DNA from: Leptospiraceae bacterium
GTDB taxonomy: Bacteria; Spirochaetota; Leptospiria; Leptospirales; Leptospiraceae
Assembly: GCA_016708435.1 (NCBI GenBank)
Contig: JADJFV010000035.1
Location: 64,001-128,000 of the forward strand
Direction: 5' to 3'
DNA length: 64,000 nucleotides
Shown here: piece by piece, positions 1 through 64,000 of the stretch
Layout: the number at the start of each line of letters is the position of its first letter
Position numbering within the stretch: position 1 is the first letter of the stretch
Notes under the pieces: model-generated
What the model was told of the DNA's origin: nothing
Seen by the model: the letters and a program-made list of their open reading frames with translations, nothing else
Database searches by the model: none
Translations under genes and position numbers: made by a program

Positions 1-45
1 GATGTAAACTTAATCGTTCCATTTAGTTGTAAATCAAGACTTTGT

Positions 46-1160
46 TTGTCTTGCTATCGCAAGAAACTTTTTGGTTGGTCGGTTAATCTTTCTCATATAC
101 TAAACGTAGACTTGCGGCATATTCATGTTACCTTTACAATTCCTGGAACTGTATCTAATATTCTTCTTCAAAGAAGAGGCGAAGTCGAAGATATGATTTC
201 CGTAGCAGCAGAAGTTTACAAGAAAGAATTAATCAAATTCGCAAAACTGAAATTTAAGAAGGAAGAATTTACGATTAGCGACAAAGATTGGTTACCCCTG
301 TCACCTCGAACGGCTTCATCGTGAGAGGTCTATCTTGCTTAATACAACCGTTCTTTTGTCAGATAGATTTCTCACGCTCGAAGTTCCACCCGCTGTCGCC
401 GCTACCGCCAAGCGAGGTTCGAAATGACAGTTTAAATTTTAATCCTCATGTTCATCTCGTGGGGACTACGGCAATTATCCACAAAGAAACGAAAGAAGTT
501 TTGCATCTCTCGTTTTTAAGATACAAGAAATTTGCGTTCTCATGGATGAAAGCTTTTTGTAAACATTACGAAAAAGAAAAAGTCCTTACGAAAGCGGAAT
601 GTCTTGTTATCCAAAACAAATACAAAAATGGTTTTCATGTATATTTTCAGCCGATTGCAGGCGATGAGAAAGAACCATTATTTAGAACAGCGGAGTATAT
701 TGCATCAGGATTTTTTCACAATTCGCAAATTCAAAAAGTAGATGATGGTTCGGCAAGCTTGCCGAGGCAACCAACCGGATTAGCAACTGTTACCTTTCGA
801 TACAAGAGTTGGGTAGAGAAAGATACAAGAGAGAAAAGTTTTCAAGAACAAACAATTGATGTTTATGAATTCATGGCGCGGATGTTATTTTTTCTACCTG
901 AACCAAACCGAAAAATGATTCGTTATTATGGAATCTATGCAAACCGAATAAAAGAAAAGCTTGAGTTCATCGAACAACGAACTTGGGCTAAGGCTATTGA
1001 GAATAGTTTTGACGCAAAACCGCAAAACTGCCCAGACTGTTTTAAAAAGATGCAGCTAACCGTTGTTTATTCATATTCAGCTAGAAAAACGATTGAAGGA
1101 TTAAAAAAGACGCATACTTATTTGAACGGTTACTTTCGACCAAAGGCGCGAGCACCATGA
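46..1160 (+). pseudogene. IS91-family rolling-circle (HUH/Y2) transposase. The N-terminus runs off the window start. The gene is split into two frames by a 133-bp palindromic element inserted at 298-430.
   Basis: A Cys cluster at nt 1-60 (SCKSRLCLSCYRKK) looks like the Zn finger. Motif I is HVTFTIPG, the HUH motif is NPHVHLVGT, and the double-Tyr motif is RYYGIYANR. ORFs 46-324 and 288-1160 are in different frames. The first 48 codons of the second ORF are encoded by the inserted element. Confidence 0.6.
298..430 (+). repeat. Palindromic MITE-like element, copy 1. Its termini are CTGTCACCTCGAAC ... GTTCGAAATGACAG.
   Basis: It has 14-bp terminal inverted repeats plus an inner inverted pair, GTGAGAGGTCTATCT / AGATAGATTTCTCAC. 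Related copies lie at 23725-23858, 32661-32829 and 58407-58507. Confidence 0.75.
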
Positions 1161-1274
1161 TTAATGAGGAACTTTGAATACTAAATTTTGAATGAGATTG
1201 ACATTTTTTACAGCCAAGTTTTTCTTGGATACCAGAGGTATATCTTCACAATAGTCGGGCTTTTAAATTGAGGC

Positions 1275-1412
1275 AAAATTTTACCCCGTTTAGTTCATAA
1301 CACCTTATTATGAATGAAACACAATCCACTTTTGCTTTAAGCTTTTAACTTTGTAGGATAGAAGGAGATAGAATCATGGGAGAAGTTGGATGCAGATTAC
1401 TAGAAAGAGATA
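1275..1412 (+). repeat. Dispersed direct repeat of about 135 bp, copy A (AATTTTACCCCGTTTAGTTCA...GGATGCAGATTACTAGAAAGA)
   Basis: Near-identical copies occur at 3259-3392 and 4036-4158, and a partial copy at 6127-6160. All sit at gene-unit junctions. Confidence 0.8.
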
Positions 1413-1439
1413 ATAGTTTTTCCTGATATCTCTGAGTCA

Positions 1440-1649
1440 ATGTTGAGAGAAAGAGCAGAAATTGTAAGAAAGTCTATTGAAACTTTATCACTAACACATC
1501 AAGGAGAATCACTAGGAAAAATAACATTATCCGCAGGAGTTGCGATGTTTCCGATACATGGAGTAGACAATAATTCTATTATAGCCGCGGCAGATACAGC
1601 TTTATATAAAGCCAAACAAAATGGAAGAAATAGAGTCGAATTTGTATAG
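1440..1649 (+). pseudogene. C-terminal fragment of a GGDEF diguanylate cyclase (remnant)
   Basis: The 69 aa end in YKAKQNGRNRVEFV, the typical GGDEF C-terminus. Upstream domain parts are absent. The fragment starts immediately after repeat copy A. Confidence 0.6.
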
Positions 1650-1731
1650 AATATCTTTATGTTAGGTACACTCAAAGTGAAAGAGATTACAGTAAGAAAA
1701 AATATAACAAACAAAAAAGAGGAGTTTAAAT

Positions 1732-3220
1732 TTGCAGTTTATTGTAGATAATTTTGAATTAGTTACCTTTACTCTTTCTATCCTGGTAATTATTAGTATA
1801 TTTGCCAGTAAGTTTTCAATTCGCTTTGGTCTCCCTTCCTTACTTATTTTTTTAGTAATTGGAATGCTAGCTGGTTCTGATGGAATTGGAAGAATTTTTT
1901 TTGAAGATCATAAAATTTCTCAGATCATAGGAATTATCGCACTAGTGTATATATTATTTGCTGGAGGTCTCGAAACTAATTTACAAGAAACTACTCCTAT
2001 AATTAAAGATGGGCTAATACTTGCCAACCTTGGAGTTTTGTTAACTGCACTTCTAATGGCTTTTCTGGCGTATTATTATTTACATTTTAGTTTTTTAGAA
2101 GCATTTCTTTTAGGTTCGATTGTTTCTTCTACCGATGCGGCTTCTGTATTTGGTTTGCTTCGGACAACAGGGATAGGACTCAAGGGAAAATTAAAACCAC
2201 TTTTAGAATTTGAATCTGGAAGTAATGATACAGCCGCAGTAATTCTCACAACTACTTCCATTCAATTACTTTTGAATCCACAAATTAATTATTGGGGAGT
2301 TGCTCTTTCTGTAGTTTTACAAATTTCTATTGGAAGTCTCATGGGTTATTTCAGTGGGAGGCTAATCGCTATTTTACTCAATAGAATTGGACTAGAGCAT
2401 GAAGGATTGTATACAGTTCTTACGATCGCGTATATATACGCAGTTTATTCAGTCACAAATTTTTTACAGGGAAATGGGTTTCTTGCAGTGTATGTTTGCG
2501 GAATCATATTAGGAAATTCTAAATTTATCCACAAAAGAACTATCATCATGTTTGTAGATGGTCTTTCCTGGCTTATGCAGATTTTAATGTTTTTAACTCT
2601 TGGATTATTAGTTTATCCTTCTAGGCTTATTCCGATTATTATTCATGGAATGGTCTTTGCCTTTTTTTTTCTAACTTTTTGTTGCGAGACCCATTGCAGT
2701 ATTTCTTTGTTCAATAGGTTCCAAGTATACATTCAAAGATAAATTATTTCTTTCTTGGGTAGGACTTAGAGGGGCAACTCCCATTATCCTCGCTACGTTT
2801 CCTTTTACTAGTGGAATAGCACAATCTGAAACTATTTTTAACATTATTTTTTTTATTGTTCTTACTTCATTGCTTCTCCAAGGAAGTACGATTGTTAAGT
2901 CGGCTAACTTACTAGGACTTGCTTTAAAACAAAAAAAGGGCTCTCTCTATCCTTTTGAATTTGAAAACAGAGAAAATAGTCCAACTAAACTAGTAGAATT
3001 TATCGTACCCTATAATTCTGATGTAGCCAATAAACCTCTTGTAGGACTCAAAATTCCAGAAGGTTGTTTGATTACTCTTATTTGCCGAGGCGAGGAGTAT
3101 ATAATTCCCAATGGTAAAGCAATTTTACAAGGAGGAGATGTAATCTTAGTCCTTATGACAAATGATTCCGAGACCGAATTTGGAAAAATTTTATCTTCTC
3201 ACAATCCGATTCTAGATTAA
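1732..3220 (+). pseudogene. K+/H+ antiporter NhaP2/CvrA-type (CPA1 exchanger domain plus C-terminal TrkA-C), frameshifted
   Basis: Frame 1 (1732-2742) has about 10 TM helices and then reads ...FFFLTFCC. A shifted frame gives ARPIAVFLCSIGSKYTFKDKLFLSWVGLRG... and a TrkA-C-like C-terminus (ORF 2870-3220). Deleting one T from the T5 run at 2676-2680 restores a continuous protein (LTFVARPIAV). A T9 run lies at 2662-2670. Confidence 0.6.
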
Positions 3221-3258
3221 GATATTACTATTTCTCTGATTGAATCTGGTAACTTTGT

Positions 3259-3392
3259 AAATTTTACCCCGTTTAGTTCATTACACCTTATTATGAAAGA
3301 AACGAAAGTCCGATTTTGCTTTATGCTTTAGTTTTGTGGGATAGAAGGAAATAGAATTATCGAGAAGTTGGATGCAGATTACTAGAAAGAAA
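3259..3392 (+). repeat. 135-bp dispersed direct repeat, copy B
   Basis: It aligns with 1275-1412 over its full length. Confidence 0.8.
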
Positions 3393-3583
3393 GACTCATA
3401 TAGCCTACACCCAATTAGCCGCTTGGTTAATGGTTAATGAAATTTTATATAGCAAAGATTAATCAATGAGATGCAAATATCGCAAATTTTTCACTGTGCG
3501 CAAGTGCGTAATAACAGGAAAAAAATAATTGAGAGCAAATAGAATTTCTTGACATTGCCTGAATTCTAAACCAGAATAATTTT

Positions 3584-4006
3584 ATGAAGAAGAAATATAA
3601 ACTCAGTGCGATAAATACGAAAGAGGAAGCTATCGAAGAAGCCTATCGTTATTTGGAAAATGCAAAAGAGACACTGTCTAAAATTCCTATCGAAGACGGG
3701 ATTTATATGGATTCTAAATTTGTGCGCGAAGCATCGGGTATTGCGTATTTGGCGCCACTTCTTGCGATTGATGGCTATCTAATCGGGAAAGGAATTCCTA
3801 AAAATAAACTTCCAAAATCCACCGAGCATTACTGGGATGTCATTCCTAAAATTCCTTACAATGCAAAGCTTAGAAATAAATTTACTTCCGTCTATGAGAA
3901 CCTGCATCTCTTTGGTTATTACCGTGGTGGTGTAAATGTTGAAATGATTAAAGATGGAATGAAACACGCAAAAGAAATCGTTGATATGTTTAAAGATGCC
4001 GCTTGA
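3584..4006 (+). CDS. Hypothetical protein of 140 aa. It is a single-gene unit flanked by repeat copies B and C.
   Basis: This is a clean ORF. An AG-rich stretch lies upstream. No family was recognised with confidence. Confidence 0.5.
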   Translation: MKKKYKLSAINTKEEAIEEAYRYLENAKETLSKIPIEDGIYMDSKFVREASGIAYLAPLLAIDGYLIGKGIPKNKLPKSTEHYWDVIPKIPYNAKLRNKFTSVYENLHLFGYYRGGVNVEMIKDGMKHAKEIVDMFKDAA

Positions 4007-4035
4007 GTAATCTCTTTGGGTTAAACTAGACCTAT

Positions 4036-4158
4036 AAAATTTTACCCCGTTTCGTTCAAAGCAACTCTTTATGAATAAGGAGCAATCCGATTTTGCGTTA
4101 AGCTTTTAATTTGTGGGATAGAATTATAGGAGAAGTTGGATGCAAATTGCTAGAACAA
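4036..4158 (+). repeat. 135-bp dispersed direct repeat, copy C
   Basis: It aligns with copies A and B. The middle is divergent but both ends are conserved. Confidence 0.75.
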
Positions 4159-4185
4159 GAAGTTTACAGACCATTAGCCGCTTTA

Positions 4186-4368
4186 CTATTTGTAATTTTC
4201 AATGAAAATAATTGATTCTGCTGCGATAATTGGTTTCGACCAAAAATAGCCTTGTCCATAATCGCAATTTAATTCTTTAAGTTTTATTCTAATATGTTCT
4301 TCTTCTATTCCTTCTGCAACTGTTCGAATTCCCATACTAGATGCCATTTGAATGATTGCATTTACCAA
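4186..4368 (-). pseudogene. C-terminal fragment of an EAL phosphodiesterase domain (remnant)
   Basis: The 60 aa read ...GIRTVAEGIEEE...YGQGYFWSKPI. The rest of the domain is absent. It abuts repeat copy C. Confidence 0.55.
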
Positions 4369-4419
4369 TGATTTCGTCTAGGCGCTGTCCCTCAAGAGTG
4401 AAGAATATAGAAATACAAA

Positions 4420-6042
4420 TTAGGATTGAGTAAGATTTTGTGAATTTTTCTTCAATACATCTATCTGATCATGGAGAGCGGTAACTGAAAGAGAAAGATT
4501 TTCCGTAGAATGATTGATAGTCTCCATGGCTTTGTGAATTTCTTTGTTTCCATTTTTCTGCTCGGAAGCAATTTGACCTATTTGCTCCGAAAGAGTATAC
4601 AAATGATCGAAAGTTTCTTTCAGTTTAAGATTTACTTTTTTCTCAATGTCCACTTGCTCTTCCAATTCTCTGACATCTTTTTCAATTCGTCCAAGATCTG
4701 AATTTTGTTTTTCAACTTTGCTCCTGACTTCAACAGATAATAAATTGCCTTTTTCCATTTGAGCGGAAGATTCTTTTACGATTAAGTCAATTTCTCTGGC
4801 ATTTGTGGATGATTTTTCTGCCAATTTCCCTACTTCCTGAGCGACCACGGCAAATCCTTTTCCATTTTCACCGGCTCTTGCTGCTTCAATGGAAGCGTTG
4901 AGAGAAAGAAGACTGGTCTGGCGAGCAATTTCAGACATCATCTGGTTGATTTTAGTTACTCTCATAAATGATTCTTTTAATTCTACTAGTAATGAATTGA
5001 GTCTATCAGTAGAAATTTTTACTTCCATGCTGTATTTAGAACTGGTTTTAACATCTTTCGCAATCTGATCTGTTTTGCTTTTGACTGTGTTACTGATTTC
5101 ACTCAATTCATCAAAGTCCTGATCTACAATTTTAACTCTTTTGATTTGCTCCTCTACTAATTGAGCAGAGCTTTCAGAAGAGGCGGAGAGTTCTTCTATA
5201 GATGCTGAAATTTCTTCTACCGAGGCAGCTTGATTTTGGGATTGATTGCTCAATGTTCCAGACATTGTTTGAAGATTTGATATTGTATGGACAAGCTGAT
5301 TTGCAGATTCGGACATTCGTTTGGATTGTATTTGAATCATCTGCTGAGCCGAGACGGATAAGTCTAATTCATTTTTCAACTCTCTTTGCATTGAATTCAT
5401 AAGCGAGACTATAATGCTCAAGCAAAAAAGAATTGCCATTAAGAATAGAACTTTTTGGATTTCATTGGATATAACGATACTATTTGCCCATAGCATACCG
5501 GGATAAGAAGCCATTGTTGTCTTCGAGCCAAGAGATATGCTAAAAAAAAGGGAACCAACATATAGGATAATAACACCAAATCCGATGAACAGAAGGGATT
5601 TAGGTTTGAACAGGAATGAGGAATATATAATTATAAAAATAAATACAACATAATAGCTACTAGCATTAATTGCAATGCTCGCATCTCTCGAACTATAATT
5701 GTATATATCTATATAATAAACAAGACCAAGTAACAACAAATCTATAATCAGAATATTGTTCATCCACGAATCCGATATTTCTTTGCCTTGCTTTCGATAT
5801 ACGGAAGGAATAAATCCATTTAGAAAATAAATCAGAGTTCCCGCTAGATTGAAGAAAAAACTGACAGTTCCCCACTCGATCAAAGAGGAAATAAGCAAAA
5901 TGATACTCAAACCGTATTTTGTTTTTATCAGTAAAGAAACTCCTCGGTTAAGTTTTTGAGTATCTAAATTAGTCGATTGGTTAGCTTGCATGCAGATTTT
6001 CCTCCACCCGGTTTGCCAAATACAGCGATGCGATTCAAACAA
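4420..6042 (-). CDS. Methyl-accepting chemotaxis protein
   Basis: It has N-terminal TM segments and a C-terminal MA signalling domain ([37 protein letters not shown]). The start may be an internal Met near 5991. Confidence 0.8.
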
Positions 6043-6126
6043 TTACCCTCTTTAAAAAATTTAAATTCTAATACTTCAAGATAAATTAATAAGAACTATT
6101 GTGAGTCATTCATTTTTACAAATGAA

Positions 6127-6160
6127 AATTTTTACTCCGTTTAGTTTAAAACATCTCTCT
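6127..6160 (+). repeat. Partial copy D of the 135-bp repeat (5' ~35 bp only)
   Basis: AAATTTTTACTCCGTTTAGTTTAAAACA matches the 5' end of copies A-C. Confidence 0.5.
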
Positions 6161-6402
6161 TTAGCAACGAAAAAGCCTGTTGGCATCTCTGTCAATTATG
6201 AAGGCAGGGAAGAGCCAGGGGAGCAGTTATTCACGAATCCATTTAGGAGTCCCGCGGTCAGTAACGTCTGCCATTTCTCATTTCCATCATTAGGATGTTG
6301 CCAACCAACTATTTTGCAATTGCAAAGGGCGGCAATGAGTAAAATACCTTTCAAAAACCAAGTCATCGCTATCTTCTTCGAAATTCTCATCTAAATTATA
6401 CA

Positions 6403-6436
6403 TCTACACCACAAAAAAACTGCGAGGTGTTATATC
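6403..6436 (+). repeat. Junction repeat R1 (ACACCACAAAAAAACTGCGAGGTGT), copy 1
   Basis: The same 25-mer recurs at 7240-7262 and 8272-8296. Confidence 0.6.
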
Positions 6437-6578
6437 CCCAATGGCACCGACTGTGATGGTATCAGAGGAAATAGATACAGATGTTCCAAAATTATCATTT
6501 GCCTTTGCTTTGGCTCGTGTAAAAACAAAAAAAGTATTTCCTCTTGACAAAGAGCCAATTTCAAACAAAGTAAGGAGC

Positions 6579-7178
6579 ATGGACAACTTAGCGCGTAAAC
6601 TTTTCACCGAAGAAGAATACTTAGAAATAGAAAGACAGGCAACCGATAAAAGTGAATATTACAAGGGAGAAATCTTCGCTATGGCAGGAGCGAAGCGAAA
6701 GCACAATCTCTTAGTCACAAATCTATGCAGGGAGATCAGTTCCATCCTCAAGAACAATCCCTGCGAAGTCTATCCTTCTAATATGAGAGTAAAAAACAAG
6801 ACAGATAGATTTTATACCTATCCCGATGTAACCATCGTTTGTGGAAAGCCGGAATTCTTGGATGACGACGAAGATGTCCTTACAAATCCAACTGTTATTA
6901 TAGAAGTTTTATCTACTTCTACCGAGAAATACGACAGGGGAGGAAAATTTGCTCTCTATCGAAATATACCTTCCGTTCAAGAATACATTTTGGTAGGCTC
7001 CGAAGAAAAGAAAATAGAGTCCTTCTTTCGCAAAGGAGATGAATGGATTTTTCGGGAATCTAAAAACGAATCTTCATATCACTTCCGCTTACAATCTTTG
7101 GATATAGAACTTTCCTTAGATGACATTTATGAAAAAGTAGAACTACCTCCCAAAAGATTGCGAGAGAATTTTTTATAG
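6579..7178 (+). CDS. Uma2-family (DUF820) putative restriction-endonuclease-like protein
   Basis: Motifs are [25 protein letters not shown] and [38 protein letters not shown]. The ORF track starts at 6441. An internal Met at 6579 gives the typical ~200 aa length. Confidence 0.65.
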
Positions 7179-7179
7179 T

Positions 7180-7262
7180 CAGGAACGCACATTGAAGAAG
7201 CTATCCTTTGCTCTCCGCCAATTTCGCGCATAATTCAAATACCCCACAAAAAAACTACGAAG
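7180..7262 (+). repeat. Junction repeat: a shared 55-bp segment (CAGGAACGCACATTGAAGAAGCTATCC...ATTTCGCGCATAA) plus an R1-like 25-mer
   Basis: The 55-bp segment recurs at 9129-9183, where it encodes the C-terminus of the PIN protein. Confidence 0.7.
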
Positions 7263-7332
7263 CTTTTTAAGCTGTCTCTACCCTCTTTTTTCTCTTTACA
7301 ATTTAGAATAAGTGGAATGAGATAGAGAAACG

Positions 7333-8223
7333 ATGATTGCGAACTTAGACAACGAAGTATTTTTCAAGAAAGCATTTACGGATACGTTTGTATTGAAGCA
7401 TTTTGTAAAAGATGTTTTGGAAATGGACTTGGACTTTGACAAAGTAGAAACCGAAAAATCTTTCGATCCAAGGATTGGGAATATTGATTTTAAATATGAT
7501 ATTTTTGCAGAGTCTACGGACAAGCGGGTAATCATCGAAATCCAGAAAGTGGATTACGATTACAACTTCGATCGGTTTCTGCATTATTTTTTAATGGCAA
7601 TCGCTGAGCTTCAACGCAGTTCCAAAGACTATGGCATTGAAAAAACTGTATACGCAGTTATATTTATCACAGCTCCCTACAAGATAAATCAAAAGACTGG
7701 AATCCCCATCAAAGATGAACTTTTGATTTCTAACTTGAATCCGAAGAACATCAAGGGCGATGAATTAAATATCTATGGTCATAGTCTGTTATTTTTAAAT
7801 CCGAATTACAAAAATGCTGAAATCCCAGCGCGTATCCGAGATTGGTTGGATTTAGTTTACGAGTCCATGCACAATCCCGAAAAACCGAGCATCAACCAAA
7901 ACAACGACGGAATCAAACGAGCTTCTGAAATTCTAGACTTTGAACATATATCTCCTTCTGAATGGGAACAAAGCAAAATCCGTGAAGGCAGAAAGAAAGT
8001 GCAGCTAATAGCAAAAGAAGAAGGCGTTGAAGAAGGGAAAATTATCGGTAGAGAAGAAGGAATTAACATTGGTGTTGAGAAAGAAAGAGAGCGTTCTGAA
8101 AAAGAAAAAGAGGATGCAATCAGAAAAGCAATTTCTAAACAAAAGCTTTCCTTAGAAGAAATAGCAGAGGTCTTTGGCGTATCAGTGGAATTTGTGCAGC
8201 ATTTGCCCAAGGGCGTGGATTAA
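7333..8223 (+). CDS. Rpn/YhgA-like PD-(D/E)XK nuclease family protein (putative transposase/invertase-type, TIGR01784-like)
   Basis: The N-terminus has FFKKAF...DIFAESTDKRVIIEIQK (D..E.K nuclease core). The C-terminal region is Glu/Lys-rich and coiled. Confidence 0.55.
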   Translation: MIANLDNEVFFKKAFTDTFVLKHFVKDVLEMDLDFDKVETEKSFDPRIGNIDFKYDIFAESTDKRVIIEIQKVDYDYNFDRFLHYFLMAIAELQRSSKDYGIEKTVYAVIFITAPYKINQKTGIPIKDELLISNLNPKNIKGDELNIYGHSLLFLNPNYKNAEIPARIRDWLDLVYESMHNPEKPSINQNNDGIKRASEILDFEHISPSEWEQSKIREGRKKVQLIAKEEGVEEGKIIGREEGINIGVEKERERSEKEKEDAIRKAISKQKLSLEEIAEVFGVSVEFVQHLPKGVD

Positions 8224-8310
8224 CCCACGCCCTTGGGCAAATACGAATAATTGGGCACGCCTAACACCAATACACCACAAAAAAACTGCGAGGTGTGATA
8301 CTCGCAGTTT
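8202..8310 (+). repeat. Junction: a perfect 17-bp inverted repeat spanning the Rpn stop codon, followed by the R2 repeat (CCACGCCCTTGGG...GGGCACGCCTAACA) and then R1 with its own hairpin
   Basis: TTTGCCCAAGGGCGTGG (8202-8218) pairs with CCACGCCCTTGGGCAAA (8225-8241). R2 recurs at 9192-9235. AAACTGCGAG/CTCGCAGTTT forms a hairpin at 8283-8310. Confidence 0.7.
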
Positions 8311-8481
8311 AGAAAGTGATTGGTTATAGTGTGAAAGTTTATTGAATCTTTCGGATTTTGAGGTTGCAGTTATCAGAGAAATAGAGGCGCTGATGCCTTG
8401 CAAGTAAAGCGAACAAAGTGACAGTTGAAATTTTTAGAGACAAAAATCAGTTGATCTTTTCTAGATAGTCAATATTATACT

Positions 8482-8691
8482 TTGATAGGAGAATGTATGA
8501 CAGAAATTACAGTCAAAGTTCCGAATAACTTATTGAGCATTGCACAGAAACTTGTTGCAGACGGCTGGTTCTTGGATGAAAATGAAATTTTTCTATTGGC
8601 ATTTAGAAATTATTTAAGGACTCATTCAGATGAAATTATCACATCTTTCATTAAGGAGGATATTGAATGGGGTCTGAATGGTAAAGAATGA
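8482..8691 (+). CDS. Small antitoxin-like protein (UPF0175-like partner of the downstream PIN gene)
   Basis: The 69-aa ORF overlaps the downstream PIN-like gene start by 14 bp. This is typical antitoxin-toxin architecture. Confidence 0.45.
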   Translation: MIGECMTEITVKVPNNLLSIAQKLVADGWFLDENEIFLLAFRNYLRTHSDEIITSFIKEDIEWGLNGKE

Positions 8692-9181
8692 ATGGATTGT
8701 CGTTTGTGATGCAGGTCCAATTATTCATTTAGATGAATTAAACTGTTTAGATATACTGGATTTCCAAAAGATCTTGGTTCCTATAACTGTTTGGGAAGAA
8801 ATATTACAATACAGGCGCATTCCTTTGGAAAAAATCAAAGGGCTTGAAATCATCGAAAGAACTGATTTTACTACAGAGTTTTTAGAAATATGTAAATTAT
8901 ATGACCTGCATAAAGGAGAGGCTGCCGCTATTTTCTTATCGCTAGAATTGAAGAACTCTATATTGTTTACGGATGATGGGGCTGCGCGGTTATATGCCAA
9001 AAGTAAAAATATTGCTGTTCACGGAACAATCGGGATTCTGCTTCGAGCAGTCAGAAAAAATATCCGAAGCCCAGACAATATTATAGAAATTCTAAAAAAT
9101 ATAAAAACAAATTCTACACTTCATATTTCAGGAACGCTCATTGAAGAAGCTATCCTTGCTATCCGACAAATTCGCGCATAA
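8678..9181 (+). CDS. PIN-like nucleic-acid-binding protein (COG2405/DUF3368 type), putative toxin
   Basis: The N-terminus VVCDAGPIIHLDELNCLDIL matches DUF3368 PIN-like proteins. The protein is 167 aa. Confidence 0.55.
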   Translation: MVKNEWIVVCDAGPIIHLDELNCLDILDFQKILVPITVWEEILQYRRIPLEKIKGLEIIERTDFTTEFLEICKLYDLHKGEAAAIFLSLELKNSILFTDDGAARLYAKSKNIAVHGTIGILLRAVRKNIRSPDNIIEILKNIKTNSTLHISGTLIEEAILAIRQIRA

Positions 9182-9240
9182 CACCATTACCCCACGCCCT
9201 TGGGAAAATCAGAATAAGTGGGCACGCCTAACATCAATAC
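9129..9240 (+). repeat. Junction: a copy of the 55-bp segment that overlaps the PIN CDS 3' end, plus an R2 copy
   Basis: Compare with 7180-7233 and 8225-8278. Confidence 0.7.
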
Positions 9241-9483
9241 ATACAGATTGACTTTTAATAGATAATTCCTTTAGCGAATGAAATCTAGGACAGGAGATTC
9301 CCCCCTATAAAACTCTACAAGCACACAAACAGCCCTCCCCCATTTTGGGATAATCTACAAAACCTATCAATATAGGACAAATATGAATTTGTTGTTTACG
9401 AATTTTAGTAGGATGAATTTCTTCTGAAGCACTGGAATGTGTTCACGGGAATAAGAGTTTTTGTCGTAGGTGAGATTATAAAA

Positions 9484-9523
9484 TCTTTATCCATAAAAAC
9501 GACCTATTTTTATGGATAAAGAT
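9484..9523 (-). terminator. Perfect 16-bp stem-loop (TCTTTATCCATAAAAA / TTTTTATGGATAAAGA), a likely bidirectional terminator downstream of the LamG gene
   Basis: The inverted repeat is visible directly. The stem is AT-rich and sits 20 bp past the stop of the minus-strand gene. Confidence 0.4.
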
Positions 9524-9543
9524 TGTAAGGTGTATAGAATTTC

Positions 9544-10682
9544 TTAGTTTGAATTGGCTCCAGAAGAAATCCAATTGGCATCAGTCATGTTTTGAAGTGT
9601 GCCATTGAAACTACCTTTTTCATCAATTAGGGTTGTTCCACTAGTTGAATCAAATTTATAATAAGCAATTAAATTTGATTCTCCGGTTGGATTGCTTAAA
9701 GGAGTGTTTCTATTATTTTGGATTTCTGCTTGTGTTCTTGCCACTTTCCAGATGCGTAGATCATCCATTTTTCCTTTATAGAAAAAACCGGAAGAGGTTG
9801 GTGGATTACTACCAGGTTGTGCACCTAAAGTAACAGGACCTAAAGTGGCACTAGTTGTAGTGTCTACAGTACCAGTAATCGCACCTGCAATAAGAGTTCC
9901 ATTTTTATATACTTTGAGTCTATCTGCAGCGGCTAGCGTACCATCAAAAACTACAGCTATATGCGTCCACGTGGAAAGTGTAATACTAGCTGCTCCAGTA
10001 CCCCTGTAACCAGGCTGTGTATTATTTTGAAAAACGTTCAGCCCCGTACCCGAAAGTTCAATGTCGATTTTTGGAATGTCGCTAGTTACTTTGGTACCCA
10101 AAATAGTTACTCCAGACTCAATCAATACCCACATTTCAATTGTATAAGCAGATGCACCTCTAAGATCTGGAATCGTTCCAATAGTAACATGTTGTTTTAA
10201 AGCAACAGCACCAAACTCAAGGGCATTTCCAAACCCAAGTGTTACACATGCAATAGATATGTTAGTCACATTCGCAGTTGCCGTCCCTGTTCCACTTGAA
10301 ACCGTGCAGGTTAATCCAGTTGGTTGCGTTTTCACTGTCACAGCATAAGCCGCTGTTTTCGTTGCAAACGTGAACGTTGTCGCACCACTGGCTACAGTCA
10401 AATCGTCTCCTGCATTGTTCTGAAGCACAAGCCCAGTTGCAGTAAGTCCTGTGATTGTTCCACCGATTGCATAAGTTGCTGCCGCTCCAGTTCCAGTTCT
10501 GTAGCTGTAGCCGTCGCCACTGTTCCACTTCCTCTAGAAGCGAGTGCCGCCGCTGCGAATAGAGGTGTTTTATCATCCTCTTTTTTATTACAATTTATAA
10601 ACGTCAAAGTAGTTGCTAGGGCAATTACTGTGAGGCATTCTATCCATAGACTAAGTTCTTTTTTATTGGTTTTATTTTCCAT
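9544..10682 (-). pseudogene. LamG/concanavalin-A-like lectin-domain lipoprotein, apparently frameshifted
   Basis: The N-terminal ORF (10398-10682) has a signal peptide and a lipobox (TFINC). The body ORF (9544-10428) is Gly/Thr-rich LamG-like (DDLRIWKVARTQAEI). The two frames differ. The in-frame stop of the body frame is at 10534-10536. A GCTACA x2 tandem lies at the junction. Confidence 0.5.
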
Positions 10683-10808
10683 TTAGTTCTCCTAAATTTG
10701 TTTGAATCTTCTTAGTTTTCAGCCTACTCGCGACTCAGTCTCTAAAGGCAACCGGTTTGAACTTGGAAATTTGGTAGAAGAGCAGTTTTTTTGTTAAAAA
10801 TCTGTAGA

Positions 10809-10830
10809 AATTTAGGACTAGTCCTAAATT
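10809..10830. promoter_or_regulatory. 22-bp perfect palindrome AATTTAGGACTAGTCCTAAATT, ~140 bp upstream of the AAA-ATPase_like gene
   Basis: It is a perfect inverted repeat. A second copy lies at 15483-15506 in the divergent promoter region of the response regulator. Confidence 0.5.
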
Positions 10831-10968
10831 TTAGCATATTGCAATGTTTGATATTTTGGAAATAAATTTCATTTTTGTGAAAAAGGAAGATTTTGCCACC
10901 AATTAAGCCGATGAACACCGATTTTCTTTTAGCTTTACAAAAGGATAAAATCTTTCAAATCTGTAATT

Positions 10969-12735
10969 ATGCTCAAAATAGCTTACGGAGAAGCCAGCTT
11001 CGATAATTTAAAAAGTCAGGGTGCTACTTACATAGATAAAACTATGTTTATTCCCTTGATGGAAATCCATACAAAGTTCTTTTTCATCCGCCCTCGTAGG
11101 TTTGGAAAAAGTCTTTGGATAAGCGTATTACAAGCATACTACGATGTTGCAAAATCGGATAAATTCGATACTCTGTTTGATGGTTTGTATATTAAGGACA
11201 ATCCTACAGATTATAAAAATTCTTATCTCATTCTTAAATTTGATTTTTCTGGTATTAATACAGAGAATGAAGAGAGTTTGAAAAGCGATTTTACTTTTCG
11301 AATCAGAAGACAGGTGATTAGCTTTTTTAAATATTATAAAAGTTTTTTTAATGATGTATTTTTGGGAAGTATAGAAGAAAATTTTAAGAATCTTTCCTCG
11401 AGCCAATTGATAGCAAGAATAAAGGATGAAGTAAAATTAATAGATAAAAAACTCTATGTTCTAATTGACGAATACGATCACTTTGCCAACAAACTCGCCT
11501 CTGAGGGAAGAGAATCTTTTATTAAAAATATAATGTCCAGTGCAGGTTTTGTCAGAGAGTTTTATGAGCAGTTGAAAATTGCAAGCGGCGAAGGTGTGAT
11601 AGAGCGATTTTTTATCACAGGTGTTTCGCCAATCATGTTGGATGAGTTATCGAGTGGATTTAATATTACAAGCGATATGACAACCGATATTGATTTTAAC
11701 GAAATGCTGGGATTTACTAGTGATGAGGTCAAGGGCTTACTCAATAAAGTTGGTGATGAAAGATATTTAGATAAATCCAAAGACGAAGTTTTTCAAGATA
11801 TGGTTCATTATTATAATGGATATCGTTTTTGTGATGAAGCAGAAAAAACTCTATTTAATTCGGATATGGTTTTGTATTTTTTAGAATATTTTAATCGGAG
11901 AGGTTATCCAAAAGAATTACTCGATGAAAATGTGAAAACCGATTACAATAAACTTCGCGGACTCATCATCGGCACTAGCGGCAAAGAAAAATTACAATCT
12001 ATCATCGAAGAAATAAATTTGAACAGTTCTCTGAGTCTAACACTCGTTAAACGCTTCAACTTCTCCCAAAGGTTCAGCGATAACGAACTTAAATCATTAC
12101 TTTTTTATCTTGGGCTTCTTACTTTTTCCAATAAACCAAATCAATTTGCAATTCCCAATTACGTAATTCGCACACTCTATTGGGAATATTTACGGAAATT
12201 TCTGGAAGAAAGTCTCACAATTGAGTTTGATATGCGATTGTTGAATAATGCAATTTACGGTATGGCTGAGACCGGAGACCCTTCTGGATTAAAAGAACTC
12301 GCTGTAGATTTCTTTCAGAAGAAACTATCTAGTTATGACTACACCAATTTTTCAGAGAAGCATGTTAAATTTCTTTTTGTCTGCTATTTTACTTTGAGTA
12401 AGTTATATAACATTATCTCCGAGCGAGAAATCTCCGAAAGGAAGCGAATTGATTTATTATTCGAAGCTCATCCGGCTTATTATGAGTATGTGCAGTTTAA
12501 CTTTATCCTCGAGTTCAAATACATTCGTAAAGAAGATAGTGAGTCAGTCGCCTTAAAAAAGAAAGAAGATGCAATCAAACAAGCTGCTGAATACTACGAA
12601 ATCTACAAACGAGATTTTAAACAATTTGGTCGCGGACTTCGCTCTGTGGCAATGCTTGTTAGTCACACTAGAGACGTGGAAGTAATTGAAGTCGGTGGAT
12701 TTGGGGAGAATTTTTACAAAGAATCATTTTTCTAA
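10969..12735 (+). CDS. AAA-ATPase_like (PF09820) N-terminal domain fused to a PD-(D/E)XK nuclease domain (PDDEXK_9/DUF1703)
   Basis: The hallmark is ATYIDKTMFIPLM...FFFIRPRRFGKSLWIS. The C-terminal RIDLLFEA...FILEFKY has the D-E-K triad. Confidence 0.75.
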   Translation: MLKIAYGEASFDNLKSQGATYIDKTMFIPLMEIHTKFFFIRPRRFGKSLWISVLQAYYDVAKSDKFDTLFDGLYIKDNPTDYKNSYLILKFDFSGINTENEESLKSDFTFRIRRQVISFFKYYKSFFNDVFLGSIEENFKNLSSSQLIARIKDEVKLIDKKLYVLIDEYDHFANKLASEGRESFIKNIMSSAGFVREFYEQLKIASGEGVIERFFITGVSPIMLDELSSGFNITSDMTTDIDFNEMLGFTSDEVKGLLNKVGDERYLDKSKDEVFQDMVHYYNGYRFCDEAEKTLFNSDMVLYFLEYFNRRGYPKELLDENVKTDYNKLRGLIIGTSGKEKLQSIIEEINLNSSLSLTLVKRFNFSQRFSDNELKSLLFYLGLLTFSNKPNQFAIPNYVIRTLYWEYLRKFLEESLTIEFDMRLLNNAIYGMAETGDPSGLKELAVDFFQKKLSSYDYTNFSEKHVKFLFVCYFTLSKLYNIISEREISERKRIDLLFEAHPAYYEYVQFNFILEFKYIRKEDSESVALKKKEDAIKQAAEYYEIYKRDFKQFGRGLRSVAMLVSHTRDVEVIEVGGFGENFYKESFF

Positions 12736-12758
12736 TAAATGGAATCCCAAGTATTAAA

Positions 12759-14816
12759 ATGAAACAAATCAAAAATAAAGAATATCGTAAAAAAAAGAAT
12801 GTTATGGAAATCACGATTAGCCGCATTCTACAAACGGCAACGCTACTATTCTTTATTCTAGCCAGTATTGTATTTCAAGCCTGCACTAGCGAAAAAAAGA
12901 TTTTTCCAAAAGCAGAGAAAGGTATTCTTGATTTGCGATCTGCATCCATTGATTCCGAAATAAGTTTAGATGGAGAATGGGAATTTTATCTCTTTACGTT
13001 TATTGATCCAACAAATCCAAACTTAAACCCAGAAAAACAATTCATCCAAGTCCCTGGAATTTGGAATCAGGCAATGAAACAGGGAAAGGGTTATGCAAGT
13101 TATAGACTCCAAGTCTTGTTACCCGATACAAATTCTATTCCTCTCGCTTTTAAGGTTATGGAGAACGGGACTGCCTATAAAATGTTTGTCAACGGAATAG
13201 AAGTAGCGGCTAACGGGCAAATAGGAAAGACAAAGGAAGAAAATATCGCAGAGCATTTGCCACTTGTTGTCCCACTAAAAAACTATTCCCCAAAAATAGA
13301 AATTGTATTTCATGTGTCAAATTTTCATTATACGGATGGAGGACTTTGGTATTCAATTCAGTTGGGAGAGGATTCCAAAATCAGAAAAGCAAAAGAAAAC
13401 AAAATGCTTCTCACATTGTTTTTATGTGGAAGCATTTCAATCATGGCAATTTATCATATTGCCGTTTATCTTTTTAGAAGAAAGGATAAGTCTGCTTTAG
13501 CTTTTAGTCTTTTTTGTATCGCGATAGATTTTAGGCTTCTTGGATTCAATGAAAAGTTTTTGAATCAAATTTTTGTGGGAGATTATTTTCTAATTCTAAA
13601 TCGGATTGAATACCTGGCTTATTATTTGGCGATTCCGTTCTTTGCTAGCTTTCAGCAAATTATTTTTCCAAATGAATTTAGAAAAATATTCTTACATTTT
13701 TTTTTGATTATCTCTTCTTTATTTTCTTTAGTGGTTCTTTTGTTTGATAGTTTTATTTATACACATACAGCCTTTTACTATCATATCTATGTTCTTTTTT
13801 TTATGGGCTATTCAACGTTTGTAATGATAAAAGCAGTAACCAATAATAGAGATGGATCTAAAATTTTTACCTTTGGAATGTTTCTTCTTTTTGCTGTAAC
13901 AATAAATGATATTCTTCATTCTAAGACAATTATTCAAACAGAATTTATGGCTCCCTATGGAATGTTTGGATTTATTTTTATTCAATCCATAATGCTTTCG
14001 ATGAGATTCTCAAAGGGATTTAACATGGCAGAAAAATTAAGTCACGAACTTATACTACTCAATGCAAGTCTTGAAGATAAAATTTTAGAGCGAACAAAAG
14101 AATTAACCAAAAAAAAAGAAATAGCAGAAGAAGCAAGTCTCATCAAAGATAAATTTGTTTCGATTGTATCGCATGACTTGCGATCTCCGCTCTTAGGTGT
14201 ATCGAATATACTTGAAATCATTGACAAAAAAGAAATCGTTACAACCGAAGAAGAAAGAAAACAATTTTTAGAAATGTCTCGCGAGAGTATTAAATTTTCT
14301 TTGAAAATGATAAATGAATTATTAAACTTAAGTCGTATTGAAACCGGCAAAATCAAAGTTAAAAAACAGAATATTTCCGTGCAAGAAATGACTAAATTAT
14401 TTCTAAAAGAATTGGAACCGCAAGCTAAATTAAAAAATATTACAATCAAAACCGAAATTCCATCTCTCCTTTCTATCTATATTGATTTGGAGTTATTTCC
14501 TCAAGTCTTAAAAAATTTGATTACCAATGCAATTAAGTTTACTGAGCCGGAAGGAAATATTTTGATCCGAGGAATCGCGAGCGAAAAAGAATCAATCATT
14601 GAAATTCATGATAACGGCGTTGGGATGAGCGCCGATGAACTCAATCAAATCTTTGAGCCCGGTGCCAAAAAGACAAGGCTTGGAACTTCTGGTGAAATTG
14701 GAAGTGGAATGGGATTATTTATTTGTAAATACATTGTAGATGCACACGGTGGAAAAATCCAATTCATAAGCGAAGAAGGGGTTGGAACAATTTGTAAAAT
14801 TATTTTACCGATATAG
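12759..14816 (+). CDS. Sensor histidine kinase with a 7TMR-DISM extracellular domain, 7TM region, HisKA and HATPase_c
   Basis: It has a signal/TM segment, an extracellular ~180 aa domain (WEFYLF...HYTDGGLW), then 7 TM helices. H-box is SIVSHDLRSPL. G-boxes are HDNGVGM and GSGMGL. Confidence 0.8.
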   Translation: MKQIKNKEYRKKKNVMEITISRILQTATLLFFILASIVFQACTSEKKIFPKAEKGILDLRSASIDSEISLDGEWEFYLFTFIDPTNPNLNPEKQFIQVPGIWNQAMKQGKGYASYRLQVLLPDTNSIPLAFKVMENGTAYKMFVNGIEVAANGQIGKTKEENIAEHLPLVVPLKNYSPKIEIVFHVSNFHYTDGGLWYSIQLGEDSKIRKAKENKMLLTLFLCGSISIMAIYHIAVYLFRRKDKSALAFSLFCIAIDFRLLGFNEKFLNQIFVGDYFLILNRIEYLAYYLAIPFFASFQQIIFPNEFRKIFLHFFLIISSLFSLVVLLFDSFIYTHTAFYYHIYVLFFMGYSTFVMIKAVTNNRDGSKIFTFGMFLLFAVTINDILHSKTIIQTEFMAPYGMFGFIFIQSIMLSMRFSKGFNMAEKLSHELILLNASLEDKILERTKELTKKKEIAEEASLIKDKFVSIVSHDLRSPLLGVSNILEIIDKKEIVTTEEERKQFLEMSRESIKFSLKMINELLNLSRIETGKIKVKKQNISVQEMTKLFLKELEPQAKLKNITIKTEIPSLLSIYIDLELFPQVLKNLITNAIKFTEPEGNILIRGIASEKESIIEIHDNGVGMSADELNQIFEPGAKKTRLGTSGEIGSGMGLFICKYIVDAHGGKIQFISEEGVGTICKIILPI

Positions 14817-15420
14817 AGATTTCTTCTTTTAATTTGTGTAGCAGCTCCGTGTTGTTATTCGCATTGTATTTTTTACGAAGCTTGTAGATATAGTATTCAA
14901 CTGTCTTTTCTGACTTACAAATCTTTTTTGCAATTTCGGAATATTCTAATCCTATTGCTAAGAATCCTAAAATTTCAAACTCAAGTGGTTTTAATTTTTG
15001 TTCTCTTTTCTTTTGAGTTAGATAAATTTTCAATTCATCAGAACAATAAAAAACTCCTTTCATGGCCTGCATAATAATTGTAGGCAAATAGGTAATAGGC
15101 TCTGATTTTAAAACATAGGAATCGGCTCCAAGTCTTCCTGCTTGAAAAAAACTTTGAATTCCATTGTGCATTGTAAAAATTATTATTTTTAAATTGGGAT
15201 AGTTCTCTTTTAGAATTCTGAGTAGTTCAAAATTTTGTGCTCCTGGCATGTCCAAATCCAGAATAGCTAGGTCTATCTCGTTGTTTTGCAAAAACTCTAG
15301 GACAGAATTTCCATCCTGAAAAATACCGCAGACTTCTAGCCTGATATCCGATTTTAAAACAGCTTTCACTCCTGCCGTTACAACGGAATGATCGTCTGCT
15401 ATAATGACCCTAATTTTCAT
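14800..15420 (-). CDS. Two-component response regulator, NarL/LuxR family (REC + HTH_LuxR)
   Basis: The REC domain has IIADDH and LAILDLDMPG. The C-terminal LuxR HTH is EFEILGFLAIGLEYSEIAKKICKSEKTVEYYIYKLRKK. The 3' end overlaps the HK gene convergently. Confidence 0.85.
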   Translation of the reverse strand: MKIRVIIADDHSVVTAGVKAVLKSDIRLEVCGIFQDGNSVLEFLQNNEIDLAILDLDMPGAQNFELLRILKENYPNLKIIIFTMHNGIQSFFQAGRLGADSYVLKSEPITYLPTIIMQAMKGVFYCSDELKIYLTQKKREQKLKPLEFEILGFLAIGLEYSEIAKKICKSEKTVEYYIYKLRKKYNANNNTELLHKLKEEISISVK

Positions 15421-15482
15421 GTAAATCTAAAATAAGAAACACGACTAATTTAGAAAGTCCGAAAATTTTCAAGGGAATAGAA

Positions 15483-15506
15483 AAACTAGGACTAGTCCTA
15501 AACTTT
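15483..15506. promoter_or_regulatory. Second copy of the TAGGACTAGTCCTA palindrome, in the divergent intergenic region between the RR gene and the lipoprotein gene
   Basis: AAACTAGGACTAGTCCTAAACTTT. The core 14 bp are identical to 10813-10826. Confidence 0.5.
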
Positions 15507-15717
15507 TAAACAAATTGTGCGAAAAAATTTAATTCTTGTTAAGGATAGGTAAGGCATTTATAGTTATGAGCTTTTCGGCTTTCGGATTGAAATTAGCAAA
15601 ACTGAAATAAAAGCTAGGAATAGCGTAGATAGAAAAAGAATTACTTGAAATTATTGGGATAGCTTTTATTATTTCCGGCATTCATGAAAAGGTAGCTTGA
15701 GCGCGAGGAGCAAAAAA

Positions 15718-18129
15718 ATGAAACGGGAAACCTTAGATAAAAAAATACCGACCTTATTTATCGTAATCTTTTTTACATTTTGCAATCTAGGGAACCATAA
15801 TACAAAAGAAGAAAATGAATCCTTGTTCACAAATTTGGGATTACTGTTTAGCAGAGCCAATCGACTTACTGTATCAGGCTCTGCAGTAAAAGGAATTGTT
15901 AAAAATGGAAAAGTGTCAATTAGCACCGTAGAAAAAGATGGAAGTTGTAATTCCTCTCAGAGTCTTGCCACTGGAACTACAGACATAACTGGACTCTATT
16001 CTATTTATTATAACAAAGTAGGGGGAATGATTTGTATTACTATTTCCGGCGATCAAAATACTACCATGTATGATGAGAAATCTGGAAAAGACTTACCGGT
16101 TCCATCTACTTCTGATTTTAAACTGGTTTCTATTCTTCCTGAAAGTAAATTTTCTAGTAATTCAAAAAAGAACGCTCTCATCTCTCCCTTTTCAAAATTA
16201 TTATCCAAAAGAATGGAAACCTTAATTAAGCAGGCAGGAGAAGGGGCAGATGTATCGGCACTTTACAAAAAGGCAAGCAAAGAAGTAGTCATCCGATTCG
16301 GTTTAAGTTCTGGTCTTTCAAGTGCTTCGCAAAAAAACAAACGACTTCTAGAAATCAGACCCAGTATTTTAGATTCAGATTATCCAGAATTGGATGATCT
16401 TGTAATAGAACTAGACAACCCGAATAGCCCTATCTCTGCTAAATATCTTTCTGTGCTGGCAGGTTTTTCACAACTGGCAAATTCTTACAAAAAAGAAACG
16501 GAAGTTAAAGTAACAGATGTAGATTCAGTAATAAACGCATTTGCTTCTGATTTTGAGGATGGAGTTTTTGACGGAAAAAATGGTTCGGGCAGTACAGTTA
16601 CATTGGGGGCTGGTCAAAGGCAACTAACGTTTTCTTCCAATCCTCTTACTACTATTTTGCTACCCGCGATTTCCACTTATCTGCAAGAAGGAGGAAATTT
16701 GAGCGTAGGTGTGCCAGGAACAGCAACATCTACAATCACGATAACTCAATTCACAAATCAAACTCAGTTTAATGACAATAGCCCAATCATATCTACTACA
16801 ACAACTACTACACCTACCACCACGCCAACCCCTACGCCTGTGGTAACTCCGATAACTCTCAGCATAACAGCATTTAGTTTTACGGATACTGTAAACGGTT
16901 TAAGCAAAACCTATAACGGCATAATAACTGGAAGCAATATTACAATCGATATACCCTATGGAAAGCTTACGTCCGCGATTCCTTCTATTACTACAAATGC
17001 TACTACCATCATGGCTCCTTCTGCTGTAACAAGCGGAGTAACTTTGTTAGACTTTACAAACCCTGTCACACTTACTCTAAGTGCTGCCAATGCGGCTAAT
17101 GTAGTGTATACCGTTACAGCGTATCCGATAACGCCTGTAGCAGATACAGGTCAGACGATTTGTTTTAACAATGCAACCCCTCAAGGATCTTGCGCTACTA
17201 CAACGGCCACCTTCCCAAATCAGGATGGAGAACTTTTAAATTTTCCAAATGCAAAAGGAACACAAGCTATTTCGACTAACCCCGGTTACCCAAATGATCA
17301 AATCAATCAAGATACTTTAAAAGGTATCGTTTGGAAAACATGCCACGAAGGTCAAACAGGACCAACTTGTGCTGGAGGAACAGCTTCTACCAATAATCAT
17401 GCATCAGCTACTACGCTATGTGGTAATTTGAATTCAGCAAATTCTGGAGCAGGCTATGCTGGATTAAAAAATTGGAGATTGCCGAATGTTTATGAATTGA
17501 ACCAATTATTGGAACTTAACGGTAGCACGACGAATAACAACTATTGGAATGCAACTTTTTTCCCAAATGCACCAGCAGGAGGTTTAAGCAGATGGACTTC
17601 TTCATTAATATTGCCAGCGGCTACTAGTGCTATGACCCAAACTACTGAATACATTCAAAACCAGGCTACTTCCACTCCCAATTATGTTCAATGCGTGAGT
17701 GGACCCGCTTCTCCCGCTTTTGATATGGTTGATAATGGAGATGGAACAATTTTTGATAAAAGAACTAAATTGATTTGGCAAAGATGTGCTTTTGGACAAA
17801 CTAATGATGCTACCTGTTCAGGTGCTCTCGCAACTAAAACCTGGACTAATTCATTGTTAGATTGTAAGAATTTAACTTTAGCAGGAAAGTCTTGGAGACT
17901 TCCCAATGCGAATGAATTTTTGACTCTAGTGGATTTGTCTATTACCACTGTTCCAAAAGTGAATCCTACTCTTTTTCCTAATTTTGGTGTTGCAAATTAT
18001 GAGACTAGTTCAACCAATCAAAATAATCTTGCCTATTCCCATATTTTTGATACCAATGCTACTGGCTTTTATGGATGGTCAGGGAAAGGAAGTGTTTACA
18101 ATTCCCGTTGCGTGGCTGGTCCTGAATAA
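15718..18129 (+). CDS. Large lipoprotein with an N-terminal conserved module, a Thr/Pro linker, and C-terminal 2x DUF1566 (Lcl C-terminal-like) repeats
   Basis: The lipobox is FTFCN. The linker is TTTTTPTTTPTPTP. Two DUF1566-like repeats are NWRLPNVYELNQLLEL and SWRLPNANEFLTLVDL. The first ~350 aa are ~70% identical to ORF 35091-37646. Confidence 0.7.
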   Translation: MKRETLDKKIPTLFIVIFFTFCNLGNHNTKEENESLFTNLGLLFSRANRLTVSGSAVKGIVKNGKVSISTVEKDGSCNSSQSLATGTTDITGLYSIYYNKVGGMICITISGDQNTTMYDEKSGKDLPVPSTSDFKLVSILPESKFSSNSKKNALISPFSKLLSKRMETLIKQAGEGADVSALYKKASKEVVIRFGLSSGLSSASQKNKRLLEIRPSILDSDYPELDDLVIELDNPNSPISAKYLSVLAGFSQLANSYKKETEVKVTDVDSVINAFASDFEDGVFDGKNGSGSTVTLGAGQRQLTFSSNPLTTILLPAISTYLQEGGNLSVGVPGTATSTITITQFTNQTQFNDNSPIISTTTTTTPTTTPTPTPVVTPITLSITAFSFTDTVNGLSKTYNGIITGSNITIDIPYGKLTSAIPSITTNATTIMAPSAVTSGVTLLDFTNPVTLTLSAANAANVVYTVTAYPITPVADTGQTICFNNATPQGSCATTTATFPNQDGELLNFPNAKGTQAISTNPGYPNDQINQDTLKGIVWKTCHEGQTGPTCAGGTASTNNHASATTLCGNLNSANSGAGYAGLKNWRLPNVYELNQLLELNGSTTNNNYWNATFFPNAPAGGLSRWTSSLILPAATSAMTQTTEYIQNQATSTPNYVQCVSGPASPAFDMVDNGDGTIFDKRTKLIWQRCAFGQTNDATCSGALATKTWTNSLLDCKNLTLAGKSWRLPNANEFLTLVDLSITTVPKVNPTLFPNFGVANYETSSTNQNNLAYSHIFDTNATGFYGWSGKGSVYNSRCVAGPE

Positions 18130-18144
18130 TGACTATAAGACAAA

Positions 18145-18915
18145 TTAATACAACAGATGCTTCACAGTAGTTCCTTTGTTGATGAGTTGTTTAAGGGAAT
18201 CAATGCCAATCTTTATCTGTAAGTCCACATAATCCTTAGTAACCTCATTGTCGCTTTGTTCGGTTTTAATTCCGTCGGGTTCCATTGGTTGATCGGATAC
18301 GAGTAGTAGTGCGCCGGCTGGTATTTCGTTGTAGAAGGCAGTTGAGAAGATGGTTGCTGTTTCCATATCAATTGCCATGGCGCGAATTTTTTTAAGGTAG
18401 TTTTTAAATTCAGAATCCCATTCCCATACTCTTCTATTTGTTGTGTAGACCGTTCCTGTCCAATAGTCCTGGTTGTAGTCTCGAATTGTTGTAGATATCG
18501 CTTTTTGTAAGGCGAATGCGGGAAGGGAAGGGACTTCGGGGGGATAATAGTCATTTGACGTTCCTTCTCCTCTTATTGCCGCAATAGGAAGAATGAAATC
18601 ACCTAGATCGTTTTTCTTCTTTAAACCTCCGCATTTTCCTAAGAATAAACAGGCTTGTGGTTTGATGGCACTGAGACAATCCATGATCGTTGCGGCATTG
18701 GGACTACCCATTCCGAAGTTAATAATCGTTATCCCCTCAGAAGTAGCACTTCGCATCGGTCTATTCAAGCCATCTACTTTTACATTATGCCAGTCTGCAA
18801 ATTTCTGAACATAATTATCAAAGTTCGTCAGTAGTATATAACTTCCAAAGGCATCGAGTGTAACACCCGTATACCGCGGAAGCCAGCTTTCAACGATTTC
18901 TTTCTTTGTCTTCAT
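18145..18915 (-). CDS. amn: AMP nucleosidase (PNP_UDP_1 family catalytic domain)
   Basis: INFGMGSPNAATIMDCLSAIKPQACLFLGKCGGL...GDFILPIAA matches the Amn catalytic core pattern. The start is taken at MKTKK. The upstream extension in the ORF track reads into a low-complexity repeat. Confidence 0.75.
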   Translation of the reverse strand: MKTKKEIVESWLPRYTGVTLDAFGSYILLTNFDNYVQKFADWHNVKVDGLNRPMRSATSEGITIINFGMGSPNAATIMDCLSAIKPQACLFLGKCGGLKKKNDLGDFILPIAAIRGEGTSNDYYPPEVPSLPAFALQKAISTTIRDYNQDYWTGTVYTTNRRVWEWDSEFKNYLKKIRAMAIDMETATIFSTAFYNEIPAGALLLVSDQPMEPDGIKTEQSDNEVTKDYVDLQIKIGIDSLKQLINKGTTVKHLLY

Positions 18916-18927
18916 AGTAAGTTCCTT

Positions 18928-19262
18928 TTGCCACAGAGGGGCAGAGGGGCGGGGGGCCAAAAATAATTATTTTTTTTTATTATTAATAAAAGGAGGGTGG
19001 ATGATATTAAAAAACCCCCCCTCTCTTTCTTTTTTTTTTTAATAAAACCAAAAAAAAAAAAACAAAAAAAAAAAACCCCCTGCCACAGGGGCCCAGGGGC
19101 AAAGGGGCCCAGAGTAAAATTTTTTTTTCCCATTTTTTAATAAAGGCGGGGTGGAAATTAAAAAAAAAACCTTTTCTTCCCTTTTTATTTAATTAATAAA
19201 CTAAAAAAAAAAACAAAAAAAAAAAAATCAAAATATCCTCTCGGTGCGCCTCTGTGGCGGTC
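18928..19262. repeat. Expanded copy of the CACAGAG terminal-inverted-repeat element, with a homopolymer-rich low-complexity interior
   Basis: The left end is TTGCCACAGAGGGGCAGAGG. The right end is CTCTCGGTGCGCCTCTGTGGCGG. The interior is made of A, T, C and G homopolymer runs with an internal ~120-bp tandem duplication. Confidence 0.55.
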
Positions 19263-19267
19263 CCTGT

Positions 19268-19986
19268 TTACTGCGAAGTTTTAACGTAAGGTGCGATGAG
19301 TGATTGGACATGTCCAGCTAATGTCTTGCTATCCATTGTTTTGATTGTATCTACTGTGACAGGAGGAAGGATTGTAATTGTGACATCGGCTGGTTTCATG
19401 ATTCCGTTATTCTTTTCCAGTATATCTGCTGTTCCATCGATTGCGATTGGAACGATAGGCACCATAGCATCCATTGCCAGTCTCACACTTCCTGGTTTAA
19501 AGCTTTGAACCGGTCCACCTTTACTTCTTGTGCCTTCGGGGAAGATAACAAGAGAATGCCCCTGCTTGAGAACTTCTACTCCAGTCCCAATTGCCTCTGC
19601 TGATTTTGCACGATTTGATCTATCCATAAAAACACAATTCATCACTCGCATCCAAGCGCCTACAATTGGAATTTTTAATACTTCTACTTTTGAAATAAAC
19701 CCAAATGGTTTAGGAACAAATCCAATGAGCACAGGAATATCAAAACTTCCCTGGTGATTGGCTACTATTACGACTGCTCCTTTCGGAAGGTTCTCAGCGC
19801 CAACTACTGTTATCCGCCCACCTACAATATTAACTAAACCTTTAGCCCATTTGCGGGGAGTTTTATTTTTCTCCCAATCTGTTTCTTCTACTGTCGCTAA
19901 ATTTACTCTGCTTGCAATCCATCTCTCTATGAAACTCGCAAACCCTCGTATAAAAAAATACAAATAAAATCCAATTGTTCTAAACA
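19268..19986 (-). CDS. plsC: 1-acyl-sn-glycerol-3-phosphate acyltransferase
   Basis: The HX4D motif is VANHQGSFD. FPEGTRS is also present. The start is taken at MFRTIGFYLYFF. The upstream extension (PQCLCGK) is a translation of the repeat. Confidence 0.75.
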
Positions 19987-20006
19987 TGAAAACTCCTTTA
20001 GGAATT

Positions 20007-20141
20007 TTGCCACAGAGACACTGAGGCACAGAGATATTTATTTTCATCTCTGCTTTGGGAACGATATTTATTATAACTCATTTGTAAACATAATTTCCGA
20101 ACATTTACTTTCTTCTCTGCGACTCTGTGTCTCCGTGGCAA
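20007..20141. repeat. CACAGAG TIR element copy A (TTGCCACAGAGACACTGAGGCACAGAG ... CTCTGCGACTCTGTGTCTCCGTGGCAA)
   Basis: It has 27-bp terminal inverted repeats flanking an ~80-bp AT-rich core. Confidence 0.7.
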
Positions 20142-20147
20142 TCTTAC

Positions 20148-20543
20148 TCAACTCATCTCTTGCTCTAATATCTTTCTGAATTCACTAGGAATAGAAAGCT
20201 TTGTATCAAGCCGATAGTCGTAATAGACTTGCACAGTCTTTGCTTTTGCATAGATAATTTTTGTTTTTGGGTTAATAATATTTGCCGCAAAGTCCCAGGA
20301 AGTAGTTCCAACTCTTGAAACCCATGTGTGCACATCTGCTTCTTCCCCCGGCCGTAGTGAATTTAAAATATCTAGCTCTACTCTGACTAGAACAAAAGGA
20401 ATATCCTGTAAAGTCTTGATAGAAATATATTTTTTGCAAAAGTCTAATCTTCCAAGTTCTAAGTAAGAACTGTATACAGAGTTATTGACTCTCTGCATTG
20501 GATCCATATCACTAAATCGAATTTGTATTGGTGTAATTATCAT
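20148..20543 (-). CDS. Acyl-CoA thioesterase, hotdog fold (YbgC/4HBT-like)
   Basis: 131 aa. The N-terminal IRFSDMDPMQRVNNSVYSSY is typical of 4HBT thioesterases. Confidence 0.65.
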   Translation of the reverse strand: MIITPIQIRFSDMDPMQRVNNSVYSSYLELGRLDFCKKYISIKTLQDIPFVLVRVELDILNSLRPGEEADVHTWVSRVGTTSWDFAANIINPKTKIIYAKAKTVQVYYDYRLDTKLSIPSEFRKILEQEMS

Positions 20544-21577
20544 ACGAAGTAAATTCTGTTCCGTCCATTTTCTTTGGCTTTGTATAAGAGTTCATCGGAG
20601 CGTTTGAGCATAGTATCAGGTGAGTCTTGATCGGATAATGACGTGAAGCCTCCAGAAGTAGTTACTTGCCAGGGAACTCCACTGAAACTATGCGCCTCAA
20701 TTACTAAATCATTTGCCCGAACGGTTGATTGTATAATCTTTGCAATTTCTTTAAGCACATCATCTCCAGTCAAATGCCCTAGAGTGTCATTTATTTTTTT
20801 GAAATAATCTACATCCATGATTCCCTGACAGAATGGTTGTGATTTTTTTCTTGCGAGTAAAATATGGTGCACGAGTAAATCCATCATATAACGACGATTA
20901 AACACACCTGTCAATGGGTCTTTGACTGAGATGCTTTCTAAGATTGTGTTTTTTCTTCTGAGTTCTTCTTCTAAGTGAAATGTCTTTCGCCTTGCGTATT
21001 CGATTGTCAGAGTAGTCATAAATCCAACAAAGGAATACAAAAATATTTTTGTAATTGTAAGTCCATTTATTTTATCCATATGAAGTGTTGCCAAACACAG
21101 AGTAAACCCAATAACAATAAATAAATAAATGATTGCATAAAAAAGAATGCGAGTTCTAAGGATAAGAGGAATCGACATAGCTACAAAGGCAAACAACGAT
21201 AAGTCCTCTCCATGAAATAGATTTAGAATATTGATTGATAAAGCGCCAATGATAAAAATCGTAAAATACAATAAATAGATAAAGTGAACTTTCTTATGTT
21301 TTACATTTAGAAAATAAAATAGAATGGAAAATAATACAGTGGTTACAAGCAAACAACCATATACCGCTACATAGATTGAATAAGAAAAAGATTGTCTATC
21401 CACACTCGGATAAAAAATATGCTGCAATAAGAAGCTTAAGGATGCAATAAATACAACACCGGCAAATCGAGGAAAACGATTCCAATTTTTCATCGCATTG
21501 AACACGATGTATTTATCTCTCTGGATTCCTCCCAACTGAGACATTCTTCGCCTGTATGTATTTAGTAAGTATTTCAT
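20540..21577 (-). CDS. Membrane-anchored GGDEF-domain protein with a degenerate active site
   Basis: It has 6-7 N-terminal TM helices. The GGDEF fold markers are present (GVFNRRYM, GHLTGDDVLKEIA, ELLYKAKENGRNRIYFV). The GG(D/E)EF position reads HSFSG. Confidence 0.7.
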   Translation of the reverse strand: MKYLLNTYRRRMSQLGGIQRDKYIVFNAMKNWNRFPRFAGVVFIASLSFLLQHIFYPSVDRQSFSYSIYVAVYGCLLVTTVLFSILFYFLNVKHKKVHFIYLLYFTIFIIGALSINILNLFHGEDLSLFAFVAMSIPLILRTRILFYAIIYLFIVIGFTLCLATLHMDKINGLTITKIFLYSFVGFMTTLTIEYARRKTFHLEEELRRKNTILESISVKDPLTGVFNRRYMMDLLVHHILLARKKSQPFCQGIMDVDYFKKINDTLGHLTGDDVLKEIAKIIQSTVRANDLVIEAHSFSGVPWQVTTSGGFTSLSDQDSPDTMLKRSDELLYKAKENGRNRIYFV

Positions 21578-21612
21578 AATAAGACTTTTGCGCTGGCATT
21601 ATGCGATAAGAC

Positions 21613-22494
21613 TTAAAGTATAACTGCGTTTTTTGCAGTCATTAATTTTTTTTGAATTACGATTCCTGGATTGCCGAGTGCTTTTTTAAATTGCTTCTCT
21701 GAAAAGTTCGCAACGATTTCATAGCATTGCTTATAGAAGGCTTCCTGGTCGTCTAGATATCCTTTCCATACCTCGCGAGTGAATTCATGAGTGAGAAATT
21801 GTTTTCGCTTACGAGAGGAGCTTTGTCCTTCTGGACTTAAGAAACTCAACTGGTCGGAAATTTCCATTGGTGTAAATTTTAATTGAAGCAAAGCTTCTTC
21901 CATGAGTGCCATCTCTACATAGGAAATATAATCCGACAACTGATCCCAGAATTCGAATCCTGCACTTCCATAATTACTCAGGCAGTGAAAACTTGTGCAT
22001 ACGGAGCTACGTGATTTCCAGATTCCACAATTATTTCTTTTGCGATCGTAATAAGGACAAAGCCAATCTTCTCTATTTCCAAACTCATTGTCTTTTCGTT
22101 TTGCAAATTTAATCTGGTGGGGCATGGGTGCGACAATTCCAATCGGTAATGCGTATTCTCTATTCTTAATCTTTGCTTTTATTCGCTCTAATACTTCTTT
22201 CGGTGTAGTAGGGGTTAATAGGATTTGTCCGATGAGATAGTTTGTTTGAAAAGGATGAAAGGTGCAACATTTTAAATGAGCTTGGTATTTTCTATGGTCT
22301 GGACTTTTTCCGTTACTGAGTGCACAGTTATCGCAAGTGGCTTTTGTTTCTTTTATCGCAAAATCAAGAATAGCCTCTGGAAATAGTTTATGATAGATAG
22401 AAGGAAGTATATTTCTAATCACTAGCCATTGCCTCAGCTGCAATCCAAGAAGTTGTCCATGCATTTTGGAAATTAAATCCGCCTGTGATCCCAT
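21613..22494 (-). CDS. Cys-rich protein, possibly YkgJ/UPF0153 family (CxxCxxCC Zn/Fe-chelating domain)
   Basis: The segment is ATCDNCALSNG...KCCTFHPF, with further Cys clusters (CPYY...CGIWK...CTSFHC). The start is uncertain and overlaps the upstream gene. Confidence 0.4.
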   Translation of the reverse strand: MGSQADLISKMHGQLLGLQLRQWLVIRNILPSIYHKLFPEAILDFAIKETKATCDNCALSNGKSPDHRKYQAHLKCCTFHPFQTNYLIGQILLTPTTPKEVLERIKAKIKNREYALPIGIVAPMPHQIKFAKRKDNEFGNREDWLCPYYDRKRNNCGIWKSRSSVCTSFHCLSNYGSAGFEFWDQLSDYISYVEMALMEEALLQLKFTPMEISDQLSFLSPEGQSSSRKRKQFLTHEFTREVWKGYLDDQEAFYKQCYEIVANFSEKQFKKALGNPGIVIQKKLMTAKNAVIL

Positions 22495-23644
22495 CTATAT
22501 CAATCACTTCACCGGCAAAATACATACCGGAAATAATTCTGCTTTCCATTGTTCTAAAATCGATTTCTTTTCTATTGACTCCACCGCAAGTAACGAACTC
22601 TTCTTTGAAAATGGATTTACCGTCTACTTCGTATATACTGCTACATATTTCTTCTCTCAGTCGATTTAATTCTGCATTGGAAATTTCAGACCATCTTTTC
22701 TCAAGAGAGATATTTGCATTTCTTAAAAAAGATTCCCAGAGCCTAGATGCCAATCCAAATTGGGAATTCGCTGAAATCTTTTTAGCGGGGGATTCCTGTT
22801 TAATGGCTGTTATCCGTGAAATGAATTCTTCTCCTGTCACTTGCCCTAACCAATTTACTTTTACTTTTGCTTTGTAATCACAGTCTGCAAAGCTTTTCGC
22901 TTCCCAGGCAGAGAGTCGTAAGACAGCAGGACCACTGAGTCCCCAGTGGGTAATTAGGATTGGTCCCTGTTGTGGTTTTCCTTTTGGTAGTAGGCGAATT
23001 TCTCCATTGGGAACAGAGAGCCCCGGTAGATCTTTGATTCTTGAATCAGGAATATGCAAAGTGAATAAGGAAGGGACTGGTTTTTCGATTGTATGACCGA
23101 GGGAATCGAGCCATCCCCATACTTTTCTGTTTGAGCCTGTGGCTACTAGCAATTTGTCGAAGGTTTGGTTTTGTTCCTTTGAATCGACGAGGCAAAATTT
23201 CTTTTCTTTCTTTGTGTTATCAACGTAGATTGCAGTGATTGGATTCTCTAGACGAATTTCTACTCCTGCCTCGATTGCCTCTCTTGTGAGACAGTCAATG
23301 ATTGTAGAAGAAGTATTGGTAACAGGAAACATTCTTCCGTCTGCTTCTGCTTTTAATTTAACACCATGAGTTTCAAACCATTGGACTGTATCTCTTGGTT
23401 GAAATCGTTCAAAGGCTGCTCTTAGTTCTTTAGAGCCTCGCGGATACTTCTCGGAAAGTGCAACAGGGTCGTATAAGTTGTGGGTAACATTGCATCTACC
23501 ACCACCGGAAATTTTTACCTTTGCAAGTGGCTCATTTCCTTTCTCTAATAAAACAATATTGGCCTTTCCCTTCATTTGCTTAGCTATTTGGATTGCACCA
23601 AAATATCCAGCAGCCCCACCCCCTAGGATTCCAATTTGTTTCAT
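22415..23644 (-). CDS. HI0933-like NAD(P)/FAD-dependent oxidoreductase (BaiN/RdsA family flavoprotein)
   Basis: The N-terminal Rossmann motif is IGILGGGAAGYFGA. GGGRCNVTH is also present. 409 aa. Confidence 0.8.
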   Translation of the reverse strand: MKQIGILGGGAAGYFGAIQIAKQMKGKANIVLLEKGNEPLAKVKISGGGRCNVTHNLYDPVALSEKYPRGSKELRAAFERFQPRDTVQWFETHGVKLKAEADGRMFPVTNTSSTIIDCLTREAIEAGVEIRLENPITAIYVDNTKKEKKFCLVDSKEQNQTFDKLLVATGSNRKVWGWLDSLGHTIEKPVPSLFTLHIPDSRIKDLPGLSVPNGEIRLLPKGKPQQGPILITHWGLSGPAVLRLSAWEAKSFADCDYKAKVKVNWLGQVTGEEFISRITAIKQESPAKKISANSQFGLASRLWESFLRNANISLEKRWSEISNAELNRLREEICSSIYEVDGKSIFKEEFVTCGGVNRKEIDFRTMESRIISGMYFAGEVIDIDGITGGFNFQNAWTTSWIAAEAMASD

Positions 23645-23698
23645 CTATTCCATGAACGGTCTTGTTATTCCTATGTCAAGTTAAGAGAGGTATTATTG

Positions 23699-23891
23699 CA
23701 ATGCTGTCAACTTAAGAATTGTTTCTGTCATTTCGAACATCGCTTGGCGGTAGGATTTGCGGCTAAGCAAATGGGTGGATGTGAGAAATCTATATGGCAA
23801 TACAACGATAGTATTAAGCTAGATAGACCTCTCACGATGAAGCAGTTCGAGGTGACAGGAGAAAAGCACTTTCCTTAAGTTGACAGCATTG
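23699..23891. repeat. Palindromic MITE-like element copy 2 (23725-23858, reverse orientation), nested within an outer 18-bp inverted repeat, CAATGCTGTCAACTTAAG / CTTAAGTTGACAGCATTG
   Basis: The termini are CTGTCATTTCGAAC ... GTTCGAGGTGACAG. The outer inverted repeat is perfect. Confidence 0.7.
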
Positions 23892-24022
23892 TCCATCTGT
23901 GGCAATCCGTTATCATTTTGGTTAGATGAGCGAGAGTTAGAATCAAATACTGAGAAATATCATGTTTTTTTTAAATTATATTTTCTGGTAAAAAAGGGGG
24001 GTTTTATATTTAAGCTAATAGT

Positions 24023-25114
24023 ATGATAGTAATGACGAAAAATTCAATTGATAAAATGACGAGTCTTCGTAATTTTTGGCAAGAAAATCGTTTCCAACTA
24101 GGGATACCCCTGATCGATATTCAGCATCTGTGGTTACTCTATATTATAACAACTTTAGAAGCATCTCTTTCTAATGCTGAGAGTTTAAGCGAGACCCTAA
24201 AAGATTCAATTGTAGGAATCATTGATTATATAACAGAGCATTTTAGCTTAGAAGAAGAAATCCTAAAAGAGTTTAAGTATCCCGGATTTGAAGAGCATGT
24301 AAAGCATCATAGACAGTTCGTGGATACGCTCCAAGATAAGCATGACTTAGCGAATACGAATGAGTTAGCCGCTCTAGGTCTTTTGAACATGTTACAGAAA
24401 TGGTTGTTTCAGCATATTTTGAAAGACGATAGGATGTATGTAGATTTTTTCAAAAGAAATTCAATTGATGTAAAACCGTTCTGTCAAGAAATTCTAATTA
24501 AGAAAAAATACAATATCACCAAGAAGCAAGGAGATGTGTATAAAGAAATTTGTAACTTTAGACAAACGGAAATTGAAGAAGTCATCAGTGAGAATATGGT
24601 GGAAGACATTCTGCATATTTGGAAATCTCACAATCTATCTCTTAATCTCCCTCTAATCGACTTACAACATATTTGGCTTCTTAAGATGGTAATCCAATTA
24701 GATAAAGCTGTTAAGACTATGGGGACGACCAAAAAAGGCGAGGTGTTTAACCAAGTTATCGAAGAAGCAGTTGAATATACCGTTAAGCATTTTACTCTCG
24801 AAGAGCGAATCATGAAAGAGTTTCGCTATCCAGAAATTCTAAATCATTTTCATCAACATGAATCTTTTGTTGGTTTCATCAAGCAAAGAAGAAAAGAAAA
24901 TGAATCAGGCGATAGCATGGCAGCATTTCACCTAACGCAAGATCTAAAGACATGGCTTCTATCGCATATCGCACACGAAGATAAGAAACTAGCATTATTT
25001 CTAAAAGATAAAATGAAAGAAGTAAATGAATTTACCCGACATCTTCAACACAAAGGGGAGGTTGCAATTGACCCCGGACAAAGGAACTTCTACAAAAAAA
25101 TCACAAGAGAATAA
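24023..25114 (+). CDS. Hemerythrin-like metal-binding protein with two tandem bacteriohemerythrin domains
   Basis: Two H-HxxxE-type repeats are present: HFSLEEEILKEFKYPGFEEHVKHHRQF and HFTLEERIMKEFRYPEILNHFHQHESF. Confidence 0.65.
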   Translation: MIVMTKNSIDKMTSLRNFWQENRFQLGIPLIDIQHLWLLYIITTLEASLSNAESLSETLKDSIVGIIDYITEHFSLEEEILKEFKYPGFEEHVKHHRQFVDTLQDKHDLANTNELAALGLLNMLQKWLFQHILKDDRMYVDFFKRNSIDVKPFCQEILIKKKYNITKKQGDVYKEICNFRQTEIEEVISENMVEDILHIWKSHNLSLNLPLIDLQHIWLLKMVIQLDKAVKTMGTTKKGEVFNQVIEEAVEYTVKHFTLEERIMKEFRYPEILNHFHQHESFVGFIKQRRKENESGDSMAAFHLTQDLKTWLLSHIAHEDKKLALFLKDKMKEVNEFTRHLQHKGEVAIDPGQRNFYKKITRE

Positions 25115-25134
25115 TGGCTGCTTCGTAGACTTGT

Positions 25135-25342
25135 TTGCCACAGAGTCACGGAGGCACAGAGGGGTTTTAGGAGAGCCTAATTCATATTATCCTAATTATT
25201 TTCGTGATTCGGGTTTGTGTCTATGATACTTAGATGAAAATCATTTAATTCAAAGCTTTCATAAGCTCTCTTTAAATTGATGCATACGAATTTAAAAATA
25301 ACCAAACAAAAAACTCCGTGTCTCTGTGCCTCTGTGGCAAAT
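25135..25342. repeat. CACAGAG TIR element copy B
   Basis: The left end is TTGCCACAGAGTCACGGAGGCACAGAG. The right end is CTCCGTGTCTCTGTGCCTCTGTGGCAA. Confidence 0.7.
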
Positions 25343-25348
25343 AATCTT

Positions 25349-26098
25349 TTATAGTATATTCCACTCAGTGCAGTATTTTCTGAATAGGTCAAAGCCGGAG
25401 AGGTCAATAGGCGTTATCCGGTAATGCAATTCTTTTTTTAAATAAGAATTTAACATATCAACAGTAAATCTTTTTTCGCTAGAAATAATTTCTTCTAGAT
25501 GCTCTATTCCATAATCTAGCGAATCCAAAAAGAACGAATCAGAAAAACTCGCTCCTTTAGGAAATGCCCAGAAAGCAAATACAAAAGAAAGATTTGTTTC
25601 TTTGTGCCACCACTCTGCTAAATCAAAAACTTCATAGGTAGAAGAATCCCAGGTAGCAAGGAGTGCATTGTCTCCAAAGAGCAAATGGGAATTATGCGCG
25701 TTTTGTATATTTTCTAGAATTAGACTTGGATCTGTGGGGATTACTTCGATTAGTCTTCCAGTCTCTTTTTTGAGTAGGGTCTGTAATAGTGCTACACTAC
25801 TACGAGAACCTGCATCTGTATAAATTCTATCCGGCGGAAAGGACTCCTTTTTATTTTTGAAAAACAAAATAGATCGAACCTTCTCTTTCGCGCATACTCC
25901 GCAGGCAGTTGAATAGGATAATACTGATTCGTTTCGAATGCACTCTACAGAAGAAATAAGTGCCGTGTCAAGCTCGCCCTTTAGTAACATATCTTTTAGC
26001 ACAGAAGGATTTTCAAATACAAGCTCATGCGATCCCGTCTTCTCAAATCCGTAAGTAAGCGGTCTCGCGTTTAGATGCTTTACAATTCCTATTTTCAT
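25349..26098 (-). CDS. MqnA/MqnD-family protein (futalosine-pathway menaquinone biosynthesis; chorismate dehydratase-like)
   Basis: The N-terminal MKIGIVKHLNARPLTYG resembles the MqnA signature. The periplasmic-binding-protein-like fold length is 249 aa. Confidence 0.55.
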   Translation of the reverse strand: MKIGIVKHLNARPLTYGFEKTGSHELVFENPSVLKDMLLKGELDTALISSVECIRNESVLSYSTACGVCAKEKVRSILFFKNKKESFPPDRIYTDAGSRSSVALLQTLLKKETGRLIEVIPTDPSLILENIQNAHNSHLLFGDNALLATWDSSTYEVFDLAEWWHKETNLSFVFAFWAFPKGASFSDSFFLDSLDYGIEHLEEIISSEKRFTVDMLNSYLKKELHYRITPIDLSGFDLFRKYCTEWNIL

Positions 26099-26272
26099 CT
26101 TATCGCAATGATTATGGGGCGAGGGTTTTGGGGAATTAAAATTTTTTGGGAGGAGTTATGGGCTTTCTGGTTCTATTAGACAATGGAGTTCGATTATTCT
26201 GTGATTTCTTATCTTCTGAATAGGTTAATGCAATTTGGAGAACTGGCAATTGTATCATACCACCCTTTATCC

Positions 26273-26318
26273 AGCCTTCGGTCTGCCTTCGATCAGCGTT
26301 CGATTAGCCTTCGATCAG
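26273..26318. repeat. Short tandem repeat, ~11 bp x4 (CCTTCGATCAG-like)
   Basis: The four units are AGCCTTCGGTCTG, CCTTCGATCAG, CGTTCGATTAG and CCTTCGATCAG. Confidence 0.6.
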
Positions 26319-26484
26319 ACAATGATAAAAAACGAAAGCAAACCGCACGGTTTAGGAGTGTAAGTCAATCTTTTGAATACGGTAATCCTATCCTATTACA
26401 ACGAATCCATAACCTTTTGATGCAGGAAGTATAGGGGTTGTGTAAAGGCATGATTTTCTCACACTTCATGATCAGTATAAATGC

Positions 26485-26616
26485 GCCGCACACAGAAAAG
26501 AGTCAATAGCCCTATCGAGATCAATCCTCTTTGTGAACTCTGTGCACTCTGTGAGAAATATGAATAGGAATAAAGTTGGCACAGACTCATAAACAACCTC
26601 AGTGCCTCGGTGGCAA
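26485..26616. repeat. Degenerate CACAGAG element copy C
   Basis: The right end is CCTCAGTGCCTCGGTGGCAA. The interior has CTCTGTGCACTCTGTGAG. The left end is decayed. Confidence 0.45.
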
Positions 26617-26864
26617 ATTTCCTTAAAGGTACTTAAAACCCGTATAGCCTAATGGCTGTAAACCTCAGAATTTGGAGTACAAGCGGCTAATTGCTGTATG
26701 TACTAATCAAGCGTTATGCGTAATTGATGTTTAGTACAAGTAATGAAAATAAGGTTAAAATAAGATTTTTTTAGTTATAAAATAAAAAAATCCTTTAGCA
26801 TTTCCCAAAACGTACCGTTTACTTTAATGAAATCAATCCGACATAAATAAAAGCAGGCACAAAC

Positions 26865-27149
26865 TTGGAAAAAAAGCAACCTAACACACAACCTCTCAAT
26901 GTGGTTCCATCGCAAAAGACGAATGATCCGCAAGCAGTAAATCCTTCTCCTAATTTTAAAAAAATCCTTTCTAGGTATGTAAACTATCGCGGGATCGACA
27001 TCGTTCTTTATTTAAAAGATGGGACTGTTATTGAACTAGATAAGAATCGTAAGCTAGATGGGGATGTCGTGATTAAAAATGGCAAAGAAGGAATCGTTGC
27101 GAGAATTGAACTTTCTGATATCAGAAAGGCAGATTTCTTTGCTGCTTAA
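26865..27149 (+). CDS. Hypothetical protein of 94 aa, upstream of rpsU
   Basis: Only the ORF is seen. No family was recognised. Confidence 0.4.
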   Translation: MEKKQPNTQPLNVVPSQKTNDPQAVNPSPNFKKILSRYVNYRGIDIVLYLKDGTVIELDKNRKLDGDVVIKNGKEGIVARIELSDIRKADFFAA

Positions 27150-27275
27150 AAAAGCAATTCTAGACTCAAGAATCAAAAATATTTCTTGCCCTCTTATTAA
27201 TTTTTAAAATCGTAGTTATATTAGTATTTCCCTGCCTTCTCGGTTTAGGGAAATAAACGTTTAAAAGGAGATTAG

Positions 27276-27485
27276 ATGGTAGGAATCATTATTAAAGAGG
27301 GAGAATCCATAGAGGGAGCACTCAGAAGATTCAAAAGAGATTGTGCAAATGCAGGTATTTTAAGCGAAATCAAGAAAAGAGAACACTTCGAAAAGCCTAG
27401 CGTTATTAAGAAAAAAGCCATAGACACAGCTAGAAGAAAGCGTGACAAAAAGAAACGCATTTTCGCTAAAAAAGAAAAGATTTAA
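27276..27485 (+). CDS. rpsU: 30S ribosomal protein S21
   Basis: ALRRFKRDCANAGILSEIKKREHFEKPS matches the S21 consensus (ALRRFKRSCEKAG...RRREFYEKP). Confidence 0.9.
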   Translation: MVGIIIKEGESIEGALRRFKRDCANAGILSEIKKREHFEKPSVIKKKAIDTARRKRDKKKRIFAKKEKI

Positions 27486-27572
27486 TTAATCCCCAATAGG
27501 ACTGTGTAAGAAAATTTATTTTTACACACCCCCTAAGGTATCCCTTTATATTTCGAATCCATCGGTATAGCT

Positions 27573-28031
27573 ATGTCTTTACAAACTCAAATAAATGAAG
27601 ATTTGAAGTCTGCCCTCAAGTCTAAGGAAGAGCCAAAACTCTCTACCCTTCGCTTGTTAAAATCAGATATTCAATACGAATTGACTAAGACCGGTGTGTC
27701 TACATTAAACGACGATCAGGTCATTGCTTTGATTAGAGCGAACTCCAAGAAGCGTCGAGAGAGCGCAAGTGAATACAGAAAGGCAAATAGGGAAGACTTA
27801 GCAGTCAAGGAAGAAACGGAAGATGCAATTCTTGCTTCTTATCTCCCTGCTAATATGCCAGAAGCCGAACTGAGAGAAGTGATTCTTCGCGTCATAAAGG
27901 AATTAGCCCCTAAGAGTCCTGCTGAAGCTGGCAAAGTAATTGGCAAAGTCATGCAAGAAGTAAAAGGAAAAAACGCAGACGGCTCTCTTGTATCTAGCTT
28001 GGTTAAATCCTTGATGTCAGAGGCATCTTAA
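27573..28031 (+). CDS. GatB/YqeY domain-containing protein
   Basis: It has an NEDLKSALKSKEEPKLSTLRLLKSDIQ YqeY-type N-terminus. It sits in the rpsU-dnaG-rpoD context. Confidence 0.8.
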   Translation: MSLQTQINEDLKSALKSKEEPKLSTLRLLKSDIQYELTKTGVSTLNDDQVIALIRANSKKRRESASEYRKANREDLAVKEETEDAILASYLPANMPEAELREVILRVIKELAPKSPAEAGKVIGKVMQEVKGKNADGSLVSSLVKSLMSEAS

Positions 28032-28039
28032 CAGTCTCT

Positions 28040-29860
28040 GTGCAAATTAGCACCGATTTCGTTCCACGTGTAAAAAGAGAAGTCGGGCTAGAAGCTTATA
28101 TTTCTCGCTTTGTAAAACTCAAAAAGAATGGAAGGCGGCTACTTGGTCTTTGCCCCTTCCACAATGAAAAATCCCCTTCGTTTACCGTATCCCCCGACCT
28201 GGGAGTCTATCACTGCTTTGGTTGTGGAAAATCAGGTGATTTATTTCGATTCGTCATGGATTTTGAGCGAGTTGACTTTAATCGGGCAAAAGAAATTCTA
28301 TCTGAATATTCTGGGATTCCGATTAAGGATGGACATGGGGGTAATAATGAGTTTGCTGAAAAGAATGCTCTTTATGCTCTCAACCAAAAATTTCTAGATT
28401 ACTTCGTTAAGAATCTCAACTCCGAGGAAGGAAAGACGGCAAGGCAGTATCTAAAGACACGTGAGATATTAGAGCCGGAAATTTTACATTTTAAACTTGG
28501 CTTTAGTCTTCCCGGTTTTGACAATTGGAAGAAAATGTCTCTCTCCGAGGAAGAAGTTCGAAATGCAGTTAAACTAGGTCTACTAAAAGCAAGCGCTACG
28601 AACCGAAGTCATCTCTACGATTTCTATCGAGAAAGAATCATGTTTCCAATCTTTGAGCCAGGCGGTAAAGTCGCGGGCTTTGGTGGTAGAACGATTCAGA
28701 CAAGCGAAGAAGCAAAATACATCAACAGTCCTGCTTCTCTTATATATGACAAAGGGAAGATGTTCTATAATCTTTTTAATGCGCAAAATTCCATTCGTAA
28801 AACCAAGACTGCTTTTCTTGTGGAAGGCTATTTAGATGTAATTGGACTTTTCTCGAAAGAGTTTGATAATGTAATTGCTCCCCTTGGAACTTCTTTGACC
28901 GAGAAGCAGGTTCGCACTCTTAAAAATTATGCAGATAAAGTAACCATTCTATTTGATGGGGATGGAGCCGGGCGCAAAGCTGCCTTCCGAGCAACAGAAA
29001 TTTGCATCAAGGAAAATCTATCTGCGGATATTCTACTTCTGGAAAATGGCATCGATCCATTCGACCTTTCTAGGCAAAAGACCAGAGTGGAAATCCTTGC
29101 ACTTTTTAGTAAACCAATTCCTTCCTCTGACTTTGTAATCCAGGAGACCATGCAGAATACGACTCCTGCCTCTAAGCCGGAGCAAAAGAAGAAAGCAATT
29201 GAAAATCTATTTCAATTTATCAAGACTCTAGAAAAAGAAACAGATAAGCAATCTTATTTAGCCGAAGGTGCCAAGTATTTAGGTCTAAGCTTTGCGGCGA
29301 TTTTAAATGACTTCAAAAAAGAAGCAGTACCTAATTTTGAGCCTAAGAAAGACGATAATAGAAATAAGCCTGTAGCCAAACCAAATTCTACATCGCCTGC
29401 AATTAAATACGAAAGAAAACTGATTTCCATGCTAATTTTAAACGACTCCCTTTTACATCATATTAACGAGGTTTTAGACCAAGAATTCTTTGATTCTGAA
29501 AGTTCTATCCTACGTGACTTGATTTACAATCGTTTCTTGGGAAATGAAGAGATTAGCTATGAATCCATTTTAGATTCCGGTATTGATGATTCTACTATTA
29601 GCGCGATTACTCCGTTTATTATGGAGGAAGTCGAATTAAAAGAATTACCAGAAGAAGAAAAGGAACTCATTTTTAGAGAAGCATTTTTGCAACAGAGAAA
29701 GTTTGTTATTGATTCACAGATTAGTAAACTTTCCCTAAGTCAAAATTATTTAGAGAATTCGCAAACAGATTTAGAAAAGCTAATGGTTCTTAGAAAAGAA
29801 AAACAAACAATTCTAGAAACAATTGGATCGCTCAGTTTAGCCAAGAAAGAGGTAAATTAA
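28040..29860 (+). CDS. dnaG: DNA primase
   Basis: The CHC2 zinc finger is CPFHNEKSPSFTVSPDLGVYHCFGCGKSGD. The Toprim region has FLVEGYLDV and ILFDGDGAGRKAA. Confidence 0.9.
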   Translation: MQISTDFVPRVKREVGLEAYISRFVKLKKNGRRLLGLCPFHNEKSPSFTVSPDLGVYHCFGCGKSGDLFRFVMDFERVDFNRAKEILSEYSGIPIKDGHGGNNEFAEKNALYALNQKFLDYFVKNLNSEEGKTARQYLKTREILEPEILHFKLGFSLPGFDNWKKMSLSEEEVRNAVKLGLLKASATNRSHLYDFYRERIMFPIFEPGGKVAGFGGRTIQTSEEAKYINSPASLIYDKGKMFYNLFNAQNSIRKTKTAFLVEGYLDVIGLFSKEFDNVIAPLGTSLTEKQVRTLKNYADKVTILFDGDGAGRKAAFRATEICIKENLSADILLLENGIDPFDLSRQKTRVEILALFSKPIPSSDFVIQETMQNTTPASKPEQKKKAIENLFQFIKTLEKETDKQSYLAEGAKYLGLSFAAILNDFKKEAVPNFEPKKDDNRNKPVAKPNSTSPAIKYERKLISMLILNDSLLHHINEVLDQEFFDSESSILRDLIYNRFLGNEEISYESILDSGIDDSTISAITPFIMEEVELKELPEEEKELIFREAFLQQRKFVIDSQISKLSLSQNYLENSQTDLEKLMVLRKEKQTILETIGSLSLAKKEVN

Positions 29861-29863
29861 AAA

Positions 29864-31615
29864 ATGGAAAACTTACAAAGTCTCCCAGAAGTACAAAGAA
29901 TTATCGCGATTGGTAAAGCCAATAGCGAAGTATCCTACGATGAAATCAATGAGATACTTCCTGATAAAATTTTAAACTCCGAAAAAATCGACGATGTATT
30001 TACGCTCTTACATGAATTGGGGATAGAAGTAGTTGAGGAATACAGTAAGAAGTCGGTTGAGGCTCCTGTAATTCCACCCAAAGAGGAAAAGCCTACCAAA
30101 AAGAAAAAAGAAACCTCTTCTATTTCTGCTACTTCAGAAGATCCGATTCGTCTTTATCTAAAAGAAATTGGAAAAGTAAGTTTGATTTCGGGGGAAACAG
30201 AAGTTTTCCTCGCTAAGAGAATTGAGAAGGGCGAAAAGATCATTGAAGAAACAATTCTTTCTTCTAGCATTCTTCGGGCTAACTTCGCTAAGCTCATGCC
30301 TAAGATCAAAAGCAAAAAGATAAAAGTCTACGAATTAGTAAAGGTAGACAAGCTGTATGCGCTAAACCAAAACGAAGCAGACAAACTCGAAAAAGTTTTC
30401 TTCTCCAATATGGACATCATTCAAAATGAAGAAAAAGTTTATAACGAGTCCGTAAACCGAATTAAAAAATATTCTGAGAACAGTAAGAAATACAAAGAGC
30501 TTAGAGAAAAAATTGAAATCACTTCTTCTAAGATTGATAATGCCACTCGTATGATTGGTGTATCGCAAAGAGAAATTCAAAAGATTTCTCAGAAGATAAA
30601 ATCAATGGTATTTCGTATCAAAGAAATCGACAGACATTTTCTTAAAATCAAAGCTCGCTATGGTCATGATGTTAAGGAGATAAAGACGTTTAACCGCTTC
30701 ATCGAGAAAAACGAGAACATCGAAGAAATTGAAAAGATGATGGGTATCGACATCGACGAAGTAAGAGAAGTCATCAAAGACATTCGCAATAACGAACGTA
30801 AGCTCCGTCGTATGGAACAAGAAGCCGGTTCCTCCACTATAGAGATTAAAGAGTGGGGCGAAAAAATCATGAAAGGGGAAAGAGAAATTTCCCAGGCTAA
30901 GAAAGAATTAGTAAAAGCTAATTTACGTCTAGTAGTTTCTATTGCGAAACGTTATGCGAACCGTGGTATGCATTTCTTTGATTTAATTCAAGAAGGAAAT
31001 ATCGGTCTTATCAAAGCAGTCGATAAATTCGAATACAAAAAAGGTTATAAATTTTCTACCTATGCAACTTGGTGGATTCGTCAAGCGATTACCCGCGCGA
31101 TATCTGATCAAGCTAGAACGATACGTGTTCCTGTTCATATGATTGAGCAGGTAAACAAAGTTATCCGCGAGGCTCGTCTATTTGTGCAAGAATTTGGTCG
31201 TGACCCGACTAATGAAGAAATTGCAGAAAGACTGGGCTGGCCTGTTCAAAAAGTTAAGTCCGTTAAAAACGTAGGACGCGAACCTATCTCTTTAGAAATT
31301 CCTGTTGGCTCAGAAGAAGATTCTGAACTAGGAGATTTTATTGAAGATAAAGAAGTAGAGTCACCGCTTAATTCTGCTGCTGGAAGTATTTTAGCAGAGC
31401 AGATTCGTCAGGTCTTGCATACTCTTCCTGCTCGTGAGCAAAAGGTTATCCGTATGCGATTTGGGTTAGATGATGGTTATGCGCAAACTCTCGAAGAAGT
31501 AGGATATCAGTTTAAGGTGACAAGGGAGCGTATTCGTCAGATTGAAGCTAAAGCCTTAAGAAGACTTCGTCACCCGACTAGATCTAAGAAGTTGAAGGAT
31601 TATATTCTAGATTAA
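29864..31615 (+). CDS. rpoD: RNA polymerase sigma-70 factor RpoD
   Basis: Region 1.2 is [13 protein letters not shown]. Region 2 is [33 protein letters not shown]. Region 4 is [30 protein letters not shown]. Confidence 0.95.
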
Positions 31616-31821
31616 AAAATAAGGGCTGAGTAAAAAAATGCAGGAGTCTATCTATTCGCGTTAAGCAATCAGATATTTTTTACCAGCCCCAAAATCAGAC
31701 ACACAATTTATCTAGTTAAATTATCGTCTGAGTTCAAAATTTACACTGAAACTTTTTTTATTAAAATTTGATAATATAGGATAAGAATATGTTAAATCTC
31801 TCTAGAAATTCTATAATAAGG

Positions 31822-31962
31822 TTGCCACAGAGTCACAGAGGCACAGAGAAAGGAGAGGATAGAGGATTTAATTTAACGAATAGGTTTTTAAAAAGTTTTT
31901 CTAACATTTCGAAAATTCTTAATGTATTTTCCCCCTCCGTGCCTCAGTGTCTCTGTGGCAAA
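31822..31962. repeat. CACAGAG TIR element copy D
   Basis: The left end is TTGCCACAGAGTCACAGAGGCACAGAG. The right end is CTCCGTGCCTCAGTGTCTCTGTGGCAA. Confidence 0.7.
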
Positions 31963-31965
31963 TCT

Positions 31966-32631
31966 ATGCTACGCTTTATCGGGCGGGTTTTTGTTTTACT
32001 ATTCATTCTATCACTGAGTGCGTGCTTTGAGTATGAAGAGACGATTAATTTTAAGAAAGGGTTTGCTGGATTTGTTGAGATTACATATACCGTGCCACTC
32101 AATAATAAATCAGACAATACTGTGATTAAGTTTCTTCCTATTTATGAAGATGACATTAACAAAAGAATCAACAAAGGCTTGTTTTCTAAAAATCTAAAGA
32201 TCAAAGATTACACTCTCAAATACTTAGAGAAGAATGAAAAAGAAATCAATCCTATGTTTCAAAAAAAAGCACGCGTGAATTATAAAATTGAATTTAACGA
32301 CTTAGCAGTGTTAGACGGAGTTCTACTCGGCTCTCTATTTGTCAAAAAACGATCTAACAATAGTATCAGCGTAAAGCGAGAATTCAAATCAGTTCTTAAA
32401 CCAATTGACCAAACATCCACTACAGGCGAAAAAAAGATTTTATCTGAATCTACTCGTTTACTCGGAGAAGGATTCATTGCCTTTAGAGTCAACTTTCCGT
32501 TAACCTCAGAATGTCGCTCTAGTAAGGGAGATGTGAGTCTAGGCTCAGTCTATTACAAAATCCCTCTTGTGGATACTGTCGATAAGCCGGGACCAAAGTC
32601 CTGGGATTATACGATTACGATGTTGTATTAA
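31966..32631 (+). CDS. Hypothetical lipoprotein
   Basis: The signal peptide is MLRFIGRVFVLLFILSLSAC. The start of the upstream ORF-track extension lies inside repeat D. Confidence 0.55.
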   Translation: MLRFIGRVFVLLFILSLSACFEYEETINFKKGFAGFVEITYTVPLNNKSDNTVIKFLPIYEDDINKRINKGLFSKNLKIKDYTLKYLEKNEKEINPMFQKKARVNYKIEFNDLAVLDGVLLGSLFVKKRSNNSISVKREFKSVLKPIDQTSTTGEKKILSESTRLLGEGFIAFRVNFPLTSECRSSKGDVSLGSVYYKIPLVDTVDKPGPKSWDYTITMLY

Positions 32632-32660
32632 GATGAATTCAATTCAGGGATTTTTGATTA

Positions 32661-32829
32661 CTGTCACCTCGAATAGCTTCACCATGAGAGGTCTATCTTG
32701 CTTACCCTCGCTGCGAAGTTATAAACGCCTTTGTATACTATCCTATCGTTTCATTGCCAGATAGATTTCTCACATCCAGCCATTTGCTTAGTAGCAAATA
32801 CAACCGCTAAGCGATGTTCGAAATGACTG
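32661..32829 (+). repeat. Palindromic MITE-like element copy 3
   Basis: The termini are CTGTCACCTCGAAT ... GTTCGAAATGACTG. The inner inverted pair is GAGAGGTCTATCT / AGATAGATTTCTCAC. Confidence 0.75.
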
Positions 32830-32909
32830 TGTAATTCCTTACCTTAAGGACAAAGAGCAATCATCTTCTTACCTCGATGACCCTGAAGGCAGAACATTTG
32901 TTTTTACCT

Positions 32910-33113
32910 TCACAAGAACTTTAACATGCTCACCATAAGTCCCGTGTTGACAAGCATGAGACCTGCGACCCAACGAACGGTGGATGATCGAAAAAAAATG
33001 CTCGCCAACTCTTTTGCCTTTGCTTCATCGAATTTAGCACTTTTCAGCCGCTCGTATATTTTTAAAGAATCCATTGTATGTTCCATACCATAGTTAGGTA
33101 AAAAGAAAAGCAT
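32910..33113 (-). CDS. Small hypothetical membrane protein (67 aa)
   Basis: Only the ORF is seen. It has a C-terminal hydrophobic segment. Low support. Confidence 0.3.
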   Translation of the reverse strand: MLFFLPNYGMEHTMDSLKIYERLKSAKFDEAKAKELASIFFRSSTVRWVAGLMLVNTGLMVSMLKFL

Positions 33114-33334
33114 TTTGTGGTTCTTTTATGACAAATATCAGTTTATTTTTATTTACTGTGTTTAAAAAGAAAGTTGCAATTAAAAATAAATATTGTCTTT
33201 CTTGGATTTAGTTTATTAGAGAATAGTAAAAAAACGACCGCTGTATAGCAAAGGCAAAACCTAGATTAAAAACAACATAATCGAGGACTGTTCATTTGTA
33301 TCCACGGTGGTAATCATTTAAAATAAGAGGTAAT

Positions 33335-34828
33335 ATGAATCCATTTATTCAATCAAAAGTTATGACAGCAGAAGATGTGGCAAATAGAATGCCATTACAA
33401 GGAACAATTGCAACGAGTGGTTTTACTCCTGCCGGTTACCCGAAAGTAATCCCTAAAGCCTATGCTGCAAGAATAGAAAAAGAGAAACTCGCCGGAAAGA
33501 ATCCTTGGTTTAATCTATACACTGGTGCTTCAACCGGAGATGAGCTTGACGGAGTTCTTGCACGCACTGGATGTATGAAGAAACGTTTACCGTTTCAATC
33601 CTCTGCTGATGTTCGTAATCGAATCAATGCAGGAGAAATTGATTTCGTAGATATGCACTTAAGTCATGTGGCACATTATATCCGCGATGGAATTTTAGAT
33701 CCAATTGATGTTGCAATCGTTGAAGCAGTAGATGTTTCCTCTGACGGTAGAATATGGTTAACCACATCTTCCGGGATGAGTAGAACTTACTTGCATCATG
33801 CAAATGAAATTTATATCGAATTAAATTCTCGTCCTCCATTGGAATTGAAAGGCTTCCATGACTTAACCGCTCCAGAGCAACCTCCTCATGGAAGGTCAGT
33901 TCCTATTAGCCGCGTTGATGATCGAATTGGTAGACCTTATGTTGTAGTCGATCCTGACCGCATAAAGGGAATTGTTCTCACTGATTTGGATGATTCTACT
34001 GGCGAATTTAAAGCTCCCGATCAAAACAGTGTATTAATTGCACAGCATATACTAGAATTTATTTTATTTGAGATTAAGAAAGATAGAATTCCAAAAGAAT
34101 ATCTTCCGTTTCAATCAGGTGTTGGAAATGTGGCTAATGCTGTATTATCCTGTATTGCAAAGGATAAAAGATTTCATGAAATTGAAATGTGGACAGAAGT
34201 ATTACAGGACTCCATCTTTGATGTTCTAGAAGTTGGTAAACTTCGTTGTGCTTCTACATCGGCACTTACCTTTTCGAAAGCAGGTCATGAAAAGTTCTTA
34301 CATGATATTAATGAGTTACGGTATAAGTTCATTATCCGCCCACAAGAAATTTCCAATCATCCAGCCCTTGTGAGAAGTCTTGGTATCATTGCGATGAATA
34401 CAGCGCTTGAAGCAGATATTTATGGAAACGTAAACTCTACTCACGTAGCGGGAACAGGAATGATGAATGGTATTGGGGGTAGTGGGGATTTTGCGCGAAA
34501 TGCTTACGTGTCTATCTTCATGGCACCGTCAGTTGCTAAAGGTGGAGCTATTTCTGCATTTGTTCCAATGGTTTCGCATGTGGATCATACAGAACATGAC
34601 ACACAGATCATCGTATCCGAGCAAGGACTTGCGGATATTCGTGGTTTGGCGCCAAGGAAGAGAGCTGAGGTTATCATCGAAAAATGTGTTCATCCTTCTT
34701 ACCGAGATGCAATGCGTGAATACACAAAGGAATCCTATGCTACTGCTAAAACAAAGCACACTCCTCACAATCTAAAGAAAGCTTTTGATTGGCATATCAA
34801 ACTTCTTGAAACGGGAAGTATGAAGTAA
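33335..34828 (+). CDS. Acetyl-CoA hydrolase/transferase family protein (succinyl-CoA:acetate/propionate CoA-transferase type)
   Basis: 497 aa, with family-wide similarity. GIGGSGDFARNAYVSIFMAPS is in the C-terminal domain. Confidence 0.8.
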   Translation: MNPFIQSKVMTAEDVANRMPLQGTIATSGFTPAGYPKVIPKAYAARIEKEKLAGKNPWFNLYTGASTGDELDGVLARTGCMKKRLPFQSSADVRNRINAGEIDFVDMHLSHVAHYIRDGILDPIDVAIVEAVDVSSDGRIWLTTSSGMSRTYLHHANEIYIELNSRPPLELKGFHDLTAPEQPPHGRSVPISRVDDRIGRPYVVVDPDRIKGIVLTDLDDSTGEFKAPDQNSVLIAQHILEFILFEIKKDRIPKEYLPFQSGVGNVANAVLSCIAKDKRFHEIEMWTEVLQDSIFDVLEVGKLRCASTSALTFSKAGHEKFLHDINELRYKFIIRPQEISNHPALVRSLGIIAMNTALEADIYGNVNSTHVAGTGMMNGIGGSGDFARNAYVSIFMAPSVAKGGAISAFVPMVSHVDHTEHDTQIIVSEQGLADIRGLAPRKRAEVIIEKCVHPSYRDAMREYTKESYATAKTKHTPHNLKKAFDWHIKLLETGSMK

Positions 34829-35090
34829 CCGATTTCTTTCCATTTTAACTAGGTGCTCTGAGTGAGTGCCTGGTTAAATGCCGGACAATTCGCAGTATTC
34901 GCCTATAGGTATATCTCCATGGAGAGTTACGCCGGACAAGAATTTGAATACTTTTCCAATTTTAGAATCTTAAGGAGGTCGATAGCCTGAATTTAAACTA
35001 CTAAAAAAAGAATTTGCTTGAAATTATTAGGATAACATTTACAATTCTCCGCATTAATGAAAATGAGTTTAGAGAGCAGGGAATAAAAAA

Positions 35091-37646
35091 ATGAAATGGA
35101 AATCCTTAGATAAAAACTTACTACTACTATTAATCATATCTTTGCTACCACTTTGTAAACAAGGAACCGCGAATACTAAAGAAGACAAAGAATCCTTATT
35201 CACAAATTTTGGCTTACTCTTTAATAGATCCAATCGACTTACTGTTTCAGGCTCTGCAGTCAAAGGAATTATTAAAAACGGAAAAGTGTCAATCAACACT
35301 TTAGGAAAGGATGGGACATGTAATTCTTCTCGGAATATTGTAACTGGAACTACAGATATAACCGGATTCTACTCAATTACTTATGACAAAACAGGTGGAA
35401 TGATTTGTGTTACCGTATCGGGGGAACAAAATACAACAATGTATGATGAGAAAACAGCAAAAGATTTATCTATTCCCTCTACTTCTAATTTTAAGTTAGT
35501 ATCCATTCTGCCTGAAAGTAAATTTTCTAGTAACACAAAAAAAAATACTCTCCTATCTCCCTTTTCAAAATTATTATCCAAAAGAATGGAATCCTTAATT
35601 AAACAGTCAGGAGAAGGAGGAGATGTATCCGCACTTTACAGAAAGGCAAGTAAAGAAGTAGTCATTCGATTTGGTTTAAGTTCTGGTCTTTCAACTGCTT
35701 CTCAAAAAAGCAAATCGACTTTAGAAATAAATCCAAGCATCTCTGATTCAGACTATCCAGAATTGGATGATTTGGCAATTGAGCTAGACAACCCAAATAG
35801 CCCTATCTCTGCCAAAGCTTTTTCTGTGCTAGCTGGTTTTTCCCAACTTGCAAATTCTTACAAAAAAGGAACAGATGTTGATATATCCGATATAGATGCA
35901 ATGATAGAAGCCTTTGCTTCTGATTTTGAAGATGGAGTTTTTGACGGGAAAAATAGTTCGGGAAACACAATTACAGTGGGGTCTGGCCAAAGGCAACTAA
36001 CGTTCTCTTCCACTCCGCTCACTACCATTTTACTACCTGCCATTTCCACTTATCTACAAGAGGGAGGAAAATTAAATGTAGGTGTACCAGGAACGCCAAC
36101 GTCTACCATCACGGTAACTCAATTTACAAATCAAACCCAATTTAATGATAATACTCCAATCCTATCTACGACAACTACTCCAACCAATACAACTCCTGTA
36201 ACGACCACACCGACGCAAAATACCATTCCACCAAAAGTCCTTTCGCTAACGCCTACAAATAATTCTACAAATGTTTTAATTGGAACTCCTATTACCATTG
36301 TCTTTGATAAGCCAATGGACATTACAACACTTACGATGATTTCTATGGATGGCACTTGCGCGGGCAATATCCAATTATCCACAAATAATTTTACAACTTG
36401 CATGGGTGGAACGGTTTCTCTCTCTGCTGATCAACTAACAGTGAGTATAACTCCTAAAACTTCCCCCTGTGTTGAATCTACTTATACTTTGCAGTTTAAA
36501 GTATCAACTGGTGTTAAGGATACTACGGGTAATCCGCTTACCTCTGAGTTTTTAAATACAACTACATTTCAAACGCAACAGGCATTTGTTAGAGTAGGCA
36601 TATCCGGCGGTTCAAATATTGTAAATGCATTGGCCGTATCTTGTAATACTTTGTTTGTAGGTGGAAATTTTACAACGGTTGGTAGTTCTACGCGAAATAA
36701 TATTGCTGCTATTAATTTAGCAACAGGTCTTGAGACTCCAATTAATATGGGGACGAATAACACTGTTAATGCATTGCTCGTAAACGCAGGAATTGTTTAT
36801 TTGGGTGGAATATTTACAAATGCAGGTGGTCAAGGTCGAAACAATGTTGCGGCTATCGATCCACTTACGGGAACGGCTACTCCCTGGAATCCGAATGGGA
36901 GTGGTCAAGTAATGTCTTTAGTTTATAACGGAGCAACGGTTTATGCAGGAGGAGCATTTACTACGATAGGGGGACAGGCTCGAAATCGAATTGCTGAATT
37001 AGACCTTGCTAACGGTAATGCAACTGCTTGGAATCCTAATGCTAGCCTTGGAACAATCAATGCGATAGCGTATGATGCAACTAACGTTTACCTTGGTGGA
37101 AATTTTACATCGGCAAATATTGGCGGGCAAACCTATACTCATCTCGCTGCTGTATCTCGAACTACCGGAGCAGGAGTTGCAGGCTGGTGTCCAACAACGA
37201 CTACTTTTCCTGTAAGCGCATTGGTATTAACTGGTGGAGTTCTATTTGCAGGGGGAACTTTTGGTGGAAATCTTTGCTCACTCACTATCTATAATTTTGG
37301 TGGACTTAATCCAGCAAATGCGGCTAGTAGTGGTTATCCGTCAGGAGGAGGGACAGGGGCAGGTGCTGGGGTCAATGCACTTGCAGTGAGTGGGAATAAT
37401 TTATATGTAGGTGGAGCCTTCAATGGGGCTGGTGCCTTTTTTAATCAGGTTAGAAATTATTTGGGATCGACTACTACTGCTGGGGTTCTTAATTCTTGGG
37501 ATCCGAATGCGAACAATACTGTGAACGCAATCACAACCGTAGGCTCAGCCGTAATTATAGGAGGGACTTTTACTACGATTAATGGAGGCACGGCTGTGAA
37601 TAGACTTACAATCGTTGATGCAAATACTGGACTCATTAGACCTTAG
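35091..37646 (+). CDS. Large lipoprotein paralog with the same N-terminal module and Thr/Pro linker as 15718-18129, but C-terminal Ig-like plus ~55-aa beta-propeller-type (delta-60-like) repeats
   Basis: The lipobox is LPLC. The repeats are LFVGGNFTTVGSSTRNNIAAINLATG, VYLGGIFTNAGGQGRNNVAAIDPLTG, VYAGGAFTTIGGQARNRIAELDLANG, and so on. Confidence 0.7.
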   Translation: MKWKSLDKNLLLLLIISLLPLCKQGTANTKEDKESLFTNFGLLFNRSNRLTVSGSAVKGIIKNGKVSINTLGKDGTCNSSRNIVTGTTDITGFYSITYDKTGGMICVTVSGEQNTTMYDEKTAKDLSIPSTSNFKLVSILPESKFSSNTKKNTLLSPFSKLLSKRMESLIKQSGEGGDVSALYRKASKEVVIRFGLSSGLSTASQKSKSTLEINPSISDSDYPELDDLAIELDNPNSPISAKAFSVLAGFSQLANSYKKGTDVDISDIDAMIEAFASDFEDGVFDGKNSSGNTITVGSGQRQLTFSSTPLTTILLPAISTYLQEGGKLNVGVPGTPTSTITVTQFTNQTQFNDNTPILSTTTTPTNTTPVTTTPTQNTIPPKVLSLTPTNNSTNVLIGTPITIVFDKPMDITTLTMISMDGTCAGNIQLSTNNFTTCMGGTVSLSADQLTVSITPKTSPCVESTYTLQFKVSTGVKDTTGNPLTSEFLNTTTFQTQQAFVRVGISGGSNIVNALAVSCNTLFVGGNFTTVGSSTRNNIAAINLATGLETPINMGTNNTVNALLVNAGIVYLGGIFTNAGGQGRNNVAAIDPLTGTATPWNPNGSGQVMSLVYNGATVYAGGAFTTIGGQARNRIAELDLANGNATAWNPNASLGTINAIAYDATNVYLGGNFTSANIGGQTYTHLAAVSRTTGAGVAGWCPTTTTFPVSALVLTGGVLFAGGTFGGNLCSLTIYNFGGLNPANAASSGYPSGGGTGAGAGVNALAVSGNNLYVGGAFNGAGAFFNQVRNYLGSTTTAGVLNSWDPNANNTVNAITTVGSAVIIGGTFTTINGGTAVNRLTIVDANTGLIRP

Positions 37647-37752
37647 ACAAAATCTAGAAATGCTCTAGAGATTGCTAAAAAACTTTTCTTTTTTAGTTTG
37701 AAATTTCTCTATTAGTCAGCAAAGTGTAATCTAATTATCTAAGGAGTCTATC

Positions 37753-38376
37753 TTGAATCAAAAAAGTTTTTCTAAATTTCTAATACTATTACTCGTGAGT
37801 CTTCTCATGAACTGCGGCTACAATCGCATACAGGAACTCGATGAAGAGGTTAATGCAAATATGGCGGAGATATTAAATCAATACAAACGTCGCGCTGATT
37901 TAATCCCAGGACTTGTAAAAATTGTAGAAGGCTATGCAAGTCATGAAAAAGAAGTGTTAGTTGAAATCACAAAGGCACGTAGTAGTGTAGGTGGCTTACA
38001 AGCGACACCAGAACTAGTAAACAATCCAGAAGCATTTAAGAATTTTCAAAACGCACAGAACTCTCTTGGCTCTGCTTTACAACGTCTTCTTGTGGTAACA
38101 GAGCGTTATCCTGATCTCAAAGCTAACGAAGGCTTTCGAGATTTACAAGCGCAATTAGAAGGAACAGAAAACAGAATCGCAGTAGCCAGAGGACGTTATA
38201 TAAAAGCTGTTCAGGAATACAATGTCACCATTCGTCAATTTCCAACAGTGTTAACTGCTAAAATGTTTGGGTATGGAACTAAGACTTCTTTTACAACTGA
38301 GAATGAAGCGGATATTAAGAATTTGCCGTCTGATATTTCTAAACCACCTGAAATGGATTTCGGGAAGAAGAAATAA
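37753..38376 (+). CDS. LemA family protein
   Basis: It has an N-terminal TM/lipobox segment. The hallmark is NQYKRRADLIPGLVKIVEGYASHEKEVL...LLVVTERYPDLKAN. Confidence 0.85.
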   Translation: MNQKSFSKFLILLLVSLLMNCGYNRIQELDEEVNANMAEILNQYKRRADLIPGLVKIVEGYASHEKEVLVEITKARSSVGGLQATPELVNNPEAFKNFQNAQNSLGSALQRLLVVTERYPDLKANEGFRDLQAQLEGTENRIAVARGRYIKAVQEYNVTIRQFPTVLTAKMFGYGTKTSFTTENEADIKNLPSDISKPPEMDFGKKK

Positions 38377-38378
38377 GA

Positions 38379-38588
38379 TTTGCCACCGAGGTACGGATTC
38401 GATAAACTCACCGCAGGCGCCGACACAGAGGGAATTTTAATTCTATTCATGTACATCGTGTGAAAGAGAGTCATAGAAAATATGATTCAAATGAAGTATT
38501 GTAACAGAATCACAACTAACCTTAATTACGAAAACAAATAGAGTTTTTTAAAAAGAACTCTATTTCTCTCTCTTTGTCTCTGTGGCAA
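38379..38588. repeat. CACAGAG TIR element copy E (left end degenerate)
   Basis: The left end is TTTGCCACCGAGGTACGG...GCCGACACAGAGGG. The right end is CTCTCTTTGTCTCTGTGGCAA. Confidence 0.55.
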
Positions 38589-38689
38589 TTAGCTATGTTG
38601 TGTAGTTACAATTGTGTAAAAAATTATTCTTGCTAGTATTCAGTCTCTTTGCATCCTGTTTGTCATCCTTTTTAATTTAGTGAGTCAAA

Positions 38690-40816
38690 ATGAAATTAAC
38701 GTTACGATTATTTCTATTCCTTGTAATTTTACTTGGTTTATTTTGCGAGAAGAAACAAGATAAAGCCGCTTTTAATGAACGAGAATCCAAAGGAAAAATG
38801 GATTTAACGAATTGGGATTTTGGGAAGCAAGGCTACAAGAAATTAGATGGTGAGTGGAGGTTTTATTGGAAGGAACTCAGACCACCAGAAGATGCTATGC
38901 TTGAAGTAACTTCTGATCATTATTCGACAATTAAAGTCCCAGGCTCTTGGAATGATTTTATGGTAGACGGTAAAAAAGTGGGCGGCTCGGGCTTTGCTAC
39001 CTATGCGCTTTATCTACATTTGCCTCCATCGTTAAAAGGAAAAATACTTACACTCAAAATTCCGCATATGGGAACGGCTTATAGACTTTTTGTGGATAAC
39101 GAGCTATTAGCCGAAAATGGAGTAGTTGGAAAATCCTACGAAGATATGAAACCTCAATATCTAAGTTTGACTCGTAGTTTTATTGTTAGCAGTGAATCTG
39201 TGTTAATCACCATCCATGTTTCCAATTTTCATCATAGGAAAGGAGGAATTCGTTTTGACTCGCTTTATTTAGGAAAAGAAGAACAACTCCAGGCTTTACA
39301 GGCAAGCAATACAATTTATATTTTTTTCTTAATGGGAAGCTTGGTCATAATGGCGATTTACCATTTTGGTTTATTTTTCTTACGAAAAGAAGATATTGCC
39401 GCCCTTGTGTTTGGAATCTTTTGCTTTCTAGTTTCTATTCGTTTATTCTTTATTGGCGATGTGTGGATAACGTCTATTTATCCCACTTTAGATTGGTATT
39501 GGATGTATCGGTTTGAATATCTTTCTTTGTATTTTTCTGCGCCCACATTTACCTTATTCACTTTCTATGTATTTCGAAGTGAGTTCAATAAAAAGGTTTT
39601 GTATTTGACGCTTCCAATTTATATTTCGTTATCTGCTTTAGTTTTATTTTCAAAGCCCAGTGTTTTTTCTCTAAGTCTTAATTTCTTTCAAGGAATTGCA
39701 GTTTTAAATTCTCTGTATATTCTTTTTGTTATTATTCTTGCCATTATTCGGGCAAAGGAAGGTGCGATTGCTGCACTTATAGGTTTTGTTTTATTTGTAT
39801 TTACAATTATAAATGATTTGCTTTATAATAATGAAATCATTCTAACGGGTTACGGTAATTTGCTTCCACTTGGAGTATTTCTCTTTATATTTTCTCAATC
39901 TTTTATTCTATCTCAAATCTTTTCTAATGCGTTTAAATCAATTAAAACTCTTTCGAAGAACCTAAGCCAAACAAATGAGGCATATGGTCGTTTTGTGCCA
40001 GTTGAATTTTTGAAGTATCTTAATAAAAAAAGCATTGTGGATATTCAACTAGGCGATCAGATGCAAAAAGAAATGGCGATTCTATTTTCAGATATTCGTT
40101 CCTTTACAGATTTAAGTGAGAAACTTACTCCACGAGAAAATTTCAACTTTTTAAATTCTTATTTGAAGCGGATGAGTCCTATTATCCAGAAAAACAATGG
40201 CTTCATTGATAAATACATTGGAGATGCGATCATGGCTTTGTTTCCAGGAGAAGTAGAAGAGTCCATTCAAGCTGCGATTGAAATGCAAAAGGAAGTTCGT
40301 GTTTACAATCAACATAGACTAAAGGAAGGATATGATCCAATTAAAATTGGTTGTGGAATTCACACTGGAAATTTGATGCTTGGAATTATTGGAGCAGATG
40401 CTAGAATGGAAGGAACGGTGATTGCTGATTCGGTAAATGTTGCTTCTAGAATTGAAGGACTTACAAAAGTGTATGACGCATCTATTTTGATTAGCGATGT
40501 GATTCTTAAAAAGCTAAAAGACCCTTCCATTTTTCATTACAGATACATTGACAAAGTAAAAGTTAAAGGCAAAACAGAATATACCGTTATCTATGAAATC
40601 TATGATGGGCAGCCTAATTTTATGATTGAGTTGAAAACCCAAACTAAAGAATTCTTTGAAGAGGGAATTACATTATACTATGAAAAGAATTTTAAAGATG
40701 CCATTCCTGCTTTCTTACGGGTAATGGATATTAACCCAAATGATGTAGCTTGTGCCATTTATTTAAAGCGAGCAAAGTATTATCTGGAAAATGGAATTGT
40801 AGAATTCTTGGAGTGA
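38690..40816 (+). CDS. Class III adenylate/guanylate cyclase with a 7TMR-DISM extracellular domain and 7TM region
   Basis: The CYC domain has AILFSDIRSFTDLSE...FIDKYIGDAIMALFPG. The N-terminal sensor module is paralogous to the HK at 12759 (WRFYWKELRP...HHRKGGIRF). Confidence 0.8.
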   Translation: MKLTLRLFLFLVILLGLFCEKKQDKAAFNERESKGKMDLTNWDFGKQGYKKLDGEWRFYWKELRPPEDAMLEVTSDHYSTIKVPGSWNDFMVDGKKVGGSGFATYALYLHLPPSLKGKILTLKIPHMGTAYRLFVDNELLAENGVVGKSYEDMKPQYLSLTRSFIVSSESVLITIHVSNFHHRKGGIRFDSLYLGKEEQLQALQASNTIYIFFLMGSLVIMAIYHFGLFFLRKEDIAALVFGIFCFLVSIRLFFIGDVWITSIYPTLDWYWMYRFEYLSLYFSAPTFTLFTFYVFRSEFNKKVLYLTLPIYISLSALVLFSKPSVFSLSLNFFQGIAVLNSLYILFVIILAIIRAKEGAIAALIGFVLFVFTIINDLLYNNEIILTGYGNLLPLGVFLFIFSQSFILSQIFSNAFKSIKTLSKNLSQTNEAYGRFVPVEFLKYLNKKSIVDIQLGDQMQKEMAILFSDIRSFTDLSEKLTPRENFNFLNSYLKRMSPIIQKNNGFIDKYIGDAIMALFPGEVEESIQAAIEMQKEVRVYNQHRLKEGYDPIKIGCGIHTGNLMLGIIGADARMEGTVIADSVNVASRIEGLTKVYDASILISDVILKKLKDPSIFHYRYIDKVKVKGKTEYTVIYEIYDGQPNFMIELKTQTKEFFEEGITLYYEKNFKDAIPAFLRVMDINPNDVACAIYLKRAKYYLENGIVEFLE

Positions 40817-41082
40817 TTTTTTAAGATTACCACCGATGGACACCGATAAAAGAACGATAAAAAAAAGATATGGATTCAAATTAAATTTTCATTATTAAAG
40901 ACCAATTGTATTCTTTAAAGGTGTTTATTCGCGGTAAAACCATTTTATGTCGCAGTATATGTCTTGACATCAACAATTAATTTCACATACTTGGAATATA
41001 CTCCTTCAACTCTTAAGATCAAATTACCTGATCAGATAGCAAAGAATTCAATGTGAGGATAACTCACAGGGAAAAGCATTTC

Positions 41083-43365
41083 ATGCAAAAATCAAACGAT
41101 ATCCGCAAGGTAGCATTCCTTGGGGATTATCTCCCGCGTAAATGCGGTATAGCCACATTTACCAACGACCTTCGCACTGCCGTTTCACAAGAGTTTAAAT
41201 CCATGCAATGCTTAGTCGTTCCAGTGAACGATATAGAGAGTAATTATGATTATCCGACAGAAGTTCGTTTTGAAATTGCAGAGCAAGATATACCTTCCTA
41301 TCTTCGTGCAGCCGATTTCTTAAATATAACAAATGTAGATGTATTATGCGTGCAACATGAGTTTGGGATATACGGTGGTTTGGCGGGAAGTCATGTGCTT
41401 GCACTTCTACATGAACTACGAATGCCGATAGTTACAACACTTCATACAATACTTAGAGAACCTAATGTAGAGCAAAGACGCGTTATGCGCGAATTGATTC
41501 GGTTATCCACTCGACTAGTAGTCATGACAGAAAAAGGGAAAGAATTTCTCTTAGATATTTATCAAGTGCCTGAAAAGAAAATAGACTTAATACCACACGG
41601 AATTCCTGACATGCCTTTCGCAGATCCGAACTATTTCAAGGATGAATTCGGCGTTGCTGGCAAACAGGTATTACTCACATTCGGACTTTTATCTCCCAAT
41701 AAAGGAATTGAGTTTGCATTAAGGGCACTTCCTCGAATTGTAAAAGATTTTCCGAACATTGTATTCATTGTAGTGGGACAGACGCACCCCAATTTACTTC
41801 GTAATGAAGGAGAACTATACCGGTTAAGTCTTGAGAGGCTTGCAAAAGATTTGGGAGTGCAAAAGCATGTAGTCTTCTTCAATCGGTTTGTAGAACAAGG
41901 CGAACTCATGCGATTTATTGGTGCTGCAGATATATATTTAACTCCGTATCTTACTGAAACGCAAATCACATCCGGGACTCTGGCTTATGCATTCGGAGCG
42001 GGTAATGCTGTTATATCTACACCTTACTGGCATGCAAAGGAATTATTAGCCAACAACCGAGGAAAACTTATTCCATTTCAAGATGCTGGATCAATTGCAG
42101 ATGCAGTGATTGATTTGTTGCATGATGAATCATTTCGTCATTCTCTTCGTAAGAATGCATTTCAAATAGGAAGAGAAATGACTTGGAGTAATGTGGCAAT
42201 AAACTATGTAAAATCTTTTTATCAGGCAGGTCAAGATCATAGTTTTGTTGGACGAAAGTCTTCTCCGATTAAAACGCTAGATGAACAACCGGACCAATTA
42301 CCTGCTTTGAAATTTGATCATCTATTGCGACTTACTGATTCAACTGGAATTTTTCAACATGCTAGTTTTACCGTTCCAAATTTTACAGAAGGATATTGCA
42401 CGGATGATAATGCAAGGGCGTTGCTACTTACATTAATGCTTAGAAAATCAGGCAATAGTATTTATCGGATAAATGAATTAGCCGCTACTTATTCTGCTTT
42501 TTTAAATTATGCCTTTAATCGACAGAATCATCGGTTCCGAAATTTTATGAGCTTTGATAGACGTTGGTTAGAAGAGGTAGGCTCGGAGGACTGTCATGGT
42601 CATGCTCTTTGGGCATTAGGTTATTGTGTTGGCAGTGCGGATAATGGAAGTTTATCTATGCTTGCTGCTGAACTATTTGAGAAGGCACTTCCTGTTGCTG
42701 CTGATTTTTCTTCACCACGTGCTTGGGCATTGACATTAATTGGAGTTGATCATTATTTACAGAGGCTAAGCGGAGATAGACGTGCAAGCCATATCCAAGA
42801 ATCTTTAGTTGCTAAATTATTGCAGCGTTATGCAGATGCATCAAGTGAAGATTGGCAATGGTTTGAAAATGGACTTTCTTACGCCAATGCAAAGCTTTCT
42901 CATGCATTAATCTTGAGCGGCAAACGAACGAATAACCACACAGCACTCGCTATTGGTCTTAAAACATTGCGCTGGCTTGTAAAATTACAAACATCAGAAG
43001 CGGGATCCTTTAGACCTGTAGGATCGAATGGATTTTTTCAGAAGGGAGGGGAAAGAGCAATCTTTGATCAGCAACCAATTGAAGCACAAGCTATGGTATC
43101 CGCTTGTATTGAGGCTTACTATGCGACAGGCGACATGTCTTGGGCGGTGGAAGCACGGAGAGCATTCGAATGGTTCTTAGGAAGAAACGATTTAGGATTG
43201 GCAATGTATGATTCAAACAGTGGTGGTTGCAGAGATGGACTTCATATAGATCGCGTAAGTCAAAATGAAGGATGTGAGTCTACTCTGGCATTTCTCTTGG
43301 CACTTTCAGAAATGCAAACATTGCAAAGCACTCTCATTAGTTTTAAAGATCCGGCAGGAGAATAA
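41083..43365 (+). CDS. GT4-family glycosyltransferase fused to a C-terminal (alpha/alpha)6-barrel glycoside-hydrolase-like domain
   Basis: The N-terminal ~390 aa are GT-B fold GT4 (VVGQTHPN...; E-x7-E region). The C-terminal ~370 aa have YCTDDNARALL and WALGYCVG, typical of six-hairpin glycosidases. Confidence 0.6.
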   Translation: MQKSNDIRKVAFLGDYLPRKCGIATFTNDLRTAVSQEFKSMQCLVVPVNDIESNYDYPTEVRFEIAEQDIPSYLRAADFLNITNVDVLCVQHEFGIYGGLAGSHVLALLHELRMPIVTTLHTILREPNVEQRRVMRELIRLSTRLVVMTEKGKEFLLDIYQVPEKKIDLIPHGIPDMPFADPNYFKDEFGVAGKQVLLTFGLLSPNKGIEFALRALPRIVKDFPNIVFIVVGQTHPNLLRNEGELYRLSLERLAKDLGVQKHVVFFNRFVEQGELMRFIGAADIYLTPYLTETQITSGTLAYAFGAGNAVISTPYWHAKELLANNRGKLIPFQDAGSIADAVIDLLHDESFRHSLRKNAFQIGREMTWSNVAINYVKSFYQAGQDHSFVGRKSSPIKTLDEQPDQLPALKFDHLLRLTDSTGIFQHASFTVPNFTEGYCTDDNARALLLTLMLRKSGNSIYRINELAATYSAFLNYAFNRQNHRFRNFMSFDRRWLEEVGSEDCHGHALWALGYCVGSADNGSLSMLAAELFEKALPVAADFSSPRAWALTLIGVDHYLQRLSGDRRASHIQESLVAKLLQRYADASSEDWQWFENGLSYANAKLSHALILSGKRTNNHTALAIGLKTLRWLVKLQTSEAGSFRPVGSNGFFQKGGERAIFDQQPIEAQAMVSACIEAYYATGDMSWAVEARRAFEWFLGRNDLGLAMYDSNSGGCRDGLHIDRVSQNEGCESTLAFLLALSEMQTLQSTLISFKDPAGE

Positions 43366-43367
43366 AT

Positions 43368-44870
43368 ATGGAAAAAGAAAAACAATCAAAAGAAATCGAT
43401 ATTTCGGCAAAGAAAATAAAGGCAGTTCATGCAAAGAGAATTGGACCTACTCTTACACCGGATCGTTCCAGAGTGCTCATGCGTCCTTTTTTTCCCGTGA
43501 AAAAAGAAATCGCGAGACGAATAGTGTCTCAAGTAATGACTCTATCTGATTTTGAAGTAGCGGATTTACTGAAGCAGGTATTGGGTGAATTTGAAAATAG
43601 GCATGAGAATGTAGAGCTAATCTTTAAAAACCGCTACTTACAAGTTCATAAATTCATCGGTGATCTAGAAGATACTTCTATTGAGCGGCAAACACTAATT
43701 GGCTCTTACTTCTCACATGAATATTCTCCTGAGTCTGCTGCTTTGTTCAATCCTTCCATCGTGCTTCATCCCGATCAGACGGAACTTCCTTCTGGCTCTA
43801 TCCGCTTTATATTAAGTCTTCGGGCTACAGGAGAAGGACATATTTCTTCCATTACGTTTCGAACAGGGAATGTGAACGCAAAACATAGAGTTACCCTCAC
43901 ACCATCTGTTCCATTTGTAGTAGAGCCAAAACCAATTAATAACTTAGTTTATGAGAAGGGGCTATTTACTCGTAAACTCCAAGAAGCAGGACTGCATAAT
44001 TCATTTTGTAAACAAGTATTAGAGCAATTGCAGAATGAGTTTGTTCTACATGATTTAAGAAGAGTTCTCGAAGCGGAGAGGGGCAAGATGGGATCCTTTG
44101 ATGTAATTACTGATCGTGCAGCTCATGGTATATTGCTATTAGCCGAATCAAACTTTGAAGTAGAATTTAATGTAAATAGTCAGACTTCCCAGAGAGTATT
44201 ATTTCCATCTGTTCCCAGTCAAAGCAATGGAATTGAAGATGCGAGATTTGTTCGTTTCGAAGAAGATGATCACAGTTTTACATACTATGCAACCTATACA
44301 GCGTATGACGGCAAAATAACATTACCCCAAATGCTAGAGACTAAAGACTTTGTGCATTTTAAATTTCTAACACTTAACGGTCCTGCCGTGCAAAATAAGG
44401 GAATGGCTTTATTTCCTAAAAAGATAAGTGGAGCTTACGCAATGTTATCCCGCCAGGATGATGAAAATATATTACTGATGTATTCAGACAATATTCACTT
44501 CTGGCAAACACCTACTTTACTTTTAAAGCCAAAAGAGCCCTGGGAATTTGTAAAAATTGGAACTTGTGGTTCTCCCATTGAAACGGATGCTGGTTGGTTA
44601 GTATTAAGTCATGGAGTAGGACCTATGCGTAGATATTGTCTTGGTGCATTTCTCTTGGACTTAAAAGATCCTTCGCGGGTAATTGGTCGTTTGCGTGAGC
44701 CACTCCTTGTGCCGAATGAAGCAGAGAGAGAAGGCTATGTTCCAAACGTTGTATATACTTGCGGAGCACTATTGCATGAACATGAACTGATAATTCCCTA
44801 CGCGATGAGTGATTATGGAACTAGCTTTGCCTCAGTAGGTCTCGATGAGTTATTAGAGTCGATGGAATAG
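43368..44870 (+). CDS. GH130-family glycoside phosphorylase-like protein (DUF377/PF04041)
   Basis: FNPSIVLH, GIEDARFVRF...YYATYTAYDG, and YCLGAFLLDLKDPSRVIGRLREPLLVPNEAEREGYVPNVVYTCGAL all match GH130 patterns. Confidence 0.65.
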   Translation: MEKEKQSKEIDISAKKIKAVHAKRIGPTLTPDRSRVLMRPFFPVKKEIARRIVSQVMTLSDFEVADLLKQVLGEFENRHENVELIFKNRYLQVHKFIGDLEDTSIERQTLIGSYFSHEYSPESAALFNPSIVLHPDQTELPSGSIRFILSLRATGEGHISSITFRTGNVNAKHRVTLTPSVPFVVEPKPINNLVYEKGLFTRKLQEAGLHNSFCKQVLEQLQNEFVLHDLRRVLEAERGKMGSFDVITDRAAHGILLLAESNFEVEFNVNSQTSQRVLFPSVPSQSNGIEDARFVRFEEDDHSFTYYATYTAYDGKITLPQMLETKDFVHFKFLTLNGPAVQNKGMALFPKKISGAYAMLSRQDDENILLMYSDNIHFWQTPTLLLKPKEPWEFVKIGTCGSPIETDAGWLVLSHGVGPMRRYCLGAFLLDLKDPSRVIGRLREPLLVPNEAEREGYVPNVVYTCGALLHEHELIIPYAMSDYGTSFASVGLDELLESME

Positions 44871-45098
44871 TCAGGATTGATTTAATAGATCAATATAATG
44901 TTTTATTTGTGTTTGTGTCCAGCGGAGTTGATCAATTAAGTGGAGGATAATAGGGATTGACTCATCGTTCGCTCCGAATTCTTGTTTTAAATCTTGTATC
45001 AGTAATATTCTATCGAGGTCTTCTTTGTCTAAAGTTTTTTTCAGTATCAATTGGGATAATCCAATCCCTTTCGATACAATCATGAATAAAGAATTCAT
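44871..45098 (-). CDS. cbpM: CbpM-like chaperone modulator (MerR-like)
   Basis: A 75-aa ORF lies immediately downstream of the cbpA-like DnaJ gene. IPIILHLIDQLRWTQTQIKHY resembles the CbpM C-terminus. Confidence 0.45.
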   Translation of the reverse strand: MNSLFMIVSKGIGLSQLILKKTLDKEDLDRILLIQDLKQEFGANDESIPIILHLIDQLRWTQTQIKHYIDLLNQS

Positions 45099-45130
45099 TT
45101 ATTCCATACAATTCAATAATTTCGGTGATT

Positions 45131-46039
45131 TCATATACCATGATCTTCGCTCCGCGCTCTAGGATTATAGGGATTTTTTTTAGTCCACGTTTTTATAAAT
45201 TCTTTGAATTCAGAATCCATATGTTCCGGAAGGGTTATCTTAATAATTACAATTTGGTCTCCACGCGTTTTGCCTTTTATCGGCATTCCTTTTTCCTTTA
45301 TGCGAAGTTTTGTTCCAGTGTTAACGTTAGGCGGAATTGTCATCATAATTGTTCCATCTATCGTTGGAATTTTGATTGTCGCTCCATTGACTGCTTCGTC
45401 TAGACTAATTGGAATTTCAACTTCTAAATTGCTTTCATTTATTTTAAAAATAGAAGAAGGTCTTATATTTATTTCAATGTAGGCATCACCGGGTTGACCT
45501 TTTCCTATTCCCTGACCACCCTGATTTTTAATTCGTAATTTTTCTTTATTTTCAATGCCCGCTGGGATTTTTATTTTTAATCTCTTTCCAGCACCAAGAG
45601 TAACTTCTTTTTCTATACCATGTATCGCATCTTTTAGGTCAATCTCAAGGCTAAATAGATGATCTTTTCCTGGTAAATCTGCATTACCCGCACCTCTACC
45701 AGAAAAGAAAGTCTTGAAGAGGTCATCTGCATCTCCATCAAAATGATAGGCATACCGTCCACCATCTTCTTGATAATCATTGGAATAGGTTCTAGCTTTC
45801 TTCGATGATTCTGTAAATTGTTCATCGTGAATGCCTTTCTCAAATTTTTCACGGGCTTCTTTATTTTCAATTTGCTTGAAAGCTACGCTGATTTCTTTGA
45901 ATTTTGGCTCCATGTCCTTGTTATTTGGATTTAAGTCAGGATGGAATTTTTTGGCTAGTGCTCTATAGGCTTTTTTGATTTCTTCATCTGTTGCGTTTTT
46001 CTTTACACCAAGGATTTCGTATGGATCTTTCATAATCAA
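45131..46039 (-). CDS. cbpA: DnaJ-family curved-DNA-binding protein CbpA-type (J-domain, no Zn finger)
   Basis: The J-domain is [34 protein letters not shown] DnaJ_C beta-domain follows and no CxxCxGxG repeats are present. 302 aa. Confidence 0.75.
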
Positions 46040-46142
46040 TTGCCATTTATGAATGTAAAGAATTTTGGATAGAGTGATTTAATAGTCATTAAATACATAC
46101 GACTAGTAAATCAAAAAAGGTTTTCTTTGCCTATTACTTTTT

Positions 46143-49028
46143 TTAAAAACTCGCTTGAAAGTCAACCATCACTCTTCTACCTTCTCGGATATAATCGAAG
46201 GGATAATCTGCTCTACGCGCTAACGTTTGGTGTGAATTGAATAAGTTGGTTACGTAAAGACCTAGCTGCATACTTTCTGCGAATTTGTAGGATACTCGAA
46301 AGTTGACGCTAATCCATGCTGGGACATTCTTCGGACGGTATTGGGGAAAAGAGTAAGGATTGCTATTTGTATTACTTGTGTTGTATCCTGTGAGCGGATC
46401 TATTGGACCTTGGTCATTGGTTCGTCTGTATACTGCACCCTGTCTCTGGAGGCTAATAGAGCCTATCCACTTTTCCCATGTTGAGGATATACCAGCATTA
46501 GCCGTATATCCAGGTGAGTTTTTAATTTCGTTTGGATGTTTTGAAATTGTAGCATCTAAATTATTATCCAAAAACCGATAGAATCTAGAATAATTAACGA
46601 AGGTTGAAAAATATTTAAATGAAGTTAGAAGCTCTGTTTCAATTCCTCTTGTCCCAAGTGTATAAGCATTCACGATTGAATTACTCGTTCCGCTGTAATC
46701 AATTGCGTTTTCAAACCTTGTATTAAATCCATTGATGCGCAAATTGAAATTGGAATTAATCGTCCAATCCATTGCAATCTCACTAGTCTTAATTACCTCT
46801 GGGCTAATTTTTCTAGGATTATTCGAACCTCCCACATAAGTATTGACACCGAATAATTCCCCAGCCGATGGCTCTCTGAATGCTCTTCCTATCATCGCTT
46901 TAAATGTAAGTCTATCCGAAAAAAAATAAACAATCCCACCGCGTGGACTTGTTCTGCGGTAAGTCTTATGCTCGTTAGGCACAAACGGTGCACTTAAGTA
47001 TTGGCTGGGAATATTATAAGTGGTTGATTCTTGTGTGTTGGGGTCAGTTACTGTTATCCCCGGAATGCCAATCCAATTTTTATATGGCTCATCTATCCCT
47101 CGAAATTTAATAGATGTTTCATCATAACGGATACCGGCTGTAAACTCCACTTTATTGTTAAAGAGTTTACCACTCGTTAGCTGCGCAAAAGGAGCTATTT
47201 TTAGAATAGGACGATTTTGTATCCACTCCATGGAAGGGTTTAGAGGAAGAAATGCTCCGCTTGGGTTTGTGTTCTGGTCTCCTAGGATATTCATATTTAT
47301 ATTGCTATTATGGCTAATGTCTCCGTTATAAGAAAGTCGATTTCCTTCTACTCCTGCAACAAATGTTCCTCCGTTGGAAAGTAAATAGGTCAATTGTGCG
47401 CGCAAGAATAGATTCTCTATTTTTGATTTTAGATTTTCGGTTACACCGGACGGATAATCAGGACTATTCGGTAGTGCCCTGTAGTTATAATCCCAGTATC
47501 CGTTATTGTAGCGCATAACGTATTCTTGGCTTAATTTATCTGAAATATTCTTGGAATACTTTGCAGTGAATACATCTCTATATTCAGTTTGTCTGTCTTT
47601 TATATCAGGGACATTCTGCAACCAACCATCGAATGCTTGGTAATTCCATTTCTGTCTATGGTATTGAAAAGATAATCCTTTTAAATCACCTTCCCCTTCC
47701 AACTTTGTGAACAGGTAATAACTATTACGCTCATCTCGGTGTTGAAATTTTTGCAAAAACCCAAATGCATCTTTTCTTCCTGAGCCGTCATAGTTTGTAT
47801 AATTATTTCCATCTGTTTCATAGGAATTATAACTAACCACATGAGAAAACATTTTTCCTTTATTGCCAGTAATTAAATCATAAATTCGAGTTCCATAGTC
47901 TCCCATTCTGGCTCTAAGTTTTAAAGCTCCGTTTAAATCAGAGCCGGAAAATGTATTCAGAGATATAACGCCGTTAGTCGCATTGGAACCATAAAGTGCA
48001 GATCCAGGTCCCCGAATAACTTCTAGAGATTTAATCATATTTAGAGGAGTAATTTCCCAGGTAAGAGCTGTCCCATAAAATAAATCGTTATGTTGAACTC
48101 CATCAACAAGCATAAGCAAATGATTGTTATTCCAACCTTCATACATACCCCTTGATGAAACAGTTCTACGATCGTTTACTTGAGAAGGGGCAAAGCCCGG
48201 TAGCTGGAAGAGAATATCATTAATAGAAACCCTTCCATAATCTCTGATCTCTTTATCAGAAATTACAGATACAATATTGGGTGCTTCATTTGTTTTCTTT
48301 GCAATCTTAGTAGCGGATACTGTTACTTGTCCCTGTAATAAATCGAATACTTCTGTGGCTGCTTGCTCTGCGGCTTTTTCATTTGTCTGCAAGTATGGTT
48401 TTAGTTTTTCGGATAAGCGAGAAGAGGATGCGTATTGTTCTAAATTGCTGGGATTTTTTTTCTTATTTGGATTGGACCTGAGGATAAGAGATGTTTTGTT
48501 TGCTAATTTCTCTACGATAGACTGATCGCTTTCTTTTAATTCCTCTTTATCTAATTGTAATCCTTCTGATTGATAAATTTCATCGGTGATACTGTAAGCA
48601 TCTATCATTTGTCCGCTCTCGGGGTCATATACTTGGATGTATAAATTTAAGTTTGAGTCAGAGTTTTTTTTATTGTAAAATCCTTCGAGGAGAAAACGCG
48701 CATTAGCCTGCTTTGCCTCCGTTAGTCTTTCTGATGTAGTAGATTTAGTTGAATCAACTGGATTCAAACCTGACCCTTGAATTTTTTTGTTTAGTGTAGA
48801 TTGAATTTCTTTCTCTATATTTGAGTTTCGATCTGATTCATGAGGTTGAAAATTTCCAATATACACTGTCTTTGATGGAGTAACCTGCTGGGCATGAAGA
48901 ACTATCGAGTTAAAAAAAATAAGCCCGAGCAAATACAGAGCTAATCTTAATTTACCAATAGAATAGTGAACTGATGAGGAATATACAGTTTTCAAGGTTT
49001 TCTCCCATTGCAGGTTTGCGAATTGCAA
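46143..49028 (-). CDS. TonB-dependent outer-membrane receptor
   Basis: It has a signal peptide, a plug domain, a ~700-aa beta-barrel and a terminal aromatic residue (..FQASF). Confidence 0.75.
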   Translation of the reverse strand: MQFANLQWEKTLKTVYSSSVHYSIGKLRLALYLLGLIFFNSIVLHAQQVTPSKTVYIGNFQPHESDRNSNIEKEIQSTLNKKIQGSGLNPVDSTKSTTSERLTEAKQANARFLLEGFYNKKNSDSNLNLYIQVYDPESGQMIDAYSITDEIYQSEGLQLDKEELKESDQSIVEKLANKTSLILRSNPNKKKNPSNLEQYASSSRLSEKLKPYLQTNEKAAEQAATEVFDLLQGQVTVSATKIAKKTNEAPNIVSVISDKEIRDYGRVSINDILFQLPGFAPSQVNDRRTVSSRGMYEGWNNNHLLMLVDGVQHNDLFYGTALTWEITPLNMIKSLEVIRGPGSALYGSNATNGVISLNTFSGSDLNGALKLRARMGDYGTRIYDLITGNKGKMFSHVVSYNSYETDGNNYTNYDGSGRKDAFGFLQKFQHRDERNSYYLFTKLEGEGDLKGLSFQYHRQKWNYQAFDGWLQNVPDIKDRQTEYRDVFTAKYSKNISDKLSQEYVMRYNNGYWDYNYRALPNSPDYPSGVTENLKSKIENLFLRAQLTYLLSNGGTFVAGVEGNRLSYNGDISHNSNINMNILGDQNTNPSGAFLPLNPSMEWIQNRPILKIAPFAQLTSGKLFNNKVEFTAGIRYDETSIKFRGIDEPYKNWIGIPGITVTDPNTQESTTYNIPSQYLSAPFVPNEHKTYRRTSPRGGIVYFFSDRLTFKAMIGRAFREPSAGELFGVNTYVGGSNNPRKISPEVIKTSEIAMDWTINSNFNLRINGFNTRFENAIDYSGTSNSIVNAYTLGTRGIETELLTSFKYFSTFVNYSRFYRFLDNNLDATISKHPNEIKNSPGYTANAGISSTWEKWIGSISLQRQGAVYRRTNDQGPIDPLTGYNTSNTNSNPYSFPQYRPKNVPAWISVNFRVSYKFAESMQLGLYVTNLFNSHQTLARRADYPFDYIREGRRVMVDFQASF

Positions 49029-49145
49029 CTCTACTTCTAAAAGAATTCTTGTAAAGGAAAAACTATTTTTTTATTATGAATATTGAGGTTATTCTGAATA
49101 CAACTACATTCCAATATCTTTACATTCAAAATTTCTAATTTAAAA

Positions 49146-50309
49146 TTACTTCGCTTTCCCATACTTAGCTAAAAACTTTTCTATGAGAGGGAAAATTTCT
49201 CTCTTCGCATTCTTTCCCATGACGAGGCAAGCATGACCGTAATTTCCACTGAAGCCTTCGCTCTCAGAAATGGTGTGGAATTCTTTGTATTTAGAATTTA
49301 CTTTGTTATATACTGACTTGAGACTGCTTGGAGTGGCTACGTTATCGTATCCGCCGGCGATGAATAGAATCGGACAGGTAATTTCAGTTTGCAATTCTGT
49401 GTAATTGTATTTTTCGTCAAGAGAAACTATATCGCCACCCTTTGCAACCCAATTGAGCATTTGTGTCATGAGTCCATCTGGAATATTTTCAATACCAACT
49501 AGCATTTTCTTAACTGTGTTCTTAGGAGTGACTTGGGGATTATAAAAAAATTCTTTAAGTGGAGAATTAAATAAACTAACGAACGGCAAAATGAACTTAG
49601 CCAGTAGTTTTATATCTACTCTCTTAGAAAAAGAAATATACTTCAGAGCAATCTTTCCAAGCACTGGACTAGAGTGTGCAAGGTTACCCGGACCTCCTAG
49701 AGAGACGAAACTTTTAATCTTGTCTTTTTGTTTTTTCTGAGAAATTCCAAGATAAGAATATAAAATCATAGCACCCATTGAATGCGCTACCCAATTGATT
49801 TTTGGTTTACCGGAAATATTACATACTTCATTTATAATTGCTGGAACATCTTTCTCTACTATATCATCGAAAGAAAAGTTTTCATTTTCTGATTCTGTAT
49901 AGGATTCACCACAGCCTCTAAGAGATACGGCATACACATCGTAGCCGATAGTCTTTAAATGATAGGCAAGGGAATGGTCTGTGTCTAAATCCATGAAGTA
50001 TTTATTGGTTATAATTCCATGAACGAGGATAATAGGCATTGCACCCATTAGAGGCTTATGCGGTTTATGCCTGTGAATAGCAAGATTCCAACTGTTATTT
50101 GTGATAGCAAAGAAAACTTCATCCGCAATATCAGACACTGGATATTTTTTTAAAAAATATCTTTTATACAAAGGGTAGGTTAAAAATGATACAAGCAGAA
50201 TGATTGATAGAATCAGCAGAAAGAAGCCACCTAGAATGCTGATGCAAATTAATAAAAGGATTGTGCTCGGAAAGGAAAATTTCTTTGTTTTAGTTTTTTT
50301 TTGACTCAC
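49146..50309 (-). CDS. Membrane-anchored alpha/beta-hydrolase (lipase/esterase-like)
   Basis: It has an N-terminal TM segment. The GXSXG nucleophile elbow is AHSMGAM. HG and GG oxyanion motifs are present. Confidence 0.6.
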   Translation of the reverse strand: MSQKKTKTKKFSFPSTILLLICISILGGFFLLILSIILLVSFLTYPLYKRYFLKKYPVSDIADEVFFAITNNSWNLAIHRHKPHKPLMGAMPIILVHGIITNKYFMDLDTDHSLAYHLKTIGYDVYAVSLRGCGESYTESENENFSFDDIVEKDVPAIINEVCNISGKPKINWVAHSMGAMILYSYLGISQKKQKDKIKSFVSLGGPGNLAHSSPVLGKIALKYISFSKRVDIKLLAKFILPFVSLFNSPLKEFFYNPQVTPKNTVKKMLVGIENIPDGLMTQMLNWVAKGGDIVSLDEKYNYTELQTEITCPILFIAGGYDNVATPSSLKSVYNKVNSKYKEFHTISESEGFSGNYGHACLVMGKNAKREIFPLIEKFLAKYGKAK

Positions 50310-50359
50310 ATATTTTAAAAAAATTTATTTCACTCCATTGTCAAGTAAAGGAATATTGT

Positions 50360-50803
50360 ATGAACGATTTAAATTATCAACCCTATCGCTCGCCAAATGG
50401 CTGGTATATGCTTGCTTTTCCCGAACACTGGGAGGTCGAGGTGATTGAAGAGATTCCTGCATTTTATGATCCAGATGGTGCAGGCGCATTGCAAGTATCT
50501 GCCTTTGAAAATAAACTAGGCACCTATGATTTGGCAGAAGAGTTAGCAAGATTCTTGGCTTTTCATAAAATCGAATACGATGAAAACTGCATCGCTAGTT
50601 TTACCAATAACCTGGGCAGCAAAATCAAAGCCTGCGAATTTATCTCAGAAGAAAGATTCTGGTTGGTCTATATGATTTCCTTTCGCTCTAAATTAATCGT
50701 CTGCACTTACAATAGCGATGAGAAGCCCGACAAAGAGTTATCCATCATGCTCACAAATATCATTAGCTCAATCCGATTCTTACAAGCGGAAAATCTGAAT
50801 TAG
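50360..50803 (+). CDS. Hypothetical protein (147 aa)
   Basis: Only the ORF is seen. Confidence 0.4.
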   Translation: MNDLNYQPYRSPNGWYMLAFPEHWEVEVIEEIPAFYDPDGAGALQVSAFENKLGTYDLAEELARFLAFHKIEYDENCIASFTNNLGSKIKACEFISEERFWLVYMISFRSKLIVCTYNSDEKPDKELSIMLTNIISSIRFLQAENLN

Positions 50804-50941
50804 CCATTGCAAGGCATAGAATTACACACTAAAAAGAACTGATAAGGATTTTTATTCGCGGTATCATATTCATAACTTGTCTGCAAAAATACGCAGTTTA
50901 GCGTATTGCCATTTTTTATTCAGAGTGATAGAGTTATCCCT

Positions 50942-51586
50942 ATGAAAATACCAATGAAAGAAAAAAAGTTAGTGTATGGTGTCCTAATAGGGGATGAGAG
51001 TTTTCAGGCTGCCATCATAGGTCTTTTAAAAATAAGACCGGAAGTTGGCAGTATCATTGAATTCTCTTCACCGGAAGTTGCTTTAAAATTAGATTCTCTT
51101 TCTCAAGTTGATTTTTTAATCATTGATTGCCGTTTAGATGGAATTGCATTTTTAGGACAGTCTCGAGTAAGAAGTTTGCAAATTCCTAAATTGATTCTAG
51201 CGGATTATAATATTGAGTCAAAAGTATTTGATGCTCTGAAATATGGAGCAACAGGTTATATGTTAAAGGAAGAAATTTATTCGTTTAATAAAATTTTGGA
51301 AATTCTAATCGGTAATGGAGTCTATATTTCTCCAACAGCACTATTACAAGTTATCAATTATTTTAGGAAAATGGAAATGTCTGCGTTAAATCCCGAACAT
51401 CTTACGGAACGAGAAAGGATAGTTCTCAAAGAATTTTCGGAAGGACATGCTCCCAAGCAAATTGCAGAGAATTTAACTATTAGCATCGCCACGGTTCGTT
51501 CTCATATTCAAAATATTTATCGTAAACTAGAAGTAAGCAATCAAATCCAACTTATCCAAAGAGTAAAAGAAAAAGGTTTGGTTTAA
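50942..51586 (+). CDS. LuxR-family response-regulator-like protein (REC-like + HTH_LuxR), orphan
   Basis: The C-terminal HTH is LTERERIVLKEFSEGHAPKQIAENLTISIATVRSHIQNIYRKL. The receiver-like domain has IIDCRLDG. Confidence 0.65.
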   Translation: MKIPMKEKKLVYGVLIGDESFQAAIIGLLKIRPEVGSIIEFSSPEVALKLDSLSQVDFLIIDCRLDGIAFLGQSRVRSLQIPKLILADYNIESKVFDALKYGATGYMLKEEIYSFNKILEILIGNGVYISPTALLQVINYFRKMEMSALNPEHLTERERIVLKEFSEGHAPKQIAENLTISIATVRSHIQNIYRKLEVSNQIQLIQRVKEKGLV

Positions 51587-51653
51587 AATTTGATGAAGTC
51601 GAGCATATTCGAGATATATGATAATTTACCTTTCAAATCAAATACAAAAAAAA

Positions 51654-53403
51654 TCAGCTTGTGTATAAGCTTTCACTCACATACAGGCTATTACCCTCAA
51701 TTTTCTTTGACTGCTTTTTTGCTTTTGCTGCCAAATCTGCAATGTCTACGTAAGACTTGCATTTAGCTGTAGAGTTAGGATCAACTACACCTATGGATAA
51801 ACTTATTAGAGGATAAAATTTTTTCTCACCGTATCTACTTTCTGCGTGAATACCGCCTGCTTTTAGATCATCCTCTTTATAATGTTTGGAAATAATATTT
51901 TTAAACTTTCCCAAAATCACTTCACATCGATAATACCAATTTTCACAGGTAAAAATTACAATAAAATCATCTCCACCTATATGGCCAACTTGACCATTCT
52001 CTATCGGAACACATTCAATGAGAATATTTCCTAATGCTTTTATTATTTCATCTCCAGCGGAATATCCATATATATCGTTAAACGGTTTGAAGTTATCTAA
52101 ATCAAAATAGGCAACACTGAACGGTATTCTTTTTTCTAGAGATCGATTAATGCACTCGTTTATTGGGACACTACCCGGTAAAAGAGTAAGAGGGTTAGCA
52201 TGTCTGGCATATTTAATTTGCAAGTGCGTAATTTCTTCCAATACATCCATAATAGTTCCGATTCCCGCATACTTATTATTATGCGTGATGATAAATGCAG
52301 TATCATTTCTCATTGTGGAAGTTAATTGTTTACTGACTGCCTGAATTGAAATATTTGCATCAATGCTTAATGGAGTTTTATCTATAAAATGCCTAATGGG
52401 TTTTTTCCCATGCAATTCTAATCCATAACGAGTGGAAAATAATTTAGAAATAAATAATTCACGAAATATAATTCCCGTTCCTGTATGATTGTCAACTAAG
52501 GGTAAGATAGTAAGTGAACTGTTCTGCTGAAACAATAGCATAACTTCTGAAATGGGCATTTCGGAAGAGACTGGTTGAATAAAATTACAAATACTAGATA
52601 TTGGTTTTGTAGAATTAAATGGATCATAGTCATTATTTGGATTTTCTGAAACAAACAATTGGCTATCAATATGTTTTAAAGGAAAAAGTGCAGGTCTTCC
52701 AAAGTAATTTCCTTGTGCGTGCGTTATTCCAAGTTTTTCGATTGTCCTAAATTCTTCTTCTGTTTCAACACCTGTTGCGATTACATTGCAATGAAGGGAG
52801 CTTGCAATATTTTGAATGGACGATATAAATTTAAATTTAATTGGATCTTCAGCAATGCCTTCCACAAAATGATTATTTATTTTTATATATTCAGGCAGTA
52901 TCTCTGACCAGAATTTTAATCCAGAGTAGCTTGTGTCTAAATCATTCAATGCTATTTCAAATCCCATATCTCTGTATTTTTAATGCAGTTTTAAGCATTA
53001 AATCACTATTATCCGTTGGTTGATATTCTTTTAATTCAATTACAATGCTACTCGGTGCAATTCCAAATTCTTCAAGAAAATTAAGTAGCATGCTCTGTTC
53101 AAAATCTGCCTCTATAAATGTTGATACATTGACACTAATAAAAAGTTTTTCTCTTATACCTAAACTAGCATAACGATGTATAATTGATTCTTGTGTAATT
53201 AATTCAAGTTTTTTAAGTAGATTAAAATGATTTGCAATGCTGAATAATTTTGCATTGCTGTGTAACGGACTGTCCGAAGGTCCGCGAATGATTGCTTCAT
53301 AACCAATTATATTTTTATATGTCAAAGATACAATCGGTTGAATATATAGGTTCACTTTCTTATTAGTGAGAATATGGATTAATTCTTGTTTTATATTTTG
53401 CAT
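51654..53403 (-). pseudogene. EAL-CBS-GGDEF protein with unusual domain order, degenerate motifs and a frameshift inside the EAL domain
   Basis: ORF 52957-53403 is the EAL N-half (YQPIVSL...GYEAIIRGP). ORF 51654-52967 continues the EAL domain in another frame (GFEIALNDLDTSYSGL), then a CBS pair, then GGDEF with GGDDF. One extra G/C in the CCC run at 52963-52965 causes the frame change. Confidence 0.6.
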
Positions 53404-53710
53404 TTTTTTCTTACGACTATTAAACGAACGAATGGTGCTCTATTAATTAGATCCATAATATTTTTTTTGAAATGAATCAACAAGACTGGAATAAAAGGCA
53501 TCAAAAATACTTTCGCTTGAATATCTTTCAAAAAATTATCATTTCAGTTACAAAATTGCATTTTAACAAAGGGATAAATATTTTATCATGTAATTGAAAC
53601 GTAATGTTATAATTGAAAAAATGAATCAATTTAATTTGACTAATCTTTATGCAATAAATACTTTGGCGGTAACTTCGTATTAGGCGAAGAATTATATTTA
53701 GAGGCGTGTC

Positions 53711-53947
53711 ATGTCAAAAGAAAAAAAAGAGTTAGAGTGCAAAATGGTTGGTTCAGTAAGTGAAGTGAATACTCAATTAAAACTTCTTTTAGATGCATTT
53801 TCAGAAGGCAATATCGTGATTGCTGACGGCGAGGATGTAGTTCGATTGTCGCCTGCTGGTTCTGTATCTCTCGAAATAGATACAAATGTAAAGAGCGAAA
53901 AAGAAAAATATATATTGAGATATCTTGGAAAAAACCTAAGCCTGTAG
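53711..53947 (+). CDS. Small hypothetical protein (78 aa)
   Basis: Only the ORF is seen. It lies in an AT-rich intergenic island. Confidence 0.35.
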   Translation: MSKEKKELECKMVGSVSEVNTQLKLLLDAFSEGNIVIADGEDVVRLSPAGSVSLEIDTNVKSEKEKYILRYLGKNLSL

Positions 53948-54089
53948 AATCTATTCCACCTTCTTTTACTATTTCATCAAAAGCATTGGAAACAGAATAA
54001 CTACTCTGTAGTAGCGGATAAGTAGATGTAAATAATATGAGTCATGGTGATATAGGAATTAATGGGGGTTATCTGCGTCTTATACTTTT

Positions 54090-54353
54090 TTAAATAGGTT
54101 TTGAGCCATTCCATTTCTCATGGATTGGGCTTATAATATCGCCAATGAAAAGGACGGTATCTTTTGCGCACCCGAAAGAAGACATTTTAGAATTATTTTT
54201 TATTGGAACCAACTTAGCCATGGGAATTCCACGTTTAGTAATTGTTAATTCAGGATAAAGATTTCCAACATCCTCAAGGATTTTTAAACATTGTGCTTTA
54301 AATTTTCCAGCTGCAATTTCCATTATTCCCTCCACTAAATTGACTATAGTCAT
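54090..54353 (-). CDS. Phd/YefM-type antitoxin domain protein (orphan)
   Basis: The core is MTIVNLVEGIMEIAAGKFKAQCLKILEDVGNLYPELTITKRGIPMAKLVP. The C-terminal FGCAKDTVLFIGDIISPIHEKW resembles the VapB/Phd C-terminal motif. The ORF track extends upstream to 54485. Confidence 0.5.
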   Translation of the reverse strand: MTIVNLVEGIMEIAAGKFKAQCLKILEDVGNLYPELTITKRGIPMAKLVPIKNNSKMSSFGCAKDTVLFIGDIISPIHEKWNGSKPI

Positions 54354-54494
54354 TTCACTATGGTTATTTGAAGTAGTCAAGTGATAATCAACAATTTCAA
54401 TATCAAGCGCATTGCAATCTATAACTCGTTGGTGCTTTAAAATTTGTAAAACCGCAGCAATATCGTAATTTGCCCATAGATTCAATTATTATTT

Positions 54495-55460
54495 TTATTT
54501 CGATAGAATCCATTTTTTATCTACAAAATTTATTTTTGCAGAATCTGGTAAAAAATTCCTTTCATCTGAAAAATCATTAAAATATAAAATGTTAACAGAA
54601 TTATTGTTCATCCAAACCGGGGAAAGAATTCCTTCTTTAATACTAAATTCTTCCTCTAATTCATTATTATTTTGATGATTAACAAAATAAATTTTTAAGC
54701 CATTCCCGCAATAATAAGCTGGCGTTCCGTCGGGACAATAATCAGCATCAATTAGTTTCGTATAATCGTCTGATATTACAGGATAATTCCAAAACTCATA
54801 GTCTTTTCCTGATTTAGAATTGATTAGCATTATTCTACTACCTTCGTAGTATTGTATGACAAGGGAATAATAATTAATTTCAGGGATATGTTCTAAAAAT
54901 CGGTAGAATCTACTTACTTCTGTGTTTCCATCTTTCAAAATTAACTTTTCTCCATTCTCTAGTGAAAGAATCAATTCATTTACATTTCGCTGAACGAGTT
55001 TACTGAATTCAATTTTCTTTAATTGAATTGGTTCAATTTTATTATAACATTCAAATGAATTAGAAATTCCTTCACAAATAGCTTTCCATTTTTGGTTTGG
55101 CGCATAACTATGAAAATTTCCCGGAGATTCTTTCACGATGTAGCCAGAAAAAACCCAACCACGTCCAAATTTAGATTCTATTAACACCCAGTGGTCTTTA
55201 ATGCTATTTACAATATCTTCTCTGGAATCTGTTTCTATATGCTTTAGCTTAGTGCGAAAAGGTAATAAATAAATGGATTTACTTTTTATATCTGGCTTTT
55301 CTCGTAGATGAATTCCTGATTTCGATGAAGTCCAAAAATAAATTTCTTCTTCTTTTTTTATATCTTCTTTTTGAACATTTATTTCCTTTGGGAGTTCAAT
55401 ATTTTTTTCTTTGCAAAATCCAAAAAGGAGAATTAGTAATAAGAGTTTAGAGAACATCAT
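54495..55460 (-). CDS. Secreted hypothetical protein with a bacterial SH3-like segment
   Basis: It has a signal peptide (MMFSKLLLLILLFGFC). FWTSSKSGIHLREKPDIKSKSIYLLPFRTKL is SH3b-like. Confidence 0.5.
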   Translation of the reverse strand: MMFSKLLLLILLFGFCKEKNIELPKEINVQKEDIKKEEEIYFWTSSKSGIHLREKPDIKSKSIYLLPFRTKLKHIETDSREDIVNSIKDHWVLIESKFGRGWVFSGYIVKESPGNFHSYAPNQKWKAICEGISNSFECYNKIEPIQLKKIEFSKLVQRNVNELILSLENGEKLILKDGNTEVSRFYRFLEHIPEINYYSLVIQYYEGSRIMLINSKSGKDYEFWNYPVISDDYTKLIDADYCPDGTPAYYCGNGLKIYFVNHQNNNELEEEFSIKEGILSPVWMNNNSVNILYFNDFSDERNFLPDSAKINFVDKKWILSK

Positions 55461-55562
55461 AATTAGAATATTTTTTTCTGTTTAACAACTTTCATTTGAT
55501 TTTTTCCACTGTAACAACAAATCACCGTTATCCACTACAGCTCCAACGGAGCGCAATACCTC

Positions 55563-55603
55563 TCCGGCATGGGTGCAAGCCCATGCCGACTATTTCTATT
55601 TGT
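55563..55603 (+). terminator. GC-rich hairpin (GGCATGGG-TGCAAG-CCCATGCC) followed by a T-rich tract
   Basis: The stem and the downstream TATTTCTATTTGTTTC are seen directly. There is no obvious plus-strand gene upstream, so the function is uncertain. Confidence 0.3.
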
Positions 55604-55611
55604 TTCAAATC

Positions 55612-56319
55612 CTAAAGCGGAGGTTTATCGGCTTCCGGGTTTTGCCGCAGATATTCTTCAACTGTCTGTTGTTTTTTGGCGAGTCTAGACAAGTGGTCGT
55701 TAATGATGTTGGCAAAGTTAAGTTTTCCGTTTACGATTTCGAATCTTTCTGATTCCATTGTGCCTAGATCAATTTCATCTTTGATTTCATTTGCTTTTTT
55801 AGCAAGGTCTTCTGCTTTTTTCCAATAGGGAATTGCTTCTTTGTAAAACCCTTCCGCTACTTTGAAAGATTTTTTTAGATCATAGGCGTAGTCTAGATTT
55901 TGAAAGTATACATGTCGTTTGTCATAGAGAGAGGCTATTCGCATATAGGCGCGCATGATTTGTAAGTTCATGTGCATACTCACGAGTAGCCTGTATTTAT
56001 GATATTCCTTTTCGTTCTTCACTTTGCATAGAGCATTGTTTGGTTGACGAAACCGGCTTTCTAAACCAATTTTTAAAAAGTAAATATCTTTTCTTAAATC
56101 ATCTTCACCGTAGTGGAGTTTGAGACCATAGAGTTCGTAGTAATCTTCTAAAAATCTTGGATTCCATTTGTGTAGTTTGTAAGGAACCCATTCGGAGAAT
56201 TTTGTTTTTACTCCGTTCATTTCGTAATCGTAGTTGTAGTTTAGATCTACTTCAGCGGCTAAGCTAGAGTAGGCTAGAAGGAGTAAGGCTATATAAATTT
56301 TTTTAGGAATTAATTTCAT
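55612..56319 (-). CDS. Secreted hypothetical protein (235 aa)
   Basis: It has a signal peptide. No family was recognised. Confidence 0.5.
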   Translation of the reverse strand: MKLIPKKIYIALLLLAYSSLAAEVDLNYNYDYEMNGVKTKFSEWVPYKLHKWNPRFLEDYYELYGLKLHYGEDDLRKDIYFLKIGLESRFRQPNNALCKVKNEKEYHKYRLLVSMHMNLQIMRAYMRIASLYDKRHVYFQNLDYAYDLKKSFKVAEGFYKEAIPYWKKAEDLAKKANEIKDEIDLGTMESERFEIVNGKLNFANIINDHLSRLAKKQQTVEEYLRQNPEADKPPL

Positions 56320-56387
56320 GGATGTATTTTCCGAGAATCGAGAATTAGCGAAACACTATTTAGATTGTCGGAAAAGAAAACTTCATT

Positions 56388-56414
56388 CCATAGATGGTTT
56401 TCTTCTATCTATGG
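56388..56414 (-). terminator. Hairpin CCATAGAT...ATCTATGG with flanking T-rich tracts on both strands. It is a likely terminator for rluD.
   Basis: The inverted repeat is seen directly. T runs lie on both sides. Confidence 0.35.
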
Positions 56415-56454
56415 CAGGCTTTTTACTTTGTATAAGATGACCTTTGCTCATCTC

Positions 56455-56549
56455 CGGTCTAGCTACGCTTATTTCTTCGGTAATTGTCCGGACTAAATTG
56501 CCCTTACTACCCGACCTAGACCGAAGCTACAAGCGTAGCTGAACCGGTG
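56455..56549 (-). ncRNA. Candidate structured RNA element in the rluD 3' region or the 5' region of the downstream gene
   Basis: The arms are nested and complementary: CCGGTCTAGCTACGCTT (56455-56471) pairs with AAGCGTAGCTGAACCGG (56533-56549), and the inner pair is CTTCGGT / ACCGAAG. Confidence 0.25.
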
Positions 56550-56571
56550 ATGAGTTATAGGATACTTATAT

Positions 56572-57507
56572 TCACCTAAACTCCGCTTCTGCTTCGAAGC
56601 GAGTGAATCGTTCTGGAAAAGGAAGAGTAAATTCGATTGTCTTACGCTTGAATGGATGTTTGAACTTGATGGACTGCGAAAAAAGTAAAAGTCCATACTG
56701 GGAGAATTCATTTCCTGTTCTCGAATACAGCATATCGCCCACAACCGGACAGCCCATATTTTGAAAGTGAACACGAATTTGGTGAGTGCGTCCTGTTTCG
56801 ATTTTGATTTCGGCTAGGGAAAAGTTTCGGCTCTTGCGAGAAGAAATGGATTTCATAATCTTGTAGGTCGTAATTGCTTTACGTCCATCTTTACGCACGC
56901 ACATTTTGAGTCGCTCTGTAGGATGACGTCCAAGGGGTAATTCTATTCTACCTTCCGGAAGTTGCGGAGTTTGCACAAGCCACGCATAATAGGTCTTTTC
57001 CACTTCTCGTTTTTGAAACATGCTAGAAAGCTTTATATGAGCTTTGTCTGTCTTTGCAATAATCATTAAACCCGAAGTGGGCTTATCTAATCTATGCACG
57101 ATTCCGGGACGAATTTCCCCACCTATTTGGGAAAGGTTTTTGAAATAGTAGAGAAGTCCATTTACGAGACTAGGAGAATCGTCACCGGGTCCGCCATGCG
57201 AGGCTATGCCTGCTGGTTTATTGATGATTACAAATTCCTCTTCTTCATAGATTATCTCGATTGGCATTTCGACCGGTTCTAGATTAAGCTTTGGCTTTGG
57301 GGGAATTGTGATTTCAAATACTTCCCCTGATTTTACCCTAAAATTGGGTTTTAGCTTGTATTTTGGGTTCGAGACACAAAGAATATGTCCGTTTTTAATC
57401 CATTTTTGGATAGATGTTCGAGAAATATCGTCTCCTGTGGATTGCGCGAGGAATTGGTCTAGGCGGAAGTCGTTTTGGTCTTCCTGAACGTTAATTGTTA
57501 TTATCAT
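56572..57507 (-). CDS. rluD: RluA-family 23S rRNA pseudouridine synthase (RluD-like, with an S4 domain)
   Basis: The catalytic motif is HRLDKPTSGLMIIAKTD. The N-terminal S4-like segment is FRLDQFLAQ. Confidence 0.75.
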   Translation of the reverse strand: MIITINVQEDQNDFRLDQFLAQSTGDDISRTSIQKWIKNGHILCVSNPKYKLKPNFRVKSGEVFEITIPPKPKLNLEPVEMPIEIIYEEEEFVIINKPAGIASHGGPGDDSPSLVNGLLYYFKNLSQIGGEIRPGIVHRLDKPTSGLMIIAKTDKAHIKLSSMFQKREVEKTYYAWLVQTPQLPEGRIELPLGRHPTERLKMCVRKDGRKAITTYKIMKSISSRKSRNFSLAEIKIETGRTHQIRVHFQNMGCPVVGDMLYSRTGNEFSQYGLLLFSQSIKFKHPFKRKTIEFTLPFPERFTRFEAEAEFR

Positions 57508-57606
57508 GAAATTTCGTTTAAGGTATTAAAAATGGTTTTAAAATAAAATATATATTTCTACTGTGGTAATATTCAAAATTCATTATTAGAAAGGAAGCAT
57601 TTATTT

Positions 57607-58323
57607 ATGAATAGACAATTTATTAAAACTGCCCTCGTGATCGGGATTGTATCTACTTCGTTAGCATTTTGTAGTTCTAACGACAAGAAAGCCGCTCCAG
57701 ATCCAAAAGATACTAAACCTGTGGAAGATACAAAGCCTACTGATAGTTCTGCCGCAGAGCCAAAAGATGTTAAGCCTGTTGATGATGCAAAGGATGCAAA
57801 AGATTCCACCGTTGCTAAACGTGACCTAGCGAATCCTGGTGAAGAGTTATTTGCTCAATTGAATGAGTCTTTAAAATCTGCTCGTTATCCTGACGGTAAA
57901 GCTATTGAAGGATTTGCTTACAAAAAATGGGAAATTCCTAACAAGAAAGATTTTATTAAGTGGATAAAAGATTCTGGAGCCGTATTGAAGAAAGGTCTGG
58001 ATGATCTTCCTGCAATTTATACCTTAGAAATTGCTGGGCACACAGATACTGTTGGTCCTGAAACTCCGGAAGGGGCAAAAAAAGGAAATATGTTCTACTC
58101 TGAGCAAAGAGCAAAAGAAGTTAAACAAGCTCTTGTTAAGTTAGGATTCCCTGAAAAGAGAATCGCAACCAAAGCAATGGGTTCTTCTAATCCAATTCCT
58201 GGCATTCCAGGAGAAAGTGCTCAAAACAGACGTGTTACATTCCAATTCCTTGTAACAGAAGCTCCTGCAACTGATTCTACTGACAGCGCTCCAAAGACAG
58301 ACGTTAAAGACGAATCCAAATAA
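57607..58323 (+). CDS. OmpA-family lipoprotein (Loa22-like)
   Basis: The lipobox is LAFCSS. The C-terminal OmpA domain is LEIAGHTDTVGP...NRRVTF. Confidence 0.75.
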   Translation: MNRQFIKTALVIGIVSTSLAFCSSNDKKAAPDPKDTKPVEDTKPTDSSAAEPKDVKPVDDAKDAKDSTVAKRDLANPGEELFAQLNESLKSARYPDGKAIEGFAYKKWEIPNKKDFIKWIKDSGAVLKKGLDDLPAIYTLEIAGHTDTVGPETPEGAKKGNMFYSEQRAKEVKQALVKLGFPEKRIATKAMGSSNPIPGIPGESAQNRRVTFQFLVTEAPATDSTDSAPKTDVKDESK

Positions 58324-58406
58324 TTTAAAGTAATTGCATTTCGACTTACGCTCCCTTCGACTTCGCTCAGGGAGCGGTGATATTTGACTCTGATCAAGAA
58401 TTATCC

Positions 58407-58507
58407 CTGTCATTTCGAACTGCCTTACCGTGAGAAATCTATCTGCCTTAATGCAATAGTTCTAAGAGAGATAGACCTCTCACGAAGAAGCATGTTCGAG
58501 GTGACTG
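58407..58507 (-). repeat. Palindromic MITE-like element copy 4 (shortest, 101 bp)
   Basis: The termini are CTGTCATTTCGAAC ... GTTCGAGGTGACTG. The inner pair is GTGAGAAATCTATCT / AGATAGACCTCTCAC. Confidence 0.7.
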
Positions 58508-58523
58508 TAAGGTTTTTTTACCC

Positions 58524-58871
58524 ATGAAAGTTTATGAATACAAAGGTTGCTCTACTTGTAAAAACGCTCTTAAGTTTCTAGATGCAAAAAAAATTCCCTA
58601 CACCAAAATTCCAATTCGAGAAAACCCACCAACACTTACTGAGCTGAAGAAAGCTTTGAAGTTTCTGAATGGTGATACTAAAAAACTATTTAATACTTCC
58701 GGTCAAGACTACAAAGCTCTCAATCTAAAAGATAAATTACCTGCGATGAATGAAGAAGACAAATTGAAGCTATTGAATTCAAATGGAAACTTAGTCAAAA
58801 GACCGTTTGTTATTTCTCCGGACTTCGTTTTAGTTGGTTTTAAAGAAGAAGACTGGAAGAACGTATTTTAG
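58524..58871 (+). CDS. ArsC/Spx-family protein (YffB-like)
   Basis: The N-terminal MKVYEYKGCSTCKNALKFL has the CxxC-like redox motif. 115 aa. Confidence 0.7.
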   Translation: MKVYEYKGCSTCKNALKFLDAKKIPYTKIPIRENPPTLTELKKALKFLNGDTKKLFNTSGQDYKALNLKDKLPAMNEEDKLKLLNSNGNLVKRPFVISPDFVLVGFKEEDWKNVF

Positions 58872-59476
58872 ATTCGGTCGAAGCCTTTTCCTTCTCTGAG
58901 CACTTCCATTTCATCAGTAGTAAAATCGAGAATGGTAGACATTTCTACTTTTGCAATTCCCCCATCGATGATCGCTTCTACTTGATTTCCGAATAAATCT
59001 TCTAGATCATTAATATCAGTGAGATAAGCATCTCCTGAAAAAACGGAAGTGCAAGTCAATGTGCCATCATGCACTTTCAGTAATTCTTGTATAAAAATGC
59101 TTTCCGGGATTCGAATACCGATTGTTTTTACTTTTGTATTTGCAACTGTCCAGCGTGGTATATTTCGATTAGCCTTTAGAATAAATGTAAACGGTCCGGG
59201 TGTAATTCGTTTCATCAATTTGAATGCATCGTTTGGTAGAAATTCTACATACTCTGAAACAGTTGATATATCGGGGCAGAGAATCGAAAGAGGTTTGTGC
59301 TTATCTGAATGTTTTAGCTCGTGTAACTTTTCAATTCCTTTCTTTGATTTGGAGTCCGCGATGATTGCGTATACCGTATCCGTTGGAAAAATATAAACGG
59401 CACCATTTTTAAGATTTTCTGAAATGGCTTTTAGTGCACGAATTTCTGGATTTTTAGGATGAAGGTTAAGTATCAT
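58868..59476 (-). CDS. tsaC: L-threonylcarbamoyladenylate synthase (YrdC/Sua5 family)
   Basis: The motif is GAVYIFPTDTVYAIIAD. 202 aa. Confidence 0.75.
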   Translation of the reverse strand: MILNLHPKNPEIRALKAISENLKNGAVYIFPTDTVYAIIADSKSKKGIEKLHELKHSDKHKPLSILCPDISTVSEYVEFLPNDAFKLMKRITPGPFTFILKANRNIPRWTVANTKVKTIGIRIPESIFIQELLKVHDGTLTCTSVFSGDAYLTDINDLEDLFGNQVEAIIDGGIAKVEMSTILDFTTDEMEVLREGKGFDRI

Positions 59477-59501
59477 AGCGTTCGACGTATCGGAAAACAG
59501 T

Positions 59502-59756
59502 CTAATTTGATTTTTTAGATTCGGGTTCTAAGTTTAAGGGGTTACACACTGTATTGCGCCCTTTATAGCTCTCTAGCATTTTATTGTAATCTATGACTCC
59601 ATCGTCATTGAATAAATCTCTACGGATATAATGCTCTCCATTTTCGTAATAATTGCCAATACTATCACAATCATTGATGTCAATATTGGCATGGCTTTTT
59701 TCTCTTTCCACAATTGGCTTGGAAAAATACCAAGCCAAGTATGAGGTAAATGGCAA
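59502..59756 (-). CDS. Hypothetical protein (84 aa)
   Basis: Only the ORF is seen. Confidence 0.3.
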   Translation of the reverse strand: MPFTSYLAWYFSKPIVEREKSHANIDINDCDSIGNYYENGEHYIRRDLFNDDGVIDYNKMLESYKGRNTVCNPLNLEPESKKSN

Positions 59757-59767
59757 ATGCTTTCATT

Positions 59768-60781
59768 TTATTTTTTTGCTGGCTCTGTTGTCGGTGTTGG
59801 AGTAGTCTTTGCATCTTTTGATTCTTTTGCGTCTTTAGAATCCTTTGCATCTTTCTTAGGCTCAGGATTTGGTTTATCCAATTCCTTATTTGTATTTAAT
59901 TCGCCATATTTATTTGTGAGCCCCTTTTTAATTTGTTCTCTTTCTTTCTCTCTTTCTTTTTCTCTTGCAACAAATACAAGTCCGAGTGAATCATCGTATT
60001 CTTTTAAATATTCTTTTGGAATATAGTCATCATCTAATAAAAGATTCTTGCTAACTCGTTCTGGTAGTTTAAGATTTTTATTTTTATGTTTATTGATAGT
60101 GTAATAGATTTTGAACAGACTTTGAAGTGCATTTTTTTGTTCATATAATGCATCTATATGATTGGATTTCGCAGTCAAGACTTGTGAAGATGTAGAAAAT
60201 TCATTCGCTATCACAAGTTGCTTTTCTAATACCGGATAAATATTATCATCCGTATCAGAGTTTACTTTTAAATCCACTAGTTGAAAGGAAGCTTCCGCGT
60301 AGAGCTTATTGTAAGTATCCGCATACTTCTTTGAAAAAGCTTGTGCCTCTGTATTTAAATCAATATAGTTCTGTTCAAAAATTCTTCTAGAAGAGATATA
60401 ATTCTTTTCTTGGAATTTGATACTTGCGTCTACATAGTTTTTCATGATAACGCCGAATTTAGGCTCTGCATCAAAATTCAAAAAAGAGCTTTTCATTTTT
60501 TTTAAGTGCTTTAAATTATTTCTTTTATAATCCGCTGAAACAATTTGTGGATCTACAGTCACTGTGCCTGTTTCCATCTTGAGAGGTTTTCCTTCCTCTT
60601 TTTTTTCAGTAGGAGTCTTTGCTGCTTCCGGTGCACTCGGTGCATTCTTTACTTCTTTAACGCTTACTTGACCAAAAAGAGAAAGCGTAAAGCAAAATAG
60701 AAAAGGAATCAAACTGAGTTTACTACATGTCGTGGGGGAATTGGATTTAATAAATGTAAAGAAAGAAGTATGCGTTTTCAT
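59768..60781 (-). CDS. Secreted or lipoprotein hypothetical with a low-complexity KDAKDSKDAKESKDAK C-terminus
   Basis: It has a signal peptide. The Lys/Asp-rich repeat is at the C-terminus. Confidence 0.5.
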   Translation of the reverse strand: MKTHTSFFTFIKSNSPTTCSKLSLIPFLFCFTLSLFGQVSVKEVKNAPSAPEAAKTPTEKKEEGKPLKMETGTVTVDPQIVSADYKRNNLKHLKKMKSSFLNFDAEPKFGVIMKNYVDASIKFQEKNYISSRRIFEQNYIDLNTEAQAFSKKYADTYNKLYAEASFQLVDLKVNSDTDDNIYPVLEKQLVIANEFSTSSQVLTAKSNHIDALYEQKNALQSLFKIYYTINKHKNKNLKLPERVSKNLLLDDDYIPKEYLKEYDDSLGLVFVAREKEREKEREQIKKGLTNKYGELNTNKELDKPNPEPKKDAKDSKDAKESKDAKTTPTPTTEPAKK

Positions 60782-60828
60782 AGTATACTTATTATCGACA
60801 TTTTTACACTTTACGTAAGAGTGGGTGT

Positions 60829-61389
60829 ATGTTAATTTTAAAGTCTGCCTCTCCTAGAAGACAGCAAATCCTAAAAGACCTAAAACTAAAATTTCTAGCT
60901 GAGCCTTCTCATATAAACGAAGATGCAAGAATAAAAGAGTCTCCCCTTTCCTATCTACAAAGAGTAACAATTGCTAAATTGGAGCTAGAAAAAGCAAAAT
61001 CAGGGAAAGTTTATATTTCCTCCGATACAATTGTTGTCTTGGAAAATCAAATTCTTGGAAAGCCAGTAAATTTTACCGAGGGTATGGAAATTCTCGCGCG
61101 ACTGTCGGGAAAAGCTCATACTGTTTATTCAGGAATTGGAATTGCTAAGAAAGGCGAGGTTTTTTATGACTACGATGAAACAACAGTTGAGTTTAAGCCT
61201 TGGGGAAAAGAAGAAATTGCTGTTTATTTGAATGAATGCAAACCCTACGACAAAGCAGGATCATATGGAATTCAGGATGAAAAAAGCCCAGTTCTACGCT
61301 TTACTGGATCGTATTCGAATGTGCTGGGCTTTCCGTTAAGAAAGTTCTACCAACACTATTCAATTTGGAAGGAATTCTTAAGCCAATAA
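60829..61389 (+). CDS. maf: Maf-like nucleotide pyrophosphatase
   Basis: The N-terminus LILKSASPRRQQIL is present. 186 aa. Confidence 0.8.
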   Translation: MLILKSASPRRQQILKDLKLKFLAEPSHINEDARIKESPLSYLQRVTIAKLELEKAKSGKVYISSDTIVVLENQILGKPVNFTEGMEILARLSGKAHTVYSGIGIAKKGEVFYDYDETTVEFKPWGKEEIAVYLNECKPYDKAGSYGIQDEKSPVLRFTGSYSNVLGFPLRKFYQHYSIWKEFLSQ

Positions 61390-61605
61390 ATCTAAAATTG
61401 CCCCACGATCAACAGGGACTTTGCCCTTGTCTGACATAGCCTGACGACCATTTTTAAAATCTTTAAAGGCAGATTGGTTAAAATAGTTGTCGTTAGAGTA
61501 AACCTTGTTTACTTGTTCTATTGGAGCGTAAGTATAGATTGGTCGAATGTAAGCGAGTGGCTCAGAAACGAGTGATATTTTTTGTGCACCTTCACCAAAG
61601 TTCAT
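61378..61605 (-). CDS. Hypothetical protein (75 aa)
   Basis: Only the ORF is seen. Confidence 0.3.
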   Translation of the reverse strand: MNFGEGAQKISLVSEPLAYIRPIYTYAPIEQVNKVYSNDNYFNQSAFKDFKNGRQAMSDKGKVPVDRGAILDLLA

Positions 61606-61649
61606 AATGTTTTACCTCTTTTACTTATCGGATTTAGTGTACCAGAAAT

Positions 61650-62759
61650 ATGGCAGAAAAACAAGCAAAAAAAAAGGAAATCACAGAATTTAAGAATTTT
61701 CCAGAGTTTCTAGCTCAATACCAAGCTAAAAAGTCATTGCCACAGGTATTTATCTATGTTTCTACGGATTCTTTTGAATTTGATTTAGTCACAGAAACCT
61801 ATCGAAATGAGCTTACTACAAGCGGTGAGCCTTTAGAAGTCGTAGTTTATGTGGCAGAGAGTGGTGACTTTGAAAAGCTTTTCTCTGAGATGTTTAATTT
61901 CAGCATGTTTTCAAGCCAGAAGCTTCTTATCATTCGCTCCGGCGCTGATTTCTTTAAATCAATCCTGACTGCTGGAAAAAAGGAAATGTATGACTCCTTC
62001 AGACGAAATATTCCTAATCTCGCCGAAAAAGTCTATGTTCTATTGCACTATGATTCTAAGGATATTCCTGCAAAGCTAGCGAATCTTTTCGACAATCGAT
62101 TTGCCCTATTAAAAAATCGTAACTTTTACGCGGACGAGAGACGTCCTGCCCTAGAAGGAATTCTAAAAACCGAAAAGGTTCACTTAGAAGACGCTGCACG
62201 AGACGAGTTCATTCATCGAATTCAACCGAACACAGGCGCCTACATCAAAGCAATTCGTAAATTGAAGCTAATGCTTAATAAAAAGGAATTTACCCTTCCT
62301 GATATAGAAGAGGTGCTCTTCAATCGGGCAGAATTTAACCCATTTCAGTTGGTTGATTTGCTCTTTAGCAATAATAAGCATGAATTCTTTCGGGAGTTTT
62401 CCAAGTTTAAGCCTGGACCGGAAAGCACATTCGTCTATCTTTCTTTACTCACAGCCCTTCTAAACCGAGCAGATGAAGTAAGAAAGGCAAAGATTCTACT
62501 TAAACGGTTTAGAGATGAGAATGATGCTGAGTTTTTTAAATACTTAGGCATGGCTTCTTATTCGGATGGTAGAAAGAAGTTCACAAAAGGACGACTTCGT
62601 AGAGAAACTAGGCTATTTACAAAGCAAGCCCTTGACTTTCTCTATGCATTGGTCTTGGATCTCAATATAAAGGCAAAATCTAGCTCGATTAAGGATGAGG
62701 GTAATTTTTACATCATGAGAGAGTTCGATAAATTATTTGCAATACTATCATCGAGTTGA
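61650..62759 (+). CDS. holA: DNA polymerase III delta subunit-like
   Basis: 369 aa. The N-terminal layout VFIYVSTDSFEFDLV ... KLLIIRSGADFF resembles HolA. Confidence 0.5.
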   Translation: MAEKQAKKKEITEFKNFPEFLAQYQAKKSLPQVFIYVSTDSFEFDLVTETYRNELTTSGEPLEVVVYVAESGDFEKLFSEMFNFSMFSSQKLLIIRSGADFFKSILTAGKKEMYDSFRRNIPNLAEKVYVLLHYDSKDIPAKLANLFDNRFALLKNRNFYADERRPALEGILKTEKVHLEDAARDEFIHRIQPNTGAYIKAIRKLKLMLNKKEFTLPDIEEVLFNRAEFNPFQLVDLLFSNNKHEFFREFSKFKPGPESTFVYLSLLTALLNRADEVRKAKILLKRFRDENDAEFFKYLGMASYSDGRKKFTKGRLRRETRLFTKQALDFLYALVLDLNIKAKSSSIKDEGNFYIMREFDKLFAILSSS

Positions 62760-62850
62760 CATTTTATTCCCTCCTTCCATTATGTCTCTTACCTTATTAG
62801 AAATTCTTTTTGTTTTAGAAAAAGAATGCTTTTAAGCCGAAAATAGATGT

Positions 62851-63108
62851 ATGGAGAAGAAATTGATACAAGAGTTAGAACCTTTGTCCGTGAGTAGCTT
62901 TACCCCTTTTTCAACGCCAGCTTTTTCCAGTTCCGATCTTTTTGCTATGCACAAAGTTATTCTAAATTGTGCAGATAGTTTCACCGAATACCTAAATAAA
63001 TCAAAAGAACCAATTCGTTTTACTGATAATGTGGTTCCTTTAAAAAAGGAATTTATAAAATTTACTACATTGCCAGACAACTTTCAAAGTCTATTCGGGG
63101 AAATTTAA
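62851..63108 (+). CDS. Hypothetical protein (85 aa); the strand assignment is ambiguous
   Basis: A competing minus-strand ORF lies at 62832-63080. Confidence 0.25.
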   Translation: MEKKLIQELEPLSVSSFTPFSTPAFSSSDLFAMHKVILNCADSFTEYLNKSKEPIRFTDNVVPLKKEFIKFTTLPDNFQSLFGEI

Positions 63109-63133
63109 ACGGCAAATCTTCATTCACCGGTGC

Positions 63134-63559
63134 TTGGTAATGAAAAAGAAAATTTTGTATGTAGACTTAGATGGTGTCCTTGCGGATTATGAATCTGCAA
63201 AAGCAATCACAACAGAAAAAGAGAGAAAGCAAAAAGGTTTTTTTGAAAACCTCCCACCCATTGAAGGCGCAATTGAAGCTTTCAAAAAATTATCAAAGAA
63301 ATACGAAACCTATTTTTTATCCACAGCTCCTTGGACAAATATTCATGCACCTTCTGAAAAAAGAATCTGGGTTGAAAAGCATCTAGGAAGATATGCATTT
63401 AAAAAATTAATTCTAACGCATAACAAGGGTTTGCTTAAGGGCGATTTTTTAATTGACGATCGAACCAGGAATGGAGTCAAAGAGTTTGAAGGTGAGCATA
63501 TTCACTTTGGATCAGAAAAATTTAAAACTTGGAATGATGTCCTGGATTACTTATTGTGA
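63134..63559 (+). CDS. 5'(3')-deoxyribonucleotidase (HAD superfamily, NT5C-like)
   Basis: HAD motif I is [12 protein letters not shown]. 141 aa. Confidence 0.6.
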
Positions 63560-64000
63560 TTGAAAAACTAATCGAATTCTCGATAAAAAAAAAGTATATA
63601 GTTATTGCCTTAACACTCATTGTCTCCTTAATCGGACTTTTCAGTGCATCTAAACTCTCCGTCGATGCTGTGCCCGATGTGACTAATGTGCAAGTATCCG
63701 CTGTGACTACTTCACCCGGACTTTCTCCAATGGAAGTAGAGCAGTTTATTACAAACCCTATCGAGTTACAGTTAATGGGAATTCCGGGAGCAACGGAGAT
63801 AAGATCAATTTCGCGCACTGGCATTAGCAGTGTAACAGTGATCTTTGATGACAATGTAAATATTTGGTTTGCTAGGCAATTAGTAACTGAGAGACTCAAA
63901 GTAGCTGACAAAGAAATTCCACCCGAATACGGACAACCGGAATTATCCCCTGTCGCTACTGCATTAGGGGATATCTATGAGTTTGTGCTAACGTCGGATA
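63556..64000 (+). CDS. RND efflux transporter permease (CzcA/AcrB family), 5' partial; it continues past the window end
   Basis: A GTG start overlaps the preceding stop. The N-terminus is [65 protein letters not shown]. Confidence 0.7.

What the first reader, a model, noticed from the sequence alone, without database searches (positions are those of the whole stretch)
10809..15506. Identical 22/24-bp palindromes bracket the AAA-ATPase / histidine kinase / response regulator block: a candidate operator pair
AATTTAGGACTAGTCCTAAATT (10809-10830) is a perfect 22-bp palindrome ~140 bp upstream of the first gene of the block. AAACTAGGACTAGTCCTAAACTTT (15483-15506) lies in the divergent promoter region between the LuxR-type response regulator and the large lipoprotein gene. 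LuxR/NarL-family regulators bind dyad-symmetric boxes of about this size. The RR is the only DNA-binding protein in the block. The two sites are positioned to control both outward-facing promoters. I found no other copies of the core TAGGACTAGTCCTA in the window.
Basis: partly seen in the sequence, partly recalled or inferred. Interest (0 to 1): 0.6.

Follow-up and report, generated by a model that had tools for sequence, protein, structure and literature searches.

The report
Response-regulator operator dyads, conserved across relatives
The two palindromes are real and are most likely the DNA sites where this two-component system's own LuxR/NarL-type regulator binds to control its own gene and neighbouring genes, which is an ordinary bacterial design seen here in an unstudied system.

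Summary
The 14-bp palindrome TAGGACTAGTCCTA occurs exactly twice in the window, at 10813-10826 and 15487-15500. The first copy sits in a perfect 24-bp palindrome. The second is perfect only over the 14-bp core, so the two sites are not identical 22/24-mers.

The window comes from an uncultured Leptospiraceae bacterium from activated sludge. In about 12 lineages of response-regulator orthologues (46-100% identity), a dyad TAGG(A/G)-N4-(T/C)CCTA lies 70.5-73.5 bp upstream of the regulator's ATG, with one exception at 96.5 bp. It is the only strongly conserved block there. All neighbouring genes except the kinase vary.

The dyad fits the published RcsB box TN(G/A)GAN4TC(T/C)NA. RcsB is the closest solved homologue, and its base-reading Lys180 is conserved here as K172. 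Regulators with A or G at helix position 179 instead of Y carry TAGGG instead of TAGGA.

Extra dyads lie next to adjacent lipoprotein genes. A PWM scan and a metagenome scan found no dispersed copies, no transposase, no terminator and no Rfam match.

Verdict: the operator interpretation is supported, refined to autoregulation plus a small local regulon. It is a new member of a known kind, and binding is untested.

The parts
10808..10831 (.). Site S1: perfect 24-bp palindrome AAATTTAGGACTAGTCCTAAATTT (core 10813-10826). It lies in the divergent intergenic region between a lipoprotein gene (-) and the AAA-ATPase/kinase genes (+).
   Evidence: It is conserved at the homologous position in L058 and L066. 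PWM score is 34.1 bits.
15482..15506 (.). Site S2: dyad AAAAC-TAGGACTAGTCCTA-AACTTT (perfect core 15487-15500). Its centre is 73.5 bp upstream of the response-regulator ATG and 224.5 bp upstream of the Lcl_C lipoprotein ATG.
   Evidence: An equivalent dyad lies 70.5-73.5 bp upstream of the ATG in orthologous loci.
14800..15420 (-). Response regulator (206 aa, REC + GerE/LuxR HTH). It is the proposed binder of S1 and S2. Recognition helix is K169-S-E-K172-T-V-E-Y-Y-I-Y179-K-L-R-K-K.
   Evidence: Pfam. The closest solved homologues are RcsB and NarL. D9, D10, D55, T83 and K105 are invariant. The protein scores below all NCBIfam equivalog cut-offs.
12759..14816 (+). Cognate sensor histidine kinase (685 aa; 7TMR-DISM_7TM, HisKA, HATPase_c). 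It converges on the regulator gene with a 17-nt 3' overlap and starts 23 nt after the AAA stop codon, so it is probably co-transcribed from the S1 side.
   Evidence: The kinase/regulator pairing is conserved in every orthologous locus.
10969..12735 (+). AAA-ATPase_like + PDDEXK_9 protein (588 aa), the first gene downstream of S1. It is not part of the conserved core: it is absent next to more distant orthologues and is placed differently in L058 and L066.
9544..10682 (-). Lipoprotein gene divergent from S1 (signal peptide and lipobox, then a Laminin_G_3 domain). In this window it is frameshifted after about 59 codons. It is a candidate S1 target.
   Evidence: Other strains carry an Lcl_C C-terminus on the same N-terminus.
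15718..18129 (+). Large Lcl_C (DUF1566) lipoprotein (803 aa) divergent from the regulator gene across S2. It is a candidate S2 target. An orthologous lipoprotein is also divergent from the regulator in L078/L079, where the regulator is 46% identical.
10839..10868 (+). Tentative sigma-70-like promoter downstream of S1 and facing the AAA gene: TTGCAA (10839-10844), 18 nt, TAAATT (10863-10868). The -10-like part lies in a block conserved in L058 and L066.
   Evidence: My own reading. It falls below the threshold of the promoter scan. This is inferred only.

Best explanation
S1 and S2 are operator sites for the block's own NarL/FixJ-type response regulator.

Proposed mechanism:
1. The 7TMR-DISM kinase phosphorylates Asp55 of the regulator.
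2. The regulator dimerises, and its two GerE helix-turn-helix domains each read one half-site of the dyad (A/T-rich)-TAGGA-N4-TCCTA-(A/T-rich), as RcsB does on its box.
3. From S2, centred 73.5 bp upstream of its ATG and just upstream of where a -35 element would lie, it controls its own transcription. Activation is the more likely direction.
4. From S1 it controls the AAA-ATPase/kinase transcript and/or the divergent lipoprotein gene.
5. S2 may also serve the divergent Lcl_C lipoprotein gene.

What is shown: the existence of the sites, their conservation, position and geometry, the co-variation with the recognition helix, and the lack of dispersal.

What is inferred: binding by this regulator, the direction of regulation, and which of the divergent genes respond.
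For: 1. Phylogenetic footprint.
- In loci encoding regulator orthologues of 100, 99.5, 85, 83, 82, 59, 57, 56, 55, 54, 51, 50 and 46% identity, every locus that includes the upstream DNA has a dyad TAGG(A/G)-N4-(T/C)CCTA.
- It is centred 70.5-73.5 bp upstream of the ATG, with one exception at 96.5 bp.
- In the 85% locus the contig ends 74 bp upstream of the ATG, so the site would be cut off there.
- In alignments anchored on the dyad it is the only strongly conserved block.
- The central 4 bp vary: CTAG, AAAG, CTTC, GTAT, AAAA, ATTC.

2. Background. In 191 kb of these loci there are 16 matches with at most 1 mismatch. By my count 13 are such sites and 3 are background, about 1.6e-5 per bp.

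3. Linkage. Only the regulator and the kinase are constant neighbours. The other neighbours are hemerythrin, a 94-aa ORF, Lcl_C, DUF1554 or AAA.

4. Fit to a known box.
- The dyad fits the RcsB homodimer box TN(G/A)GAN4TC(T/C)NA (PMC7913699).
- RcsB is the best PDB match (E 2.4e-19).
- RcsB K180, the residue that hydrogen-bonds the (G/A)GA bases, aligns with K172, which is invariant here. T181 aligns with T173.

5. Co-variation.
- Orthologues with the helix EY(Y/H)(I/V)YKLRK(K/N) have TAGGA.
- The three with A or G at position 179 have TAGGG: P0037 EYHLARLRKK, P0017 EYYAGRIRKK and P0036 EYHTAKIRKK. In two of them both half-sites changed (TAGGG...CCCTA).

6. The regulator has all the phospho-acceptor residues.

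7. Second dyads in relatives again lie beside lipoprotein genes: L078 at 4798, L100 at 798, and S1 in L058 and L066.

8. Hairpin stability is not conserved. It ranges from -18.8 to -0.6 kcal/mol, while the half-site sequence is conserved.
Against: - No binding or expression data exist.
- The transcription start sites are unknown, and no convincing -35/-10 pair could be assigned downstream of S2 (and my own reading). Activation versus repression is therefore open.
- The whole genome could not be scanned, so a larger regulon or a different global binder is not excluded.
- In several lineages the palindrome extends to 26-34 bp, with lineage-specific but symmetric flanks (L078 34/34, L066 30/34). 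This is longer than a GerE-type dimer is known to need.
- The co-variation rests on two or three lineages that are not independent.
- Kinase genes in other lineages carry no dyad upstream. Control of the kinase through S1 would therefore be specific to this lineage.
Confidence: 0.78

Rival explanations
1. The dyads are operators, but for a different transcription factor encoded elsewhere in the genome, for example a global regulator. The response regulator gene would then be a target rather than the binder.
For: Binding is untested. The conserved position upstream of the regulator gene only shows a cis-element of that gene. The rest of the genome could not be scanned.
Against: - The motif matches the geometry and sequence of a GerE-type dimer box.
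- The half-site co-varies with this regulator's recognition helix.
- The element travels with the regulator/kinase pair through many genomic contexts.
- No extra copies were found in 64 kb, in about 130 kb of related loci, or in metagenome contigs of the species.
Confidence: 0.1
2. The palindromes act as nucleic-acid structures: DNA cruciforms, RNA hairpins in 5' leaders, or bidirectional terminators. They would not be protein-binding sites.
For: S1 and several orthologous sites fold into stable hairpins, -11.8 to -18.8 kcal/mol against about -2.5 for shuffles. Flanks show symmetric, apparently compensatory differences between lineages. The same core forms a terminator-like 38-bp palindrome between convergent secY and adk in an unrelated contig (L098).
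Against: - Both window sites lie between divergently transcribed genes, not after genes.
- The terminator scan finds none, and there is no Rfam match.
- Hairpin stability is lost in L081, L076 and L101, and is weak in window S2 (-0.6 to -4.1 kcal/mol), while 9-10 of the 10 half-site bases are kept.
- The stem bases are conserved in sequence. Free compensatory change would not produce that.
Confidence: 0.05
3. The two copies are footprints of DNA mobility or recombination: ends or target duplications of an inserted cassette (the AAA-ATPase gene, or the whole block), or sites for an inversion system.
For: - In L058 and L066 the two dyads bracket exactly the AAA gene, and the regulator-kinase unit is inverted relative to the window.
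- The outer flanks of S1 and S2 form a 47-nt, 74% inverted repeat.
- Arms of S2 differ between strains and resemble S1 arms.
- In high-GC metagenome contigs the same 14-mer sits at the ends of DDE_5/IS701-like transposase genes.
Against: - No transposase or recombinase lies in or beside the block.
- Most orthologous loci have a single dyad at a fixed distance from the regulator ATG and no AAA gene, so the element predates any insertion.
- The inversion breakpoints do not coincide with two dyads. No dyad lies between the AAA and kinase genes in the window.
- The IS-associated copies have different flanks (CAGTTGCAGTTA) and come from contigs of about 60% GC.
- A duplication origin for S1 would not conflict with operator function.
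Confidence: 0.05

Closest known systems
RcsB box of enterobacterial RcsB (TN(G/A)GAN4TC(T/C)NA; PMC7913699)
   Same: Both are pseudo-palindromes with 5-bp half-sites separated by 4 bp, and TAGGA-N4-TCCTA satisfies every specified position of the RcsB box. The protein partner is a REC+GerE regulator whose best PDB match is RcsB. The base-reading Lys (RcsB K180) and the neighbouring Thr are conserved as K172 and T173.
   Different: The regulator is not an RcsB orthologue: NCBIfam RcsB scores 75.6 bits against a cut-off of 235. There is no RcsC/RcsD phosphorelay or RcsA partner. The kinase is a 7TMR-DISM type. The rest of the recognition helix is unusual (E-Y-Y-I-Y where RcsB has S-S-Q-K-K). The sites are much closer to perfect palindromes and have A/T-tract flanks.
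Autoregulated NarL/FixJ-family two-component systems with inverted-repeat boxes (for example NarL 7-2-7 heptamers, the DosR/DevR 20-bp palindrome, the LuxR lux box; from my own knowledge)
   Same: A dimeric GerE-type HTH regulator recognises a dyad in its own promoter region and in promoters of nearby target genes. Feedback on the regulator gene is also shared.
   Different: Half-site sequence and spacing differ from the NarL, DosR and LuxR boxes. Here the regulator and kinase genes are convergent with overlapping 3' ends instead of forming one operon, so each needs its own promoter.
Terminal or target palindromes of IS701-like (DDE_5) insertion sequences
   Same: An identical 14-bp core TAGGACTAGTCCTA lies at both sides of transposase genes in high-GC metagenome contigs.
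   Different: Those copies have different flanks, come from unrelated organisms of about 60% GC, and are adjacent to a transposase. In the Leptospiraceae loci there is no transposase, and the copy number is one to three per locus at fixed promoter positions.

Membership tests
Operator of a NarL/FixJ (LuxR-type HTH) response regulator | A regulator with a REC domain (phospho-acceptor Asp and associated residues) and a GerE/LuxR HTH is encoded at the locus | tested here: met
   Pfam Response_reg 2.9e-20 and GerE 1.9e-08. D9, D10, D55, T83 and K105 are invariant. D55 aligns with RcsB D56.
Operator of a NarL/FixJ (LuxR-type HTH) response regulator | A dyad-symmetric site with half-site spacing compatible with a GerE-domain dimer | tested here: met
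   TAGGA-N4-TCCTA fits TN(G/A)GAN4TC(T/C)NA, which was defined from RcsB-DNA crystal structures and EMSA (PMC7913699).
Operator of a NarL/FixJ (LuxR-type HTH) response regulator | The site is conserved in promoter regions of orthologous regulator genes (phylogenetic footprint) | tested here: met
   About 12 lineages, with the dyad 70.5-73.5 bp upstream of the ATG and one at 96.5 bp.
Operator of a NarL/FixJ (LuxR-type HTH) response regulator | Site specificity tracks the recognition helix of the regulator | tested here: inconclusive
   Y179 goes with TAGGA in about 7 lineages. A or G at 179 goes with TAGGG in 3 lineages, of which 2 are probably sisters. This is suggestive, but the sample is small and not phylogenetically independent.
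Operator of a NarL/FixJ (LuxR-type HTH) response regulator | Direct, phosphorylation-stimulated binding, and an effect on transcription | not testable with these tools
   This needs EMSA or footprinting, and reporter or transcript data.
RcsB orthologue / Rcs phosphorelay | The protein scores above the RcsB equivalog cut-off, and RcsC/RcsD partners are present | tested here: not met
   NF008098 scores 75.6 bits against a cut-off of 235. The partner is a 7TMR-DISM HisKA kinase.
Intrinsic (rho-independent) terminator | A G+C-rich stem followed by a T-run, located downstream of a gene | tested here: not met
   No terminator-like sites in either intergenic region. Both sites lie between divergent gene starts.
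Insertion-sequence / MITE terminal repeat or dispersed REP-like element | Association with a transposase and/or many dispersed copies in the genome | tested here: not met
   - The window has 2 copies in 64 kb.
- A PWM scan of about 190 kb of related loci finds only promoter-linked sites.
- The metagenome scan recovers only the S1 and S2 contexts for this species.
- No transposase is in the block.
- The whole genome was not scanned.
Known structured RNA family | A match to an Rfam covariance model | tested here: not met
   No match at E <= 1 in 10500-15800.

The most novel reading that the evidence does not exclude
The dyads may mark a Leptospiraceae-specific signalling module: a 7TMR-DISM kinase and an RcsB-like regulator with an unusual E-Y-Y-I-Y recognition helix, whose local regulon is the variable Lcl_C/DUF1566-type surface lipoproteins next to it.

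The module may also carry a readable specificity code, in which helix residue 179 (Y versus A/G) matches half-site base 5 (A versus G).

In addition, the near-perfect palindromic cores might act as recombination substrates. That could explain the arm exchange between S1 and S2, the inversion of the regulator-kinase unit, and the swapping of lipoprotein C-terminal domains between strains.
Probability: 0.15. Interest if true: 0.5.

Novelty: new member of a known kind. Interest (0 to 1): 0.3.

Why it matters
The work gives a concrete, testable operator motif (AAAnyT-TAGGA-N4-TCCTA-AnnTTT) and a first target set for an uncharacterised two-component system. The targets are the regulator's own gene, the AAA-ATPase/kinase transcript, and the adjacent Lcl_C-type lipoproteins. 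The system is conserved in environmental Leptospiraceae, a family in which very few regulator-operator pairs are known.

The apparent helix-179/base-5 co-variation could add one data point to specificity rules for GerE-type HTH domains. Beyond that, the design is textbook: an autoregulated two-component system with a dyad operator.

Tried and rejected
- **Genome-contig scan.** The search for related loci with the single regulator protein returned only two useful loci, L065 and L066. The rest were unrelated regulators of 27-42% identity. That used the only genome scan, so the genome-wide regulon could not be defined.
- **Viral contigs.** The 14-mer gave 44 single-copy hits, which is consistent with chance.
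- **Metagenome scan.** AANNNTAGGACTAGTCCTANNNTT gave 18 stretches:
  - 3 are this species, in the S1 and S2 contexts only.
  - 8 are IS701-like ends in high-GC contigs.
  - 1 (L098) lies between convergent secY and adk and looks terminator-like.
  - The other 6 low-GC hits are single copies in unrelated contexts, read as terminator-like or chance.
- **Promoter and terminator scans.** These gave no terminators and no convincing promoter next to the dyads. My manual hexamer assignments are weak, and I do not rely on them.
- **Other database searches.** Rfam gave nothing, a plasmid BLAST of the S1 region gave nothing, and NCBIfam gave no equivalog for the regulator, the kinase or the AAA protein.
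- **Literature.** Searches on Leptospira with 7TMR-DISM and with NarL autoregulation found nothing on this system.
- **Simple inversion between S1 and S2.** I considered this to explain the different gene order in L058 and L066 and rejected it. The breakpoints do not match, and the right-hand neighbours differ: FAD oxidase there, Lcl_C here. The L066 right-hand genes have no close match in the window.
- **AAA-ATPase remnants.** None were found next to distant orthologues.
Full report
**1. Observation**

- The core TAGGACTAGTCCTA occurs at 10813-10826 and 15487-15500. Nowhere else in the 64 kb is there a copy with 2 or fewer mismatches.
- Site S1 is a perfect 24-bp palindrome (10808-10831) and the longest in the window.
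- Site S2 is perfectly palindromic only over the 14-bp core.
- The two sites share 16 consecutive bases and 22 of 25 in register. 'Identical 22/24-bp palindromes' therefore overstates the case, but the quoted strings and coordinates are correct.
- In 300 Markov simulations of the window, 5 had any repeated 14-bp palindrome and 13 had any perfect palindrome of 22 bp or more.

**2. Context**

Pfam confirms these genes:
- a lipoprotein gene at 9544-10682(-), with a Laminin_G_3 C-terminus
- AAA-ATPase_like+PDDEXK_9 at 10969-12735(+)
- a 7TMR-DISM/HisKA/HATPase_c kinase at 12759-14816(+)
- a REC+GerE response regulator at 14800-15420(-)
- an Lcl_C lipoprotein at 15718-18129(+)

Both dyads lie between divergently oriented gene starts. 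The kinase starts 23 nt after the AAA stop codon and converges on the regulator gene with a 17-nt overlap.

The identical regulator protein is found on contigs of Leptospiraceae MAGs from activated sludge, such as GCA_016703885.1. All of these carry both dyads.

**3. Comparative test**

I retrieved loci for regulator homologues of 46-85% identity and one more from the genome collection.

*The regulator-proximal dyad.*
- Every locus that includes the upstream DNA has a dyad TAGG(A/G)-N4-(T/C)CCTA in the regulator's upstream region.
- Centre-to-ATG distances are:
  - 73.5 bp in the window, L065, L088, L066, L058, L100 (after start-codon correction) and L102
  - 70.5 bp in L061
  - 71.5 bp in L081, L063/64, L080 and L078
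  - 72.5 bp in L076
  - 96.5 bp in L101

- In L055, with an 85% identical regulator, the contig ends 74 bp upstream of the ATG, so the site would be cut off.
- In alignments anchored on the dyad, it is the only strongly conserved block between the neighbouring gene and the ATG.
- The four central bases vary freely.
- Across 191 kb of these loci there are 16 matches with at most 1 mismatch. By my count 13 are these sites and 3 are background.
- Apart from the kinase, which is always convergent with the regulator, the neighbours differ between lineages. The element therefore belongs to the regulator gene.

*Second dyads.*
- S1 is conserved at the homologous lipoprotein/AAA intergenic position in L058 and L066.
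- L078/L079 has one 110 bp upstream of a 254-aa gene that heads an Lcl_C lipoprotein cluster.
- L100 has one 173 bp upstream of a lipoprotein whose N-terminus matches the window's left lipoprotein.
- L076 has three dyads 64 bp apart.
- The large Lcl_C lipoprotein divergent from the regulator is itself conserved between the window and L078 (43% identity over 331 aa).
- A PWM built from all the sites finds nothing else at 14 bits or more in the window or the related loci.

**4. Who binds?**

- The regulator's best PDB matches are RcsB (E 2.4e-19) and NarL.
- The RcsB homodimer box, derived from crystal structures and EMSA, is TN(G/A)GAN4TC(T/C)NA. K180 is the only residue that hydrogen-bonds the (G/A)GA bases (PMC7913699).
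- TAGGA-N4-TCCTA satisfies that consensus at every specified position.
- RcsB K180 and T181 align with K172 and T173, which are invariant in all orthologues.
- Co-variation:
  - Orthologues whose helix reads EY(Y/H)(I/V)YKLRK(K/N) have TAGGA half-sites.
  - The three with A or G at position 179 have TAGGG: P0037, P0017 and P0036.
  - In L078 and L100 both half-sites changed together, to TAGGG...CCCTA.
  - This is suggestive, but it rests on two or three lineages that are not independent.
- The regulator is not an orthologue of any named regulator.

**5. Rivals**

- **Terminator or RNA element.**
  - There are no terminator-like sites and no Rfam hit.
  - Both sites are in divergent promoter regions.
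  - Predicted hairpin energy ranges from -18.8 to -0.6 kcal/mol, while the half-site sequence stays conserved.
- **Mobile element or dispersed repeat.**
  - No transposase or recombinase lies at the locus.
  - Most orthologues have a single dyad.
  - A metagenome scan for the core with AA/TT flanks returned only the S1 and S2 contexts for this species.
  - That scan also returned eight high-GC contigs in which the same 14-mer is the centre of a 38-bp palindrome at the ends of DDE_5 (IS701-like) transposase genes. The flanks and the organisms are unrelated, so I treat this as coincidence.
- **A different transcription factor** cannot be excluded without binding data, but items 3 and 4 make it less likely.

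**6. Mechanism**

The most likely mechanism is as follows. The phosphorylated regulator dimer binds S2 and feeds back on its own promoter. It binds S1 to control the AAA-ATPase/kinase transcript and/or the divergent lipoprotein gene, and S2 may also serve the divergent Lcl_C gene.

The dyad ends about 10 bp upstream of where -35-like hexamers appear in several orthologues (my own reading). This favours activation. However, start sites are unknown and no robust hexamers were found, so the direction of control is inferred.

'Bracketing the block' is specific to this lineage. In L058 and L066 the order is lipoprotein(-) S1 AAA(+) S2 regulator(+) kinase(-), and kinases of other lineages have no dyad upstream.

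**7. Verdict**

The operator interpretation is supported and sharpened to a conserved autoregulatory site plus local lipoprotein-associated sites.

This is a new member of a well-known kind, an autoregulated NarL/FixJ-type two-component system with an RcsB-like box. Interest is modest.

Noticed in passing
window 14800-14816; L055, L058, L061, L063, L076, L078, L081, L101: The kinase and regulator genes are convergent, with 3' ends that overlap by 4-26 nt in most orthologous lineages. L100 and L102 are convergent but do not overlap. Most two-component pairs sit in one operon. This layout implies separate promoters and possibly antisense interference.
   Followed up: partly
L058 1391-6278; L066 184-5052, compared with window 10808-15506: In relatives with 82-83% identical regulators the two dyads bracket only the AAA-ATPase gene. 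The regulator-kinase unit is inverted relative to the window, and the right-hand neighbours differ (FAD oxidase and epimerase instead of Lcl_C). The module has been rearranged and relocated.
   Followed up: partly
window 9544-10682 (-); L001 14739-15776: The lipoprotein gene left of S1 is frameshifted after about 59 codons, inside a Thr/Ala/Gly repeat. It carries a Laminin_G_3 C-terminus here, whereas other strains of the same species have an Lcl_C C-terminus on the same N-terminus. Only the first 443 bp align (92%). This suggests domain swapping, possible phase variation, or an assembly error.
   Followed up: partly
L083, L084, L086 (2057 and 3458), L089, L090, L093, L095: In high-GC (0.56-0.65) metagenome contigs the identical 14-mer is the centre of a 38-bp palindrome, TAACTGCAACTG-TAGGACTAGTCCTA-CAGTTGCAGTTA. 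It flanks DDE_5/IS701-like transposase genes, so it is probably an IS end or a preferred target. These contigs are unrelated to the Leptospiraceae sites.
   Followed up: partly
L076/L077 7794, 7858, 7922: Three dyad-like sites spaced exactly 64 bp apart lie upstream of the regulator gene of a 51%-identical orthologue. This suggests cooperative or phased multi-site binding in that lineage.
   Followed up: no
window about 10919-10968; L058 and L066 equivalents: The roughly 50 nt immediately upstream of the AAA-ATPase ATG (TTTTCTTTTAGCTTTACAAAAGGATAAAATCTNTCAAATCTGTAATT) are almost invariant between species whose intergenic regions are otherwise about 72% identical. This is unexplained. It could be a leader element, or the start codon could be mis-set.
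   Followed up: no
window 15482-15506, compared with L065 425-458 and L088 2964-2997: Within one species (regulator 99.5-100% identical) the arms flanking the invariant 14-bp core of S2 differ: AAAGTT/AAAAAC, AAAACC/AAAACC and AAAATT/AAAACC. Some of these arms match S1 arms, which hints at exchange between the two sites.
   Followed up: no
L098 2675-2712: A 38-bp perfect palindrome, AAACAAAAAAAC-TAGGACTAGTCCTA-GTTTTTTTGTTT, lies between convergent secY-like and adenylate-kinase-like genes of an unrelated low-GC organism. It looks like a bidirectional terminator with the same core.
   Followed up: no
window 38723-40573: A second 7TMR-DISM-type protein (34% identical to the kinase's sensor part) overlaps or adjoins an adenylate/guanylate-cyclase-like ORF. 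No dyad was found near it.
   Followed up: no
window 6441-9181: A cluster of small toxin-antitoxin-like or nuclease-fold genes (Uma2, PDDEXK_2, DUF3368; PIN and DUF433 in sister strains) lies just left of the lipoprotein gene. Its content varies between strains (L001 versus L002).
   Followed up: no
window 22219-22232: TAGGATTTGTCCGA is the only other near match to TAGGA-N4-TCCTA in the window, with 1 mismatch. It lies inside a hypothetical 269-aa gene and scores below 14 bits on the PWM, so it is probably background.
   Followed up: partly

Follow-up and report, generated by a model that had tools for sequence, protein, structure and literature searches.

The window analyzed here, i.e., the whole stretch of 64,000 nucleotides taken from contig JADJFV010000035.1 of a Leptospiraceae bacterium (assembly GCA_016708435.1), contains two large forward-strand genes, gene A (15718-18129) and gene B (35091-37646), which share a closely similar 5' part and end in dissimilar 3' parts (Table 1). 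The organism is known from metagenome assemblies only, in several of which gene A exists as an 803-aa gene. A BLASTP comparison of the two ORFs aligns them without a gap, with 278 of 359 residues identical (77%, 89% positives; E = 0.0 under composition adjustment), and the match stops precisely at ...QFNDN(S/T)PI(I/L)S, ahead of the Thr/Pro stretch. At the DNA level, the copies run in a single ungapped register with an offset of 19373, from ~15631/35004 (-87) to ~16800/36173 (+1085); their coding part is 82% identical, and beyond both of the sharp edges the identity is that of the background (20-35%). The N-module, i.e., the segment between signal peptide and linker, together with the promoter and the leader, constitutes a duplicated cassette of ~1.17 kb. 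Judged by these alignments and the domain assignments described below, A and B are paralogous over the promoter, signal peptide and N-module, and split at the Thr/Pro linker into unrelated domain families. The sequence-only reading of this DNA, which had put the identity at ~70% over the first ~350 residues, was correct as to the similarity and too low in its figure. Low complexity as the source of the similarity, an objection raised in the same reading, is ruled out by the gap-free, composition-adjusted identity together with the confident fold predicted for the N-module.

Table 1. Coordinates in the window of the features of genes A and B, with the basis of each assignment or its description.
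Feature	Position	Strand	Basis or description
Gene A, duplicated upstream segment including promoter-like site and 5' leader	15631-15717	+	71% identical to 35004-35090, same register
Antisense shadow ORF over the 5' end of gene A, 85 aa	15669-15926	-	ORF list
Gene A, signal peptide ending in putative lipobox Cys22 (MKRETLDKKIPTLFIVIFFTFC)	15718-15783	+	sequence
Gene A, N-module, residues 23-359	15784-16794	+	short helix, beta-sandwich, helical domain
Gene A, Thr/Pro linker (TTTTTTPTTTPTPTPVVTP)	16795-16851	+	end of similarity to gene B
Gene A, C-terminal cassette: unassigned beta-rich segment, then two Lcl_C/DUF1566 domains	16852-18129	+	Pfam PF07603
Segment of long-allele strains, 1378 bp	34853-36230	+	blastn of the window against L024 and L035-L044, with base-level breakpoints
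Gene B, duplicated upstream segment including promoter-like site	35004-35090	+	counterpart of 15631-15717
Gene B, signal peptide (Cys22, MKWKSLDKNLLLLLIISLLPLC) and N-module (residues 23-359)	35091-36167	+	sequence, match to gene A
Gene B, Thr/Pro linker, holding the right-hand junction with the putative ancestral short gene just before PPKVLSLTP	36168-36232	+	
Gene B, Big_5 bacterial Ig-like domain, residues 378-495	36222-36575	+	Pfam PF13205, E = 1.3e-11
Gene B, propeller-type region, seven repeats	36588-37646	+	repeat motifs, 8pjs match

Within the 87-nt upstream segments, which bear out the earlier claim of conservation over ~80 bp, CTTGAAATTATT is conserved in full. A promoter-like scan locates a sigma-70-like site in the same register in both genes, with TTGAAA (15645-15650), a 16-nt spacer and TATTAT (15667-15672) in gene A, and TTGAAA (35018-35023), a spacer of the same length and TACAAT (35040-35045) in gene B. 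Such a shared promoter could subject A and B to similar control of transcription. Comparison with the 120 nt upstream of 22 paralogues in other species yielded no family-wide regulatory motif consistent with A and B, a short stretch resembling their upstream region being present only in the closest of these paralogues, L017. A leader RNA element common to the two genes is likewise rejected, as no Rfam family was found anywhere in the window. The 5' ends of both genes also lie under similar antisense ORFs, which had been described as identical side effects of the duplication; the one over gene B is in fact shorter. They are a by-product of the duplication and bear no sign of coding.

The N-module spans ~340 residues and is covered by no Pfam or NCBIfam model. 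Its predicted structure is a confident two-domain globule (pLDDT 83), comprising a transthyretin/CnaB-like beta-sandwich (residues ~49-155), which resembles pilin and adhesin stalk domains, and a helical domain (residues ~157-348) with the invariant motifs ASKEVVIRFGL, DFEDGxFDGK and QEGG. Comparison of the helical half against the PDB gave no fold match and no solved relative. The comparison of A with B shows the module to be under purifying selection (dN/dS 0.22). A survey of the family, as had been proposed along with the initial observation, recovered 23 loci, distributed over 7 MAG species of Leptospiraceae with at most eight per genome. A profile search returned, at E <= 1e-30, 87 representative clusters, the majority of them covering profile positions 2-329 from a start at residue 17-31. 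In nearly all the clusters that include its start, the module begins at residue ~16-31, the exceptions being fragmentary sequences and a small number with longer N-termini. Both A and B align with the family over its full length, establishing homology over ~330 aa directly behind the signal peptide. In related genomes the C-termini joined to it include He_PIG, Lcl_C, DUF1554, NHL, Laminin_G_3, FG-GAP, Calx-beta and PA14. These results show that the family is restricted to uncultured Leptospiraceae and that the module lies nearly always right after the signal peptide and before many different heads. In this branch it behaves like a portable front end, found with more than 20 kinds of binding domain.

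On account of the strong purifying selection, the invariant helical motifs, a fold without a solved relative and a fixed location immediately behind the lipobox in almost all members, the N-module could itself be regarded as the functional core, acting in binding, oligomerisation or outer-membrane docking or in a calcium-dependent manner, with the C-termini only modulating specificity. However, searches of Pfam, NCBIfam and the PDB revealed no catalytic or ligand-binding signature in the module, its beta-sandwich is of the kind seen in stalks, the heads belong to families with ligand-binding known members, and no conserved gene neighbour pointing to a partner was found nearby. We consider this reading rather unlikely.

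The regions beyond the linker confirm the distinct C-terminal families that had been proposed, with Lcl_C in A and Big_5 in B. As claimed, gene A contains two DUF1566 repeats, recovered as two Lcl_C (PF07603) stretches (E = 7.8e-36; 123.4 bits vs the gathering cutoff of 34.9 bits), the second of which occupies residues 676-799 (17743-18114) and profile positions 1-116 of 117. The closest homologues of the cassette are stand-alone proteins of 454-510 aa (65% identity, 97% coverage), and stand-alone homologues also occur in Leptospira, including clusters from L. ryugenii and L. interrogans. Gene A is not an orthologue of Lsa25, its 35-residue local match scoring 36.1 bits against the 260-bit cutoff of NCBIfam NF047850. 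In gene B, the supposed Ig-like segment proved to be a Big_5 domain (45.6 bits vs a cutoff of 23.6 bits; profile positions 2-105 of 105), and the repeats, which had been put at seven or more of ~55 aa, number seven but are ~50 aa long, with GG.F motifs at residues 524, 572, 620, 669, 721, 774 and 824 and spacings of 43-53 aa. DUF5122 (PF17164, the delta-60 repeat) reaches 23.0 bits on gene B itself, below its 27-bit cutoff, and is faint on the syntenic short allele described below. On proteins of 530-546 aa that are 75-76% identical to the B region, it is annotated together with PF13205, and precomputed annotation assigns it to hundreds of others as well. The B region is 35-45% identical to hundreds of DUF5122 proteins of 700-840 aa from many phyla; these relatives lack the N-module. 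The repeat region additionally matches the sequence of a designed Kelch-type propeller (PDB 8pjs, 1e-10), and is predicted to be propeller-like, of the DUF5122/Kelch type.

The history of gene B can be approached through the syntenic locus in other assemblies, reached through the identical YqeY after exact look-ups with gene B and the adjacent acetyl-CoA hydrolase had given no match, where the order is YqeY-DnaG-RpoD-LIC11874-acetyl-CoA hydrolase, the gene in question and LemA. At this position, L024, L035-L037, L039, L040, L043 and L044 carry a short gene of 545-546 aa, and a long gene of 851 aa is found in L041, L042 and L038, in the last of which a 1-nt frameshift reduces the called gene to 748 aa. 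The segment specific to the long-allele strains consists of 150 nt of unique sequence, an A-like promoter, signal peptide, N-module and Thr-rich linker, and its place is taken in the short-allele strains by 442 bp. The breakpoints (34852 and 36231) are the same in all short alleles, the left one being fixed to the base and the right junction placed only to within the Thr/Pro linker, and the reading frame is intact over both. Downstream, the Big_5 and propeller cassette (36231-37646) shows 94% codon identity (dS 0.147) to the 545-aa short allele, and the interval 36231-38436, including LemA, is 93.6% identical in nucleotides. The flanking genes are 92-96% identical between strains with short and long alleles and 98% identical among the long-allele strains themselves. 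The unique 150 nt (34853-35003) were found only in L038, L041 and L042, with no match elsewhere in the sequences searched.

Since the organism comes from metagenome assemblies and repeats can give mis-joins, gene B could in principle be an artefact of contigs joined through the repeated N-module. This is extremely improbable: its N-module is 20% diverged from that of A at the DNA level in every strain, which rules out a collapsed repeat, three further independent assemblies contain the 851-aa architecture at 96.7-98.3% identity together with the unique left flank of 150 nt, and the frame, as noted above, is unbroken at both junctions.

The short alleles possess a promoter, signal peptide, lipobox and linker or tether of their own, unrelated to those of the long form. 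More distant homologues, 49-64% identical over the whole protein and 52-65% over the cassette, are without exception short, and because a tether motif (C-S...N..F..YLSKI) common to the short alleles recurs in stand-alone homologues at 49-71% identity over the whole protein, the short architecture is old and widespread. Given the syntenic short alleles in close relatives, B is best read as a 5' graft rather than as a C-terminal swap. Genome comparison at the locus shows gene B to be a chimeric allele, in which the 5' end, comprising promoter, signal peptide, N-module and part of the linker, was most probably grafted in place onto a stand-alone Big_5/propeller lipoprotein gene. Of the modular shuffling envisaged in the sequence-only reading, the joining of the N-module to many heads is borne out in related genomes, whereas for B the evidence points to an exchange of the 5' end.

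The N-modules of A and B differ at a dS of 0.56, and the long and short alleles at 0.15-0.34 in their shared and flanking genes (0.22-0.34 in the flanks); the N-module copies appear to be older than the split of the long and short alleles. On account of this difference in dS, the B N-module does not represent a recent copy of that in A, and either A was not its immediate donor or the polymorphism is old. A metagenome scan for the donor returned only orthologues of A (98%) and paralogues of at most 57%. The same excess of the N-module dS over that of the cassette and flanks means that the fusion could predate the sampled strains, as would be expected if the long form were ancestral at the B locus and the 545-546 aa alleles had lost the N-module and gained a new promoter and signal peptide. 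We hold this to be very unlikely, however, in light of the complete and unrelated promoter region, signal peptide, lipobox and tether of the short alleles, the presence of their tether motif in distant stand-alone homologues, and the detection of Big_5 in only one of 55 surveyed members of the N-module family.

Returning to the graft, the mode of recombination may be compared to programmed antigenic or phase variation, from which A and B differ in having no silent cassette array, invertase, junction inverted repeats or gene conversion. The two are ~80% identical in every strain, without strain-specific converted tracts, which rules out gene conversion still in progress between them. No further copies or junction repeats were found in the window, and no recombinase gene adjoins A or B. 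The pattern resembles the outcome of infrequent recombination that became fixed in lineages rather than of a programmed system, and the ACN/CCN-rich DNA of the linkers might have offered a permissive in-frame site for it.

Both proteins would follow a single plan, in which a signal peptide with a lipobox cysteine leads into a rigid two-domain N-module, a flexible Thr/Pro linker and a distal head, the latter being two C-type-lectin-like Lcl_C/DUF1566 domains in A and Big_5 with the seven-repeat region in B. In both N-termini a charged n-region is followed by a hydrophobic run and by Cys22, with TF-F and LP-L at positions -3 to -1. These contexts (F-T-F-C and L-P-L-C) are not classical lipoboxes and fit only the relaxed spirochaetal pattern; spirochaetal lipoboxes are looser than the classical pattern, and since, in addition, the signal-peptide cysteine is conserved in at least 90% of 55 family members, we accept them as putative lipidation sites. 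In its position behind this cysteine, and with the stalk-like fold of one of its subdomains, the N-module may serve as a pedestal or docking module which, held by a lipid anchor, keeps interchangeable ligand-binding heads off the membrane. Among known relatives of the heads, the C-terminal domain of Lcl is C-type-lectin-like and binds sulphated glycosaminoglycans (PMC11162425), and Lsa25, a DUF1566 protein, binds laminin, partly via sugars (PMC3444417). By analogy, glycans or other surface polymers are the most likely ligands of the heads, which would thus function in adhesion; the relevance to host interaction suggested in the sequence-only reading gained no support, adhesion itself being indicated by the domain families only. 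Taken together, it is probable that A and B are modular lipoproteins of one plan, which share a duplicated cassette, with B a chimeric allele, and present binding heads on a pedestal.

Two other interpretations of this architecture merit attention. First, the proteins could be subsurface lipoproteins of the periplasmic leaflet, or not lipoproteins at all, with heads acting on periplasmic or envelope substrates rather than in adhesion. Many Leptospira lipoproteins are subsurface, and the residue immediately before the cysteine (F or L) is atypical. Against this stand the Lcl_C, Big_5, He_PIG, Laminin_G_3, Calx-beta, PA14 and propeller heads, which are typical of extracellular proteins, and the head of gene B, which is fast-evolving and mosaic between strains (dN/dS 0.26-0.42), as expected of exposed proteins; we would give this interpretation some weight, without adopting it. 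Second, and unlikely in our view, the N-module might be a lipid-anchored display platform, with a helical domain of a new fold, peculiar to Leptospiraceae and recognised by the envelope for export, docking or oligomerisation, with heads and promoter recombined in the Thr/Pro linkers. If so, populations would keep the same head with and without the platform, and thereby tune its reach from the cell surface.

The pedestal-and-head plan may be compared with several known systems. Like the DUF1566/Lcl proteins, namely Legionella Lcl and Leptospira Lsa25 and LIC12253, gene A ends in PF07603, in its case twice. However, Legionella Lcl displays its domain on a trimeric stalk resembling collagen and is exported by type II secretion, and Lsa25 is a small single-domain protein, whereas A has two copies behind a 340-aa N-module foreign to all three. 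The resemblance of A and B to the CnaB-stalk adhesins and pilins of Gram-positive bacteria and to Leptospira Lig is one of functional analogy only, with no sequence relationship: A and B lack isopeptide and LPXTG features, their putative anchor is the lipobox cysteine, and the helical half of the N-module has no counterpart in stalk-and-head adhesins. Further, as in the cassette shuffling of other bacterial surface proteins, a constant 5' part that includes the expression signals occurs with differing 3' cassettes; the B locus is likewise polymorphic among close strains, and the same window holds a second swap locus. Modular surface proteins and domain shuffling being already familiar, these general concepts are unchanged. 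What is new to the databases is the N-module, its use as a portable front end and a natural before-and-after pair of alleles. The module could seed a new domain family entry, and the propeller lipoprotein, occurring with and without it at one syntenic locus, provides a ready experiment on its contribution, possibly to localisation, reach or oligomerisation.

Alignment of the two lipoprotein genes, A and B, bears out the sequence-only reading that they share an N-terminal part but differ in their C-terminal modules: the first 359 residues are 77% identical (89% positives, no gaps), and BLASTP detects no significant similarity beyond residue 359. The DNA copies lie in a single ungapped register (offset 19373), extending from about -87 to about +1085 relative to the ATG, with 82% identity in the coding part and an abrupt fall to background at both edges. 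Codon positions 1, 2 and 3 are 86%, 91% and 69% identical, and the N-module, i.e., the ~340-residue domain pair following the signal peptide, gives dN = 0.125 and dS = 0.56 (dN/dS = 0.22). The upstream conservation claimed earlier likewise holds: 87 nt are 71% identical and carry a sigma-70-like site at the same position (TTGAAA-16-TATTAT in A, TTGAAA-16-TACAAT in B). As matches to this consensus are no commoner than in shuffled sequence, only the conserved register counts as promoter evidence, and the 71% identity is only slightly above neutral, given that four-fold sites are 63% identical; judged from sequence, this would be consistent with a promoter that was duplicated along with the coding part and is mildly constrained. 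The antisense ORFs over the 5' ends, previously described as identical, are similar only. Near-identical 803-aa versions of gene A are present in several public assemblies.

Coordinates of genes, alleles and strain-variable or repeated features
Feature	Window position	Strand	Size	Observation
Gene A	15697/15718-18129		810 aa from TTG, 803 aa from ATG shared with B	ORF listing
Gene B	35091-37646		851 aa	ORF listing
Short allele (L035, L036, L039, L044)	36231-38436 (cassette + LemA)		545 aa	93.6% nt identity to window
Short allele (L024/L037, L040, L043)	36231-38436 (cassette + LemA)		546 aa	85.7% nt identity to window
Long allele (L041, L042, L038)	throughout		851 aa	96.7-98.3% identity to window; L038 frameshifted by a 1-nt deletion
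Second cassette-swap lipoprotein gene	9544-10682	minus		5' part common to sister strains, 3' part unrelated
PF09820-gene site	32636-33127		67-aa ORF in window	330-aa AAA-ATPase_like gene in short-allele strains
44-nt repeat	298-341, 32661-32704, 58407-58450, 60556-60599		44 nt	one copy exactly at PF09820-gene site
ATPase/HNH site	~38436-38665			occupied in L024, L025, L026; empty in window and L027
Hot spot between VitK2_biosynth gene and rpsU	~26098-26250			nearly empty in window
Short dispersed repeat	19991-20034, 25119-25162, 31806-31849			in or near intergenic regions
First direct-repeat family	1276-1410, 3259-3392, 4037-4160
Second direct-repeat family	6395-6434, 7230-7269, 8261-8300
Third direct-repeat family	8219-8274, 9186-9241

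The N-module has no sequence relative in Pfam, NCBIfam or PDB. An AlphaFold2 model using 22 homologues (pLDDT 83, pTM 0.79) places a helix past the lipobox, then a beta-sandwich spanning residues 49-155, with a helical domain at 157-348; DEK, ASKEVVIRFGL, DFEDGxFDGK and QEGG are among the invariant motifs. A scan of species-representative genomes recovered at least 23 loci in seven uncultured Leptospiraceae or Spirochaetota MAGs (eight in one genome, four in each of two), a lower bound as a single peptide pattern was used. Further, a profile search against 1.84 billion representatives returned 476 hits at E <= 1e-3 and 87 at E <= 1e-30, with the module nearly always starting at residue 17-31 of proteins ranging from 345 to 2766 aa; the cysteine at the signal-peptide end is at least 90% conserved. 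Which C-terminal modules the family carries, a question raised by the sequence-only reading, was surveyed with Pfam on 20 genomic loci and 55 representatives, revealing many heads: among the latter, He_PIG occurs in 26, Lcl_C and DUF1554 in 7 each, NHL and Laminin_G_3 in 4 each, CHB_HEX_C / Fn3_assoc in 3, EPTP and fn3 in 2 each, and Lactonase, FG-GAP, Calx-beta, PA14, Big_5 and others in one each. The family has no common gene neighbours, flanking genes being unrelated from one locus to the next, and upstream conservation is confined to the A/B pair.

The two DUF1566 repeats ascribed to gene A are recovered by Pfam as two Lcl_C/DUF1566 stretches (E = 7.8e-36); an NCBIfam search yielded an Lsa25 match alone, local and far below threshold. 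For gene B, the proposed Ig-like segment and the repeats of a putative propeller stand, with a Big_5 domain (E = 1.3e-11), seven GG.F-type repeats and a match to a designed Kelch-type propeller in PDB; the repeat spacing is 43-53 rather than ~55 aa, and the DUF5122 match is sub-threshold.

Full-length homologues that are 75-76% identical to the C-terminal 481 residues of B are just 530-546 aa long and have their own signal peptide. The contig of one of these, P0023, has the gene order of the window (rpsU, YqeY, DnaG, RpoD, LIC11874, acetyl-CoA hydrolase, the gene itself, LemA, 7TMR-DISM cyclase, glycosyltransferase, GH130, TonB-dependent receptor), with upstream flanks 92-96% identical by blastn. 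Homology ends at 34852 and restarts at 36231, such that 1378 bp of the window replace 442 bp of the relative, comprising the promoter region, signal peptide, tether and Thr/Pro linker; the right junction falls within the linker, directly ahead of PPKVLSLTP. Close strains found via an identical YqeY protein include both long and short alleles, and the breakpoints are identical in all short alleles. Homologues of the B cassette, i.e., its C-terminal head region, that are more distant are all short and have a distinct tether motif in common, which makes the short form ancestral and B a chimeric allele. The modular shuffling first proposed was hence right in outline and is sharpened to replacement of the start of a short gene. 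A mis-assembly is ruled out, since four independent assemblies contain the long form, whose N-module differs from that of A by 20%. In L038 (GCA_016703885.1) the deletion, at ~17600 (window ~35150), lies within the signal-peptide/lipobox codons and led to a 748-aa gene call; either a sequencing error or inactivation of the allele may explain it.

The N-module of B was not recently copied from that of A, because the A/B dS of 0.56 exceeds the values between the window and a 545-aa-allele strain, which are 0.147 for the shared cassette and 0.22-0.34 for DnaG, RpoD and acetyl-CoA hydrolase, and A and B are ~80% identical in every strain; against L024, dS climbs to 0.46-0.65 further downstream. 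Either the donor was a paralogue outside the sampled set or a foreign allele, or the long/short polymorphism is old and its shared part was later homogenised. At the left end of the insert, 150 nt have no match among the other sequences compared, and a metagenome scan found no B-like N-module.

Comparable exchange is seen elsewhere. The 433-aa cassette of A has as best homologues (65% identity, 97% coverage) stand-alone DUF1566 proteins of 454-510 aa, including one from Leptospira ryugenii. In the second cassette-swap gene, the first 420 nt (10262-10682), which encode a signal peptide, TFINC lipobox, Thr/Gly linker and the start of a beta-rich segment (Ig-like by eye), match a 345-aa Lcl_C lipoprotein gene of sister strains L028-L032 at 99% identity, and the remainder is an unrelated, concanavalin-A/LamG-like sequence, again by eye. 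The window copy reads as two ORFs owing to 7 nt missing from an (ACN GGN)n repeat near 10400-10430; the gene may be a pseudogene, the repeat prone to slippage or the assembly in error. Finally, comparison of window 36231-37646 with L024 10223-11641 and L035 18238-19653 shows that the 545- and 546-aa alleles are the same at both ends and strongly diverged at cassette residues ~200-400 (10-28 identities per 40 residues), roughly the middle four of seven repeats; B matches the 545-aa type along the whole cassette. This patch points to probable recombination inside the propeller. Thus, the surface-protein genes of this population are mosaics exchanged at domain boundaries.

The Lcl-CTD is a C-type-lectin-like domain binding sulphated glycosaminoglycans (PMC11162425), and the L. 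interrogans DUF1566 protein Lsa25 binds laminin in part via sugars (PMC3444417). For A and B, we infer as most likely an arrangement in which a lipid anchor would form the base, the N-module a rigid pedestal above it, the Thr/Pro linker a flexible joint and the distal binding head the exchangeable part, with copies of one promoter driving both genes. Read neutrally, such proteins might serve to attach the cell to polymers, to particles or to other cells; the suggested host interaction is unsupported, as all that is known of the organism comes from metagenome assemblies. Modular surface lipoproteins are already known as a type; what this pair adds is an N-terminal domain family not described before and a natural chimera that is well documented.

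Several other sites vary among strains. In short-allele strains the PF09820 gene separates LIC11874 from acetyl-CoA hydrolase; the window and the other long-allele strains lack it and have the 67-aa ORF in that place. After LemA, an SMC_N/AAA_15 ATPase and HNH nuclease pair resembles a small defence insert. The hot spot ahead of rpsU is so termed because its islands vary in relatives; they include type ISP or MmeI/Eco57I-like restriction-modification genes, an S8 peptidase with an AAA/nSTAND3 ATPase, and a Tn5-like transposase. The short dispersed repeat reads GCCACAGAG(A/T)CAC(N)GAGGCACAGAG, and a similar CACAGAG-rich stretch occurs within the 442 bp upstream of the propeller gene in short alleles. 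Repeat lengths in the direct-repeat families range from 40 to 135 nt; families two and three (6395-9241) lie among small genes annotated in relatives as Uma2, PDDEXK_2, DUF3368, PIN and DUF433.

Follow-up and report, generated by a model that had tools for sequence, protein, structure and literature searches.

Known systems of paired repeats

REP sequences are imperfect palindromes with a 5' GTAG motif, and the genes for the HUH/Y1-type RAYT transposases are flanked by such REPs. The 23S rRNA IVS elements have long been suspected to be mobile, and the representative found in Coxiella, a substrate of RNase III, is 444 nt in size, possesses a 28-bp terminal stem, and contains an ORF of about 120 amino acids (PMC4990558). 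In Geobacter bemidjiensis, Aklujkar et al. (2010; Table S6; PMC2996986) catalogued "multicopy nucleotide sequences" that comprise, as do the elements described here, short tandem repeats paired at operon junctions (among them those of nuo, pdh, hem, and bio) and that include a nonanucleotide family, TTT[WCCTCTGTG..]nGTGAG, resembling the repeats that we refer to as arms. However, this catalogue is a descriptive account of a single genome, it contains neither a link to GxxExxY genes nor a distribution across phyla, and no mechanism was proposed, the "implications remain to be elucidated" (PMC2996986).

The GxxExxY protein family (PF13366/TIGR04256), which is central to our interpretation, is listed with the function "Unknown" in a survey of PD-(D/E)XK enzymes (PMC3424549). 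Our literature searches recovered no report that connects a hairpin cassette with GxxExxY, and the terms GxxExxY, PDDEXK_3, PF13366, and TIGR04256 surfaced in incidental mentions only. Searches combining PDDEXK with inverted repeats, or MITE with Leptospira, yielded nothing relevant, and no paper matched the exact arm sequences.

Inverted-repeat elements in a Leptospiraceae genome

The window, a stretch of Leptospiraceae DNA with a length of 64 kb, harbors a family of six CACAGAG-containing inverted-repeat elements, which had been listed in an earlier note. The family is real: the window arms, TTGCC-ACAGAG-NCACNGAG-NCACNGAG, are present 15 times as against 0.13 expected when scored with the two-octamer pattern CRCNGAGNCRCNGAG (at most one mismatch), and all 15 matches are located inside the six elements. 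The pattern TTGCCACAGAG, again with at most one mismatch, is found 13 times in the window (0.69 expected). Each arm consists of TTGCC followed by three tandem octamers of the type N-CAC-N-GAG, an arrangement that had been half-noticed before as a direct repeat within the ends; a single arm is not self-complementary and lacks a GTAG motif. The window copies share a common layout, two inverted arms around a variable interior at a gene junction, and their interiors exhibit no homology to one another. Every copy is intergenic, as the earlier note had stated, and the copies abut stop or start codons within 3–20 nt.

The view that all six copies possess paired ends can only be upheld in part. Three copies (B, C, and E) have remained intact, and both of their arms match GCCACNGAGNCACNGAGNCACNGAG with no or one mismatch, whereas copies F and A are degenerate and copy D is a lone arm; these three conform only partially to the arm definition. 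Copy B (20007–20141) is situated between the start of plsC (19987) and the stop codon of a thioesterase gene (20148); its clean 27-nt arms (20007–20033 and 20115–20141) enclose an interior of 81 nt. Copy C (25135–25340), likewise with clean 27-nt arms (25135–25161 and 25314–25340), separates the convergent genes for a hemerythrin (stop at 25114) and an MqnA-like protein (stop at 25349), contains the subterminal motifs TTTTAGGAGAGCCTAATTCATA (25165–25186, plus strand) and TTTAAAGAGAGCTTATG (25260–25276, minus strand), and is 84% identical over 69 nt to an element in UBA2033 (L023). Copy E (31822–31961), the third with clean 27-nt arms (31822–31848 and 31935–31961), lies between the stop codon of rpoD (31615) and the start of a gene for a LIC11874-family lipoprotein (31966). 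Copy F (38380–38588) follows the stop codon of the LemA gene (38376); its left arm (38380–38430) is split by a 24-nt insert (38398–38421), its right arm (38563–38588) is degenerate, and its interior features the A/T-rich palindrome AAATAGAGTTTTTTAAAAAGAACTCTATTT. The remnant that represents copy D (26538–26616) comprises a solitary right arm, CCTCAGTGCCTCGGTGGCAA (26597–26616), and an internal CTCTGTG doublet, CTCTGTGCACTCTGTGAG (26538–26555); only this right arm is convincing, and the left end that had been placed at 26485 is unsupported. Copy A (18928–19262) is positioned between the start of PNP_UDP_1 (18915) and the stop codon of plsC (19268), and both its left arm (18928–18954) and its right arm (19237–19259) are degenerate. 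Its interior is rich in homopolymers, duplicated internally, and of unreliable sequence; it looks like the product of a poor consensus or of assembly noise.

Solitary arm-like matches that lack the tandem octamers are also present in the window, one at 23895 (TTGCCACAGAT) and one at 12642, where the exact 11-mer falls within a gene; we treat them as remnants or chance matches. A strain breakpoint at 26157 was considered as a possible arm-linked event and rejected, since no arm is found at that position.

Given the state of copy A, chance similarity or an assembly artefact has to be considered as an explanation for the family. Its tandemly duplicated, homopolymer-rich interior, its absence from four assemblies, three of which stem from an identical or almost identical strain, and the probable origin of the window from a long-read MAG would all be in keeping with it. 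The excess of arm matches over expectation, the recurrence of copies B and C in an independent assembly (L121), the presence of copy F in many short-read contigs, and the occurrence of the family in hundreds of unrelated assemblies speak against it; such an explanation is already refuted for copies B, C, E, and F, and we regard it as exceedingly improbable overall.

It should be noted that the elements affect genome annotation. The arms give rise to false N-terminal extensions of ORFs (peptides such as ...PQCLCGK or ...SVSLW), and they mark places where long-read consensus sequences and strain variation go wrong. The extensions of PlsC (259 amino acids here versus 239 in L121 and L203) and of the lipoprotein (280 amino acids here versus 221 in L253) are indeed artefacts, as had been suspected.

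Distribution of the arms

The elements had been viewed as specific for a single genome, an assessment that proved to be wrong, as the identical arm sequence occurs in more than ten phyla. The arm core was found at more than 120 genome loci, a number that represents a lower bound, in DNA with a GC content between 32 and 72%, and mostly as inverted pairs whose interiors are unrelated. The carriers include Acidobacteriota, Leptospiraceae, Geobacteraceae, Burkholderiales, Nitrospirota, Verrucomicrobiota, Chloroflexota, Planctomycetota, and Bacteroidota, among others. Nearly all of the 76 inverted arm pairs that were found reside in genomes other than that of the window, and their loops range from 7 to 544 nt. 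Arms are present in 30 IMG/VR contigs as well; a close GxxExxY homologue was found in neither IMG/VR nor INPHARED, which leaves the spread across phyla without a viral explanation, and only eight plasmids or chromids carry such a homologue.

The arms flank genes for GxxExxY proteins

The longest elements enclose a gene for a GxxExxY protein of about 125 amino acids (Pfam PF13366 PDDEXK_3/TIGR04256), and this is the case for the two longest ones, found in the nuo operon of a member of the Geobacteraceae (L117) and in L060. Among the loci selected for their arms, three of four GxxExxY ORFs adjoin arms. The reverse test was conducted with 80 metagenomic loci that were selected on the protein alone: 67 of these possess an arm upstream and the inverted cognate arm downstream of the GxxExxY gene, three of the remaining loci are truncated at the end of a contig, and variant octamers are present in several more. 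As a background, 27 raw arm matches were counted in 175 kb. The association also holds in a clade of proteins that are just 44% identical, and it is found in RefSeq isolates (Bacteroides finegoldii, Bernardetia). Furthermore, the type of arm tracks the clade of the GxxExxY protein, as all pure CGCAGAG-type arms fall within one clade of the protein tree. The window itself lacks a GxxExxY gene, as assessed by a jackhmmer search of all its ORFs.

There is no space for a promoter in the cassettes. The GxxExxY ORF is oriented in the same direction as both of its neighbors in 38 of 49 cases, and since it is thus usually co-oriented with the host operon, it is probably read through from host promoters. 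A GGAG/GAGG sequence in the arm immediately precedes the start of the ORF, and in some genomes the hairpins do not enclose the ORF but stand on either side of it, as [> <] ORF [> <].

The GxxExxY protein is a member of the PD-(D/E)XK nuclease family with a Cas4/RecB/Dna2-like core, and it belongs to a large family that forms about 32,000 clusters when grouped at 50% identity and has no sequence relative in the PDB. Its catalytic residues E/D/K are invariant or almost so. The divergence of the GxxExxY ORF follows that of the adjacent host gene, which argues for purifying selection; together with the conserved catalytic residues, this suggests that the protein is a working nuclease.

Gene junctions in related genomes

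The junction between plsC and PNP differs in occupancy among related genomes. It contains copy A in the window and is empty in four assemblies; three of these are L121, a strain with 97% identity, and L258 and L259, two short-read assemblies with an identical PNP protein. In ten assemblies of a sister Leptospiraceae species, the same junction harbors a GxxExxY cassette; that of L203 is about 440 bp in length and has arms of about 25 nt and an ORF of 127 amino acids. The idea that copy A is a decayed GxxExxY gene was dismissed since BLAST found no similarity between it and the L203 cassette. Within the species of the window, insertion polymorphism is confined to copy A, whose sequence is suspect and which is missing from the short-read assemblies.

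Of the other copies, both B and C are present in the independent assembly L121, and the L203 ortholog of copy B has kept its arms around an unrelated interior. Copy B orthologs of two species differ at five of ten N positions and at one of 40 core positions. The interrupted arm of copy F is found in all contigs that encode the identical LemA protein, where it is followed by either of two alternative interiors, and an arm of this interrupted type is also present at another locus of L203. In the Leptospiraceae, the gene-less copies retain TTTAAAGAGAG, a motif that precedes the start codon of the ORF in the full-length cassette; judged by this shared motif, the gene-less copies may be deletion derivatives of the full-length cassette. 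Cassettes remain at the same junctions over deep divergence, a persistence that is as compatible with a resident module, possibly one of use to the host, as it is with a mobile one.

A consistent target duplication, which the earlier note had proposed to look for, was not seen, neither as a regular fixed-length repeat across 93 pairs nor at the copies of the window. The junction of copy A sits in a run of A residues, where a target duplication would be ambiguous. Flanking repeats of 3 nt are present at 10 of the 93 pairs as compared with 2.8 expected, a weak excess.

These data bear on the interpretation of the elements as classical MITEs, that is, as deleted derivatives of an IS whose DDE transposase, encoded elsewhere, binds the arms, while GxxExxY is mere passenger cargo. 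Terminal inverted repeats with sub-repeats, small size, A/T-rich interiors, and multiple intergenic copies are all features of MITEs, the window elements share the terminal inverted repeats and the small non-coding format, and the excess of 3-nt repeats would fit as well. However, GxxExxY ORFs are the only ones found between arms in about 200 loci, and the other long elements that were checked, including the loops in the viral contigs L216 and L222, contain no credible ORF. A transposase-encoding parent IS with the same ends was not found among the loci examined, a regular target duplication was not seen, and even copies at orthologous sites have interiors that are unrelated. Moreover, the arms are identical across phyla, and we know of no IS terminal repeats that remain identical over such distances. 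We therefore consider a classical MITE quite improbable.

Conservation of arm sequence and RNA structure

The two arms of an element agree at the N positions with a frequency of 0.56, close to the 0.52 expected, and at the core positions with a frequency of 0.96, a value that is bounded by the limit of two mismatches in the search. Covariation between the arms at the N positions is absent, and the mismatches, when read on the sense strand, display no bias towards G·U pairing (44 versus 54). With conserved cores and N positions that drift without covariation, the arms look like recognition sites for a protein and not like mere stems.

Copies B and E are predicted to fold, at the RNA level, into stems of 27–30 bp with z-scores between −6 and −8.5 and folding energies from −42 to −54 kcal/mol (−42 to −47 kcal/mol for copy B; −54 kcal/mol for copy E). 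No terminator-like sites were found on the arm stems of copies B, C, E, and F, and the counts were at the level of shuffled controls; T-tracts after the arm stems are absent, and neither promoters nor terminators are enriched at the copies. Rfam yielded no match in the entire window at the gathering threshold and only noise matches in the segment from 18.8 to 26.7 kb at E ≤ 5, and a tRNA scan found nothing.

Stable stems, a placement exactly at gene boundaries, including those inside operons, and the retention of arms in place between species would suit a cis-regulatory element that benefits the host, be it an attenuator, a REP-like hairpin that stabilizes mRNA, or the transcription-factor palindrome that had been put forward as a fallback. 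A palindrome of this kind is unlikely given the arm spacing of 7–544 nt and the identity of the motif across phyla whose regulators are unrelated. The stems lack T-tracts, they are associated neither with promoters or terminators nor with an Rfam family, and cis-regulation would not account for the regular association with a nuclease gene. Host cis-regulation in any of these forms is, in our view, improbable.

RNase III requires structure and not a particular sequence, a property that is relevant to a further interpretation, an IVS-like RNA module. Its stem of about 25 bp of double-stranded RNA would be cut by RNase III, releasing or insulating the ORF and uncoupling the neighboring cistrons, and the core would be conserved through an RNA-binding partner, either the GxxExxY protein or, via the Shine–Dalgarno-like GGAG/GAGG, the ribosome, and not through DNA mobility. 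In favor of it, the L203 cassette matches the Coxiella IVS in its architecture, and strong stems are predicted. The cassettes, which are too compact for a promoter of their own and point in the direction of the host genes, persist for long times at fixed operon junctions, and GGAG/GAGG directly precedes the start of the ORF. Yet the CAC/GAG cores are identical from Bacteroides to Leptospiraceae, which cleavage by RNase III would not demand, the variable positions do not covary between the arms, and G·U is not favored among the mismatches of the transcribed strand. Copies are also found between convergent genes, as exemplified by copy C, and in some genomes the hairpins do not contain the ORF. 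Such a module is, in our view, a minority possibility.

A model for a nuclease-served hairpin cassette

We suggest that the copies in the window are probably non-autonomous, REPIN/MITE-like hairpins of a widespread family that would be served by a Cas4/RecB-like PD-(D/E)XK nuclease. Within this family, an arm is composed of a short cap (GCC or ACC; preceded by TT in the case of GCC here) and about three tandem octamers N-C(A/G)C-N-GAG, with two to three as the minimum, two inverted arms bracket an arbitrary interior, and a full-length element carries the promoter-less GxxExxY gene of about 125 codons between its arms or directly beside them. In our model, the nuclease would recognize the CAC/GAG cores in a sequence-specific manner, may bind or cut the arms, and could, acting in trans, spread or maintain hairpins at A/T-rich gene junctions without generating a regular target duplication, a relation that would parallel that of RAYT transposases serving REPINs, albeit with another type of enzyme. 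Loss or replacement of the interior would give rise to gene-less copies, among them B, C, E, and F. When transcribed, copies would add a stem of 25–30 bp to operon transcripts, plausibly a site for RNase III or a barrier to decay. PD-(D/E)XK enzymes hydrolyze DNA and cannot rejoin it; a complete mechanism for mobility is therefore missing, and mobility mediated by GxxExxY is to be viewed as a conjecture drawn from its association with the arms.

With confidence that falls somewhat short of even, we further propose that the GxxExxY gene and its octamer arms constitute an unrecognized, ancient, cross-phylum class of elements whose sole protein is a minimal arm-recognizing nuclease and which would have colonized operon junctions from Bacteroides to Leptospiraceae. 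This would amount to a second system of the REPIN–RAYT kind that uses another enzyme and hence a new mechanism of mobility or maintenance. If true, this would provide the first functional context for the very large orphan family PF13366/TIGR04256, and it would explain the tandem-repeat hairpins at operon junctions of many environmental and gut bacteria, including those of Geobacter (PMC2996986). A DNA or RNA motif of 7–8 nt that is shared across phyla and a candidate cognate nuclease form a testable model, for which cultured hosts exist in Geobacter pickeringii, Oryzomonas rubra, and Bacteroides finegoldii.

Comparison with known systems

The earlier designation of the elements as MITE- or REP-like is apt insofar as they are short, gene-less, intergenic, present in multiple copies, and flanked by inverted repeats; they are, however, neither classical MITEs nor REPs of the RAYT type. 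They share with the REPIN–RAYT system the short intergenic repeats that form long hairpins as inverted pairs, the many gene-less copies per genome, the small nuclease-type gene flanked by cognate repeats, and a long and largely vertical persistence. They differ from it in that the enzyme is of the PD-(D/E)XK (Cas4/RecB-like) type while RAYT is an HUH/Y1 transposase, in their non-palindromic arm that is made of tandem octamers and lacks GTAG, in a gene that is multi-copy and often located inside the hairpin, and in an arm core that is common to many phyla and not lineage-specific.

MITEs resemble the present elements in their terminal inverted repeats, their size (60–350 bp), and their A/T-rich, non-coding, intergenic, and multi-copy nature, and some subfamilies have common interiors, as do copy C of the window and its UBA2033 counterpart. 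In contrast to MITEs, most interiors are unrelated here, a regular target duplication and a transposase partner were not seen, and the arms are conserved over far greater distances than the ends of IS elements usually are.

With the 23S rRNA IVS of Leptospira, Coxiella, and Salmonella, the cassettes have in common a size of about 440 nt, a terminal-repeat stem of about 25–28 bp, a small enclosed ORF of unknown function, and a need for host transcription. The cassettes are found at junctions of protein-coding genes, whereas IVSs interrupt helices 9, 25, or 45 of the rRNA; their ORF encodes GxxExxY and not the four-helix bundle S23p; and the sequence of their arms is conserved beyond structure, with stems that are predicted only. 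Finally, integron cassettes and their attC sites likewise combine a promoter-less ORF with a hairpin-forming imperfect inverted repeat of conserved ends and variable center, and are oriented in the same direction as the host genes. Unlike these, the elements described here lack an integrase as well as R''/R' GTTRRRY cores, they do not form cassette arrays, and their repeats flank the ORF on both sides.

Repeat elements of the window

The CACAGAG elements are genuine repeats, as the two-octamer pattern CRCNGAGNCRCNGAG matches 15 times in the window against 0.13 expected, with 15 of 15 matches inside the six reported elements, and TTGCCACAGAG matches 13 times at one mismatch or fewer against 0.69 expected. 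Inspection of the sequence revealed that the element ends read TTGCC followed by three tandem octamers N-CAC-N-GAG, with CAC/GAG as core and N as variable positions; this is the sub-repeat that the earlier note had described in part inside the ends. Its six copies with paired ends stand in part: both arms are clean in copies B (20007-20141), C (25135-25340) and E (31822-31961), while in copy F (38380-38588) a 24-nt insert splits the left arm and the right arm is weak. Copy A (18928-19262) has degenerate arms and an interior of homopolymer runs arranged as two noisy tandem copies, and copy D consists of a right arm alone (26597-26616), the left end claimed for it being unsupported. Every copy is indeed intergenic and fills the space between its neighbouring genes almost exactly, and the reading-frame extensions through the elements are, as had been proposed, artefacts (plsC, 259 amino acids here versus 239 elsewhere; lipoprotein, 280 versus 221). 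No alignment was found between the interiors of the window copies, an Rfam search and a tRNA scan of the window gave no match, and no enrichment of promoter-like or terminator-like sites was found.

Several other repeats lie in the window. An exact TTGCCACAGAG 11-mer at 12642-12652 (minus strand), within the AAA-ATPase_like/PDDEXK_9 gene 10969-12735, has no adjoining tandem octamers; by our own estimate the window should contain about 0.03 exact matches by chance, and we treat this one, inside a coding region, as a coincidence. Remnant D is closely preceded by about four imperfect tandem units of roughly 12 nt (GCCTTCGATCAG-like; 26258-26320), which could represent a further arm type made of short repeats. 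The region from which the HI0933-like and hemerythrin genes diverge holds a perfect 18-bp inverted repeat, CAATGCTGTCAACTTAAG / CTTAAGTTGACAGCATTG (23699-23716 and 23874-23891, 157 nt apart); this repeat has no relation to the CACAGAG arms and is followed by a lone ATCTGTGGCAA at 23895-23905. A further inverted repeat has 35-nt arms that are 83% complementary and 38 nt apart (56447-56481 / 56520-56554), and a nearly perfect 42-bp palindrome, ATTTGCCCAAGGGCGTGGATT/AACCCACGCCCTTGGGCAAAT (8201-8242), is found at the end of ORF 7333-8223.

Distribution of the hairpin family

The family had been taken for a genome-specific one, a view that a pattern scan for GCCACAGAGNCACNGAGNCAC in one genome per species contradicts: at least 120 loci were recovered from many phyla, where we estimate about 17 chance matches in 1.2e12 positions at uniform base composition. 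The matches listed derive from Acidobacteriota, Leptospiraceae, other Spirochaetota, Geobacteraceae, Burkholderiales, Nitrospirota, Nitrospinota, Verrucomicrobiota, Chloroflexota, Planctomycetota, Gemmatimonadota, Calditrichia, Bacillota and Bacteroidota and span 32% to 72% GC; most of them have an inverted partner arm 7-544 nt away. The simplest form is a plain hairpin with a stem of about 25 bp (e.g., locus L118). At many loci several elements bracket genes, and in the Geobacteraceae locus L117 an arm or element is present at all four nuo-gene junctions (4/4) within the locus. Arms also occur on 30 viral or proviral contigs.

Association of the arms with GxxExxY genes

The two longest elements (L117, 5286-5748; L060, 1016-1602) each contain an ORF of about 120 amino acids; both ORFs match Pfam PF13366 (PDDEXK_3), with E-values of 6e-43 and 3e-39, as well as NCBIfam TIGR04256 "GxxExxY protein". 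In the reverse test, 80 metagenomic loci were picked by the GxxExxY protein alone and their flanks were then inspected for arms; an upstream arm and an inverted downstream arm were present in 67 of the 80. Measured from the protein match, the median distance is 45 nt to the upstream arm, which with a single exception is no further than about 120 nt away, and 20 nt to the downstream arm, for which most distances are about 30 nt or less; the background elsewhere in these loci is 27 raw arm matches in 175 kb. Among the remaining loci, three are interrupted by contig ends, and several carry variant octamers (CACAAAG, CACGAAG, CGCCAAG, or CAGAG every 10-11 nt). The association extends to a clade of 44% identity (Magnetospirillum-like, Hydrogenedentes, Syntrophobacteraceae), in which the ORF can stand between two complete hairpins, and to the RefSeq isolates Bernardetia and Bacteroides finegoldii, the latter with the gene between radA and an FAD-dependent protein gene and with the arms TCACCACAGAGGACGCAGAGGACACGGAGG ... 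CTCTGTGACCTCTGTGTCCTCTGTGGTGA. In the protein tree, one clade holds all elements with pure CGCAGAG/CGCGGAG arms.

GxxExxY proteins form a large family (31,930 representatives at 50% identity with E<=1e-3; 13,071 at E<=1e-10), whose function is given as unknown in a survey of PD-(D/E)XK enzymes (PMC3424549). E32, Y35, D71 and K83 show no variation, E75 and E81 almost none; judged by its residues, the protein looks like a working nuclease. The cassettes, consisting of arms and ORF, are long-lived; in two groups sharing host context, GxxExxY identity follows that of the downstream host gene (0.83 versus 0.87, and 0.71 versus 0.68). In 38 of 49 cases the ORF has the same orientation as both of its neighbours, and the cassette flanks are too short to hold a promoter. 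Tandem GxxExxY duplications also exist (L080, 3640-3830), and many family matches of 240-295 amino acids have two matched stretches; these represent either fused two-domain proteins or adjacent genes.

The same junctions in related genomes

The window, a Leptospiraceae MAG, is about 80% identical to UBA2033 and, over 10.3-26.2 kb, 97% identical to GCA_016703885.1 (L121); its lipoprotein is encoded exactly in GCA_016718635.1. Occupancy of one junction differs among these relatives. Ten assemblies of a sister species, with 72-81% nucleotide identity to the window, encode the GxxExxY protein P0105 exactly between plsC and the PNP_UDP_1 gene, in the arrangement TTGCCACGGAGGCACAAAGACACGGAG - 34 nt - ATG ... 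TGA - g - ACTCCGTGCCTCCGTGGCAGA. This junction is the site of copy A in the window, and it is empty in L121 (12-13-bp spacer) and in two short-read assemblies encoding an identical PNP protein. The cassette in the sister species, copy A in the window and the empty same-species assemblies together mark the site as a real cassette polymorphism. The sequence of copy A itself is probably a poor consensus, and copy A could be either a rare variant or a polishing artefact from sister-species reads.

The site of copy B, between the thioesterase gene and plsC, carries an element in both species; its arms can be aligned with those of the sister-species locus L203, whereas the interiors, of 81 nt in the window and roughly 140 nt in L203, are unrelated, that of L203 resembling copy C of the window. 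Public contigs that share the LemA gene and the interrupted left arm of copy F in identical form continue into one of two alternative interiors, of which one holds a second hairpin type with CACGAAG units. A subterminal TTTAAAGAGAG motif is kept in gene-less Leptospiraceae copies and stands just before the start codon in the full-length Leptospiraceae cassette, which suggests that the gene-less copies derive from full-length ones.

The second hairpin family, built of CACGAAG/CGCGAAG octamers (AACCGCGAAGGGCACGAAGAACGCGAAG ... CTTCGTGAGCTTCGTGCCCTTCGTGGTAA), occurs past the LemA gene in L246 (about 2400-2500), L245, L250 and L252, which are strain variants from relatives of the window organism; the family was looked for in the window and not found. 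Its unit also flanks the GxxExxY gene in L192.

Other differences between these genomes were seen. Within the minus-strand GGDEF gene (20540-21577), the window at 20700-20706 lacks 88 bp of L121 (9751-9839), and the ORF has 345 amino acids instead of the 364 in L121; because 88 cannot be divided by 3, either the deletion shifts the reading frame or the assembly is in error here. Synteny with L121 stops at 26157, a breakpoint not located at any arm, where the window continues into yqeY-dnaG-rpoD. Past it, L121 (4331) and L254 have a Peptidase_S8/Y4kK gene and an AAA/nSTAND3 gene, and an MmeI-type restriction-modification gene lies beyond the breakpoint in L121 as well. In UBA2033 (L020, 4295-4523), two neighbouring genes are separated by nothing but a CACAGAG element of about 200 bp; the same pair is 4.8 kb apart in the window (50804-55605), with extra genes and without the element between them.

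Conserved features of the arms

Across 93 arm pairs, agreement is 96% at core positions, a value capped by the two-mismatch limit of the search, and 56% at N positions, for which composition predicts 52%; the result is the same for short loops. The same pattern is seen between species: the arms of copy B and of L203 differ at six of 50 positions; five of these differences affect the ten N positions, and the 40 core positions account for the remaining one. As RNA, copies B and E fold into stems of 27-30 bp with single mismatches at N positions (-42 to -54 kcal/mol; z -6 to -8.5). The main rival explanation is a purely RNA-level role of the arms, resembling that of rRNA intervening sequences, and it could hold together with a role of the nuclease. 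However, between-arm transitions of ORF-carrying elements show no G·U preference on the sense strand (44 versus 54, p=0.36), and with agreeing cores and drifting N positions the feature that is kept is the CAC/GAG motif of each arm, not perfect pairing. This favours recognition of each arm by its sequence over selection on an RNA helix alone.

At the ends, the target-site duplications that the earlier note had suggested looking for were not seen in any regular form; 3-nt A/T repeats two bases outside GCC are in weak excess (10 versus 2.8 expected), and the inverted repeat reaches about 3 nt past GCC.

Interpretation and comparison with known systems

We interpret the window elements as non-autonomous members of a hairpin family whose proposed cognate gene encodes the GxxExxY nuclease. 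As a hypothesis for the mechanism, the nuclease would bind or cut the arms and may spread or maintain them, and transcribed stems may be processed.

A literature search found no paper with these arm sequences, and GxxExxY proteins in incidental mentions alone. The closest precedent concerns Geobacter bemidjiensis, for which a supplementary catalogue lists short tandem repeats that occur in pairs at operon junctions, among them a CCTCTGTG nonamer family, and leaves them unexplained (PMC2996986). That a conserved octamer-repeat hairpin is linked, across phyla, to a large family of orphan nucleases is apparently unreported, and the link merits experimental follow-up.

Among known systems, the window elements resemble MITE/REP sequences, as the earlier note had read them, yet their family is neither genome-specific nor a classical MITE. 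In architecture, the cassette comes closest to the 23S rRNA intervening sequence, which measures about 440 nt, has a 28-bp stem and a small ORF, and is cut by RNase III (PMC4990558). The nearest functional analogy for the pair of hairpin and GxxExxY gene is the REPIN-RAYT system, with the difference that the enzyme here is of the PD-(D/E)XK type.

Follow-up and report, generated by a model that had tools for sequence, protein, structure and literature searches.

Between the amn-like and plsC-like genes of this Leptospiraceae contig lies a spacer built almost entirely of long A, T, C and G runs. Is it a hypermutable contingency tract that could act on amn, or was it created during assembly? Both options had been raised by an earlier reading of the letters alone (the sequence-only reading), and we addressed the question by analyzing the window (the whole 64-kb stretch of DNA that contains the tract) together with the same site in other assemblies. 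The flanking genes are amn and plsC, as had been claimed, and the locus is laid out as follows, with the descriptions of the two units representing the interpretation argued for below.

18145..18915, minus strand: amn-like gene, AMP nucleosidase, PNP_UDP_1 domain, 256 aa (translation, Pfam, NCBI name)
18916..18929, minus strand: amn leader and ribosome-binding site (direct reading)
18930..19081, no strand: unit 1, probable smeared and incomplete additional copy, corresponding to the left ~150 bp of a CACAGAG element
19082..19269, no strand: unit 2, probable smeared full-length element copy
19268..20029, minus strand: plsC-like acyltransferase, 253 aa (Pfam PF01553; '1-acyl-sn-glycerol-3-phosphate acyltransferase')

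The amn assignment is based on Pfam PF01048, found on the identical protein in L001–L003, and on the NCBI entry MBK7058371.1 ('AMP nucleosidase'). A gap of 14 bp separates its ATG from the tract, and AAGGAA (read on the minus strand; plus-strand 18922–18927) is its ribosome-binding site. At the other end, the plsC stop codon, TAA, is made up in part by the final bases of unit 2. Defined against the empty allele of other contigs, the inserted block is 18930–19269 (340 bp), and the interval of 18928–19262 given previously was therefore correct to within a few bases. The homopolymer richness described for it was borne out. Runs of at least 4 hold 50.6% of the tract bases, versus 10.8 ± 4.2% (maximum 23.8%) in all other 340-bp windows of the 64 kb, and all six runs of at least 10 in the 64 kb fall inside the tract. 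It is by a wide margin the most homopolymer-rich stretch of the window, and the homopolymer smear is confined to it, leaving the rest of the window unaffected. The exact runs are A13 (twice), A12, A11, A10, T11, T9 (twice), C7 and G6, such that the A13 and T11 listed by the sequence-only reading were accurate and its C8 and G7 were each one base too long. That reading had also seen two similar units of ~120 bp. A duplication is indeed present, with larger units of ~152 and ~155–188 bp: 18930–19081 and 19082–19236 are collinear, with 118 of 164 columns matching and an alignment score of 104 compared to −24.8 ± 22.8 (maximum 41) for run-shuffled controls. The CACAGAG ends it reported were readily located, with GCCACAGAGG beginning at 18930 and its reverse complement at 19249–19258; a third, degenerate copy is found at 19082. 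Unit 1 consists of the left terminal repeat and interior without a right terminal repeat. Unit 2 has a degenerate left terminal repeat (19082–19114), an interior, a right terminal repeat (19237–19258), and a tail, GGTCCCTGTTT, the clean counterpart of which is AGTCCCCTGTTT. An Rfam scan of 18000–21000 returned only sub-threshold chance matches, the best scoring 29.8 bits where the gathering threshold is 80.4.

CACAGAG-type motifs are not restricted to the tract. They match 17 times in the window versus 1.2 expected (14-fold enrichment), and the 64 kb holds five full CACAGAG copies plus remnants. The four copies other than the tract are all clean, and three of these recur in independent assemblies.

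20007..20141, no strand: clean CACAGAG element, 135 bp, between the thioesterase gene and plsC; spanned gap-free by L001, L002 and L084
25135..25341, no strand: clean CACAGAG element, 207 bp, between convergent genes; exact copy in L085
31822..31961, no strand: clean CACAGAG element, 140 bp, downstream of rpoD; identical in L099 and L102, with 1–2 bases different at the right end in L100, L101, L103 and L104
38380..38588, no strand: clean CACAGAG-type element, 209 bp, assigned by reading the sequence

The ends of these elements are TTGCCACAGAG...CTCTGTGGCAA, prolonged by further 8-bp CACAGAG-like units. Clean copies are 135–209 bp long, non-coding and intergenic, and have interiors of normal complexity. 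A degenerate remnant with several CTCTGTG/CTCGGTGGCAA motifs lies at 26530–26616, and a lone CTCTGTGGCAA end is located at 12642–12652. In the Nanopore MAG contig L097 (JADKKG010000015.1), the element downstream of rpoD differs by ~25% from the version common to the Illumina assemblies, has no recognizable left end, and is flanked by single-base homopolymer deletions; it may represent residual long-read error or a divergent allele. No paper on the exact repeat string was found in the searchable literature. [quoted passage not shown]

To see how other assemblies render the plsC–amn junction, 23 same-species contigs from ENA, JGI, Logan and NCBI were chosen for encoding the exact amn and plsC proteins of the window or close variants of them. 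None of the 23 reproduces the 340-bp tract. Eleven have an empty site, with 12 bp from the plsC stop to the amn ATG ('...agttcctttt|actgcgaag...'). One of these, L084, is 99.6–99.8% identical to the window on both flanks. Nine others (L107–L114 and L123, representing nine samples from several projects) carry a clean element of 169–185 bp at exactly this junction, that of L123 reading cctttt|GCCACAGAGGCACAGAGGCACAGAGGCTCAGAGTATAATTCTTTTTATTCCATTTTTTAATAAAGGCTGATTGAAGTTTATTAACAACCCAATTCTTTTCTCTGTTACTTCATTTAATTCATCTAAATTAAAAGCCATAATAAAAAATCTCCGTGTCTCTGTGCCTCTGTGGCAGTCCCCTGTTT|actgcg. The junctions of the empty and filled alleles are identical, as is the amn leader (18916..18929). The plsC–amn junction is thus strain-polymorphic: the genes are either 12 bp apart or separated by a MITE-like element of 169–185 bp. 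A comparison of length between isolates had been suggested by the sequence-only reading as a check; between assemblies, it gave the 12-bp spacer or the clean element in 20 of the 23 contigs, and the 340-bp tract in none. It had further anticipated that an artefact would collapse to a normal CACAGAG element of ~135 bp. Independent assemblies do show a normal element here, although of 169–185 bp. The element lengths of 169, 177 and 185 bp differ by the count of 8-bp GCACAGAG units in the left terminal repeat. This unit number (seen in L107, L108 and L123) is a small but genuine tandem-repeat polymorphism. No run longer than 6 occurs in the clean copies from the nine samples, and no run-length variation between strains was seen among them. 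Exact-pattern scans of JGI metagenome contigs for the left junction (CATAGTAAGTTCCTTTTGCCAC) and for an interior string (AAGGAGGGTGGATGATATTAA) gave no match. The CATAGTAAGTTCCTTTTGCCAC scan also missed L108 and L113, which contain the junction, so both negatives are without weight.

Several contigs depart from the two common alleles. In L106 (JADKCW010000035.1, locus ~1480–1500), 'cctttt' and 'actgcg' are separated by no more than the 9 bp 'cccctgttt', and the flank SNPs are of the type found in element-bearing contigs. This remnant could be an excision footprint, a pre-insertion state, or a polishing remnant in a Nanopore MAG. In L115 and L124 (JGI 3300056827 and 3300056788), an unrelated element with TTACCACCGATGGACACCGA ends is located 3 bp away from the point at which the CACAGAG element is inserted in other contigs. 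This unrelated element belongs to a second inverted-repeat family, with ends TTACCACCGATG(G/A)ACACCGA...TCGGTGGTAA, and alters the C-terminus of plsC (264 aa) in these two contigs. The same family stands in for the CACAGAG element downstream of rpoD in L095 and L098. Its presence at both the amn and rpoD sites indicates that two element families reuse the same intergenic spots, and the plsC–amn junction is a repeatedly used insertion site. In L010 (Leptospiraceae UBA2033, DDBL01000133.1), which represents another species, amn is preceded at ~40 bp by a CACAGAG-type right end, CTCCGTGCCTCCGTGGCAGAA. The position of this end differs from that of the insertion studied here, which suggests, judging from sequence, that independent insertions upstream of amn have arisen across species of the group.

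The tract was compared directly with the clean element. Unit 2 with the right end (19082–19269) aligns to the 185-bp element of L123 from end to end, matching in 145 of 202 columns (72%). Within this alignment, four CACAGAG-like units are paired, as are the right terminal repeat and the tail (GTCCCTGTTT versus GTCCCCTGTTT in the clean copy). Unit 1 aligns to the left ~150 bp of the same element, making the tract a 1.8-fold duplicated, smeared rendering of the clean one. On the other hand, the flanks are 98.8–100% identical to the closest contigs (L084 and L116–L123) and at least 90% identical to every contig compared. Given that the insertion is absent from a strain that is 99.7% identical, a divergence of 28% within it is not plausible. 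The nature of the mismatches is also informative. In unit 2, 23 of 26 mismatches (88%, versus 41% expected) equal the adjacent true base; the expected count is 10.6 ± 2.4, and none of 2000 simulations reached 23. In unit 1, the same holds for 26 of 33 mismatches (79% versus 51%; expected count 16.8 ± 2.6), a value reached in 1 of 2000 simulations. Where a column is wrong in both units, the same wrong base is found in 26 of 33 cases, a count that is somewhat overstated because the alignments lie within low-complexity sequence. The fraction of bases in runs of at least 4 is 0.16 in the clean element, 0.44 in unit 2 and 0.59 in unit 1. Simulated mode filtering of the clean element reproduced the homopolymer enrichment. 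As a model of the smear, the filter was nevertheless rejected and serves as an illustration only: its output was 0.61–0.70 identical to the tract, versus 0.72 for the unfiltered clean sequence. The mismatch spectrum is technical, being the signature of a blurred consensus rather than of mutation, and the two units are one template rendered twice.

Based on these comparisons, 18930–19269 very probably represents a single real mobile element in corrupted form. The presence of a clean ~185-bp element at the exact site in other assemblies of the same species argues for an error of assembly and against a hypermutable switch. The artefact option of the sequence-only reading is accordingly supported by nine contigs from other samples and by the alignment of the tract to their element. 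The cause it named, read ends or polymerase slippage, is not quite right, the observed pattern being neighbor-base smearing combined with a partial duplication.

Where such an error might have originated is indicated by the source of the assembly. The NCBI proteins of the window (amn, MBK7058371.1; thioesterase, MBK7058373.1) are labeled 'MAG: Leptospiraceae bacterium' and encoded by a 321,773-bp contig, and their accessions are bracketed by those of the sister MAGs JADJBD, JADKCW and JADKKG, which carry the same locus. From this accession series and the sister MAGs, as opposed to the record itself, we infer that the window comes from a Nanopore study. The species, found in activated sludge, belongs to the GTDB genus UBA2033 of the Leptospiraceae, and JADJBD and JADJFV are both listed under this genus in species cluster 413 (Supplementary Data 3, Singleton et al. 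2021; PMC8012365). Coverage of JADJBD and JADJFV was low, at 14.7x and 11.3x for Illumina and 8.3x and 14.1x for Nanopore, respectively; JADJFV has a CheckM strain heterogeneity of 66.7, and JADJBD a polymorphic rate of 3.4% (PMC8012365). The pipeline of the study consisted of CANU (corMinCoverage=0), Racon, two rounds of medaka, and a final Racon step with Illumina reads (PMC8012365). Low-quality Sanger read tails and 454 carry-forward, which we had entertained as causes, were dropped in light of the Nanopore MAG provenance.

The most likely cause is long-read consensus calling over a strain-polymorphic site. In a low-coverage sample of mixed strains, the insertion would be carried by only a few long reads, and reads from the empty-site strain would be unable to correct its interior. 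With few insert reads and no such correction, the consensus over the element would blur, each base tending toward the call of its neighbor to yield long homopolymer runs. A stretch that overlaps poorly could then be laid down twice, producing unit 1 and unit 2. The hairpin-forming inverted repeats may lower base-call quality further; nanopore base calling is documented to suffer at inverted duplicates (PMC7229812). The same study also produced L123, a Nanopore-derived MAG in which the element is rendered cleanly, indicating a failure peculiar to this sample. Because R9.4 Nanopore errors typically shorten homopolymers rather than lengthen them, the smear would have to arise in the consensus, in polishing, or in a bad read segment. 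The sequence bordering the tract is in line with a mixture of strains. Its first 100 bp on the right are identical to the empty-type contigs L002, L118 and L122 and differ at four sites from every element-bearing contig, suggesting that the window flank is a mixed-strain consensus.

These same 100 bp raise the further option that the binned strain has an empty site and that the insert was imported from reads of a co-occurring element-bearing strain, creating a strain chimera. The empty site of the nearly identical L084 points in this direction as well. So does L003 (JGI 3300056624, Ga0558117_17346), which ends 2 bp beyond the insertion point (...ccttttac), a position that fits the assembly-graph branching expected if both alleles coexist in a sample. 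The haplotypes at the locus are mosaic, however, and it could be a natural recombinant instead. We consider a chimera a serious possibility that nonetheless falls short of an even chance. In any case, it is a sub-case of the consensus failure proposed above and does not contradict it.

An artefactual smear could also overlie a genuine doubling, with two (or one and a half) tandem elements passing through a blurred consensus. Head-to-tail MITE arrays do occur in bacteria, and the second left-end motif is clear at 19082–19114. Even so, unit 1 lacks a right terminal repeat at the unit junction, no dimer is present in any of the nine element-bearing contigs, and the units share their errors as expected of a single template rendered twice. 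A real tandem array therefore seems improbable. Less probable still, and in our view very nearly dismissible, is that the tract is real as written, that is, a diverged tandem dimer whose long A/T/C/G runs constitute a slippage-prone contingency tract upstream of amn: its ends, insertion point and tail do belong to a genuine insertion, and the Leptospirales are MITE-rich (PMC11602168), but none of the 23 other assemblies shows it, the element would have to be 28% diverged between flanks up to 100% identical to those of relatives, the changes are neighbor-base smears common to both units instead of a mutational spectrum, the clean copies have no run above 6, and a recent duplication should be near-identical whereas the units match at 72%. 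Were it real in one strain, the tract would place a slippage-prone spacer 14 bp ahead of the amn start codon, with the potential to make amn expression differ from cell to cell. The contingency tract envisaged by the sequence-only reading is unsupported given that the clean element is free of such long runs; what truly varies between strains is whether the element is there and how many 8-bp GCACAGAG units it has.

What remains once the corruption is set aside is a real MITE-like element: short, bounded by terminal inverted repeats, multicopy, and polymorphic for presence or absence. At the junction, at most TTT is repeated, and the other copies lack an obvious target duplication. We had considered whether 'agttcctttt' is a target site whose noisy duplicate forms the tail 'ggtccctgttt', an idea that was abandoned because clean copies place GTCCCCTGTTT inside the inserted block. 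The insertion leaves both the plsC TAA stop codon and the amn AAGGAA ribosome-binding site intact and, judging from its position between them, would be co-transcribed when present. The RNA of the clean element is predicted to fold with −70.1 kcal/mol (z = −6.2) into a long terminal hairpin with a stem of 18+7 pairs, and promoter and terminator scans of the clean element found nothing above background. The family appears to have been recently mobile in activated-sludge Leptospiraceae. The underlying biology is modest, with the insertion being an unexceptional representative of a known class of elements. The practical message is one of caution: this 340-bp stretch of a public MAG is unfit for motif, repeat or regulatory analysis, and a polymorphic hairpin element in a low-coverage, mixed-strain long-read assembly can yield convincing-looking 'exotic' DNA.

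Several other features of the neighborhood were observed along the way. The longest plsC ORF (259 aa) starts at 20047, inside the adjoining CACAGAG element at 20007–20141, so its first residues (...VPQCLCG...) are translated terminal repeat. The start at 20029 (253 aa) is the one called in L002 and L084. The ORF at 31789–32631 likewise begins upstream of the element at 31822–31961 and reads through it, and gene callers assign this LIC11874-family gene 215–280 aa depending on the contig. A GGDEF-domain gene (20540–21577, minus strand) lacks 30 aa, VFRFGGEEFIILFPETNLEHANRVMQRIRR, that include the GGEEF active-site motif and are present in the same gene of the same-species contigs L001 and L002. 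This 90-nt deletion is in frame, breaks near 20704, and lies 1.4 kb away from the tract; either the gene has genuinely been inactivated by it or the assembly has another local defect here. Finally, the amn protein is 83–88% identical to many Bacteroidota homologues (Cyclobacteriaceae, Cytophagales, Ohtaekwangia), including ones on complete chromosomes, and 88–94% identical to those of other Leptospiraceae (comparison with loci L007–L083), so that it is about as close to the former as to the latter. The protein sequences thus suggest cross-phylum horizontal transfer of amn.

How does the locus compare with known systems? Phase-variable poly-G and poly-A tracts form contingency loci in Neisseria, Haemophilus and Campylobacter. 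The tract resembles these in appearance only, having long mononucleotide runs just upstream of a gene; unlike at such loci, the runs are missing from every clean copy of the element. The likeness to bacterial MITEs, of which the Correia elements of Neisseria are classical examples, goes deeper. The CACAGAG elements are 135–209 bp, non-coding and intergenic, have terminal inverted repeats, occur in several copies per 64 kb, are present or absent between strains, and are predicted to be co-transcribed and to form a hairpin. They differ from typical MITEs in that their terminal repeats are built of 2–4 tandem 8-bp units (GCACAGAG) in strain-variable number and in that their interiors differ widely from copy to copy. 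As for the corruption itself, it resembles the consensus and polishing errors of long-read metagenomes in being local, confined to an inverted-repeat element polymorphic for presence or absence on a contig that is otherwise accurate, and in its probable origin from a Nanopore/CANU/Racon/medaka pipeline at ~8–15x. Whereas the published effect of inverted duplicates on nanopore sequencing consists of low-confidence, wrong or missed calls (PMC7229812), the element here was smeared into long homopolymers and given a duplication of ~150 bp.
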